A stretch of 32,000 bases of DNA, from the NCBI GenBank assembly GCA_016196885.1, contig JACPWU010000038.1, positions 30,001-62,000 of the forward strand, in the 5' to 3' direction. This DNA is from Chlamydiota bacterium (GTDB taxonomy: Bacteria > Auribacterota > JACPWU01). Shown piece by piece: positions 1 to 32,000 of this stretch; within the stretch, counting starts at the first letter, position 1, and each line of letters begins with the position of its first letter. The notes below the pieces were generated by a model that had not been told where the DNA came from, did no database searches, and was given only the letters and a program-made list of their open reading frames with translations. The position numbers were made by a program, and so were the translations under genes.

Positions 1-1635
1 CTCTTTAAAAAAGGGTAAGGTGCTAAGCGCGGCATAGGTAGCGCAGGCATCATTGTAGGTAGAACCCTCTTGGGGAGGAGCGCCGAAAAGACCTTCATAA
101 CTCCCGTCAGGTCTTTCGCAGGCGGCCAGGCCCCAACTACTTTCAGAGAAAAGTAAATCATATCCGCCACATTCTGTTTTTAAATCAATGCAATATTGGC
201 GGTTGGCTTGGGTTGCAACTTTAGAATTTTCATGCCAGTCCACAGGATCGTAATCCAACCCCGCTAGATCGGGTCGATCAGAGCCAAGGCTCTTAAAATC
301 AACCCAGGGACGGGCGAAGAAATAAGTGAAAAGAGAACCAAAATAAGAATTGTAAACGGAGTAACTTGTCCCAGAAGAAGAATTATACGTGAGATAAGAG
401 GTGCGAGAAACGCGATAAAAATTCTCTAAATACTCTGCATTGTCGGGGTCCTGAGCCAGGGCCAAGATATTGATGAGAAAGAGCTCGTCCGTGGTACGAT
501 CCCATTTATAACTGTCAAACGTGTTGGTACTGGGGTGATAGGACATGTAAAACCATTTTTGGCCCGTGCCGTCATCCCGAAACCAGAAAGACCATTTCAT
601 ATTATTGAAAATCGAGTCGGCCTCATCTTTTAAATCGGACCAATATTCTCCTACCTGAATAACACCGGCGAGTAAGAGGGCATTGTCCACAGAAGAGACT
701 TCACTTCCGGAGTAAGCCGTGCTGTCCGCATTCAGAAAGTGGAATAAAAATCCAGAGGTCCCGTATTTCGCTGGATTGCTGGTCTGTAAACCTTGGATTC
801 GAATGATCTCACTGAGAATGGATTGAGCCCTGGTTTTGGCTTGATCGGGAGTGACTGTGTTCCAATAGCTACTCGTTCCATATCGCTCTGCGAGCACTGC
901 CAAGGTGCTCAGACCAAAGCCTGTTGCAGCAATGGAGGTGAAAGAAGAATTATTCATCGAATCTTTCACCATGCCGTAAGAGCCCAGCGTTTGCTGATAA
1001 AAATAAAGGGCCGCGTCAGCTTCTGTTTTATCCAGCAAGTCTACATCTGAAAGGGAAGGTCCGCTGGTCAGTGCAGGCGCTTGGACGCCCGTCTCGGGAC
1101 AATCGGTCGAAAGGGCCACGTCCTTAAAGTAAAAACCCGCTTTTTCTTTTTGATCCGCAACGATCACCACTTCACTCAATTGAGTTCCTGAAAAAGTAAA
1201 GGGAATCGTCACGGTCGTATAACTGGAGGTGCTTCCAAAATCTTCAAGGTAAACCGCGGTCACTTGACCGTCGGGACTTTTAAATTCAAATTTGAGTTTT
1301 GAGGGGGCGTTGTAAGAAGAACTTTTCTTCACGGTGATTTTGACGGATTGAATGGAACTTGAAACGTTCATGTCACTCGTTAAAACAAATGAACTTCCGC
1401 CATAGCCGTCCGTGCAGGTGGAAGAGGTGGTGTCATAGGCGTAAAGATAGCTTCCGTCGGACTGGGTTTGAGGATACCCCGAAATCCAGCATCCCCAACT
1501 GTAGGGGCCATTGTACAGTTTACTTCCAGAACTGGTGTAAAGAACACTCGTGTCTTCAGCGTAGGCCTCCTGGGTAAGGGACATGGCTAAAATGAAGCTC
1601 AAGCACAAAAAAATCGCCTTTTGAATGATTTTCAT
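1..1635 (-). CDS. Secreted glycoside hydrolase, DUF3131 / GH144-like (beta-1,2-glucanase or putative-glucoamylase fold). N-terminal 545 aa only; the C-terminus runs off the window
   Basis: Absent from the ORF track because no stop lies in the window. My reverse-complement translation from the ATG at 1635-1633 stays open for 545 codons down to position 1. It starts MKIIQKAIFLCLSFILAMSLTQEAYA (signal peptide), followed by a beta-rich ~190 aa region. Then come SSFTSIAATGFGLSTLAVLAERYG, GFLFHFLN, SSVDNALLLAGV, DELFLINILALA and WGLAACERPDG, typical of the (alpha/alpha)6 DUF3131 family. Confidence 0.8.
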   Translation of the reverse strand, partial: MKIIQKAIFLCLSFILAMSLTQEAYAEDTSVLYTSSGSKLYNGPYSWGCWISGYPQTQSDGSYLYAYDTTSSTCTDGYGGSSFVLTSDMNVSSSIQSVKITVKKSSSYNAPSKLKFEFKSPDGQVTAVYLEDFGSTSSYTTVTIPFTFSGTQLSEVVIVADQKEKAGFYFKDVALSTDCPETGVQAPALTSGPSLSDVDLLDKTEADAALYFYQQTLGSYGMVKDSMNNSSFTSIAATGFGLSTLAVLAERYGTSSYWNTVTPDQAKTRAQSILSEIIRIQGLQTSNPAKYGTSGFLFHFLNADSTAYSGSEVSSVDNALLLAGVIQVGEYWSDLKDEADSIFNNMKWSFWFRDDGTGQKWFYMSYHPSTNTFDSYKWDRTTDELFLINILALAQDPDNAEYLENFYRVSRTSYLTYNSSSGTSYSVYNSYFGSLFTYFFARPWVDFKSLGSDRPDLAGLDYDPVDWHENSKVATQANRQYCIDLKTECGGYDLLFSESSWGLAACERPDGSYEGLFGAPPQEGSTYNDACATYAALSTLPFFKE

Positions 1636-1767
1636 GAGTGTTTCTGTCTTTTCTCCTCTCTCCTTTGTAACCATGATTAAAGACACTGGAGGATGAAAAA
1701 AGGTCAAAAGACAGGGTGAAAAATATCTTATTTTCTAACCTATTGGAGTTAAGGTAGTTAAAAAAAT

Positions 1768-2373
1768 TTATAGAATGTGGAGCATGGAAAGTTTCTGAAG
1801 AAACCCTTCGTGGGATTGATAAAGATGGGTTTGAAAGCCTAAAAATTGGGCGGGGATGATGTTTTTTTGCTGGTCGTCGATGAAAAGGCATTCCTGGGCT
1901 CTGGCCTTGACGCAAGCCAGGGCCGCAAAATAAATCCCGGGATCTGGTTTTTTGACCCCGATTTCATAAGAGGTGATGATGCGCTCTAAGCGATTTAGAA
2001 TGGGAAAGTGTTCTTGAATAAATTCAAAATGACTTTCGTTGGTATTTGAAATGCCAATCAGAGGGAGTCTTCCTTTGAGGAAGTGAATCAAGTTCGCCAT
2101 TTTTACATTTTCCGTGAAAACATCTGAGAAAATGTTTTTGAGCGTTTCTTCACCGAGTTCAAGACCTGTTTTTCGAGAAATTTCTTTGAAATAATCTTGG
2201 GGAGAGGTTTTGCCTAAATCGAGTTCTTTTTCAGCATAAAGGTCGAAGATGAGTTTAAAAAGCCCAGGCTCATTTTTCCCTGTCAATTTGGCAAGCCTTT
2301 GGGACACCCGGTGATTGTCGAAATAGAGAATGACGTTTCCAATGTCAAAAAGAATGGCCTTGAGCTGTCCCAT
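1768..2373 (-). CDS. HAD-superfamily phosphatase, subfamily IA (YihX-like)
   Basis: 201 aa ORF. N-terminal LFDIGNVILYFD motif I and C-terminal FIDDQQKNI motif IV. Confidence 0.75.
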   Translation of the reverse strand: MGQLKAILFDIGNVILYFDNHRVSQRLAKLTGKNEPGLFKLIFDLYAEKELDLGKTSPQDYFKEISRKTGLELGEETLKNIFSDVFTENVKMANLIHFLKGRLPLIGISNTNESHFEFIQEHFPILNRLERIITSYEIGVKKPDPGIYFAALACVKARAQECLFIDDQQKNIIPAQFLGFQTHLYQSHEGFLQKLSMLHIL

Positions 2374-2441
2374 GATGAAATATCGTAGTATAATAGAGGG
2401 ATGAAATCAATGTTTGATGCCATAACCGTTGTCCACCCATA

Positions 2442-3356
2442 ATGAAAAACATACGCGAGCCGATAGCGGCAGGCACACTGTATCCATCCTCTCCCGACAA
2501 ATTGCGCTCGGATGTTTTGGGCCTGTTGGGGGATTTCCCGGCCTCTCCCTTGTCGGGTGAATGGGTCGCGATGGTGGTGCCTCATGCGGCCTATGCTTAT
2601 TCGGGCACCGTGGCAGCTTATAATTACCGGATTTTGCGGGAATGTCTTTTTGATACCGTGATTATTCTGGGTCCCAATCACCATCGCCTGGGATTTCGAG
2701 GGACTTCCATTTATGCTCGGGGGGCTTTCAAAACTCCCCTGGGAGAAATGTATATTGATGAAATTTTAGCAGAGGAAATTCTTTCCAGAGATACCGGGGC
2801 TGTGTTTGATGAAGAAGCTCATTTACGGGAACATTCCATCGAGGTTCAAATCCCTTTTTTGCAGGTGGTCAGTCCCCAAATTAAAATCGTTCCCATTTCC
2901 ATGGCAGATTATCACTGGAAAACTTGCGGGCGTTTGGCTCAGGCTATTGTGAAAGGAATTAAAAAGAGCTCAGGAAAAAAAATTTTAATCATGGCCTCGA
3001 CGGATTTGTCTCATTACCATCCTTACGAACGGGCCTGTCAAATGGACCAAATTGCCATTCAGGATATCGAAAGCATGGATCCGGGCCGCCTTCACATGGA
3101 TGCAGAGCATGGGATGCGTTGTGAGTTGTGCGGCTTTGGCCCAGTTCTGACGACGATGCTTGCGGCTCGAGATTTGGGGGCCCATATGGCCACAACCCTT
3201 TTTTATAGGAATTCTGGTGATGTGACAGGAGAGAAAGATCGCGTGGTCGGGTATGCTTCCATCGTTGTTTTGAAAGAGAAATTAGAGGGAGAGGAGGTTT
3301 TAAAAGAGATGGAGCAAGAGTTTTGGAGTGAGAAAGAGAAGAAGGTGCTTTTGTAA
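2442..3356 (+). CDS. Memo-like / AmmeMemoRadiSam system protein B family
   Basis: 304 aa. Has PIAAGTLYPSSP, VVPHAAYAYSGTVAAYNY, STDLSHYH and GDVTGEKDRVVGYASIV, characteristic of the MEMO1 family. Acidic ~30 aa C-terminal tail. Confidence 0.8.
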   Translation: MKNIREPIAAGTLYPSSPDKLRSDVLGLLGDFPASPLSGEWVAMVVPHAAYAYSGTVAAYNYRILRECLFDTVIILGPNHHRLGFRGTSIYARGAFKTPLGEMYIDEILAEEILSRDTGAVFDEEAHLREHSIEVQIPFLQVVSPQIKIVPISMADYHWKTCGRLAQAIVKGIKKSSGKKILIMASTDLSHYHPYERACQMDQIAIQDIESMDPGRLHMDAEHGMRCELCGFGPVLTTMLAARDLGAHMATTLFYRNSGDVTGEKDRVVGYASIVVLKEKLEGEEVLKEMEQEFWSEKEKKVLL

Positions 3357-3380
3357 ATTGTTATAGGACACTTTTGTAGA

Positions 3381-3409
3381 TTGTCATAGGGCATTTGACA
3401 TTGTATAAT
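3381..3409 (+). promoter_or_regulatory. Putative sigma70-type promoter upstream of leuS
   Basis: TTGTCA (3381-3386), 17-nt spacer, TATAAT (3404-3409). This would leave only a ~6-nt leader before the leuS ATG, and no SD is visible. Confidence 0.35.
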
Positions 3410-3421
3410 CTCCCATCCTTT

Positions 3422-5920
3422 ATGGCCAAGGTCCCTTATTCTTTCAAAGAGATTGAATCCAAGTGGCAGCATTTTTGGGAGGAAGAACGTTCCTTCCATG
3501 CCACGGAAAAATCCACGCATCCCAAATTTTATTGTCTCGTGATGTTCCCTTATCCTTCGGGCCGTATTCACATGGGGCATGTGCGAAATTATGCCATCGG
3601 TGATGTAGTCGCTCGCTACAAACGCATGAAGGGATTCAATGTCCTTCATCCCATGGGTTGGGACGCCTTTGGCCTCCCCGCTGAAAATGCGGCGATCCAG
3701 CATGGGGTTCATCCTTCCGAGTGGACGTATGACAACATTGCCTTCATGAAGAATCAATTGAAGAAAATGGGCCTTTCCTATGATTGGTCTCGTGAGATTG
3801 CTACGTGCGATCCTTCTTATTATGGCTTAGAGCAAAGGCTTTTTCTCAAGATGTATGAAAAGGGCCTTGTATATAAGAGGCGCTCCTTTGTGAATTGGTG
3901 TTCGGATTGCGAGACCGTATTGGCCAATGAGCAGGTGGTGGACGGCCGATGTTGGCGTTGCGAGAGTGAAGTGACACAAAAGGATTTGGAACAATGGTTT
4001 TTTAAGATCACGGCCTATGCAGAAGAGTTGCTGCAGGATTTGGAAAAATTAAAAGAGGGCTGGCCGGAACGGGTTTTGACCATGCAGAGAAACTGGATTG
4101 GAAAATCCATGGGTGCGGAAATCCATTTTCCTGTGGTGGGTCGGAGTTCTGAATTTTTGAAAATTTTCACCACCCGAGTGGATACACTTTATGGCGTGAC
4201 TTTCATGAGCGTGGCGCCGGAACATCCTCAAATTTTGGAGTGGGTGAAGGGAACTTCTCAGGAATCTAGCGTTCGCGTCTTCGTTGAGAAGGTTTTAAAA
4301 GAGAGTCAGCGGGATCGCACGGATTTGACGCGGGAAAAGGAAGGCGTTTTTACAGGTGTTTATTGTGTTCATCCTTTGACTCAAGAGAACATTCCGGTTT
4401 ATGTGGCAAATTTTGTGTTGATGGAATACGGCACGGGGGCGGTGATGGCGGTTCCTGCGCATGATCAAAGAGATTTTGAATTTGCCAAAAAATACAACAT
4501 CCCCGTGAAAGTGGTGATTCAGCCTGAAGGAGAAATATTAGATTCCAAAACCATGACTCAAGCCTATGTCGAGGACGGCCTTCAGGCCCATTGCGGATCT
4601 TTCGATGGTTTGAAAAATCAGGAGGCGATTCTTAAAATCTCCGAATTTTTGGAAGAGAAAAAAATCGGTCAAAGAGTCGTCCATTACAAATTGAGAGATT
4701 GGGGGATTTCTCGCCAGCGTTATTGGGGGACTCCCATCCCTGTATTACATTGTCATACATGTGGGACCGTGCCAGTTCCGGAAGGCGATTTGCCCGTTCT
4801 TTTGCCCAAGGATGTGAAGTTTACGGGAATGGGTGCCTCTCCCCTGGCCGATCATGAAAGTTTTGTAAGGGCCCGGTGTCCCAAGTGTGGAGGCCCGGCC
4901 CGGCGTGAGACGGATACGATGGACACCTTTGTCGAATCTTCCTGGTATTTTGCCCGCTACACCTGTCCTCAATGCGATGAGCCTCTCGATGTTTCCAAGG
5001 TGAAATATTGGCTGCCCGTAGACCAATATATTGGCGGCATTGAACATGCGGTTCTACATTTACTGTATTCCCGGTTTTTCTCGAAGGTGTTGAGGGATTT
5101 AGGATTTCTAAAAGTGGATGAACCTTTTTCTCGTTTGTTGACTCAGGGGATGGTCATCAAAGATGGGGCGAAAATGTCCAAATCCAAGGGCAATGTCGTG
5201 GATCCCGACATGCTCATTGACCGATATGGGGCAGACACAGCCAGGCTCTTCAGTCTTTTTGCTGCGCCGCCTGAAAAGGATTTAGATTGGAATGATGAAG
5301 GGGTGGAGGGATCCTTTCGATTTTTGAAACGGGTTTGGACCAAGGTGAATGAATTTTTGGAGAAAAAATCTGGCGAAAATTCAAATGTTTCTCTTGATTC
5401 GATGGAGGGGATGACGGATCTTGAGAAAAAACTGTATCGCAAAACGCACTCTACGCTGAAGAAGGTTTCCCAGGATATTGAGGACGCCTATCATTTTAAT
5501 ACGGCCATCAGTGCAATTATGGAATTGGTGAATGAAATTTATCACTTCGACGTTGAGGAAAAACCTTCTTCTCGGGGGATGGCCATTTTGTCTGAGGCTC
5601 TCAAGATGGTGGTGATTCTTCTTTCGCCTTTTTGTCCGCATATCAGTGAAGAGTTGTGGGAGATGCTGGGAGAAAGTGACAGTGTAGGACAAGTGTCATG
5701 GCCACATTGGAACGAAAAAGTTCTTCAAGAAGACAGCATTGAAATTGTGATTCAAATCAATGGGAAGGTGCGAAGCCGTCTTCAAATAGCGCCCACCCTT
5801 TCTTCTTCTGAATTGGAAAAGAAAATTCTGGAGGACGAAAAGATTCAAAAATTTTTGAGCGGCGCCCGAGTGAAAAAGTTTATTCATGTTCCCAAGAAAT
5901 TGGTGAATGTGATTGTGTGA
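3422..5920 (+). CDS. leuS: Leucine--tRNA ligase
   Basis: HMGHVRNY (HIGH) and KMSKSKGN motifs, CP1 editing domain, zinc-type CxxC pairs. I prefer the ATG at 3422 ([21 protein letters not shown]). The ORF-track TTG at 3395 lies inside the predicted promoter. Confidence 0.97.
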
Positions 5921-6075
5921 GGTTGCGGGTCCTGGCCCTTCTCACCCTCATTGACGGTATCGGCGTCGGTACTGTCGTTAGTAGGGATGCTAGGGTGCAG
6001 AACTCCGCCTGCTGGCGCTCAATGGGGGGCCCCCAGTCGGGCCACCCGCTCTGAGCGTAGGGAGGGGGTAGTCCT
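5921..6075 (+). other. GC-rich structured spacer (candidate cis-regulatory leader or small RNA) between leuS and comEA
   Basis: Visibly more GC-rich than its flanks. Long-range stem GCGGGT-(CCT)-GGCCC (5925-5938) with GGGCCACCCGC (6039-6049). Inner hairpin GACGGTA (5953-5959) / TACTGTC (5970-5976). CACCCT (5943-5948) / AGGGTG (5992-5997). G6C5 palindrome at 6024-6034. Confidence 0.3.
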
Positions 6076-6648
6076 ATGTTCCATCTTTCTCGCCAAGAGC
6101 GTTTCCTTCTTTTTGCGCTCGTCGCAGTTTTAGGGATCGGATCCTGTTTAATTGCGCTGAAGAGATTCGCGCATTGGGATCTTTTCAGCCAGCAAGAGCA
6201 TTGGCGAAAAGTAGAACCTTTGCCTCGTCATGAGGATTTGTGGGTGCTGGTGAAAGGAGCGGTGGAACATGAAGGAATTTATCATGTTCCTTTAGGGGCT
6301 CGCGTGGTCGAGGCCGTTCAAAAGGCGCGTCCCTTGGCAGAGGCTGATTTGATGGGGCTTCCCCTCGCTGATTTTGTGAAAGATGGCGAGACGCTGAACG
6401 TGCCTCGCATCGTTCCTCAAAATGATTCTCAAAAAGAAACGGTTGTCAGCGCTTCTTCCAAAATTAATATCAACACGGCCGATACCTTGCTTTTGGACCA
6501 TTTGCCGGGGGTGGGACCCCAATTGGCCGAGCGCATCATTGATTATCGCAAGGCCCATTCCTTTGATCGGATAGAGGACCTCTTGAAGGTTTCAGGCATT
6601 GGAAAAAAGAAATTTGAAGGGATGAAAGATGAGGTTTGTGTGAAATGA
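6076..6648 (+). CDS. comEA: Competence protein ComEA (SLBB domain plus helix-hairpin-helix DNA-binding domain)
   Basis: N-terminal TM segment, an SLBB-like VKGAVEHEGIYHVPLGARVVEAV, and a C-terminal ININTADTLLLDHLPGVGPQLAERIIDYR...LLKVSGIGKKKFE tandem HhH. SD GGGAGGGGG at 6060-6068. Confidence 0.9.
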   Translation: MFHLSRQERFLLFALVAVLGIGSCLIALKRFAHWDLFSQQEHWRKVEPLPRHEDLWVLVKGAVEHEGIYHVPLGARVVEAVQKARPLAEADLMGLPLADFVKDGETLNVPRIVPQNDSQKETVVSASSKININTADTLLLDHLPGVGPQLAERIIDYRKAHSFDRIEDLLKVSGIGKKKFEGMKDEVCVK

Positions 6649-7265
6649 AAAAGCAGAAGTCAGAAGACAGAAAACAGAATTCAGAAGACAGAAGTCAGAA
6701 GTCAGAAGTCAGAATAAAAGAAAACCTTATCCATTCTGGATTCTGGATTCTGACTTCTGTTTTCTATCTTCTGACTTCTATCTTTGTTATTCCTGTACAA
6801 GCGCTCAAAATCTCCGATTTTTATCAAGAGGCCAAGGTCGGCCAATGGATTTTGATGAAATCCAGTGATGGGCTTTTGACGCGGACGGCGGTGGTTGCAA
6901 AAGGAGACGGAAGGCTGACGTTGCGTATTCAAAATTTTAAGCAGGACCAGTTGATTTCAGATGCTCAAGAGACCTTCGATGTTGAAAAGGGGAAAATAAT
7001 TTCTGTGATGATTCAAGAGGGCAATCGCGTGAAAGAAATTCTTCCCAAGCAAACAGAGATGGATGATTTCTTTCAAGTGAATTTCCGCCTTTTAGGGGAT
7101 GAATCGGTACAGGTCGAAAAAGGGGACTTCCCTTGTAAGCGCTATAAGGGCATTTTCCGCGATCGTGTCGTGAAGGCCTGGATCAATGACGAAATCCCCA
7201 TTCTTCATTTGGTTAAGATGACGATGCAGGCGGTTGAGGTAGAGCTGGTGGATTATGGAGGATAA
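6645..7265 (+). CDS. Hypothetical exported or membrane-anchored protein (called X here) embedded between comEA and comEC
   Basis: The ATG at 6645 overlaps the comEA TGA (ATGA), and the stop overlaps the comEC ATG (TAATG). The N-terminus has a charged 30 aa stretch, then GFWILTSVFYLLTSIFVIPVQA, then a beta-rich ~150 aa domain. An alternative start at the ATG 6855 would remove the signal anchor. Confidence 0.6.
   Translation: MKKQKSEDRKQNSEDRSQKSEVRIKENLIHSGFWILTSVFYLLTSIFVIPVQALKISDFYQEAKVGQWILMKSSDGLLTRTAVVAKGDGRLTLRIQNFKQDQLISDAQETFDVEKGKIISVMIQEGNRVKEILPKQTEMDDFFQVNFRLLGDESVQVEKGDFPCKRYKGIFRDRVVKAWINDEIPILHLVKMTMQAVEVELVDYGG
6654..6788. repeat. Heptamer-array hairpin H1, word CAGAAGN
   Basis: Nine tandem 7-mers at 6654-6716: cagaagt cagaaga cagaaaa cagaatt cagaaga cagaagt x3 cagaata. 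A 16-nt loop follows. Then eight reverse-complement 7-mers at 6733-6788: attctgg attctgg attctga cttctgt tttctat cttctga cttctat ctttgtt. Confidence 0.9.
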
Positions 7266-9280
7266 TGAAACGTCCCCTTTTTTATCTTTCTCTTTTCTTG
7301 GCCTCAGGCATTTTCATTGCGCATTTTCTTCCCTTTAAATTCTCTTGGTTTTTCGCTTGTGTTTTCCTTCTGGGATTGGCTTGCCTCTTTTTTGTCCAGA
7401 AAGAGAAGACAGCACATCTTCTCCTTTACGCGCTTTTCTTTTTTCTCGGTGCCACCTTGTATGACCTTCGCACTTTTTTTCCTTCCCAGTGCCGCGTGGA
7501 CCAAATTGAATTTTTAAACGGGGAAATTTTTCTTCGCGGGGAAATTCAAAGAAGTGTGGAAATGGGAGGAAGAAAAAATGCCATCATACAGGCCGCTCAG
7601 GTAAAGGATCTTGAAAATCAATGGAAGGACGTGACGGGTTCTGTCTTGGTCAGGTTGCCAGAAAAAATCAAAGAGAATACAATGTATTCTCTTTGCGACT
7701 CGACCCTTTCAGGCAAAGTCATCAGGACCCCTTTTTCAAATGCTTCAAATTCTTCTGGATTTGACGAATGGTTAAAGGCCAATGGGATTTCCTTGGTGGT
7801 GGAGGTTTCAGATCCTAAAGATATTCAGGTCCAGGAAGGCCTTCGTCTCCATGGGGTGAAGCGCCTTCTCACTTCATTAAGGAATTGGGGCGCCGATCAT
7901 TTGACGCGGGGGCTTCCCGCAGATTCTTCTCTTTCCCATTTGTTGCTCGCGATGTTTTTGGGGATTCGAGAAAACTTGGGCACAGAGGTGAAAAACGCCT
8001 TTCTTTATACCAATACGGTTCACATCTTGTCTATTTCAGGTCTTCATCTGGGAATGATTTTGGCGATGGTGTTATTTGGGGTGGGCCTTTTTCCTGTTTC
8101 TAAAAGATGGGCTTCTGGAATCGCCTTGTTCATCATTTGGATTTATGCACTTTTGACGGGGATGGAACCTCCTATTGTCCGATCGGCCATCATGGCCTCT
8201 TTTTTTCTGGTGGGGCGCCTTGCGAGAATGAAAACGGATTTGGCGAATGCCTTGGGAGGAGCTGCCCTCTTGATGTTGATTGTCAATCCTCTTTCCCTTT
8301 TGGATATTGGATTCCAACTTTCCTTTTTATGCATGCTGTCCCTCGTTTTTCTCACGCCCAAAGTCGAAAAGGATTTTGAGCCCATCCATGGAATATTTTT
8401 TAAGACGCCCCTTGTTTTTTTATCGAGCTGGGAGAAAAATCTCTCTCGAGGATTTAATATGTTTATTAAAATTTTGAGTGGGTCGTGCGCGGTTTGGATA
8501 GGGGTGCTTCCCCTGATCGCCTATCATTTTCAGATTTTCTCACCCGTCACAGTTCTTGCAAATGTGATCGCTGTTCCTTGGACGAGCATGATCATGACAT
8601 TGGGATTTGCCAGTTGTGCCTTGGGCTGGATCCCAGGGGTGAGTCAAGCCTTGAATACGGTGAACGGACTTTTGCTGGGGGCCCTTGTAAAAATACTACA
8701 TTATTTTTCAAGCATCCCGGGGGCCTATCTTTTTGTCGAGCGCCCCACCTGGCTGTGGTTTTTTATTTATGATGCGGTCCTTCTCTCTTCTTTCTGGGCC
8801 AAGGGAAAAATCAAAAGTTCTTATTTTCTAATTTCTGCTTTTATTTGGGTGCCTCTTCTTTTTAAATCACCGGATCCTCATTCTTTAAGAATCAAGCTTT
8901 CGTCTCATGAGGTATCATTCCCTCAAGGGAGGGATGACCTTCAGGTATCTAAAACGTTTGATGAAAATGGAAGGTTGGAGACGATTCATTTCGAAAAAAA
9001 TTGGATTCATTGGGGTCTGAAGAATTTGGATCGGTTTTCGCCTCAAGAAAAAGGTTGGCTCGTGATGGATGATTCTTCCTCTGGGAATGAAGAGGCCCTG
9101 TTGAGGGCCGTAGATCGTCTCCCCGTGGCGGGTGTAGTTTTAGAAGACGGATCTTTTGACGCAAGCCTTTTCGCGTTGTTGAGAGACCGGGGGATCGAGA
9201 CCTTTCTCCTTCGAACAGGAATTCTCTTTGAATGGAAAACAGATGGAGAAAACTTTTGGGTTAAACGGGGTCAAACATGA
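7265..9280 (+). CDS. comEC: ComEC/Rec2 DNA internalisation channel protein, without a recognisable metallo-beta-lactamase domain
   Basis: 671 aa. N-terminal TM pair plus a DUF4131-like region, and a polytopic Competence domain (HILSISGLHLG, PPIVRSAIMA). The last ~140 aa show no HxHxDH motif. Confidence 0.85.
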   Translation: MKRPLFYLSLFLASGIFIAHFLPFKFSWFFACVFLLGLACLFFVQKEKTAHLLLYALFFFLGATLYDLRTFFPSQCRVDQIEFLNGEIFLRGEIQRSVEMGGRKNAIIQAAQVKDLENQWKDVTGSVLVRLPEKIKENTMYSLCDSTLSGKVIRTPFSNASNSSGFDEWLKANGISLVVEVSDPKDIQVQEGLRLHGVKRLLTSLRNWGADHLTRGLPADSSLSHLLLAMFLGIRENLGTEVKNAFLYTNTVHILSISGLHLGMILAMVLFGVGLFPVSKRWASGIALFIIWIYALLTGMEPPIVRSAIMASFFLVGRLARMKTDLANALGGAALLMLIVNPLSLLDIGFQLSFLCMLSLVFLTPKVEKDFEPIHGIFFKTPLVFLSSWEKNLSRGFNMFIKILSGSCAVWIGVLPLIAYHFQIFSPVTVLANVIAVPWTSMIMTLGFASCALGWIPGVSQALNTVNGLLLGALVKILHYFSSIPGAYLFVERPTWLWFFIYDAVLLSSFWAKGKIKSSYFLISAFIWVPLLFKSPDPHSLRIKLSSHEVSFPQGRDDLQVSKTFDENGRLETIHFEKNWIHWGLKNLDRFSPQEKGWLVMDDSSSGNEEALLRAVDRLPVAGVVLEDGSFDASLFALLRDRGIETFLLRTGILFEWKTDGENFWVKRGQT

Positions 9281-9298
9281 ACCTTAAAACCTGGAAAT

Positions 9299-10708
9299 TT
9301 AAACCGCTTTCACAATCGTTAATGTCATATCGTCCATCTGGGGAATTCCGCCGGTAAAGCGGGAGATGCGGGAGAGGATGTTTTGGGCAATGTCTTGCGC
9401 GCTCAGATTAAATGCGCTGTGCACGGCTTCAGCCAAGGCCTCATAACCAAATTCATTTCCCTGGGCGTCTTGGGCCTCTGTGATGCCATCGGTGTAAAGA
9501 GCCAGAATATCTCCGGGTTCTAAAATGAGACTCACTTCCTCCAGCGTGGATGTGAAAAGAGGCCCCGCGTCCATTCCTAAGACAATTCCCTGCGGCCTTA
9601 GATATTGAACCTTTGACTCCTTTCTTTCAAAGAAAACAAGAGGCTCGTGACCTGCTCGAGTCAAGGTCAGTTTCTTTCGCTTTTCATCTAAAATTAAATA
9701 GGCCAGGCTGATAAACATGTCCTGTTGAATGTCTACGAAGAGGAGACGATTCAATTCCGAGAGCACTTGCCGGGGCGAGAGTTTTCCAGGGGCAGAGCTT
9801 CTCAAGATGCTTCTCGCCATTGTCATAACGAGGGCGGCAGGAATCCCTTTTCCAGAAACATCCGCGATGACAATCCCGTATTGGCCCTCACCTACCGGAA
9901 AAAAATCATAATAATCTCCTCCGATTTCCCGGGCTGGGCGGCTTAAGCCTCCGACATCAAAGCCCGTAAGCGTAGGAAGACCGGTGGGGAGAAGGAGGCG
10001 CTGGACTTGCATGGCTGTTTTTAATTCTTTGTCTAATCTTTCCTTCTCGGCAATGGTTCGATAAAGTTTGGCATTGTGAATGGATAAAGCAGCCTGATCG
10101 GCGAGGGCCTCCCAGAGGGAAAGATCCGTTTGCGAAAAGGTTTTTCCATCTTCCTTGTTGGCGGCCGCCATGATACCCATCACTTCTTCTTTAAAGATAA
10201 GAGGAACCGCCATGAGCGTTTTCACTTTGAGAAAATCAATGACCGGCTGTGTGATGCGGGAATCTGATACAGCATCTTGAATGAGAAGCGAAGCCCTTTC
10301 CTGGGCCACCCGGCCGAAAATGCCTTCTCCGAGGGGGATTTTGAGCCGCATGATTAAGTCTTGAATGTATTTGGCCTTGGTCGCCAGTTTCGAAAGGGAC
10401 TCTATGGGAATCGCCTCAAAGATAGGAGGAAAAAGGCCGTCCACCATTCCGGCGCTGAGATAATGGTGTTCTTCATCTAGGAGAAAAATAGCGCCGGAAG
10501 AGGCATTCAAGATGCGTCTGGAACTTGTGACAATCAATCTGAAGAGCTCGTCCAATTCGTGAGGGGATGTGAGGGCATCTCCGACTTCTCGGATGAAATG
10601 AAGGACAACCTCTTTCTCTTGGGAAAGCAATTGATGTGCCTTTCGAAGTTCAGAAAGAGAAAGCCAGGTGCGATGACAGAGCAAAGAGAGGAGAATGAGT
10701 CCGATCAA
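9299..10708 (-). CDS. GAF-domain PP2C (SpoIIE/RsbU-type) serine phosphatase
   Basis: N-terminal TM segment, central GAF-like region, and a C-terminal SpoIIE domain with GGDYYDF, ADVSGKGIPAAL, YTDGITEA and DDMTL. The first canonical start is the TTG at 10708. The frame stays open 15 codons further upstream, back to a TAAGGAG. Confidence 0.85.
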   Translation of the reverse strand: MIGLILLSLLCHRTWLSLSELRKAHQLLSQEKEVVLHFIREVGDALTSPHELDELFRLIVTSSRRILNASSGAIFLLDEEHHYLSAGMVDGLFPPIFEAIPIESLSKLATKAKYIQDLIMRLKIPLGEGIFGRVAQERASLLIQDAVSDSRITQPVIDFLKVKTLMAVPLIFKEEVMGIMAAANKEDGKTFSQTDLSLWEALADQAALSIHNAKLYRTIAEKERLDKELKTAMQVQRLLLPTGLPTLTGFDVGGLSRPAREIGGDYYDFFPVGEGQYGIVIADVSGKGIPAALVMTMARSILRSSAPGKLSPRQVLSELNRLLFVDIQQDMFISLAYLILDEKRKKLTLTRAGHEPLVFFERKESKVQYLRPQGIVLGMDAGPLFTSTLEEVSLILEPGDILALYTDGITEAQDAQGNEFGYEALAEAVHSAFNLSAQDIAQNILSRISRFTGGIPQMDDMTLTIVKAV

Positions 10709-10763
10709 CGATAAGGCTAAAATAAGAGAATGAAAAGCGATTTTAGGGACTCCTTATGAAAGA

Positions 10764-10955
10764 CAATTGAAAATTAATAATGGATCATTAAAAATTATTG
10801 GCATATGCACTTGATTCCCCTTAGATAGCAAGCGCCATGGCAAGAAGTTGTAGTCACCCCATTCATGGGGCTGTGCCCCTTGCATGGGTTTGCCCGATGA
10901 ATCGGGCGACTACAAAGGGGAATCAAGTGCATATGCCTATTATTAATTTTCAATT
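10764..10955. repeat. Composite nested palindrome (MITE-like island) between the STAS and PP2C genes
   Basis: Perfect 17-bp outer inverted repeat: AATTGAAAATTAATAAT (10765-10781) with ATTATTAATTTTCAATT (10939-10955). Perfect 23-bp inner inverted repeat: GGCATATGCACTTGATTCCCCTT (10800-10822) with 10915-10937. The GC-rich REP-like core sits at 10850-10913. Confidence 0.85.
10850..10913. repeat. REP-like multi-hairpin module, copy 1 (three hairpin units)
   Basis: GTAGTC [ACCCCA ttca TGGGGC] tgt [GCCCCT tgca TGGGTT] t [GCCCGA tgaa TCGGGC] GACTAC. The clamp and units match copy 2 at 24943-24987. Confidence 0.8.
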
Positions 10956-10958
10956 CTG

Positions 10959-11456
10959 TTATCCCTTGTTCTTGTTAATCTCTTCCTTTAAATATTCATA
11001 CACATCTTTAAATTTTATTTTATTCTCTTCAGAGATTTCCATGAGAACCGCATGGGCCTTGAGCATTTCTTGCGCCGTGTTTGATTTTGAGGTTTCTACG
11101 GCGGGAAGTGTTTCAAGCTGGACAGGTTCTTCTAACTCATGGGGAACGATGTTTAAAAAAATGTGAATGCCAAGCGTGGTGAGGAGTTGCAGATTGTGTT
11201 CTTCTACGTGGAAGAGCGTTATTTTTTTCTGATATTTATTTTTCAGCTGTAAGGCAGTCCCGGCCAAAACACCCATGAAAGTGCTGTCCATCGTCTTACA
11301 TTCTTTGAGATCAATCAAAAAATCTGTCAGCCCTTTTTCCATCATGGTATTGATGAAATCTTTCAGTGCCTGGCTGTTCAAAAAATCGCCACGTCCTTTG
11401 ACTTTGACAAAAACTTTTTGATGGGTGGTTCCGACTTCAATGGCCCCTGTTTCCAT
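10959..11456 (-). CDS. STAS-domain protein (anti-sigma-factor-antagonist-like) with a ~60 aa C-terminal extension
   Basis: 165 aa. VKVKGRGDFLNSQALKDFI...FLIDLKECKTMDSTFMGVLAG fits the STAS fold, with Ser/Thr at the usual phospho-site position. Lies upstream of the PP2C gene on the same strand. Confidence 0.7.
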   Translation of the reverse strand: METGAIEVGTTHQKVFVKVKGRGDFLNSQALKDFINTMMEKGLTDFLIDLKECKTMDSTFMGVLAGTALQLKNKYQKKITLFHVEEHNLQLLTTLGIHIFLNIVPHELEEPVQLETLPAVETSKSNTAQEMLKAHAVLMEISEENKIKFKDVYEYLKEEINKNKG

Positions 11457-11523
11457 GTTGCTTTCCTATGGTCTTTCTTTTCAATAAAGAATAAAATGTA
11501 GAGTCTAATTTGGGAACAAACGT

Positions 11524-13122
11524 ATGTTAAGCCCTTGTTCAAAAAAGCGCAATGTAAAATTTTGGGATGTGAAACTTTTCACGAAATGCGCCTTCTCTCT
11601 TTTATGGATTCTCACTTTATGCCCCTTTACCTTTTCTGAAGAGTCCACTCAAGCTCAAAAAGGAAAATCTTATTTTGAAGCGGGAGAGTGGAACAAGGCC
11701 CTCCCATGTTATAACCAGGCCATTCAAGAAAATCCGAACGATCAGGGAAGTTTCTTCATGTTAGGTAAGCTCTATTTCTCGCGAGGAGACTATTTTCAAG
11801 CCATGCGACAGTTTTGGGAGGTTTTGCGCCTGGCGCCGGATCATGCGGGGGCGGAGGCCTGGCTTGGGGTTTGCTTCTTAAAAAGAGGATTTCCCGATCA
11901 GGCCAAAACGCATGTGGGGCGAGCCTATGATTTAGATACCGACGATTGGCAATCGCTTTGGGCCATGGGGGAACTTTCTTTAGCTCAGAAAGATTTTAAG
12001 AAGGCGGAAGAATTCCTGAGGGAGGCGCTCAACAAAAATCCAGATCATCCTCAGGTGTATCTGAGCGTGGCAGAAGTCTTTCAGGATTTGGGACAATGGG
12101 ACGAGGCCGAAAAGGCCATTCACGTAGCCTCTTTTCATGGGGCGGATCCCCTACTTGTGGATTTGGCGACGGCCCGTTTTGCATTTGGGAAGAAAGATTT
12201 TAAGGCCGCGCGAGATGCGTATTTGAAAGTGCTTCAAGGAAACCCTCAAAATTTTGAAGCCCGAAAAAATTTGGGCATGACCTATGAAATTTTGCGAGAG
12301 TGGAACCATGCGATTCGGCAGTATGAAATTTATTTAAAAGATTATCCTGACGACGAAGATACCTTGAATTCTCTGGGTCTTGTTTTTTTAAGGAAGCGGG
12401 CCTATGACGAGGCGCTTCGCTCTTTCTCCAGGGCGAGTGAAGTCAATCCCAAAAATGTTTGGGTGCTTAACAACCTGGCGATTGTCCTACGGAAATTAAA
12501 CCGGATGGACGAGGCTATTCAGATGCATCAAAGGGCCATTCAATTAGAGCCGATGAATGCAGCCTTGCATTGCAATTTGGGTAATACTTATTTTGAGGGA
12601 AAGAATTATTTGGCGGCGGTGGTTGCCTATGAGAAAGGGCTTAAGGTAGATCCCCCATACAGCAGGATTTTCAGAAAGTTGGGTCTTTCCTATCTTTATT
12701 TGGGTAATTTGGAGAATGCCCTTCTCTATTTGAAAAAGGCTCAAGAAGGGAACCCCGCGGATCTCAAGATCATGGATGATTTGGGAATGACCCTGATGAA
12801 AAAGGGGGATTTCACAGGAGCCATTGAGTGGTTTAGAAAGGCATTGGAGGGAGAGGCTGGCAAAAGCTCTTTTTATTTTCATTTGGGGGAGGCCTTGCGC
12901 CGGTTAGGAAATTTTAATGAGTCCCTGACGAACTTTCAAAAGGCCTTGGAATTGAACCCTCGCAGTGCTTTTCTTTGTGAGGCGTTAGGAGATTTGAATC
13001 GTATTCATCTGAGAAATCGATTAGAGGCGGTGGTCTATTATCAAAAGGCGCTTTTGCTTTACAAATCATCGGTCGATCAAGAAAGAGTAAAACGAAAACT
13101 AGATCGATCGAGGACACATTGA
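11524..13122 (+). CDS. Secreted tetratricopeptide-repeat protein
   Basis: 532 aa. Hydrophobic N-terminal signal, then more than 10 recognisable 34-aa TPR units (A/G/Y/W/P pattern, for example GDYFQAMRQFWEVLRLAPDHAGA). Confidence 0.8.
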   Translation: MLSPCSKKRNVKFWDVKLFTKCAFSLLWILTLCPFTFSEESTQAQKGKSYFEAGEWNKALPCYNQAIQENPNDQGSFFMLGKLYFSRGDYFQAMRQFWEVLRLAPDHAGAEAWLGVCFLKRGFPDQAKTHVGRAYDLDTDDWQSLWAMGELSLAQKDFKKAEEFLREALNKNPDHPQVYLSVAEVFQDLGQWDEAEKAIHVASFHGADPLLVDLATARFAFGKKDFKAARDAYLKVLQGNPQNFEARKNLGMTYEILREWNHAIRQYEIYLKDYPDDEDTLNSLGLVFLRKRAYDEALRSFSRASEVNPKNVWVLNNLAIVLRKLNRMDEAIQMHQRAIQLEPMNAALHCNLGNTYFEGKNYLAAVVAYEKGLKVDPPYSRIFRKLGLSYLYLGNLENALLYLKKAQEGNPADLKIMDDLGMTLMKKGDFTGAIEWFRKALEGEAGKSSFYFHLGEALRRLGNFNESLTNFQKALELNPRSAFLCEALGDLNRIHLRNRLEAVVYYQKALLLYKSSVDQERVKRKLDRSRTH

Positions 13123-13143
13123 AGAAAGGAGAAAAATAAAAAA

Positions 13144-13554
13144 ATGAAGCAATGTCTCATGTTAGGTGTCATGTCTGTGATTGCTTTAATGATGGCAGGT
13201 TGCAGTGATTTTGAGGATCCGACGAAGAAAATAAGTTTGGAGACGGTGGTAGGAGGAGGTCCTTCCCTGAAGCTGGGAATGACAAAAGATGAGGTGAAGG
13301 CGAGCTGGGGAAATCCGGACAATGTCAAGGCGACCGGAGAAAATCGATGGGGAGCTCCTAGGGAAGAGTGGACGTATCACGCTTGGTTTCCCGTGGTTCC
13401 CGTGAATTATAAATATGTTTCTAAGGGCCGGCGTCTTTTCTTTGAGGGAGATGCCTTGGTGAAGTGGGAGGAGACTGAAGTAGAACAAACGAAGACAGAA
13501 GACAGAGGTCAGAAGACAGAGACTTCAACGAAGGAACCAGAAACTCAAAATTAA
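13144..13554 (+). CDS. BamE/SmpA-OmlA-like lipoprotein with a low-complexity tail
   Basis: Lipobox LMMAGC, and GMTKDEVKASWGNPDNV typical of the SmpA_OmlA domain. The C-terminal tail TKTEDRGQKTETSTKEPETQN is encoded by heptamer arrays. Confidence 0.65.
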   Translation: MKQCLMLGVMSVIALMMAGCSDFEDPTKKISLETVVGGGPSLKLGMTKDEVKASWGNPDNVKATGENRWGAPREEWTYHAWFPVVPVNYKYVSKGRRLFFEGDALVKWEETEVEQTKTEDRGQKTETSTKEPETQN

Positions 13555-13574
13555 AAACTCAAAACTTGAAACTG
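13489..13574. repeat. Two adjacent unpaired heptamer arrays H2 (CAGAAGN-type, then AAAACTN)
   Basis: 13489-13523: acgaaga cagaaga cagaggt cagaaga cagagac. 13540-13574: gaaactc aaaatta aaaactc aaaactt gaaactg. No complementary arm nearby. The arrays span the stop of the lipoprotein gene and the TTG start of the next gene. Confidence 0.8.
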
Positions 13575-15074
13575 AGTGTCGGGCGCCATTTAGTCATTGG
13601 CATTCATGGAATAAAAGTAGACCCAAGGTTGAAATCTTTTTTGAAAAAGATTCAACCTTCGGGTCTTATTTTTTTCTCAAGGAATATTGTTTCACTTGAG
13701 CAATTCCGTTCTTTCCTTTCTGATTTAAGAGAAGGGGTGGGTGAGGAAGTTTTTTTTGCCTTGGATCACGAAGGAGGATGGGTCGAGAGATTTTCGCATG
13801 AGAGTGAAAAAGGACTTTCTCTGACCTCTTTTCCAGGAAATACGGCTTTAGGAAAGGCGGGACGGCTGGACTGGGCTCATGATCAGGGCCGCACGATGGC
13901 CGCCCAGCTTAAGGCGCTCGGCGTTCAGGTGAATTTTGCCCCTGTTTTGGATGTGTTATGTGATAGGAGCGACAATTCTGGGATTGGGATTCGGTCTTTT
14001 GGGAAGGATCCTGATCTTGTAGCAAATTTAGGTGAGGCCATGATTCGCGGCCTTCAGGAAAATGGGATCGCTGCGACCGCCAAGCATTTTCCTGGGCACG
14101 GTCCCTGTCGGATAGATCCTCACGATCAATTGCCTTATGTCAGGGCTTCTCAAAGGGAATTGGAAGAAATTCATTTAAGGCCTTTTCGCAAGGCGGTGGA
14201 TGCGGATGTGACCTTCGTGATGACGAGCCATGGGGTTTTCTCCGAATGGGATGAACTCCCCACCACTTTTTCAAGCCACATCGTGCAAGGAATTTTGAGA
14301 AAAGAGTTGTCTTTTCAAAATATTATTTTGTCCGACGATTTGGAAATGGGAGCGATGACGAAGAGATTTTCATTTCAGGAAATGGTTCTTCGTCCTCTTC
14401 AAGCGGGCCATGATTTTATTTTGATTTGTCATGATGCAAATCGGATCCGCGAGGCACATCAAATTTTAGAAAAGGCTTATGATGAGAAGCTTTTTCAATT
14501 CGAGAATTTAGAGAAAAGTATTTTGAGATTGAAAGAAGTGATGAAATCTTTTTCTGGGAAAGAGGTGAGGACTCTTGAGAATCCCAAGGGATTGGCCTCT
14601 CAAATTGCGAAGGGATCGGTAGAGCTTGTTCAAAGAGGGAAAGTGGCAGGAAGAGAAAGAGCGATTGTTTTTATTCCAGATTTTCATCGGCTTTCGGAAC
14701 GCTATTTTTTTGAAGCCCGGCTTCTCGATTCGTCCTCTTTTTTTGAGATGTGTTTTTCCGATTTTGGGCAGACCCTTGAAAAAATAGTTTTGAATTTAGA
14801 AAGGGGTTTACCAGATTCCTTCTTTTCAAAATGGTCTTCACAAGACCCCGCGGTCTTTTTTTGCTTCGATGCCCATGGGTCTTCTTCGGAAAAGAAGGTA
14901 TTGCAGGATTTTCAAAAACATTTTAAAAAGGGTGCAGTTATTTTGCTCAAAAATCCTTTGGATTTGAAATACGTGGCAAAGGAAGTCCCTTGCATTCAGA
15001 CCTATGGTTTTCGATGTTGTCAGATTAAACAGGCGATAGAAGTTTTAAATACGGCAATGAAAATGAGTCCATAG
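13566..15074 (+). CDS. nagZ: Glycoside hydrolase family 3 beta-N-acetylhexosaminidase (NagZ-like) with an extra ~170 aa C-terminal region
   Basis: KHFPGHG, SDDLEMGA and FAPVLDV motifs of the GH3 N-terminal domain. The only in-frame start near the conserved N-terminus is the TTG at 13566, inside the repeat and without an SD. Confidence 0.8.
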   Translation: MKLSVGRHLVIGIHGIKVDPRLKSFLKKIQPSGLIFFSRNIVSLEQFRSFLSDLREGVGEEVFFALDHEGGWVERFSHESEKGLSLTSFPGNTALGKAGRLDWAHDQGRTMAAQLKALGVQVNFAPVLDVLCDRSDNSGIGIRSFGKDPDLVANLGEAMIRGLQENGIAATAKHFPGHGPCRIDPHDQLPYVRASQRELEEIHLRPFRKAVDADVTFVMTSHGVFSEWDELPTTFSSHIVQGILRKELSFQNIILSDDLEMGAMTKRFSFQEMVLRPLQAGHDFILICHDANRIREAHQILEKAYDEKLFQFENLEKSILRLKEVMKSFSGKEVRTLENPKGLASQIAKGSVELVQRGKVAGRERAIVFIPDFHRLSERYFFEARLLDSSSFFEMCFSDFGQTLEKIVLNLERGLPDSFFSKWSSQDPAVFFCFDAHGSSSEKKVLQDFQKHFKKGAVILLKNPLDLKYVAKEVPCIQTYGFRCCQIKQAIEVLNTAMKMSP

Positions 15075-15152
15075 TCCACGGTCCATAGTCCATAGAAATA
15101 AATGATTCCTTTAAAGCTGTGGACTATTGACTATGGACTGTAGACTGTTTTT
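15067..15152 (+). terminator. Heptamer-array hairpin H3 (word GTCCATA) acting as a rho-independent terminator
   Basis: Left arm gtccata gtccacg gtccata gtccata (15067-15094), 22-nt loop, right arm ctgtgga ctattga ctatgga ctgtaga ctg (15117-15147), then TTTTT (15148-15152). The nagZ-like TAG stop lies inside the first unit. Confidence 0.7.
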
Positions 15153-15202
15153 ATCCACTTGAGTGGACGAAAGTTTGTGGAGAAGGTTATTGAGTAAATA
15201 AT

Positions 15203-15430
15203 ATGAAAATTTATAAGAGAGCTATTTACAATAGGTTACAGATTAGACTGGCCGAGTCAAGAGGGCTGATCCAAGTGTTAATAGGCTCTCGGCAAGTGGG
15301 AAAAACAACATGGGTCGGGTAGGTATTGGAGCTTATTCAAGAGCCCACCCATTTTGTTTCTGCGGACGAGCCGACACTTCACGATCGGGTCTGGCTTGAG
15401 GAACAGTGGAATCGCGCTAGCCCTACAGCC
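15203..15430 (+). pseudogene. Decayed N-terminal fragment of an AAA-family ATPase (AAA_14 / DUF4143-type)
   Basis: MKIYKRAIYNRLQIRLAESRGLIQVLIGSRQVGKTTWVG, then an in-frame TAG (15320-15322), then VLELIQEPTHFVSADEPTLHDRVWLEEQWNRA in the same frame. Walker A is present. The remaining ~300 aa of such proteins are missing. Confidence 0.6.
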
Positions 15431-15463
15431 ATTTCGCTAGACTTTTTTTATTTTCCATTTTTA

Positions 15464-15492
15464 TTGACATTCGTAAGCGCCCTTCATATAGT
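15464..15492 (+). promoter_or_regulatory. Putative sigma70-type promoter of the rplU-rpmA-obg operon
   Basis: TTGACA (15464-15469), 17-nt spacer, TATAGT (15487-15492). SD GGAGAG at 15513-15518 and the rplU ATG at 15523. Confidence 0.55.
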
Positions 15493-15522
15493 AAAACCCA
15501 CATTTTCATTTCGGAGAGCTTT

Positions 15523-15840
15523 ATGAGTCTTTATGCGGTGATTGAGACAGGGGGAAAGCAGTATCAAGTGCGTCCGGGGGACGTTCTTCAGGTGGAGCGT
15601 TTAGACAAGACGCCTGAGGGGGCGATTTCTTTTGATCGGGTTCTTCTGGTTTCTAAAGAGGGTCAGATCAAGGTGGGGACGCCTATCCTTAATGGCGCAA
15701 AAGTATTAGGTAAATTTGTTAAAGAAGTGAAGGGTGAGAAACTCATTGCCTTTAAGTACAAAAGGCGTAAGAATTATCGTCGCAAAGTAGGGCATCGTCA
15801 GAAATATGATTTGGTGAAGATCGAGTCTGTTGATTTTTAA
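15523..15840 (+). CDS. rplU: 50S ribosomal protein L21
   Basis: [16 protein letters not shown]... and a [14 protein letters not shown] signature. Confidence 0.97.
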
Positions 15841-15851
15841 AGGGATTTTTT

Positions 15852-16121
15852 ATGGCACATAAAAAAGGGATGGGCAGCTCCCGAAATGGTCGTGACAGCA
15901 ATTCCCAGAGATTAGGGGTGAAACGCTATGGAGGCCAATGGGTGAGTGGTGGCTCTATTTTGGTTCGTCAACGCGGCACTCGCATTAAGCCCGGACTCAA
16001 TGTTGGGATTGGCTCGGACGATACCCTTTATGCCAAAATTCCGGGCATTGTGGTTTTTGAAGGTCATGACTCTCGCAACAAACGGGTGCGCATTCAACCC
16101 GCTCTAGCACATTCTGCGTAA
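15852..16121 (+). CDS. rpmA: 50S ribosomal protein L27
   Basis: [29 protein letters not shown]... canonical L27 N-terminus. Confidence 0.97.
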
Positions 16122-17181
<1,060 letters not shown>

Positions 17182-17182
<1 letters not shown>

Positions 17183-18252
17183 TGAAGAAAGTCAAGCGTG
17201 TGGTAGTCAAGGTGGGCACCAAGCTTTTGGTGGATGCCGAGGGTCGCCTCAGCCATGGGCGCATGAATCAATTGGTTCGAGAGCTGGACTGGCTTTTGAA
17301 AAGCGGCCGGGAGGTGGTGTTGGTGAGTTCCGGGGCGATTGTGACGGGGCTTGAGGCGCTGGGGATGAAGAGGAGACCGAGGGCGCTTCCCGAGTTGCAG
17401 GCAGCAGCGGCGATTGGTCAGGGGCTTTTGCTTCATCTTTATCAGGAAATTTTTTCGAGGTATAAAATTCGCATCGCCCAGGTTCTTCTCACCCGAGAAG
17501 ATTTAAAGGAACGCCATCGGCATTTGAATGCCAAAAATACATTTGAGGCCCTTTTGGGAGAGCACGTTCTTCCCATTGTGAATGAGAATGACACGGTGGC
17601 TGTGGAGGAAATTAAGTTTGGGGACAATGACCAGCTGTCGGCCCTGGTGACGGATTTGGTACAGGCAGAGCTTCTTGTGATTTTGACTGATCAGGATGGT
17701 TTTTTGAAGGAGGGCTCTGTGGTTCCGATGGTTTTTGAGATCAATGAAGATCTCCAGAGGGCTGCCCATCGAGCGAATGATTGGAAAGGGGTGGGAGGGA
17801 TGCAGTCTAAATTAGAGGCTGCAAGAATGCTGATGCGCTCGGGGGCAATGATGTTGATTGCAAATGGCCATCAAAAGGGGATCATGGAAATGATTTTTCA
17901 GGATCACAGAGGAGGCTCTCTTTTTGTTCCCAAGGGTCGCCGCCTCTCAGGAAAAAAACGCTGGATTGCCCATTTTGTGAAGCCTCAGGGGAGTTTGATT
18001 TTGGATGAGGGTGCGGTCGCTGCGATTTGTAAACAGGGGAAAAGTCTTTTGGCGCCTGGAATTGTAGAAGTGAGAGGTTCTTTTAAAGCGGGCGAAACGG
18101 TGAGTATTTTGGATGCTCAGGCAATAGAGGTGGCGAGGGGGCTCGTCGCCTACGATGCGGACACCTTGAGAGAGATGAAAAAAAATATTTTGGGAGGGTC
18201 TGCAGCTTCTTTCAAAGAAGTGATTCATCGGAATAATTTAGTGATATTATAA
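17182..18252 (+). CDS. proB: Glutamate 5-kinase with a PUA domain
   Basis: VVKVGTKLL, VSSGAI, NENDTVA and a C-terminal PUA region. The ATG at 17182 overlaps the obg TGA (TGATG). An in-frame ATG at 17167 is the alternative. Confidence 0.93.
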
Positions 18253-18256
18253 AAAC

Positions 18257-18284
18257 CGTCGTTCGTGTTTCGTACTTCGTTAAA
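18257..18284. repeat. Unpaired heptamer array H4 (CGTNNTT)
   Basis: cgtcgtt cgtgttt cgtactt cgttaaa, between proB and proA. The word is related to H6 and H11. Confidence 0.7.
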
Positions 18285-18296
18285 ATCGGGATCACG

Positions 18297-19553
18297 ATGA
18301 ATGTTAAAAGCTATATAGAAGATGTTTGTAAAAGATCGAGGGAGGCTTCTCGAATTCTCAACGCTCTTTCTTCCCGCCAGAAGAATAAGGCCCTTGGCGT
18401 CATGGCGGACTCCATCGACCATTTTTTTGAGAAGATTTCTTTGGCCAATGAAAAGGATTGGGCCGAGGGCGAGAAAAAATCTTTAAGTCCAGCTCTTTTA
18501 GATCGTTTAAAGTTGGATCTCAAGAGAACGAAGTTGATGAGCGAGGGGCTCAGAGAGGTGGCCGCTCTTCCCGATCCGGTGGGAGAGGTGATGGAGGCGT
18601 GGACGCGACCCAATGGCATGGAGATTCAGAAAATCCGTGTGCCTTTGGGTGTGATTGCAATTATTTATGAATCTCGGCCGAATGTGACGGTGGATTCAGC
18701 GGGACTTTGTTTTAAATCTGGGAATGCGGTGATTTTAAGAGGGGGCTCTGAGGCAATTCATACCAATCAAATCCTGGCCCAGATTCTAGGTGAGGCCCTT
18801 TCGAAGGTAAAAATTTCTTCCGATGCAATTCAGTTGATTGAGATGACGGACCGCGAAGCTATTTTTGAACTTTTGAAAATGAGTCAATTTGTGGATTTGG
18901 TGATTCCTCGTGGGGGAGAGGGTTTGATTCGCACGGTGGCCGAGCATGCCCGGATGCCGATCATCAAGCATTATAAAGGGGTCTGCCATGTGTTTGTAGA
19001 CAGCGATGCCGATTTTGAGATGGCAGAAAAAATTATTTTGAATGCGAAAGTCCAGCGCCCAGGCGTTTGCAATGCGGCGGAGACACTTTTGGTCCATCAA
19101 GATTTGAAAGACACGTTTTTGCCCCGTGTGATTCGCTCCTTGCAAGAAAAGGGGGTGGAGATTCGGGGTTGTCCCCAGACCTGTGCCGCGGTGAGCGGTT
19201 TGAAAAAGGCAACGCAGGAGGATTGGGGTACGGAATATTTAGATTTGATTTTGTCGGTGAAGGTGGTAAAGGATGTCGAGGATGCGATTGGCCACATCAA
19301 TCATTATGGTTCCATGCATTCGGATTCTATCGTGACAAAAAATGAGGCGAATGCCCAGGCCTTTTTGAGTGGAGTGGATTCCTCGTGTGTGTATCACAAT
19401 GTGTCCACCCGTTTCACCGATGGCTTTGAATTTGGTTTTGGCGCAGAGATTGGGATTAGTACAGAAAAGATTCATGCCCGGGGTCCGATGGGACTTAGAG
19501 AATTGACAAGTTATAAATATCTAGTAAGGGGGAGTGGGCAGGTTCGCGACTGA
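18297..19553 (+). CDS. proA: Glutamate-5-semialdehyde dehydrogenase
   Basis: 418 aa aldehyde-dehydrogenase fold with IIYESRPNVT, VCNAAETLLVH and HGSMHSD. Confidence 0.95.
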   Translation: MNVKSYIEDVCKRSREASRILNALSSRQKNKALGVMADSIDHFFEKISLANEKDWAEGEKKSLSPALLDRLKLDLKRTKLMSEGLREVAALPDPVGEVMEAWTRPNGMEIQKIRVPLGVIAIIYESRPNVTVDSAGLCFKSGNAVILRGGSEAIHTNQILAQILGEALSKVKISSDAIQLIEMTDREAIFELLKMSQFVDLVIPRGGEGLIRTVAEHARMPIIKHYKGVCHVFVDSDADFEMAEKIILNAKVQRPGVCNAAETLLVHQDLKDTFLPRVIRSLQEKGVEIRGCPQTCAAVSGLKKATQEDWGTEYLDLILSVKVVKDVEDAIGHINHYGSMHSDSIVTKNEANAQAFLSGVDSSCVYHNVSTRFTDGFEFGFGAEIGISTEKIHARGPMGLRELTSYKYLVRGSGQVRD

Positions 19554-19555
19554 AT

Positions 19556-19805
19556 ATCAAAATCCAAAAATGGAAGTAAGAACAAAAACTCTTGTGCGTA
19601 GTAGTTTTTCCCTCCCCTTAAGACGACCGAGTCCGGGTACCCGCCGCAGCGGGTGGACGAGGAAGTGGTTGAAGTCGAGAGACGAAAACCATAAGGGGAG
19701 ATGGAGAGGTTATGAGATTGCTCGCATAACTCCCCCATCCCCTCTTAACTTAAGAGGGGAGAAAAACCTTCATTTTGCATTTTGATTTTTGAATTTTGAT
19801 TTTAT
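19556..19805. repeat. Heptamer hairpin H5 (word AAAATCC / CATTTTG) whose arms are split by a ~190-nt GC-rich structured insert
   Basis: Left arm atcaaaa tccaaaa atg (19556-19572). Right arm cattttg cattttg atttttg aattttg attttat (19771-19805). 19557-19571 pairs with 19785-19799 with one mismatch. Insert stems: CTCCCCTTA (19612-19620) / TAAGGGGAG (19692-19700); ACCCGC cgca GCGGGT (19639-19654); CCCCTCTTAA c TTAAGAGGGG (19739-19759). Confidence 0.8.
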
Positions 19806-19818
19806 CTGTGGACTTCTT

Positions 19819-20460
19819 ATGAGAATTGGCTTATTCGGAGGTACGTTTGATTCCATTCATGTCGGGCATTTGATTTTGGCAGAGCATGTTCGACAGAAGA
19901 TGGCATTGGACAAGGTGATTTTTATTCCAAGTGCCAGTCCTCCGCATAAAAAGGGTTTGGCAATGACGCCTGCCCCTTTGCGGTTGAAGATGGTGGAGCT
20001 TGCCATTGAAGGGAATGCTCACTTTCGTGTTTCTCGAATCGAATTAGATCGGTCCTCTCTCTCTTATTCCATGGATACGGTGGTGGCCTTCAAGAAAAAA
20101 TATCCCCAGCATTCTTTCTTTTTTATAGTGGGATCTGATAGTTTGTTTAAATTGTACACTTGGTATGGTGTGGAGAAATTGATAAAACTGTCTGATTTTA
20201 TTGTGGCAACACGCCCCGGGTTTTCTCTTAGAAATGTGAGTGCCAAGAAACTTCGCTTGAGTGAAAAGGCGTTTCAGAAAGTGACACGGTATTGTGTGAG
20301 GATGCCTGAGATTGGAATTTCTTCGACCCAAATAAGAAAGAGAGTTGCAGAGGGTCTTTCGGTGAGGTATCTTGTACCTGAAAAGGTGCAGAAGTTTATT
20401 GAAAGAATGAAACTTTATAGAAAGGGGGATTATCATCGAGGCAAGAGCGATGGCACTTGA
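19819..20460 (+). CDS. nadD: Nicotinate-nucleotide adenylyltransferase
   Basis: MRIGLFGGTFDSIHVGH (GxFxPxHxGH motif) and ISSTQIR. Start placed at the ATG 19819. The ORF-track extension from 19789 is translated repeat. Confidence 0.92.
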   Translation: MRIGLFGGTFDSIHVGHLILAEHVRQKMALDKVIFIPSASPPHKKGLAMTPAPLRLKMVELAIEGNAHFRVSRIELDRSSLSYSMDTVVAFKKKYPQHSFFFIVGSDSLFKLYTWYGVEKLIKLSDFIVATRPGFSLRNVSAKKLRLSEKAFQKVTRYCVRMPEIGISSTQIRKRVAEGLSVRYLVPEKVQKFIERMKLYRKGDYHRGKSDGT

Positions 20461-20779
20461 GTGTGCTCGGGTGGGTCATTCAAAAAATGGTGAGAATATT
20501 TTGGTCTTAGATATTCAGGATGTTTCAACGGTGGCTCTCTATTACGTGATTGTGACGGGCCGTGTGGATAAGCATGTGAAGGCGATTGCGAATGAGATTG
20601 ATGAGAAGTTGGAAGAAAAAGGGGTGAGCTCTTATCATCGTGATTCGGATAGGGATTCAAAATGGATTGTCCTGGATTATTGGGATGTGATTGTGCATGT
20701 TTTTGATCCCGCGACACGGGAATATTATCAATTGGAGAAGCTCTGGGGAGATGCGGAGGAAGTGAAGTGGGATGAATAA
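20450..20779 (+). CDS. rsfS: Ribosomal silencing factor RsfS (iojap/YbeB)
   Basis: ILVLDIQDVSTVALYYVIVTGRVDKHVKAIA...WIVLDYWDVIVHVF...YYQLEKLWGDA. Overlaps the nadD 3' end by 11 nt. Confidence 0.92.
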   Translation: MALECARVGHSKNGENILVLDIQDVSTVALYYVIVTGRVDKHVKAIANEIDEKLEEKGVSSYHRDSDRDSKWIVLDYWDVIVHVFDPATREYYQLEKLWGDAEEVKWDE

Positions 20780-22460
20780 GATTATTTGTGCAACCCTCTC
20801 AGGTGTTTTAGAAAAAGCCTTGCTCAAGCTGAAGGATTCGGGAAAGATTTCTTTTGAGACGCTTTCCCAGATTCGGGTCGAGCCGACGAAGGATCCCAAG
20901 TTTGGGGATGTCTCGACCAACGTGGCGATGGCGATGGCGGCTCAAGCAAACCTTCCGGCGCCTCGTTTGGGGGCCTTGCTCGTCGAGGTGTTGAAAGAGG
21001 CTTCTTTCAATGGTGTTGTGGAGTCGGTTGAAGTGGCAGGCCCGGGGTTTATCAATTTTCGTTTGGGGAGGGATCCTTGGATCGAGGTGTTGGCTGAGAT
21101 TTTAAAGAGCGGCGCAGGCTATGGAAAATCCTCTTTGGGTCAGGGGAAAAAAATCTTGATCGAATTTGTGAGTGCAAACCCGACAGGGCCTTTGACCTTA
21201 GCGCATGGCCGCCAGGCAGCGGTGGGAGACAGCCTGGCTCGGATCATGAAGACTTCTGGTTTTCAAGTTCACAAAGAATATTATTTGAATGATCGGGGTC
21301 GGCAAATGTCAGTTTTGGGTCGCTCGGTTTATTTAAGGTATCAAGAATGTTTTGGAAAAAAAATCACCTTTCCGGAGGATTTTTATCAAGGCGATTATAT
21401 TTTGGATTTGGCCAAGGAGGTGGTTGAAAAAGAGGCAGATCGCTTTTTGAAGGAAGATGAAAAGGACGCGGTCGAGTTTTTTTCAAAATATGCAGGCGAT
21501 CGGATTATGGAGGACATTCGAAAGGATTTAAGTGATTTTGATGTGGAATTTGATCATTATTTTAGCGAGCGGGCCTTTGTGGCGACGGGACGGGTGGAGG
21601 CTTGTTTGAATGAGCTTAAAAAGAAGGGCTATACCTACGAGCAAGAGGGAGCCTTGTGGCTGCGCTCAACCCCTTTTGGGGATGACAAGGATCGCGTGCT
21701 GATTAAAAGCTCAGGGGAGATGACATACATTAGTCCGGATGCCGCTTATCACGAAGATAAATTGCGCCGTGGTTACGATGAGGTGGTGGATATTTGGGGG
21801 CCTGATCATCATGGATACATCCCGCGGTTAAAGGCGGCGGTGGCGGCCCTGGGGCAAAATCCAGAGCGTCTGAAGGTGATTATTCTGCAATTGGCCACTC
21901 TGTTTGAAGGAGGGCAAAAGCTTTCGATGTCCACGCGTCGTGGCGAGTATGTGACGCTGAGACAAATTATGGATGAAGTGGGAAAGGATGTGGGGCGGTA
22001 TTTCTTTTTGATGAGAAAGACGGATAGCCATTTGGATTTCGATTTGGAATTGGCAAAAAAAGAGTCTCTCGAAAATCCAGTGTATTATATTCAATATGCG
22101 CATGCCCGGATTTCCAGCATTTTTGAAAAATACATGCGTGAAAGCGGCTCTCATGAAGAGATAGGTTTAAATTCTCTTTCCTGTTTAAAGACTTTGGAAA
22201 AAGAAGAGGTGGAATTAATTAAAAGGCTGGGTCTTTTTCAAGAGGTGTTGGAGGGATGCTGTCACTCTTTAGATCCTTATCCCTTGACGGATTATTTATT
22301 GAAAGTGGCGCAGAGTTTTCATCAATTTTATACGCAGCATCGGGTGATTTCGGAGTCTCAGGAGAAGACACAGGGGCGCTTGGCCTTGGTGAAGGCGGTG
22401 AAGATTGTCTTGAGAAATGGGCTAGGGCTTTTGGGTGTGAATGCGCCGGAGGCGATGTAA
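20772..22460 (+). CDS. argS: Arginine--tRNA ligase
   Basis: SANPTGPLTLAHGR (HIGH variant), MSTRRG, and a C-terminal DALR anticodon-binding domain. Overlaps the rsfS 3' end by 8 nt. Confidence 0.96.
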   Translation: MNKIICATLSGVLEKALLKLKDSGKISFETLSQIRVEPTKDPKFGDVSTNVAMAMAAQANLPAPRLGALLVEVLKEASFNGVVESVEVAGPGFINFRLGRDPWIEVLAEILKSGAGYGKSSLGQGKKILIEFVSANPTGPLTLAHGRQAAVGDSLARIMKTSGFQVHKEYYLNDRGRQMSVLGRSVYLRYQECFGKKITFPEDFYQGDYILDLAKEVVEKEADRFLKEDEKDAVEFFSKYAGDRIMEDIRKDLSDFDVEFDHYFSERAFVATGRVEACLNELKKKGYTYEQEGALWLRSTPFGDDKDRVLIKSSGEMTYISPDAAYHEDKLRRGYDEVVDIWGPDHHGYIPRLKAAVAALGQNPERLKVIILQLATLFEGGQKLSMSTRRGEYVTLRQIMDEVGKDVGRYFFLMRKTDSHLDFDLELAKKESLENPVYYIQYAHARISSIFEKYMRESGSHEEIGLNSLSCLKTLEKEEVELIKRLGLFQEVLEGCCHSLDPYPLTDYLLKVAQSFHQFYTQHRVISESQEKTQGRLALVKAVKIVLRNGLGLLGVNAPEAM

Positions 22461-22466
22461 AAAACC

Positions 22467-22535
22467 CGTGCATCGTGCTTCGTACATCGAACATCGAAAA
22501 AACAGTGCGATGTACGATGTTCGATGCACTGTACT
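22467..22535. repeat. Heptamer-array hairpin H6 (word CGTNCAT / CGATGTN)
   Basis: Left arm cgtgcat cgtgctt cgtacat cgaacat cgaaaaa (22467-22501), 6-nt loop, right arm cgatgta cgatgtt cgatgca ctgtact (22508-22535). It ends immediately before the SD GGAGGG at 22537-22542. Shares the 13-mer CGTGCTTCGTACA with H11. Confidence 0.9.
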
Positions 22536-22545
22536 TGGAGGGAAA

Positions 22546-22824
22546 ATGATAGAGGTTCGTTTGGATGAATTACCGAATGGGTATGAGAGCGCGACGGTAG
22601 AGTTTTGGTTTGTGGAGGAAGGGGATCGCGCAACAGAAAGTGGCAAATTTGTTAAGTTGAGCATGGATGGGAAGCCTTTTATTTTTACGTCGCCGGCGAC
22701 AGGGGTGGTGAGTGAAATTTATTGCGATGAAGGAGAGGAAATTTCTTTGGGTGAGGTGATCGCCGTTTTGGAACCAGAGCGAGAGAAAGAGGAGGAAGTA
22801 GAAGAGTTGGAGGAAATGGATTGA
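22546..22824 (+). CDS. Small acidic protein with a biotinyl/lipoyl-like (barrel-sandwich hybrid) domain
   Basis: 92 aa from the ATG at 22546. VEEGDRATESGKFVKLSMDGKPFIFTSPATGVVSEIYCDEGEEISLGEVIAVLE follows the lipoyl-domain pattern, but the canonical attachment Lys position appears to hold Gly (MDGK). Glu-rich tail. Stop overlaps the next start (TTGA). Confidence 0.5.
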   Translation: MIEVRLDELPNGYESATVEFWFVEEGDRATESGKFVKLSMDGKPFIFTSPATGVVSEIYCDEGEEISLGEVIAVLEPEREKEEEVEELEEMD

Positions 22825-23957
22825 AAAGAGTTCTCATTTTCTACATCTCTGTCAATTCAGGACATCATGTGGCAGCACGGGCCATTGAAAATGCACTTTT
22901 GAGGCAGGACGACACTTTAGAAATTTTGAATATCAATGCCCTGAATTACATCAGTCCCCTTTTGGAAAAGTTGGTGATCAAGACTTACATGGGGGTGGTT
23001 AAGAATACCCCTGAGCTTTGGGAATATTTGTATGACAATTCGAAGGTGAAAGAGAAGCTCTCGAAGTTTAGAGAGATGGCCCATCGCCTCAATTCTTCTC
23101 GGCTGATTCAACTGGTGGGTGATTTTCGTCCCGATGTAGTGATTTGTACCCAGGCCTATCCTTGCGGAGTCCTGGCCTCCTATAAGGCTGAACATCCAGA
23201 CAGCTTTGCCTTGGTGGGGGTTGTCACGGATTATGTGGCGCATTCTTATTGGGTATTAAATGAAGTGGATCTTTTTGCGGTTCCTACGGAATTGACTCGG
23301 CAAAGGCTCATCGATTCTGGTATTGCTCAAGAGCGGGTGTTGGTTTTAGGCATCCCTGTAGATCCCGTTTTCAGCCGTAAACTGGATCGTAAGCTTTTGA
23401 AATCCTGGCATGGCATTCCTGAAGATCGCTCGGTGGTCCTGGTGATGGGGGGTGGGCAAGGTCTCATTCCCCTTCGTGAAATTGTGATGGCGCTTCAAGA
23501 AGTGAGACACCCGATTCATATTATTGCTGTGACGGGCCGCAATACCTCTTTAAAAGCCAAGCTCAAGGCCGTTCGAAAAAAATGTCGAACCCCTCTCACG
23601 GTTTATGGTTATGTGAATGACATTGATGTGTTGATGGAGATGGCGGATCTTTTGATCAGCAAGCCGGGGGGCTTGACCAGTTCAGAGACTTTGGTGAAGA
23701 GGCTGCCCATGATTATTTTTAAACCCCTACCCGGGCAAGAGTCCAAGAATTGTGAATTCTTAGTGGAGAGCGAGGCAGCCTTGAAAGTAGATCAGGTAGA
23801 TGAAATTCCCGCATTGGTCGAAGATTTGGTCAAGCATCCTGAGAACATGGAAAGAATTCGTTCGAACATTGATTTGTTGAGAAAGCCCCAAGCCGCGATG
23901 AACATTGCAAAAGCTGTTTTTGAGAGCGTACAGCGTGTAGGATTCAGCGGACAGTAG
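22821..23957 (+). CDS. GT28 glycosyltransferase, MGDG-synthase / UgtP-like diacylglycerol glycosyltransferase
   Basis: 378 aa. N-terminal MGDG_synth-like region (ILIFYISVNSGHHVAARAIENAL) and C-terminal GT28 region (VLVMGGGQG, ISKPGGLTSSE). TTG start at 22821. Confidence 0.8.
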   Translation: MKRVLIFYISVNSGHHVAARAIENALLRQDDTLEILNINALNYISPLLEKLVIKTYMGVVKNTPELWEYLYDNSKVKEKLSKFREMAHRLNSSRLIQLVGDFRPDVVICTQAYPCGVLASYKAEHPDSFALVGVVTDYVAHSYWVLNEVDLFAVPTELTRQRLIDSGIAQERVLVLGIPVDPVFSRKLDRKLLKSWHGIPEDRSVVLVMGGGQGLIPLREIVMALQEVRHPIHIIAVTGRNTSLKAKLKAVRKKCRTPLTVYGYVNDIDVLMEMADLLISKPGGLTSSETLVKRLPMIIFKPLPGQESKNCEFLVESEAALKVDQVDEIPALVEDLVKHPENMERIRSNIDLLRKPQAAMNIAKAVFESVQRVGFSGQ

Positions 23958-24004
23958 AAAGAATCAAAACTGTACGCTGTCCGCTGAACGCTATACGCTT
24001 CCTT
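23925..24004. repeat. Heptamer-array hairpin H7 (word AGCGNAC / CTGNNCG)
   Basis: Left arm agcgtac agcgtgt aggattc agcggac agtagaa (23925-23959; it encodes the last 10 aa and the stop of the GT28 gene). Loop. Right arm ctgtacg ctgtccg ctgaacg ctatacg cttcctt (23970-24004). A perfect 12-bp core TTCAGCGGACAG / CTGTCCGCTGAA. Confidence 0.9.
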
Positions 24005-24015
24005 TCGGATCTATC

Positions 24016-24894
24016 ATGCTGCTGGCAGTGCTCTATCACATCTTAAGGTGGATTGTGAATGTATTCCCTTTCTCTTGGGGGATGAAATTATTTTCTGCCT
24101 CTTTTGCCTTCGGATATTGGTTTTGCCCTCAAAGACGTCGCATCATTGAAGAAAATCTTTCCGTCATCTTGCCAAATACGAATCTTGAAAAAAACGTGAA
24201 GGAAGTTTTTGCTTTTTTTGGTCGCTACTTGGCGCTTTTTTTAAGCTCTACGAAGAGAAAAGAAAATTTGAGAAGGATGACGAGAACGCAAGGGCTTGAA
24301 AATCTCATTCGTCCTTATCAGGGGGGGAGAGGGGTGATTGCCTTAACTGCTCATTTGGGCAATTGGGAAATGGGGGCGTATTTGGTTGTCCGCGAGGGGA
24401 TGAAGGTGAGCGCCGTTTTCATGAATCATGACAATGATCGAGCCAATCGTTTGTTCATCGCCCAAAGAGATGTGCCAGGTTTGACGGTGATCCCTTGGGG
24501 GGATCATGCGACCTCCAAATGTTTGGAGGCATTGAAGGCGGGTCACGTTTTAGCCATTGCGGGCGATATTGATTTTTTGGGAAATGGAATGGAGGTCAAT
24601 CTTTTCGGGAAAAGGGTGCGAATTCCGAAAGGGCCCATTGTTCTTGCAAAGAGAAGGGGAGTTCCGATTGTGCCCGGAGGATATGTTTGGACGGATTCGG
24701 GAGGACTTTTTTTCTTTGAGAACCCCATTTTATCGGAAGGTCTTTCAGAAGAGATGTTGGCCAGTCGTGTCGCTGGGGCCCTCGAAAAAATGATTCGGAA
24801 ATATCCAACGCAGTGGTTGTGTTTTGAGAGGATGTGGAAGATAAAGAATCCAAAATCCAAAAATCAAAATGACTCTTTGCAAGAGTCATTTTAA
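24016..24894 (+). CDS. LpxL/HtrB-family lysophospholipid or lipid A-type acyltransferase
   Basis: 292 aa. LTAHLGNWEM (HX4E acyltransferase motif of the Lip_A_acyltrans family) and an N-terminal membrane segment. Confidence 0.8.
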   Translation: MLLAVLYHILRWIVNVFPFSWGMKLFSASFAFGYWFCPQRRRIIEENLSVILPNTNLEKNVKEVFAFFGRYLALFLSSTKRKENLRRMTRTQGLENLIRPYQGGRGVIALTAHLGNWEMGAYLVVREGMKVSAVFMNHDNDRANRLFIAQRDVPGLTVIPWGDHATSKCLEALKAGHVLAIAGDIDFLGNGMEVNLFGKRVRIPKGPIVLAKRRGVPIVPGGYVWTDSGGLFFFENPILSEGLSEEMLASRVAGALEKMIRKYPTQWLCFERMWKIKNPKSKNQNDSLQESF

Positions 24895-25068
24895 ATTTTG
24901 ATCTGTCATTTTGATTTTTGCTATGAAAGTGAGGCTCATTTTGTAGTCGCCCCATTTATGGGGCTGCCCGATGAATCGGGCGACTACAAAAAAAGCATGA
25001 TGGGGAGAACTTTCATCGCACACGATGATCTCGAAAGATCATTGGAATTGATATTTGAATTTTGGATT
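24847..25068. repeat. Composite island H8: heptamer arms (AAAATCC / ATTTTGN) enclosing nested palindromes and REP-like copy 2
   Basis: Left arm aatccaa aatccaa aaatcaa (24847-24867). Perfect 12-bp palindrome AAAATGACTCTT tgc AAGAGTCATTTT (24866-24892). 13-nt ATTTTGATTTTTG (24908-24920) is complementary to the left arm. REP module at 24943-24987. Hairpin GATGATCT cgaa AGATCATT (25024-25043). Distal arm TTGAATTTTGGATT (25055-25068) is complementary to 24847-24860 with one mismatch. Confidence 0.85.
24943..24987. repeat. REP-like multi-hairpin module, copy 2 (two hairpin units)
   Basis: GTAGTC [GCCCCA ttta TGGGGC] t [GCCCGA tgaa TCGGGC] GACTAC. The same 6-bp clamp and terminal unit as copy 1. 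Confidence 0.85.
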
Positions 25069-25093
25069 TATCTTGGAAAGGTATGACTAAAGT

Positions 25094-25786
25094 ATGAAAA
25101 AAGTATGTATTATCATCCCCGCTTATCAAGAAGAGGGTCGAATTGGGAAGGTGGTGGAAGCGGCCCTGGATTATGGGAATGTCGTTGTGATAGATGATGG
25201 CTCAAGAGATGAGACGGCCCGTGAGGCAAGGGAAAAAGGGGCCCAGGTGATTCGTCATTCTCAGAATCTCGGTAAGGGGGCGGCGGTCATGACGGGCCTT
25301 GATTATTTTCTAAAAGGCGAAGGGGAAGGCGTTATTTTAATGGATGGGGATGGTCAGCATGACGCTCGCGAGATTCCAAAATTTTTGGAGGTTGCGTTCA
25401 CCGATTCTATCCTGATGGTGGTGGGCAATCGCATGGAAGAAGTTTCCCAAATGCCCATGATCCGAAAGTGGACGAATCGCTTCATGTCGGGCCTTCTTTC
25501 TCTTTGTGTGGGAATGCGTGTTCCAGATACGCAATGCGGTTTTCGGTATTTGAAAAGGGACTTGGTGAAAAAAATAAATTTGACGGCTCAGCGATTTGAC
25601 ATCGAGTCAGAGCTTCTGATGGAGGCGGCAAGCCTTACCCATGGAATTTGCTCCGTGCCCATTGCTTCCATTTATAGGAATGAAAAGAGTAAAATTAAAC
25701 CTTTTCGGGATACCTTGCGCTTTTTGAAATTGATACTGCGGTCTTTTTGGAAAAGGGTGTACCATGCCAGATCCTCTCGGGGATGA
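25094..25786 (+). CDS. Family 2 glycosyltransferase (polyprenol-phosphate sugar transferase-like)
   Basis: IIPAYQEEGRIGKVV, DDGSRDETA, DGDGQHD and QCGFR motifs. Confidence 0.85.
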   Translation: MKKVCIIIPAYQEEGRIGKVVEAALDYGNVVVIDDGSRDETAREAREKGAQVIRHSQNLGKGAAVMTGLDYFLKGEGEGVILMDGDGQHDAREIPKFLEVAFTDSILMVVGNRMEEVSQMPMIRKWTNRFMSGLLSLCVGMRVPDTQCGFRYLKRDLVKKINLTAQRFDIESELLMEAASLTHGICSVPIASIYRNEKSKIKPFRDTLRFLKLILRSFWKRVYHARSSRG

Positions 25787-26423
25787 TCGGTTGGACGAAA
25801 AGGAGAAAATGATCCGCGAACAATTGGTTGCTCGTGGGATCGAAGATACACGGGTGCTGGAAGCGTTTCGCGAAGTGCCTCGACATCTTTTTGTGCGTGA
25901 GAAAGATTTGCCACAGGCTTATGAAGATCATCCCATTCCCATTGGAGAGGGGCAAACCACCTCTCAAACCTATATGGTAGCGGCCATGCTGGAGCTCCTG
26001 GAACTCGAGGTTAATGAAAAGGTCTTAGAAATTGGAACAGGATCCGGATATGAATCGGCGTTGTTGTCTAGACTTGCTCGGGAAGTCTATACCATCGAGA
26101 GATTGAGGACTTTGTACGAAAGTGCACAAGACAAATTAAAAAAAATGGGGTATGTTAATATCCATTTTAAATGGGGGGATGGTTCTCTCGGTTGGTCCGA
26201 TAAATCTCCTTTTCAGGCGATTGTGATTGGGGCGGCAGCGCCTCAGATTCCTCCCGTTCTGATGAATCAATTAGATGAAGGGGGACGTTTGGTTTTGCCT
26301 GTGGGCGATCGCAAAGAACAGATTTTGACGCGTGTGACCCGCGGGGGTGATGACTTTAAAATCGAAAAATTCATGACCTGTATTTTTGTCCCCCTGATCG
26401 GGGAAGAAGGATGGAAAGAATAG
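25764..26423 (+). CDS. pcm: Protein-L-isoaspartate O-methyltransferase
   Basis: VPRHLFV, a QTTSQTYMVA-type region, VLEIGTGSGY (SAM motif I) and FVPLIG. Overlaps the GT2 3' end by 23 nt. Confidence 0.93.
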   Translation: MPDPLGDDRLDEKEKMIREQLVARGIEDTRVLEAFREVPRHLFVREKDLPQAYEDHPIPIGEGQTTSQTYMVAAMLELLELEVNEKVLEIGTGSGYESALLSRLAREVYTIERLRTLYESAQDKLKKMGYVNIHFKWGDGSLGWSDKSPFQAIVIGAAAPQIPPVLMNQLDEGGRLVLPVGDRKEQILTRVTRGGDDFKIEKFMTCIFVPLIGEEGWKE

Positions 26424-26441
26424 TTATAAAAAGAATAGTTA

Positions 26442-26504
26442 TAAGTTTTAAGTTCTAAGTTTTAAAGGAGTTTATTTTTTTACTTACAACTTACAACTTC
26501 TAAC
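26442..26504. repeat. Heptamer-array hairpin H9 (word TAAGTTN / ACTTACA)
   Basis: Left arm taagttt taagttc taagttt (26442-26462), T-rich loop, right arm acttaca acttaca acttcta ac (26482-26504). Preceded by a 15-nt direct repeat agaatagttataaaa x2 (26417-26446) that contains the pcm stop. Confidence 0.85.
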
Positions 26505-26512
26505 CGCTTTCC

Positions 26513-26587
26513 CGGGGTGTGGCTCAGCCTGGCTAGAGCGCTTGGTTCGGGACCAAGAGGCCGGCGGTTCAAATCCGCCCACCCCGA
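26513..26587 (+). tRNA. tRNA-Pro (anticodon CGG)
   Basis: Hand-folded cloverleaf. Acceptor CGGGGTG/CACCCCG, D arm GCTC-AGCCTGGCTA-GAGC, anticodon arm CTTGG-TTCGGGA-CCAAG, 5-nt variable loop, T arm GGCGG-TTCAAAT-CCGCC, discriminator A. CCA is not encoded. Confidence 0.95.
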
Positions 26588-26602
26588 TGGTTTTTAAAAA
26601 AA

Positions 26603-26660
26603 AGGGTCAGGGGTCATCTATGAAAACGTCTTTTTTTCCTGACCCTTGACCCTTGACCCT
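26603..26660. repeat. Heptamer-array hairpin H10 (word AGGGTCA / CTTGACC)
   Basis: Left arm agggtca ggggtca (26603-26616), loop, right arm tgaccct x3 (26640-26660). Same word family as H12. Confidence 0.85.
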
Positions 26661-26671
26661 TGGATGAAAAC

Positions 26672-28339
26672 ATGCATGGCCTTCTTACCAATATTGGAAC
26701 GGCGTTAATTGCAGCAACCTTGATGGGCATTCTTGCCTTTCGACTGCGGCAGCCTGTCATTTTGGGTTACTTGATCGCGGGCGCTTTTGTGGGCCCTGAA
26801 ATGGGTTTGAAGCTTGTCAGTGATCCCCTCAACATTGAAATCATTTCAGAAATCGGTTTGATTCTTCTTCTTTTCATCATTGGTTTGGAACTCAATCTTC
26901 AGAAGGTCATTGCTTCTGGAAGGCAATTGCTGGTGGTTGGCATCGGCCAATTTCTTTTTTGCGTGATTTTGGGACTTTTGATTTTTCCAATGCTAGGCCT
27001 GGGACTCAAGGGTGGAAATTTAGATGGCCTTTATCTTTCTCTTCTTTGTGCGTTGAGCAGCACGGCGATTGTGGTGAAGCTCCTCTATGATAAATTTGAA
27101 CTGGATACCTTGTCGGGTCGTCTCACCTTAGGAATTCTCGTGATTCAAGATTTATGGGCGATTTTAATTTTGGCTGTTCAGCCCAATTTTGCGAATCCAC
27201 GATGGAGCCTTTTGGCACTTGCGATTTTAAAGAGTGGGGGACTTCTCGCTGCGGGTTTTATTTTGAGCCGATTTTTTTTGAAGCCTATTTATGAATGGGT
27301 GGCGAAATCTCCCGAGATGGTGGTGGCGACCTCCATGGGCTGGTGTGCCTTGGTTTCTTATGGGGCGGGGGCCTTGGGACTTTCCAAGGAAATGGGTGCC
27401 CTTATTGCAGGAATTTCCATTTCCAGTTTTCCTTACAGTATTCATGTGACCGCCAAAACATTGCCCCTTCGCGATTTCTTTCTCACTTTATTTTTCGTCT
27501 CTTTGGGAATGAAAATTGTTGTGCCTTCCATGACGATGATTCTAGCTAGCCTAGGACTCGTCGTGTTTGTGGTCCTTTCTCGCTTTCTCACAGTGTATCC
27601 TCTTCTGATGTTCTCGGGAGGAGGGCGCCGCACTGCTTTTATCACGAGCCTCAATGTGTCTCAAGTGAGTGAGTTTTCTCTGGTCATCGCCCTTTTGGGC
27701 GTCGGCTATGGGCATCTGGGTGAAAAATTAATGGCCGTGATGATTTACACCATGGCCTTTACGGCGGTCATTTCTTCTTATGCGATTAAATTTAGCCATG
27801 AGATTTATCAGATTTTTGATTTTGTGATTAGAAAATGCGGGTGGGTGAGGAAGGTGGATGTTCAAGAAAAAGTGGAAGAAGAGAAACATTACCCCGTTGT
27901 GATTTTGGGTTTTCATCGGGGGGCGCGGTCCTTGATCGAGATGGTTCAGGAGAAAAATCCTCATTTACTTTCAGAAATGCAGGTGATTGATTTTAACCCT
28001 GAGATTTTAAAGGAATTAAAGCGCATGAACATTGCGGCTCTTTTTGGAGATATCAGCAGCCTAGACACCTTGAAACATGCGCATTTGGAGCATGCCCAGG
28101 TTATTCTCTGCACGATTCCAGACATGCTTTTAAAAGGGGTGAATAATTTGAAGCTCGTGAAATTGTGCCGCTCCCTTGCCCCCCGTGCTATTCTGGTGGC
28201 CACGGCGGATTCCTCCGTCCAGGCTGAAAAATTGAAGGCGGCCGGGGCGAGCGAAGTTTTGCTTCCCTACGTGATGACGGGGAAGTTTTTGTCGTATTTT
28301 CTGGAGGAGAATTTGGCATCTTCTGAAAAGGGAAAATGA
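26672..28339 (+). CDS. CPA2-family monovalent cation:proton antiporter (Kef-type) with a C-terminal RCK/TrkA-N domain
   Basis: About 380 aa polytopic Na_H_Exchanger region, then VVILGFHRGARSL...VIDFN...GDISS Rossmann-like RCK region with a degenerate GxGxxG. I prefer the ATG at 26672. The TTG at 26660 lies inside the repeat. Confidence 0.85.
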   Translation: MHGLLTNIGTALIAATLMGILAFRLRQPVILGYLIAGAFVGPEMGLKLVSDPLNIEIISEIGLILLLFIIGLELNLQKVIASGRQLLVVGIGQFLFCVILGLLIFPMLGLGLKGGNLDGLYLSLLCALSSTAIVVKLLYDKFELDTLSGRLTLGILVIQDLWAILILAVQPNFANPRWSLLALAILKSGGLLAAGFILSRFFLKPIYEWVAKSPEMVVATSMGWCALVSYGAGALGLSKEMGALIAGISISSFPYSIHVTAKTLPLRDFFLTLFFVSLGMKIVVPSMTMILASLGLVVFVVLSRFLTVYPLLMFSGGGRRTAFITSLNVSQVSEFSLVIALLGVGYGHLGEKLMAVMIYTMAFTAVISSYAIKFSHEIYQIFDFVIRKCGWVRKVDVQEKVEEEKHYPVVILGFHRGARSLIEMVQEKNPHLLSEMQVIDFNPEILKELKRMNIAALFGDISSLDTLKHAHLEHAQVILCTIPDMLLKGVNNLKLVKLCRSLAPRAILVATADSSVQAEKLKAAGASEVLLPYVMTGKFLSYFLEENLASSEKGK

Positions 28340-29193
28340 AAATGGAAGCAGATTTTTACAAATACCATGCATTGGGAAATGATTATATTGTCATGGATTC
28401 CAACAAGACAAAGATCAAGCTCACTTCCAAAAATATTAAGCTCATCTGCGATCGAAATTTTGGGGTGGGCTCAGACGGAATTCTCTATGGACCTGTTCTT
28501 GAAAAAGGCAGGATTTCTTTAAGAATTTTTAATCCAGATGGAAGCGAGGCAGAAAAAAGTGGAAATGGAATCCGTATTTTTTCTCGGTTCTTGATGGAGG
28601 CGGGGTATGTCCATGCAAAGAATTTTTCTTTACAAATCTTAGGGGGTCTTGTCGAGGTTGAGATTTTGAATGATGTGGGATCACTGATTAAAGTAAACAT
28701 GGGGAAAGTCACTTTTCAAAGCGATCTCATTCGTGTGAAGGGGCCCGTTCGGGAAGTGGTCGAAGAGGAATTAAAGGTGGGGGATCACGCTTATCGTATG
28801 ACGTGTCTTTCGATCGGCAATCCCCATTGCGTGATTCTAATGAAAGAAATTTCAAAAAAAATGGCGATGGAATTAGGCCCTCTCGTCGAGCATCATTCTC
28901 TTTTTCCAAATCGCATCAACCTGCAGCTTTTGAAAGTGCTGGATCGGAAAAATATTCAAATTGAGATTTGGGAGCGCGGGGCCGGTTATACCTTGGCTTC
29001 CGGCTCCAGCAGTTGTGCGGCTGCCAGTGCAGCCTACAAATTGGGGCTTGTAGATACAGATTTAAAAGTTCACATGCCGGGCGGGGTGATTGAAATTGAA
29101 ATTGAAAAAAATGGGCATGTGCATATGACGGGTGTTGTGAGCTCTGTAGCTCAAGGTGAATTTTCAGAGGAATTTCGTAAGAAATTAATGTGA
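28336..29193 (+). CDS. Diaminopimelate-epimerase-family protein with both catalytic Cys replaced by Ser
   Basis: YHALGNDYIVMD, FNPDGSEAEKSGNGIRIFSRF, GNPHCVI and WERGAGYTLASGSSSCAAA align with DapF motifs, but with AGT (Ser) and TCC (Ser) at the two catalytic Cys positions. The ATG overlaps the antiporter TGA (ATGA). Confidence 0.85.
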   Translation: MKMEADFYKYHALGNDYIVMDSNKTKIKLTSKNIKLICDRNFGVGSDGILYGPVLEKGRISLRIFNPDGSEAEKSGNGIRIFSRFLMEAGYVHAKNFSLQILGGLVEVEILNDVGSLIKVNMGKVTFQSDLIRVKGPVREVVEEELKVGDHAYRMTCLSIGNPHCVILMKEISKKMAMELGPLVEHHSLFPNRINLQLLKVLDRKNIQIEIWERGAGYTLASGSSSCAAASAAYKLGLVDTDLKVHMPGGVIEIEIEKNGHVHMTGVVSSVAQGEFSEEFRKKLM

Positions 29194-29194
29194 A

Positions 29195-31030
29195 ATGGTT
29201 AAAACATCCACCCAAACTTTAAAGAATTTTAACTATCGCTGGGCTTGGCAATTTAAATCAAGTCCAGAAGAGCTTTGGCCTTTGGTTTCAGACACCAATC
29301 GCTTCAATTTTGAAATGGGGATGCCGCCTCTTTCTAAAACTGCCTCCAATGGCAAAAGGGTTTTGAGTTTCTCTCGGTTGGGAATCAAGATGACATGGGA
29401 GGAAATTCCTTTTGAATGGGTTCGTCCCTACCGGTTTGGGGTGATTCGGCGGTATTGCGAAGGGCCATTGGAAGAAATGAGAATTCACATAGAGCTCCTC
29501 CCCCTTTCCAACTCTCAAGGGACAGAGATGGTCTGCCAAATTGGATTAAGTCCCAAAAGGAAAGTTCGATGGATGCTGCTGTTTCTTCCCATCGAGCAAA
29601 GAATGGGGAAGTCCTTCGAAAAAATTTTTAGAGGATATGATGTCCTTTTGATCCAGGAAAATCTTTCGTCTTCGGGTTCCACTCAAAAACCCAAACGGGT
29701 GAAGGGGTCAGAAAAACGGCTGAACTTTTTAAAAGAAAATTTGCTGAAGGAAAATGTCTCGGCGGATTTAGTAAACCAGTTGATTAAACTGGTTGAATGG
29801 GGGGATGATTTGACGGTCCGTCGGATGAGGCCCTATGTTTTTGCAGATCATTGGCATGTTTCGAGAAAGACCGTGTTAGAGCTGTTTCTTTTGGCGACCC
29901 GGACGGGGCTTTTGGAAATGAGTTGGGATTTGCTGTGCCCGATGTGCCGAGGTTCTTCCGAAAGCCATTCTCATCTGGATGAAATCAAGACCCATTCGCA
30001 TTGCGACGGGTGTAACATGGATTTTACGATTAACTTTGACCGCCTGGTCGAATTGACATTTAAGCCGAATCCCTCGATTCGTCAGGCCGAGGGAAAATTA
30101 TTTTGTTTGGGGGGACCCCAGATGACACCGCATGTGATGCTTCAGCAATCTCTTTTGCCGGGTGAAAAGCGCTCTGTCCAGGCGATGCTTGAAAAGGGGC
30201 GCTATCGGCTGAGAACGTGCAGTGTGCCCGGGGCCCAGTATTTGAACGTGGAGAAAGAGGGTGCTTCGGAAATTTTCTTCACTGCAAATTCACGCGGCTG
30301 GTCTGAGAAAGAACTGTCTTTAACCAGAGAGGCCAAAATATCACTCGAAAATCAAACCGACCGTCCTCAAACTTTTTTTCTGGAGCGGACAAAATGGTCG
30401 GATCAGGCTGCGACAGCAGCCGAGGTGATCGCCCTTCAAAGGTTTAGGGATCTTTTTTCTGAAGAGGTTTTACGCCCCGGAGAACACGTCTCGGTCGGAA
30501 GCATCAGTATTCTTTTTACGGATTTGAAAGGTTCCACGCGTCTTTATCGAGAGGTAGGGGATGCCCCGGCCTTTGGTTTGGTCATGAATCATTTTGATGT
30601 TCTCAAAGAGGCCATCTTGGCTGAGGATGGAGCGATTGTGAAAACGATTGGAGATGCGGTGATGGCTGTTTTTAAACAGCCTTTGGGTGCCTTGAAGGCT
30701 GCGTTTGAAGCTGAAAAAAAATTGGCGTCGCCTCCCACGGGAACAAAGCCCTTGTTTTTAAAAGTGGGCCTTCATTATGGTCATGCGATTGCGATTAATT
30801 TAAACGAGCGCTTGGATTATTTTGGCTCGACGGTGAATTTGGCCGCTCGTCTTGGAGCGCTTTCCAAGGGGCAGGATGTGATTGTTTCAGATAGCATTTA
30901 TCGTGATCCCGAGGTTTCAGAATGGATTCGTTCCGAGCCTCACCTTCAGGTAGAGTCAGTCAAAGCCCTTCTCAAAGGCTTTGAAGAAGAGCATTTTGAC
31001 CTCTGGAGGGTTGCTGTAAAAAAGTCTTAA
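29195..31030 (+). CDS. Class III adenylate cyclase with an N-terminal SRPBCC-like region and a Cys4 zinc-ribbon-like middle domain
   Basis: C-terminal ILFTDLKGST, KTIGDAVMAVF, LDYFGSTVNLAARL (metal Asp pair, Lys/Asp specificity pair, Asn/Arg). Middle CPMCRGS...HCDGCN. The start lies 1 nt after the DapF-like stop. Confidence 0.85.
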   Translation: MVKTSTQTLKNFNYRWAWQFKSSPEELWPLVSDTNRFNFEMGMPPLSKTASNGKRVLSFSRLGIKMTWEEIPFEWVRPYRFGVIRRYCEGPLEEMRIHIELLPLSNSQGTEMVCQIGLSPKRKVRWMLLFLPIEQRMGKSFEKIFRGYDVLLIQENLSSSGSTQKPKRVKGSEKRLNFLKENLLKENVSADLVNQLIKLVEWGDDLTVRRMRPYVFADHWHVSRKTVLELFLLATRTGLLEMSWDLLCPMCRGSSESHSHLDEIKTHSHCDGCNMDFTINFDRLVELTFKPNPSIRQAEGKLFCLGGPQMTPHVMLQQSLLPGEKRSVQAMLEKGRYRLRTCSVPGAQYLNVEKEGASEIFFTANSRGWSEKELSLTREAKISLENQTDRPQTFFLERTKWSDQAATAAEVIALQRFRDLFSEEVLRPGEHVSVGSISILFTDLKGSTRLYREVGDAPAFGLVMNHFDVLKEAILAEDGAIVKTIGDAVMAVFKQPLGALKAAFEAEKKLASPPTGTKPLFLKVGLHYGHAIAINLNERLDYFGSTVNLAARLGALSKGQDVIVSDSIYRDPEVSEWIRSEPHLQVESVKALLKGFEEEHFDLWRVAVKKS

Positions 31031-31096
31031 TCCATTTTAGTAGAAGTAGTTGTGTCATTCGTCTTTTCACTTTTTTTATTCTCCCCTTTTCTTCCT

Positions 31097-31125
31097 TTGG
31101 CAAACACCTGAATAAATTGTAGAAT
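31097..31125 (+). promoter_or_regulatory. Putative sigma70-type promoter of bcp
   Basis: TTGGCA (31097-31102), 17-nt spacer, TAGAAT (31120-31125). This places hairpin H11 in the 5' UTR. Confidence 0.4.
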
Positions 31126-31143
31126 CGGCCCCTGATGAAGTTC

Positions 31144-31213
31144 CGTGCTTCGTACAGCGGTGTTCTTTTCGAAGTACGATGTACGAAGTTCGATGTTTTG
31201 TGTTCTGGTACTT
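31144..31213. repeat. Heptamer-array hairpin H11 (same family as H6)
   Basis: cgtgctt cgtacag cggtgtt cttttcg / aagtacg atgtacg aagttcg atgtttt gtgttct ggtactt. Shares CGTGCTTCGTACA and CGATGTACGA-GTTCGATG with H6. Ends 8 nt before the SD GGAGGG at 31221-31226. Confidence 0.85.
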
Positions 31214-31232
31214 AATAAAAGGAGGGTTTCAT

Positions 31233-31712
31233 ATGGTCGGGGAATCTTTAAGGGTGGGTGCCTTGGCGCCGGAGTTTTCTTTGTTGGATCAAGATGAAAA
31301 GAAGGTGAGCCTGAAAGATTTTAAAGGCAAATGGGTGATTCTCTATTTTTATCCCAAGGACAATACGCCGGGCTGTACGCGGGAGGCGATTGGTTTTACA
31401 GAGGACCTCGGAGTTTTTAAAAAACTCAGCGCTGTGATTTTAGGGGTAAGCCCGGATTCTTCGCAAAGCCATTGCAATTTTATTGAATCTCAAAAGTTGA
31501 AAATTACGCTTTTGAGTGATCCCGAGCACGGTGTTTTGGAGGAATATGGCGCTTGGGGATTGAAGAAAAATTATGGCAAGGAATATTGGGGTGTGATTCG
31601 GAGCACTTTTTTAATAGATCCCAAAGGAAATCTTGCCTTCGTATGGCCGAATGTAAAAGTAGACGGGCATGTGGAGAAGGTGTTGGAGAAGTTGAAGGAA
31701 TTGGGAAAGTAG
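31233..31712 (+). CDS. bcp: Thioredoxin-dependent peroxiredoxin Bcp
   Basis: APEFSLLDQDEKKVSLKDFKGKWVILYFYPKDNTPGCTREA. ATG at 31233, 6 nt after GGAGGG. The ORF-track extension from 31179 is translated repeat. Confidence 0.93.
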   Translation: MVGESLRVGALAPEFSLLDQDEKKVSLKDFKGKWVILYFYPKDNTPGCTREAIGFTEDLGVFKKLSAVILGVSPDSSQSHCNFIESQKLKITLLSDPEHGVLEEYGAWGLKKNYGKEYWGVIRSTFLIDPKGNLAFVWPNVKVDGHVEKVLEKLKELGK

Positions 31713-31784
31713 GGTCAAGGGTCAAGAGAAAGATAAATACCTTTAAACTCTTGACCCATGACCCCTGCAGCTTGACCCTTCTTT
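31711..31784. repeat. Heptamer-array hairpin H12 (word AGGGTCA / CTTGACC)
   Basis: Left arm agggtca agggtca agagaaa (31711-31731), loop, right arm cttgacc catgacc cctgcag cttgacc cttcttt (31750-31784). The bcp TAG stop abuts the first unit. Confidence 0.85.
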
Positions 31785-31836
31785 AGGTGGATCATTCGCC
31801 CATATGTGATTTCATGATAGAGCGAGGGAGTTAAAG

Positions 31837-32000
31837 ATGTCGCTTCGTCAAGTTCATGCTTATTTTTCGGGGTGTGTGCAGGGGGTGGGGTTTCGTTTTA
31901 CAACGGAGCGGATTGCTGAAAGTTATCCAGTCACGGGCTTCGTTCGGAATGTGTCGGATGGGCGGGTAGAATTGGTGGGGGAAGGCGAAGAAAAGGAGTT
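31837..32000 (+). CDS. acyP: Acylphosphatase (N-terminal part; continues beyond the window)
   Basis: My translation is [54 protein letters not shown], which has the VxGxVQGVGFR and GxVxNxxDG signatures. SD GAGGGAG at 31824-31830. Confidence 0.8.

Follow-up and report, generated by a model that had tools for sequence, protein, structure and literature searches.

Gene X and hairpin H1 between comEA and comEC

The window analysed here is the whole 32,000-nucleotide stretch of contig JACPWU010000038.1 (assembly GCA_016196885.1, positions 30,001 to 62,000 of the forward strand), and coordinates are given from its first letter. A gene encoding 206 amino acids, named X here, lies between comEA and comEC. 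The start of X contains a hairpin of ~130 nt, named H1, whose two arrays (6654-6716 and 6733-6784) are composed of 7-nt units. The features of the locus are as follows.

6076..6648, + strand: comEA, 190 aa, with HHH_3 and weak SLBB domain matches; stop codon TGA at 6646-6648
6631..6635, + strand: GAGGT, a putative Shine-Dalgarno-like sequence 9 nt before the ATG at 6645
6645..7265, + strand: gene X, 206 aa, between comEA and comEC; a conserved, predicted secreted LolA-like protein
6645..6653, + strand: first codons of X, ATGAAAAAG (MKK), the ancestral n-region
6654..6716, + strand: left, purine-rich arm of H1, nine 7-nt units of the CAGAAGT family; translated QKSEDRKQNSEDRSQKSEVRI, extending the charged n-region
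6689..6709, + strand: three perfect CAGAAGT units, the longest perfect tract
6717..6732, + strand: loop region, translated KENLI; an out-of-frame TAA (6715-6717) straddles the boundary of arm and loop
6733..6784, + strand: right, pyrimidine-rich arm, ~7.4 units; translated (H)SGFWILTSVFYLLTSI, the uncharged h-region
6785..6803, + strand: non-repeat c-region FVIPVQA, with a predicted signal-peptidase site after A53 (6801-6803)
6804..7262, + strand: mature domain of X, predicted all-beta (pLDDT about 90-95) with a LolA/LolB-like half-barrel fold
7263..7267, + strand: TAATG, in which the stop of X and the start of comEC overlap
7265..9280, + strand: comEC, 671 aa, with DUF4131 and Competence domains

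The ATG of X (6645-6647) and the stop codon of comEA share the sequence ATGA, so that there is no comEA-X spacer, and the stop of X is joined to the start of comEC in TAATG. Both overlaps were seen in the sequence as originally described. The frame from 6645 was also found to be open across both arms of the hairpin, giving the 206-aa ORF. The NCBI annotation places the start at the same codon, and the database protein MBI1883013.1 (P0001) is gene X, with 100% identity over 206 aa. The original prediction further held that only this frame avoids stop codons, which is incorrect: frame +2 is also free of stops from 6647 to 6860, while the stops TAA 6715, TGA 6751 and TGA 6772 are all in frame +1. 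The TAA in question had been placed at 6714-6716 and actually lies at 6715-6717.

Tandem Repeats Finder (TRF) detected period-7 arrays at 6654-6714 (CAGAAGT, 8.7 copies, 87% matches) and at 6733-6779. The three perfect CAGAAGT units reported at 6689-6709 were counted there. Segments 6664-6715 and 6733-6784 are 79% complementary around a 17-nt loop, and complementarity is 87% in register between 6655-6700 and 6734-6779. The minimum free energy of H1 RNA was −73.3 kcal/mol, compared with −39.0 ± 3.8 for shuffled sequences (z = −8.96), and 0/200 shuffles were as stable. In the minimum-free-energy fold the extended stem has at its foot a pairing of GAGGT (6631-6635) with 6797-6800. A consensus scan did not flag H1 as an intrinsic terminator; the stem is A/U-rich and followed by CUUUGUUAUUCC, not G+C-rich and followed by a U-tract. 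A search of Rfam 15 at the gathering score gave no match to H1, the sole match in the window being a tRNA at 26513-26587.

Orthologues of X and its translation start

The best PDB match of the mature domain of X was CT021 of C. trachomatis (6uxd, E 2e-5, TM 0.59), and Pfam assigned no family to the protein. On the predicted structure X is probably a periplasmic LolA-like protein, the fold being of a periplasmic type. The conserved mature protein begins with LKISDFY (6804) across 18 orthologues. Every hairpin-less orthologue (16/16) has a classical signal peptide of 19-23 aa, consisting of MKK, an h-region and xxA|LK, and the h-regions could not be aligned among orthologues.

The same hairpin was found in the same place, and in frame, in the sister genome GCA_016178055.1, whose LeuS is 74% identical to that of the window genome; both genomes come from uncultured PVC-group bacteria. 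At this sister locus, L001, the arms occupy 10005-10071 and 10083-10135 (−86.8 kcal/mol, z = −8.7). The window and the sister share the layout of MKK, hairpin and VxA|LK, and their signals differ in length by 3 nt, so not by a multiple of 7. The two genomes are identical at 0.32-0.38 of 4-fold sites, where 0.27 is expected by chance, and these sites are thus near saturation.

H1 is present in the window and L001 and absent at L004, L005, L006, L008, L012, L013 and L014. The ATGA junction is kept in the hairpin-less L004, L005, L006, L008, L012 and L013. L004 has the same 9 nt of MKK codons and the same preceding 14 nt, and AAGGTTTGTGTGAAATGAAAAAG is common to L004 and the window up to the first repeat unit; the window hairpin begins directly after the MKK codons. 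On the other side of H1, the window c-region TTATTCCTGTACAAGCG resembles TTATTTGTACAG...CAAGCT of L004. Outgroup X proteins are without the insert. Because the 16 hairpin-less orthologues have MKK followed by an ordinary signal while two genomes have MKK followed by an open-frame hairpin, H1 is probably a derived in-frame insertion; the former represent the state before the event and the latter the state after it.

These comparisons bear on whether H1 is translated. If it were an untranslated intercistronic element, X would begin downstream of it, at 6855 or elsewhere. The other heptamer hairpins of the window do lie mostly outside genes or clip gene ends, and open frames across such hairpins arise by default, as in the ORF P0020 described below. 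Downstream of the hairpin L001 has ATG-GTG in frame (MVSSVEA|LK), and a signal-less product is therefore conceivable there. A start at 6855 was nevertheless rejected, because M71 is an internal residue that never varies and LKISDFYxxAKVGQWIL, the stretch of 17 residues in front of it, is conserved in 18/18 orthologues. A signal peptide is present in each hairpin-less orthologue, no ATG, GTG or TTG occurs in frame in the window from the hairpin to the start of the mature protein (6654 to 6804), and the ATGA-overlapped MKK start is shared with the hairpin-less loci. The start at 6645 is likewise borne out by the orthologues, with 16 ordinary signal peptides and one sister carrying the same hairpin. 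By this comparison of sequences an untranslated H1 appears already contradicted, and we consider it extremely improbable.

In the tree the sister grouping of P0001 with the corresponding protein P0002 has a short branch, and two independent insertions at one site are therefore possible.

The predicted export signal encoded by the arms of H1

The peptides listed in the original prediction, KSEDRKQ NSEDRSQ KSEVRIK and GFWILTS VFYLLTS IFVIPVQ followed by A|LK, were recovered exactly. Second codon positions are A or G in the left arm, which therefore reads as a 23-residue stretch of Lys, Arg, Glu, Asp, Ser and Gln; they are T or C in the right arm, which therefore reads as an uncharged hydrophobic core of 20-24 residues. 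The second base of the codon sets hydropathy, which underlies the hydropathic complementarity of sense and antisense peptides (PMC2206014). The arms of H1 fit this rule, the purine-rich strand being polar or charged and its complement hydrophobic. In that literature the peptides come from opposite strands, whereas in H1 both 'strands' are read serially in one mRNA by way of the inverted repeat. The argument from sense/antisense hydropathy is valid, and it does not depend on frame because a 7-nt unit makes every frame read all seven circular triplets. By the same rule, a purine-first inverted repeat resembles an export signal in any frame.

The orthologue alignment and the in-frame sister copy support the claim that H1 is translated, its arms providing the n- and h-regions of a predicted export signal of X. 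Export and cleavage were judged by hand rules and orthology. The net charge of the n-region (residues 1-26) is +3 for P0001 and P0002 alike, and the h-region contains 27 (P0001) or 24 (P0002) uncharged residues. The Kyte-Doolittle maximum over 19 residues was 2.06 for P0001 and 2.42 for P0002, within the range of the 16 ordinary orthologues, and over 11 residues the hairpin-encoded cores reached 2.5-2.85, also within the natural range. The −3/−1 residues, V-Q-A|LK in the window and V-E-A|LK in L001, fall in the same alignment columns as xxA|LK of the orthologues.

With its positive n-region, uncharged core and small −3/−1 residues aligned with those of orthologues, the H1 signal is like Sec-type signals. 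It differs from them in length, in its 7-aa periodicity and in being encoded by complementary arms. At 53 aa in the window and 52 aa in the sister it is not ~20 aa long, and it falls outside the typical range of ~18-30. No homology to known extended signal peptide regions was found. The conserved V-x-A|LK site argues for a cleaved signal peptide, while the hydrophobic core of 20-24 residues would make an uncleaved signal anchor possible. The X locus may serve as a testable construct for the limits on length and periodicity of a working signal peptide; a signal of 53 aa, 26 of them in the n-region, is atypical.

A Tat or lipoprotein signal was rejected, since by eye there is neither a twin-arginine motif nor a lipobox cysteine at +1. 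Translational bypassing of H1 was rejected by reasoning, because the h-region would be lost. The broader suggestion that repeat hairpins can be exapted as export signals in general was not upheld: it concerns a single locus, and no other hairpin in the window or L001 reads as an N-terminal signal. A metagenome scan for relatives of X returned a single locus.

The heptamer class, the stem and the origin of H1

H1 belongs to a lineage-specific hairpin class with arms of tandem 7-nt repeats. Period-7 arrays number 6.2 per 10 kb in the window and 5.2 in L001, compared with about 0-1.5 in L004, L005, L006, L012, L013 and L014. About 10 loci of the window share the heptamer-hairpin architecture, and in the window and L001 the arrays lie mostly at gene ends. 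The 1.1-kb locus L008 contains one heptamer hairpin, in the X-comEC spacer. Copies of the AGTCCAY hairpin type are dispersed over non-orthologous sites in a MITE-like manner, their loop and flanks being conserved. Intergenic hairpins are kept at orthologous positions as well (window 15066 and L001 18331). The two genomes also differ in how their arrays are homogenised, the right arm of L001 being 93% TGTCTTC and the left arm of the window CAGAAGT-rich.

The unit family of H1 (GAAGACA / CAGAAGA) recurs only at window 13491-13520 and in the foreign ORFs P0020 and P0021, which were among the 4 matches of an exhaustive phmmer search with the 53-aa peptide. A word-indexed search with this peptide had matched nothing, X itself included. 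P0020 is an unrelated database ORF that crosses a (GAAGACA)n hairpin and continues into GAPDH at its true start, and both P0020 and P0021 are probably spurious ORFs across similar hairpins. Since GAAGACA and its complement TGTCTTC are free of stops in every frame, the open frame across H1 is weak evidence when taken alone; as the GAPDH extension in P0020 illustrates, an open frame across such a hairpin is not itself evidence of coding.

Heptanucleotide simple-sequence repeats are known in prokaryotes from the TAACTGA direct repeats of cyanobacteria and Beggiatoaceae, for which a periodic 7-aa peptide was derived in the case of translation (PMC4679880). These and the H1 class are alike in having tandem 7-nt units, mainly at gene boundaries, in particular lineages. 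The TAACTGA type consists of direct repeats of one heptamer, mostly intergenic and upstream of starts, whereas the H1 class has many heptamers arranged as long inverted repeats, with the H1 copy itself coding. Heptamer hairpins are an abundant and undescribed class in a barely studied, Auribacterota-like PVC lineage.

The length of the unit had led to the proposal of a phase-variation design. Part of this proposal holds: 7 is not a multiple of 3, and simulated gain or loss of one unit gave early stops or an out-of-frame product. Slippage of 7-nt units would then toggle X, and comEC by polarity or coupling, as in the phase-variable simple-sequence contingency loci of e.g. Haemophilus and Moraxella (PMC12721329, PMC4679880). 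H1 resembles these loci in having a unit indivisible by 3 near the 5′ end of an ORF and in forming an RNA hairpin; it differs in that its tract is short and imperfect and that no length polymorphism was observed. The arrays have been turned over between the species. Among Logan contigs of the window strain, two assemblies end at 6710 in the (CAGAAGT)3 tract and a third contig starts 27 nt upstream (6684), and the sequence contains no repeated 31-mer that would force a contig break. However, no whole-unit duplication or deletion (1-99 nt) and no single SNP accounts for the end at 6710 together with that at 6684; a duplication of 28 nt is off by no more than 1 nt. The design itself found no support. 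The longest perfect tract in either genome is 3 units, the arrays having 74-93% matches, and the difference of 3 nt between the two species does not correspond to whole units. Both are in frame, as are all full-length copies recovered (two NCBI accessions per protein and, for the sister, Logan contigs L002 and L003), which are identical. No length variants of H1 were found in independent assemblies from NCBI and Logan. Heptamer hairpins in this genome are mostly non-coding, so the 7-nt period belongs to the class as such rather than being designed for X. We regard a contingency locus here as very unlikely.

The stem of H1 is more stable than the encoded peptide needs. None of 500 synonymous recodings folded as well as the window sequence (−59.7 vs −35.5 ± 4.8), and the same was true of L001 (0/500; −82.2 vs −43.9 ± 5.7), corresponding to z = −5 and −7, respectively. 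Of the mismatches between the L001 arms, 10/12 are G·U on the sense strand, and L001 folds at −82 kcal/mol as sense RNA and at −55 as antisense. The stem appears, on these sequences, to be kept as a nucleic-acid structure beyond the needs of the peptide. An mRNA hairpin of very high stability (−60 to −80 kcal/mol) can therefore persist in the first 50 codons of a conserved gene. The exact complement of the left arm of the window would contain TGA in all three frames. In the right arm TGAC is kept only in two units phased as CTG-ACT, where it is harmless, and simulation with random substitution gave p of about 0.03-0.15 for the loss of TGA/GAC by phase. This pattern is real and weakly supports a purging of TGA/GAC in a conflict between coding and pairing. 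A 21-nt, codon-phase super-period was rejected as a mark of in-frame evolution, as autocorrelation at lag 21 was not above that at lag 7 in any arm.

High complementarity of the arms could come from recent or concerted repeat turnover and not from selection on structure.

The explanation that accounts best for the whole, and that we hold to be probable, is that a hairpin of the lineage class came to lie after MKK and is translated as the n- and h-regions, while its stem is also maintained. The event would have taken place in the common ancestor of the window genome and GCA_016178055.1, where a heptamer hairpin came to adjoin the MKK codons of X. With no spacer between comEA and X, the codons of the signal peptide may have been the nearest site able to tolerate such an element. 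In the signal peptide the hairpin would have taken the place of most of the ancestral hydrophobic core; with both arms translated, the purine-rich arm would extend the n-region (net charge +3) and the pyrimidine-rich arm would form the new hydrophobic core. As the old c-region and the V-x-A|LK site were kept, the LolA-like protein would still be exported, and either cleaved or anchored. H1 would then be a clean natural case in which a palindromic repeat has come to re-encode a functional module of a protein.

In a rival explanation the stem has no function. Rickettsia palindromic elements (RPEs) and other intragenic MITEs are inserted in frame in protein-coding genes (PMC10969869), and H1 could likewise be a translated but tolerated selfish or neutral repeat with no RNA or DNA role, whose stem reflects youth, slippage or conversion. 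RPEs and H1 are alike as palindromic repeats of ~130-150 nt in an ORF that are absent from orthologues, keep the frame and are translated as an extra peptide in an element-rich genome. They differ in that RPE families share a consensus, whereas copies of the H1 class share architecture and mostly not sequence, and in that RPE peptides are extra surface segments while H1 takes the place of a working part of the protein, namely the n- and h-regions of the signal. The signature of MITEs and RPEs, a terminal inverted repeat with a target-site duplication, was not seen at H1. The dispersed AGTCCAY type, the unlike homogenisation of arrays in the two genomes and the unalignable h-regions, which show the signal peptide to be the most sequence-tolerant part of a secreted protein, favour tolerated insertion. 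Against it, the hairpin persists at one site in genomes with saturated 4-fold sites, its stability is far beyond the reach of synonymous recodings, mismatches in L001 are biased to G·U on the sense strand, and orthologous intergenic hairpins are conserved. We judge a role-free H1 possible but somewhat unlikely.

Alternatively, the signal peptide itself may have become a hairpin, if T/C-rich codons of the h-region grew by slippage and a template switch copied them, inverted, upstream. The h-region codons of orthologues are T/C-rich and of low complexity (TRF repeat at L008 287-316), and the c-region is still like that of L004. At the junctions AAAAAG|CAGAAG and CTATCTTTG|TTATTCC no duplicated flank or other insertion scar was seen, the arms making up the whole inverted repeat. 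Origin in situ is distinctly unlikely, as just these two genomes have heptamer hairpins as a genome-wide class, of which at least one type is dispersed, and the H1 unit family is also found elsewhere in the window and in unrelated database ORFs.

Under the preferred reading, with a hairpin of the class lying after MKK, an mRNA stem of −60 to −80 kcal/mol would start 9 nt past the AUG, with its foot pairing with the Shine-Dalgarno region. Translation of X and of the downstream comEC would then depend on ribosomes coming from comEA. Intercistronic hairpins of the REP/BIME type stabilise upstream mRNA segments in operons. H1 resembles them as a stable stem-loop at a gene boundary of an operon, with many copies of its class at gene ends; it differs in lying inside a coding sequence and in having no sequence relation to them. 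H1 may also act as an intercistronic stability or processing element.

A wider reading, which we put forward tentatively as rather unlikely, is that the heptamer palindromes are functional lineage-specific mRNA elements at gene boundaries and that copies whose arms are asymmetric in purines and pyrimidines are ready cassettes of n- and h-region. In H1 the signal would have been replaced by a regulatory hairpin gating X and comEC, by coupling to comEA or by RNase III-type processing. If so, palindromic non-coding DNA would offer a general route to the birth of export signals, H1 would be a replacement caught in the act, and the DNA-uptake channel ComEC would be under its gating. One such pair of units, GAAGACA and TGTCTTC, encodes EDRRQKT and CLLSSVF and is free of stops and of wrong charges in all frames.

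Gene X and the hairpin at its 5′ end

The ATG of gene X at 6645 overlaps the comEA stop codon as ATGA, and the X stop codon overlaps the comEC start as TAATG.

Features of the leuS-comEC region (window positions)
3395-5920, leuS
6076-6648, comEA, HHH_3 domain
6645-7265, ORF X, 206 aa
7265-9280, comEC, DUF4131 and Competence domains
downstream of comEC, minus strand, GAF-SpoIIE gene

Tandem Repeats Finder placed a period-7 array at 6654-6714 (CAGAAGT x8.7, 87% matches) and a second one at 6733-6779. The two are mutual inverted repeats and form the hairpin H1. The arms 6664-6715 and 6733-6784 are 79% complementary, and the register 6655-6700/6734-6779 gives 87%. The RNA fold of H1 reached -73.3 kcal/mol vs -39.0 ± 3.8 kcal/mol for shuffles (z = -9.0). 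The terminator scan found no terminator-like character in H1, and none of the heptamer hairpins of the window matched an Rfam family. The peptides that the original prediction read from both arms matched the actual translation exactly. Its statement that only this frame avoids stops was wrong: frame +2 is stop-free across the entire hairpin and all stops lie in frame +1. The out-of-frame TAA, which it had placed one base upstream, is at 6715-6717.

An identical 206-aa protein, annotated at NCBI with the same start, is present in the database (MAG 'Chlamydiae bacterium'), and the database search gave 17 further homologues of 172-207 aa. Among the names given to related loci are Candidatus Auribacterota and Ca. 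Theseobacter exili, which belong to the PVC group. In the homologue alignment, the conserved part of X starts at LKISDFYxxAKVGQWILMKS. The alternative start at 6855 is excluded because the Met there is the invariant internal M71. The comparison of orthologues that had been proposed to settle the start gave 16 homologues with an ordinary signal peptide and the 6855 Met internal. Their textbook signals are 19-23 residues long and consist of M-K/R-K, 10-19 uncharged residues and a small -1 residue (Ala in 10 of the 16), followed by L/V-K/R-I-S-D.

The AlphaFold model of X is an all-beta half-barrel with a mean pLDDT of 86 (90-95 in the mature part). The top PDB match was Chlamydia trachomatis CT021 (6uxd; E 2e-5, TM 0.59), followed by LolA, LolB, MucB and ependymin-type lipid-binding folds. 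The modelled half-barrel and its LolA/LolB-type matches argue that X is a periplasmic-type protein in need of an export signal. No Pfam family was found for X, a small conserved protein predicted to be secreted, with a LolA/LolB-like fold; its match CT021 is uncharacterised. In most related loci the X gene sits between comEA and comEC, and in Ca. Theseobacter it immediately follows leuS; the protein may be an uncharacterised partner of the DNA-uptake machinery.

H1 as a derived in-frame part of a predicted export signal

The N-termini of the window protein P0001 and its sister P0002 comprise 53 and 52 residues, vs about 20 elsewhere. The sister locus (L001, GCA_016178055.1) is syntenic (leuS-comEA-X-comEC-SpoIIE) and has a hairpin at the equivalent site, with arms at 10005-10071 and 10083-10135 (-86.8 kcal/mol, z = -8.7). 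The insert is absent from all outgroup proteins, so the hairpin is derived. The ATGA junction is also present in hairpin-less loci, including L006, where leuS lies directly upstream of X. At L004, a related locus, the sequence is AAGGTTTGTGTGAAATGAAAAAG; it matches the window exactly as far as the last base before the repeat units begin, after which ordinary codons for an h-region follow. P0001 and P0002 were grouped in a neighbour-joining tree, though on a short branch, and LeuS identity between the two genomes is 74%. Their signals differ in length by 3 nt and not by a multiple of 7, indicating that the arrays changed without loss of the frame. Between the hairpin and the mature N-terminus, the window has no in-frame ATG, GTG or TTG. 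Given synteny, the derived state, the kept frame and the lack of a downstream start, translation of both arms from ATG 6645 is the only reading of the sequence that leaves X exportable. H1 is a derived in-frame palindrome that replaced the n- and h-regions of a conserved signal peptide, and its frame was maintained in two genomes.

Repeats of this kind leave an open frame by default, as indicated by an exhaustive phmmer search for which the 53-aa N-terminus was the query. Its matches included ORFs through similar (GAAGACA)n hairpins, P0020 (SRR6185295) and P0021 (JGI); the P0020 frame continues without a shift into a GAPDH gene at its canonical start (MKRIAINGFGRIGR). In P0020, the gene caller appears to have lengthened a cytoplasmic enzyme by about 170 residues.

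The original prediction had attributed the charged and hydrophobic halves of the signal to the hydropathic complementarity of sense and antisense codons; hydropathy depends on the second codon base (PMC2206014). With a 7-nt unit, every frame runs through all seven circular triplets per 21 nt, so the amino-acid content of an array is frame-independent.

Peptides encoded by the repeat units
GAAGACA, EDRRQKT; complement TGTCTTC, CLLSSVF (no stop, no charge)
CAGAAGT, QKSEVRS; complement ACTTCTG, TSDF*LL

The hairpin-encoded n-regions have a net charge of +3, the cores contain 24-27 uncharged residues with Kyte-Doolittle maxima inside the range of natural signals, and the V-x-A|LK site is kept. Arm content, charge, hydropathy range and site together bear the argument out. 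Cleavage as a signal peptide would be favoured by the conserved site and by the window's Pro at -5, a signal anchor by the 20-24-residue core.

Coding and pairing conflict in the right arm, since a perfect complement of the window's left arm would have TGA in all three frames. TGAC is left only in two units (6747 and 6768), in the phase reading CTG-ACT. The remaining five unit junctions are TGGA, TGTT or TATC, changes that eliminate the stop and the Asp codon alike. In a simulation, an equal number of random substitutions gave a stop-free, charge-free arm in 3-15% of trials. The phase-specific loss of TGAC is a suggestive, not decisive, sign of coding constraint. No 21-nt super-period was detected in the arms.

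Stability of the stem and its possible role

Four-fold degenerate sites of the window and sister genomes are near saturation (32-38% identical vs 27% by chance), and about 50 paired positions are retained in each genome. When codons were recoded synonymously with the peptide fixed, 0 of 500 recodings folded as well in either genome (window, -59.7 vs -35.5 ± 4.8, z = -5.1; L001, -82.2 vs -43.9 ± 5.7, z = -6.7). The stability of the H1 stem exceeds what the peptide requires. In the L001 arms, 10 of 12 DNA-level mismatches are G.U pairs on the sense strand, and the sense RNA folds at -82 vs -55 kcal/mol for the antisense; the window hairpin has no such asymmetry. The two-sequence consensus fold kept 41 pairs, 4 of which differ on both sides, which is weak evidence because the alignment within the repeats is ambiguous. 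The structure is either selected or continually regenerated.

X is presumably still exported. The comEA-X overlap leaves no spacer for a boundary hairpin, and the tolerant signal-peptide codons may have hosted it instead. In the minimum-free-energy fold, the stem begins 9 nt past the AUG and its foot pairs with the upstream GAGG, which suggests that X initiation may need ribosomes terminating on comEA to melt the stem base. X expression would then depend on comEA, as would comEC expression via TAATG. Other possible roles of H1 are that of an intercistronic stabiliser of the REP type or of a target for a double-strand-specific RNase.

Heptanucleotide repeats are an abundant prokaryotic repeat class, and earlier work describes lineage-specific arrays of them at gene boundaries (PMC4679880). 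The closest precedents are Rickettsia palindromic elements and other MITEs, which insert in frame in ORFs (PMC10969869). The new aspect is a functional signal-peptide module supplied by a heptamer-repeat palindrome, with the 'before' and 'after' states preserved among orthologues. A limited literature search, in a partial library that gives no proof of absence, turned up no earlier case in which a palindromic repeat encodes a signal peptide.

Gain or loss of one unit in the H1 array would indeed shift the frame of X. The phase-variation switch proposed from this is unsupported: the longest perfect tract has three units, and every full-length copy is in frame, in both species, in two NCBI accessions per protein and in the sister's Logan contigs (L002, L003). 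Among independently assembled Logan contigs of the window strain (L009, L010, L011), two, from different samples, end at 6710 and another starts at 6684. These breaks fall within the perfect (CAGAAGT)3 tract, and the sister's contigs pass straight through their own hairpin. The sequence has no repeated 31-mer, and no whole-unit duplication or deletion or single SNP reproduces both 6710 and 6684. Reduced coverage at the hairpin could explain the breaks, as could heterogeneity in the population.

Other heptamer hairpins

The window has about ten more period-7 arrays, built from many different units; most pair into hairpins (-15 to -40 kcal/mol) located at gene ends. Several begin at the upstream gene's stop codon or overlap it, and some clip its last codons.

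Further period-7 arrays in the window
15066-15148, AGTCCAY hairpin, begins at the stop codon of a GH3-like gene
22467-22529, array
23932-23999, array
26415-26499, array (hairpin 26437-26499)
13491-13573, 19772-19803, 24847-24900 and 31170-31196, further arrays

Per 10 kb there are 6.2 arrays in the window and 5.2 in L001; the longer related loci (L004, L005, L006, L012, L013, L014) have about 0-1.5. The AGTCCAY hairpin has an orthologue after the GH3-like gene (L001, 18331-18432) and a second, non-orthologous copy at L001 14988-15058. Across window 15055-15160 and L001 18325-18440 and 14975-15070, the copies have a common loop (AGAAATAAAT..TCCTTTAAAAC) and flanks (TGAAAATGAG ... TTTTnATC), so that at least this type appears to behave as a dispersed, MITE-like element. 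In L008 (P0007 lineage), a heptamer hairpin at 807-877 (CTCGTTG/CGAGTGA units; -37.8 kcal/mol, z = -4.65) fills the 88-nt X-comEC spacer, showing that boundary hairpins recur at different junctions of one operon. The same spacer has no significant fold in the close relatives L013 and L014.

A lipoprotein-like ORF at 13144-13554 (N-terminus MKQCLMLGVMSVIALMMAGCSD) ends in the tail KTEDRGQKTETSTKEPETQN, which includes KTEDRGQKTET and is encoded by (GAAGACA)4 at 13491-13520, of H1's unit family. This makes it a second heptamer array that is translated, in this case as a C-terminus. Hairpins of the (GAAGACA)n type also occur outside the two genomes studied and are a source of annotation artefacts. 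In two mechanical ORFs, 22441-22824 and 31179-31712, the start falls within a heptamer hairpin or upstream of one (22441-22545 and 31179-31235). The initial 20-35 or so residues (MRRRRCKKPVHRASYIEHRKNSAMYDVRCTVLGGK... and MYEVRCFVFWYLIKGGFH...) do not look native, and the true starts are probably Met codons further downstream. A tRNA gene at 26513-26587 (Rfam, 66 bits) directly follows the hairpin 26437-26499. (TGACCCT)x3.3 at 26640-26662 lies just upstream of the ORF block starting at 26660, and its exact reverse complement, (AGGGTCA)x2.3 at 31711-31726, just past the stop of the ORF ending at 31712; about 5 kb apart, they form a long-range inverted pair around four same-strand ORFs.

Follow-up and report, generated by a model that had tools for sequence, protein, structure and literature searches.

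The window analyzed here, a 32-kb stretch of the genome of a groundwater MAG labeled Chlamydiae at NCBI, whose nearest named relatives are Ca. Auribacterota, carries tandem arrays of 7-nt words between its genes and at gene ends (Table 1). At least eight unrelated words sharing a single period were found, and ten loci (A, C, F, G, H, I, J, K, L, and M) form inverted-array hairpins, so that the recurring word families and the hairpin organization reported in a preliminary description of this DNA were both recovered. TRF returned 42 rows for the window, 29 of them with a period of 7, 14, or 21, at the positions given in that description. Locus counts refer mostly to 6649–32000, where 13 spacers are 40 nt long or longer; nine of these held a clear array, two a weak one (16156–16172 and 18257–18284), and two none (10709–10958 and 11457–11523), in line with the earlier statement that most spacers longer than about 40 bp contain such arrays. 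No array was seen in the three spacers of such length located before 6649.

Table 1. Heptamer arrays and hairpins identified in the window.
Feature	Coordinates	Strand	Arrays, arms, and position	Method or folding score
Hairpin A	6650–6790	+	CAGAAGN ×9 (6654–6715) against NTTCTGN ×7.5 (6733–6784)	TRF
Locus B	13489–13574	+	Direct arrays GAAGACA ×4.3 (13491–13520) and AAACTNA ×3.7 (13541–13573)	
C-type element	15055–15162	+	GTCCAYA arms 15066–15095 and 15117–15148; hairpin 15066–15148; T-run 15149–15154	
Locus D	16156–16172	+	Minor direct array ACGATAA ×2.4, just upstream of obg	TRF
Locus E	18257–18284	+	Weak degenerate direct array CGTNNTT ×4, proB–proA spacer	
Locus F	19551–19811	+	AAAATCC-type arm 19556–19575; GATTTTG-type arrays 19771–19803	Folding z = −4.6
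Hairpin G	22465–22531	+	CGTGCAT/CGAACAT arm against CGATGTA arm, argS–lipoyl protein spacer	Folding z = −4.9
Hairpin H	23925–24004	+	AGCGNAC 5′ arm against CTGTACG ×4.3 3′ arm	
Locus I	24847–25073	+	AAAATCC/AAAATCA arm 24847–24871; complementary arm 24893–24920; hairpin 24847–24920	
Hairpin J	26437–26504	+	TAAGTTN arm against ACTTACA arm, pcm stop codon to tRNA-Pro	
Hairpin K	26602–26662	+	AGGGTCA ×2 against TGACCCT ×3.3 (perfect run)	
Hairpin L	31137–31197	+	CGTGCTT/CGTACAG arm against CGAAGTA/CGATGTA arm	
Hairpin M	31711–31784	+	AGGGTCA arm against TGACCCN arm; overlaps bcp stop codon TAG	

The period is strictly 7 and was observed only outside coding sequence and at the very ends of genes. 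The identity at lag 7 in the non-coding DNA (2.7 kb) was 0.352, compared to 0.262 ± 0.009 in 300 dinucleotide shuffles (z = 10.4), confirming the enrichment implied by the preliminary description; the excess was found at this lag only, since lags 4–6 and 8–11 gave z ≤ 2.4, and was absent from CDS interiors (25.9 kb, identity 0.245). Stretches of 10 or more successive lag-7 matches occurred five times in non-coding DNA (shuffle mean 0.02) and never in CDS interiors. A lag-7 array detector reported 15 arrays in the 32 kb, i.e., 47 per 100 kb, approximately 25 times the density of 1.8 per 100 kb obtained with the same detector in 490 kb of unrelated bacterial loci. The dominant words were identical in three pairs of loci, when 0.11 pairs were expected (P(≥2) = 0.005).

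That the arrays result from an assembly or binning artefact has practically no chance of being correct. Logan short-read contigs often break within arrays (L036 at its end, 6710; L031 at its start, 15070; and L041 at its end), but the Logan assemblies of two other runs matched the window at 100% over 1–6710, 13712–19484, and 26531–32000, other independent contigs spanned arrays C, D, E, K, L, and M as well as the L037 counterpart of hairpin A at 100% identity, and the same elements were recovered in four further genomes that come from different studies. The available assemblies did not differ in unit number, which counts against the dispersed repeat families proposed below.

The arrays had been described as intergenic, which applies to most loci but not to A, B, H, and I, where they overlap coding sequence; arrays overrun stop codons and rewrite protein tails. 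Hairpin A lies wholly inside the CDS 6645–7265, whose ATG overlaps the TGA of comEA and for which the NCBI annotation gives an identical 206-aa product, and encodes the 53-aa pre-sequence (signal peptide) of a secreted protein; the homologues of this protein are 172–180 aa long, with a signal peptide ending in QA before LKISDFY. Its inverted repeats I1–I3 are 79–87% complementary, with an MFE of −59 kcal/mol (z = −6.7), and the L037 ortholog has the same architecture, with an in-CDS hairpin of 52 aa instead of 53 and the frame kept. At locus B, which has no hairpin, array 1 encodes the E/K/T-rich C-terminal tail of a lipoprotein (13144–13554) whose relatives likewise possess an E/K-rich tail, and array 2 covers the lipoprotein stop codon and extends over the start of the gene that follows. 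The 5′ arm of hairpin H is located inside the MGDG-synthase CDS and rewrites its final ~9 residues, with the stop codon TAG (23955–23957) at the loop and the 3′ arm in the spacer; the same word was also present upstream of obg in L041. At locus I, the arm 24847–24871 encodes a 17-aa C-terminal extension of an LpxL-like protein, and a GTAG-tagged REPIN-like palindrome (24934–24996) separates the hairpin from an additional GATTTTG-type array (25048–25073).

Among the other loci, the hairpin of locus F starts at the proA stop codon, and its arms are split by an unrelated structured insert of ~170 nt. Hairpin G starts 4 nt past a stop codon, is directly followed on its 3′ side by a Shine–Dalgarno sequence (GGAGG), and has an arm that is 87% complementary over 30 nt to an arm of hairpin L. 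Hairpin K starts 15 nt after tRNA-Pro (26513–26587). The start expected for a promoter-like site (31097–31125) lies ~5 nt upstream of hairpin L, which would thus correspond to the 5′ end of the bcp mRNA, not to a 3′ end. The spacer of locus E gave a lag-7 z of 2.4 without a TRF call. Upstream of locus D, the tract 16122–16155, first read as complement-like to CAGAAGN, turned out to be a T/C-rich segment of the rpmA–obg spacer that is conserved across the clade and is not an array.

The C-type element, which provides the last codons and the TAG stop of a GH3 gene, has a conserved loop (AAATAAATGATTCCTTTAAAG) and is, as previously noted, the only locus with a T-run, the nine other hairpins lacking a U-tract. 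A promoter-like site (15464–15492; 11/12 promoter match) is found after it, before rplU. Its orthologous copy in L037 is 84% identical, versus ~71% for the flanking CDS, and a covariance model detected a further copy, in reversed orientation, in L034 (E = 4e-10). The copies (one in the window, two in L037, and one in L034) occur in both orientations. Across these three genomes, at orthologous as well as non-orthologous sites, they keep the loop and the ends, one copy being shorter by exactly 7 nt in the three-copy alignment. C-type words were also present in L029 and L041, and a metagenome scan using the exact pattern of the loop revealed no further copies. The loop motif is common to three hairpins that have different arm words: it is found in reverse orientation in hairpin J, and the loop of hairpin M (AGATAAATACCTTTAAAC) is related to it.

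The two arms differ by exactly one 7-nt unit in hairpin H and by 14 nt in hairpin A, and the perfect runs (CAGAAGT)3, (ATTCTGG)2, and (TGACCCT)3 have no mirror in the opposite arm, the loop-proximal units being homogenized separately, arm by arm. Together with the 7-nt indel between C-type copies, these differences argue for slippage, and not for selection of a perfect stem, which agrees with the unit-by-unit turnover first proposed. Entire elements, including arms, loop, and ends, also recur across genomes whose LeuRS proteins are only ~75% identical, and segment 24889–24920 of locus I matches L037 3963–3994 at 97% (32 nt, AAAATCA family). Occupancy is patchy, the equivalent spacers in relatives being empty and 11–30 nt long. 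Neither a transposase nor a target-site duplication, nor any other sign of a copying process, was detected in the window and related loci, which counts against dispersed repeat families. The occurrence of so many unrelated words with one period speaks for a property inherent to replication or repair, and not for sequence recognition, an origin already proposed for heptamer SSRs in general (PMC4679880; PMC4692102).

These repeats are real, common to the clade, and resemble the heptamer repeats known from cyanobacteria and Xanthomonas. From the 32 kb of this genome examined, we give an even chance to the view that they represent dispersed palindromic repeat families of ~60–130 nt, whose stems are degenerate heptanucleotide microsatellites, and which form an STRR-like class in an uncultured PVC-group lineage. 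Most likely, the heptamer hairpins are semi-selfish DNA that is prone to slippage, and not a new regulatory system. An element may start from a palindromic seed, possibly an ordinary 3′-end stem-loop, that would lengthen in 7-nt steps via slipped-strand mispairing, while inter-arm templating would keep the arms roughly complementary. Copies would reach new sites by a putative copying process, for example via recombination or through an enzyme acting in trans, and would persist where tolerated, i.e., in spacers, C-terminal tails, and one signal-peptide coding region. When transcribed, they would form stable RNA hairpins directly after cistrons, probably acting as 3′-exonuclease barriers or weak terminators, although this effect would be incidental and would not explain why they exist.

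It is rather unlikely that the hairpins are instead selected RNA elements (terminators without a U-tract, 3′-end stabilizers, or processing sites) serving as punctuation in long operons of co-directional genes, with the heptamer texture as no more than the way in which long stems get built. At nine of the ten loci, the hairpin starts no more than 15 nt from the preceding stop codon or tRNA end, or the two overlap. Five hairpins directly adjoin the preceding stop codon or run into it, also where the spacer is long (C and M), which fits a 3′-end function and counts against dispersed repeat families. Canonical terminator-like sites were not enriched (16 versus 21.5 expected; 20 versus 22 expected), so that something else must end transcripts, and locus C combines a T-run with the subsequent promoter match. 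Hairpin C is more conserved than the flanking CDS; this, like the frame and length kept in hairpin A, suggests a constraint beyond neutrality and also counts against dispersed repeat families. The Xanthomonas heptamer repeats are transcribed and located near stop codons (PMC4692102). However, the same operon junctions in relatives are short and hairpin-free, orientation varies (the L034 element and the J loop are reversed), hairpin A is translated, hairpin L follows a promoter-like site, and two L037 hairpins lie in promoter-side spacers between divergent genes. The stems (25–55 bp, AT-rich) tolerate periodic mismatches, and no strand asymmetry of the G·U type was observed, the folding energy being lower on the + strand at eight loci and on the − strand at six. 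We also regard as unlikely that the hairpins are non-autonomous mobile elements (REPIN/PATE/MITE-like) moved by a trans-acting enzyme, e.g., a hairpin-recognizing HUH/Y1 transposase, with the arrays as secondary decay or growth of the stems. The non-orthologous C-type copies within and between genomes, the AAAATCA-family match, the loop motif shared by hairpins with different arm words, and the classical REPIN-like palindrome in the same genome (PMC3733652) would be expected in such a case; against it, no transposase gene lies in the window or the related loci, neither target-site duplications nor a defined insertion motif were seen, the exact-pattern metagenome scan found no additional copies, and the strict 7-nt period common to unrelated words is not accounted for by a transposase.

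Binding of a protein with a 7-nt register was suggested in the preliminary description and has been proposed for TAACTGA repeats (PMC4679880); the candidates would be an OB-fold/cold-shock-type single-strand binder or a duplex-binding regulator. The strict period, the conservation of words across genomes at ~75% protein identity, and the binding of one CspB protein per heptamer (PMC4679880) are compatible with it, but we consider it very unlikely, since eight or more unrelated words, present in both orientations, are beyond what one sequence-specific protein can read, the units are part of stable duplex stems and not of single strands, and no candidate gene was identified. The selfish, slippage-prone DNA also evoked there is supported as to slippage, but not as to purely local slippage. 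That the arrays are local microsatellites, each produced in situ without dispersal or common ancestry, is hardly credible and already largely refuted: locus B does arise from a purine-rich segment encoding an E/K-rich tail, as in relatives, and the words are many and their occupancy patchy, but identical words are shared by loci far above chance, whole elements with loop and ends are similar at non-orthologous sites, and an inverted layout at 10 loci is impossible by slippage alone.

The STRR heptanucleotide sequences of heterocystous cyanobacteria, reportedly described by Mazel et al. in 1990, a study cited in PMC4692102, are a fair precedent, as had been proposed. Like the repeats described here, they are imperfect 7-nt tandem arrays that fall into several word families in each genome; they are dispersed, lie mostly between genes, are conserved across genera, and have no assigned function. 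They differ by their cyanobacterial host, and no tandem STRR1–3 words were found in the window, where, in contrast to STRR, most arrays are paired as hairpins that behave as discrete elements with conserved loops.

The inverted arrays, the multiple word families, and the link with stop codons had been thought to be undescribed, but inverted heptamer pairs near stop codons in Xanthomonas (PMC4692102) and heptamer hairpins in Nostoc (PMC3488679) are already published. Rehm et al. (2015) reported GGGAATC and GGGGA(C/T)T repeats in Xanthomonas and Nostoc (PMC4692102), which are also intergenic heptamer SSRs. In Xanthomonas, 70–75 convergent inverted GGGAATC pairs per genome, capable of forming stem-loops, are enriched between co-directional ORFs, at ≤50 bp from or overlapping a stop codon, and are transcribed; their length differs between species but their type is kept (PMC4692102). 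In contrast to the several words found here, none of which is G4-competent, these repeats consist of a single G-rich, G-quadruplex-capable word; the elements described here are conserved in loop and ends and reach into coding sequence. In the P6b hairpin of the Nostoc trnL tRNA-Leu(UAA) intron (Costa et al. 2002, as described in PMC3488679), degenerate heptanucleotide repeats on the two sides pair with each other, and variants differ in unit copy number and by insertion of unrelated sequences, an insertion of the kind also present at loci F and I; it is one locus in a cyanobacterial group I intron and not, as would be the case here from the 32 kb examined, a genome-wide spacer feature. The TAACTGA direct repeats of Beggiatoaceae, cyanobacteria, and Bacteroidetes (MacGregor 2015; PMC4679880) are also abundant intergenic heptamers at gene boundaries that occasionally overlap ORF ends, but involve one word, absent from the window, which is almost always direct (1 inverted/170) and just upstream of start codons (PMC4679880).

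Intrinsic (Rho-independent) terminators are likewise stem-loops directly after stop codons, and locus C has their T-run; the other hairpins differ from them by the missing U-tract, by long, AT-rich, and mismatched stems, and, for some, by a position in promoter-side spacers or inside a CDS. REP/REPIN sequences, which are GTAG- or CGTC-tagged palindromes mobilized by RAYT (PMC3116915, PMC3733652), are also dispersed extragenic palindromes between co-directional genes, in both orientations, with families conserved within a clade and no target duplications. Unlike the heptamer hairpins, their stems are 20–40 nt long, GC-rich, and non-periodic, and neither GTAG/CGTC tags on the heptamer hairpins nor a RAYT gene were seen. 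The GTAG-tagged REPIN-like element of locus I represents a separate family beside the heptamer hairpins.

Arrays with a 7-nt period were recovered by TRF at the positions where the preliminary description had placed them, 29 of the 42 TRF rows having a period of 7, 14, or 21. The part of this genome covered was the 32-kb window with ~3.5 kb of flanking sequence. That description had also proposed a comparison of non-coding and coding DNA against dinucleotide shuffles. In the 32-kb window, lag-7 identity in non-coding DNA was 0.352 versus 0.262 ± 0.009 in the shuffles (z = 10.4), and the excess was found at lag 7 only, the z-score never rising above 2.4 at the other lags from 4 to 11. CDS interiors carried a period-3 signal only. 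All fifteen arrays lay in the 2.7 kb of non-coding DNA or at its edge, the 25.9 kb of CDS interior being free of them, and the density in the window reached 47 per 100 kb; unrelated bacterial loci totalling 490 kb gave 1.8 per 100 kb. Among the 13 spacers of 40 nt or more that follow position 6649, nine contained clear arrays, two contained weak ones, and two none; arrays were absent from all three such spacers before this position. The tract at 16122-16155, initially listed as complement-like, proved not to be an array but a T/C-rich segment following rpmA in the rpmA-obg spacer, which is conserved in the clade (9830-9870 in contig L029 and 9805-9845 in L033). Inverted-array hairpins were found at ten loci, with folding z-scores of −4.5 to −6.7 where the hairpin fills the spacer. 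Independent Logan assemblies from two runs matched the window at 100% over C, D, E, K, L, and M.

Positions of the heptamer arrays (loci A-M), of copies of the C-type element (the GTCCAYA-arm hairpin family named after locus C), and of neighbouring features; coordinates are those of the window.
Feature	Position	Location	Remarks
Locus A	6650-6790	whole hairpin inside ORF 6645-7265	
Locus B	13489-13574		
Locus C	15055-15162	after GH3	C-type copy
Locus D	16156-16172		
Locus E	18257-18284		
Locus F	19551-19811		
Locus G	22465-22531		
Locus H	23925-24004		
Locus I	24847-25073		
Locus J	26437-26504		
Locus K	26602-26662		
Locus L	31137-31197		
Locus M	31711-31784		
C-type copy		L037, orthologous site	84% identity vs ~71% in flanking CDS
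C-type copy		L037, divergent spacer, non-orthologous	
C-type copy		L034, proA-nadD spacer, reverse orientation	covariance model E = 4e-10
REPIN-like double palindrome	10760-10960 (core 10848-10916); 24934-24996		GTAGTCGCCCCATTTATGGGGC / GCCCGATGAATCGGGCGACTAC; GTAG-tagged, non-heptamer
Sigma-70-like near-consensus promoter	3381-3409	before leuS	TTGTCA-17-TATAAT
Sigma-70-like near-consensus promoter	15464-15492	before rplU	TTGACA-17-TATAGT
Sigma-70-like near-consensus promoter	31097-31125	before bcp	TTGGCA-17-TAGAAT

The genes of the window are housekeeping genes; almost all are encoded on the + strand, and the whole window has a strongly positive GC skew. They encode, in order, Memo, LeuS, ComEA, a small secreted protein, ComEC, SpoIIE/GAF, STAS, and TPR proteins, a lipoprotein, GH3, RplU, RpmA, and Obg, followed by ProB, ProA, NadD, RsfS, ArgS, a lipoyl protein, an MGDG synthase, an LpxL-like acyltransferase, GT2, Pcm, tRNA-Pro, an Na/H exchanger, DapF, a cyclase, and Bcp. 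Obg matched MBI3266710.1, a protein of a groundwater MAG labelled "Chlamydiae bacterium" at NCBI, at 100% identity; its next relatives were ~70% identical and everything else was at or below 56%, the best of these matches outside the clade belonging to Aquificota, Auribacterota, and Firmicutes. For protein X, the product of CDS 6645-7265, the nearest named relative was Ca. Theseobacter exili (Ca. Auribacterota, PVC group). The Obg match and the Theseobacter affinity show that the host is not a cyanobacterium, an origin ruled out by gene content and exact protein matches. On these protein similarities, the NCBI label fits poorly, and the lineage is probably a poorly sampled PVC group. Syntenic relatives (L029/L039, L033, L034, L041, and L037, a second MAG, GCA_016178055.1) were used for comparison, with LeuRS 74-76% and Obg ~70% identical to those of the window. 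GTDB species genomes sought as close relatives via ProA were rejected, the best match being only 58% identical, and the loci retrieved in this way were reused as the 490 kb of negative controls. An exact look-up of the window's ProA gave no record. The window organism and a hairpin-rich sister species (L037/L038) occur together in groundwater sample SRR12113387 (L031, L035, L036, L038), and comEA and comEC are present in both. Exchange of elements between the two might be a reason for their common families.

Several Logan short-read contigs end inside arrays: L036 ends at window position 6710, L031 starts at window position 15070, L038 ends at position 15020 of L037, and L041 ends at 4442-4466. 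Such repeats therefore fragment short-read assemblies and are probably under-represented in MAGs. They also mislead start-codon calls in MAG annotation; in a mechanical ORF list, start codons were pushed into arrays, for instance at 22441, 31179, and 19789.

The arrays had been described as intergenic. However, arrays A, B, H, and I encode parts of proteins, and at loci C and M the stop codon comes from the element itself. Array B encodes the lipoprotein tail, the last residues of the MGDG synthase are rewritten at locus H, where the stop codon lies at the loop, and the LpxL-like protein gains at locus I a 17-aa C-terminal extension that is missing in three relatives. The ATG of the protein X gene overlaps the comEA stop codon (ATGA), with a GAGG 10 nt upstream. 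Homologues of protein X, of 172-180 aa, have an ordinary signal peptide ending ...QA|LKISDFY. In the window, the 5' arm of hairpin A encodes a charged 30-aa n-region and the 3' arm encodes the hydrophobic core (GFWILTSVFYLLTSIFVIPVQA), no alternative start codon is present between the two, and the NCBI product, of 206 aa, agrees. The L037 ortholog also has a hairpin-encoded pre-sequence (52 aa versus 53 aa in the window), which reads MKKTEDRGQRVEDGSQKTEVRGQNKKSLFSVFCFLFSVFCLL.... The perfect complement of (CAGAAGT)n is (ACTTCTG)n, the continuous reading of which puts an in-frame TGA every 21 nt; the 3' arm of hairpin A contains ATTCTGG and TTTCTAT variants instead of ACTTCTG. Part of its periodic mismatch is probably due to stop-codon avoidance, as these variants suggest. 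The window displays both the costs and the opportunities of such DNA, with rewritten protein tails and a signal peptide drawn from both hairpin arms.

The arms of hairpin H differ in length by exactly 7 nt, those of hairpin A align with an offset of 14 nt, one C-type copy is short by exactly 7 nt, and the perfect runs (CAGAAGT)3 (at 6694-6714), (ATTCTGG)2, and (TGACCCT)3 (at 26640-26660) are each confined to one arm. These differences indicate recent tandem duplication occurring separately in each arm and giving mismatches spaced 7 nt apart, thus corroborating the unit-by-unit turnover proposed earlier.

Some words recur between loci. The same dominant word was found in three locus pairs (F-I, G-L, and K-M), versus 0.11 expected, and A and B have units in common. 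The C-type element has ends ATGAAAATGAG...TTTTTATCCAC, GTCCAYA arms, and a loop AAATAAAT-N3-TCCTTTAAA. Its words were also found in L029 and L041, and the H word GCTGTAC was present upstream of obg in L041. Members of the AAAATCA family at unrelated loci of the window and L037 were 97% identical over 32 nt. Hairpins M and J also contain the C-type loop motif, in J in reverse, although their arm words differ, which suggests an older core around which concerted evolution may exchange the arm words. By the detector used on the window, array density varied widely among the relatives, with 26 per 100 kb in L037 versus 0-7 in the others, where weaker arrays are visible by eye beyond this count. Occupancy is patchy: operon junctions that carry hairpins in the window are 11-30 nt long and empty in relatives, and hairpins A and C are absent from L039. 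Covariance-model matches to A, J, M, and H (E = 1e-4 to 0.04) were set aside as homologues because any long hairpin with an AT-rich loop scores by structure alone, and a metagenome scan with the exact C-type loop pattern returned one chance match, without a hairpin. The GH3 gene of L037 (17279-18328), called at 349 aa versus ~500 aa in the window (13566-15074) and L039, is truncated or frameshifted immediately upstream of the C-type hairpin there.

As in the heptamer SSR or STRR-like class, 7-nt units are over-represented here and dispersed at many non-coding loci. A passage of PMC4679880 drawing on a 2007 survey gives heptanucleotide repeats as the most abundant long-SSR class in many prokaryotes, and their proposed cause is slippage of a polymerase with a ~7-nt footprint (PMC4679880; PMC4692102). 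Cyanobacterial STRRs sensu stricto belong to heterocystous cyanobacteria, whereas the present host is a PVC-group MAG, and no tandem dimer of STRR1 CCCCAGT, STRR2 TTGGTCA, or STRR3 CAACAGT was found on either strand of the window. Xanthomonas genomes contain 70-75 inverted pairs of GGGAATC repeats, transcribed and located between co-directional ORFs near or over stop codons (PMC4692102), and in the trnL P6b region of Nostoc, degenerate heptanucleotide repeats form a hairpin that varies in unit number and contains foreign inserts (PMC3488679). The architecture thought to be undescribed has therefore already been published. The ten pairs of the window resemble this type in being convergent, flanked by co-directional ORFs, and near or over stop codons, which five of the ten abut or overlap, but they are not G4-competent, whereas each Xanthomonas/Nostoc unit has a G3+ tract. 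No G4 motif overlaps any array in the window, and the AGGGTCA family has just 2-3 G tracts per strand, versus the at least four units needed for the G4 type. TAACTGA repeats are direct and adjoin start codons (PMC4679880), and this word does not occur anywhere in the window. As for a catalogued family, tRNA-Pro was the only Rfam match in the window at the gathering threshold, which no hairpin reached; at E ≤ 1, hairpins matched miRNA-precursor models only, far below threshold. Small ORFs behind SD-like AAAGGAG motifs in the loops were rejected on inspection, no start codon following. To our knowledge, 35 years of work, almost all of it on cyanobacteria and Xanthomonas, have not explained the origin and function of heptanucleotide repeats. 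Elhai et al., in 2008, reportedly described small elements nested in heptamer repeats among the small dispersed repeats of Nostoc. We did not find described the combination of a PVC-group host, many non-G-rich words, a hairpin translated as a signal peptide, and discrete elements with conserved loops and ends common across genus-level divergence.

Many unrelated words obeying one strict period point to a mechanical cause, such as the step size of replication or repair, while dispersed, conserved element families point to copying or constraint; this lineage is thus a compact case separating two processes that are usually lumped. The explanation we favour, although we would put its chances at about even, is that these are heptamer-armed palindromic repeat elements, which would grow by 7-nt slippage, spread to new sites by some route, and be tolerated at gene boundaries, any effect on RNA 3' ends being secondary. 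A single protein reading a 7-nt register, as previously envisaged, is implausible, since the unrelated words number at least eight and occur in both orientations. There are two main rivals. That the hairpins are selected at RNA 3' ends, as their frequent contact with stop codons might indicate, seems unlikely to us. Intrinsic terminators have a GC-rich stem of 5-20 bp with a U-tract within 2 nt, which the hairpins do not fit; only C has a T-run (TGTTTTT after the stem), as first noted. A consensus terminator scan of the window called none of the hairpins, and canonical sites were not enriched. Folding energy, compared between the + and − strands as a sign of RNA-level selection, showed no consistent bias, and thus no sign of selection at the RNA level only, while stem covariation in the C-type element amounted to one compensatory pair among three copies, too few to inform.

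Mobilisation by an enzyme, as for REPINs, might account for the dispersed families, but we find it rather improbable. REP/REPIN sequences are short, GC-rich, imperfect palindromes tagged at one end with GTAG or CGTC and associated with a cognate RAYT (Y1 transposase) gene, whereas the heptamer hairpins are AT-rich, 60-130 nt long, and untagged; GTAG ends are confined to the REPIN-like element at 24934-24996 and 10848-10916, separate from these hairpins. MITEs are related to an IS element and have terminal inverted repeats between target-site duplications; such inverted repeats are trivially present in an element that is one long palindrome, and no duplication was visible at the ends of the three C-type copies. 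More speculative, and in our opinion quite improbable, is the idea that this PVC-group clade maintains heptamer-arm palindrome families, 80-97% identical across genus-level divergence, through a dedicated recognition or copying activity, and has exapted one hairpin as signal-peptide coding sequence, one arm encoding the charged n-region and its complement the hydrophobic core. If this were true, slippage could turn the gene on and off, since a one-unit change shifts the reading frame.

Other structured sequences were observed near the arrays. One REPIN-like copy is nested (10709-10958) in a 250-nt almost perfect palindrome with ~60-nt arms (MFE −102 kcal/mol, z = −9.3), and the other lies between heptamer arrays. 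In L039, which has few heptamer hairpins, MITE-like elements of ~200 bp (3295-3548 and 19349-19567; also 10535-10654) are built around CCCCCGAT-N4-ATCGGGG palindromes, the core of which is related to the CCCGATGAATCGGG core of the window REPIN-like element. At locus F, a unique structured insert of ~170 nt (19600-19765), without similarity to the other loci compared, splits the two heptamer arms and recalls the foreign inserts of Nostoc P6b. The leuS-comEA spacer (5921-6075) is GC-rich and strongly structured (MFE −76 kcal/mol, z = −2.3); it contains no heptamers, matches nothing in Rfam, and is not repeated in the other loci compared. That of L037 (9256-9416) also contains a GC-rich palindrome.

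Hairpin J ends 8 nt before tRNA-Pro(CGG) (26513-26587) and K starts 15 nt after it (26437-26662 overall); since tRNA-Pro lacks hairpins in the relatives, its processing must tolerate them in the window. Upstream of obg, L029, L033, and L034 have an extended −10-like TGGTATAAT/TGTACAAT, which is missing from the much shorter obg spacer of the window. Finally, transcription from the promoter-like site before bcp would give an mRNA with hairpin L at its 5' end.
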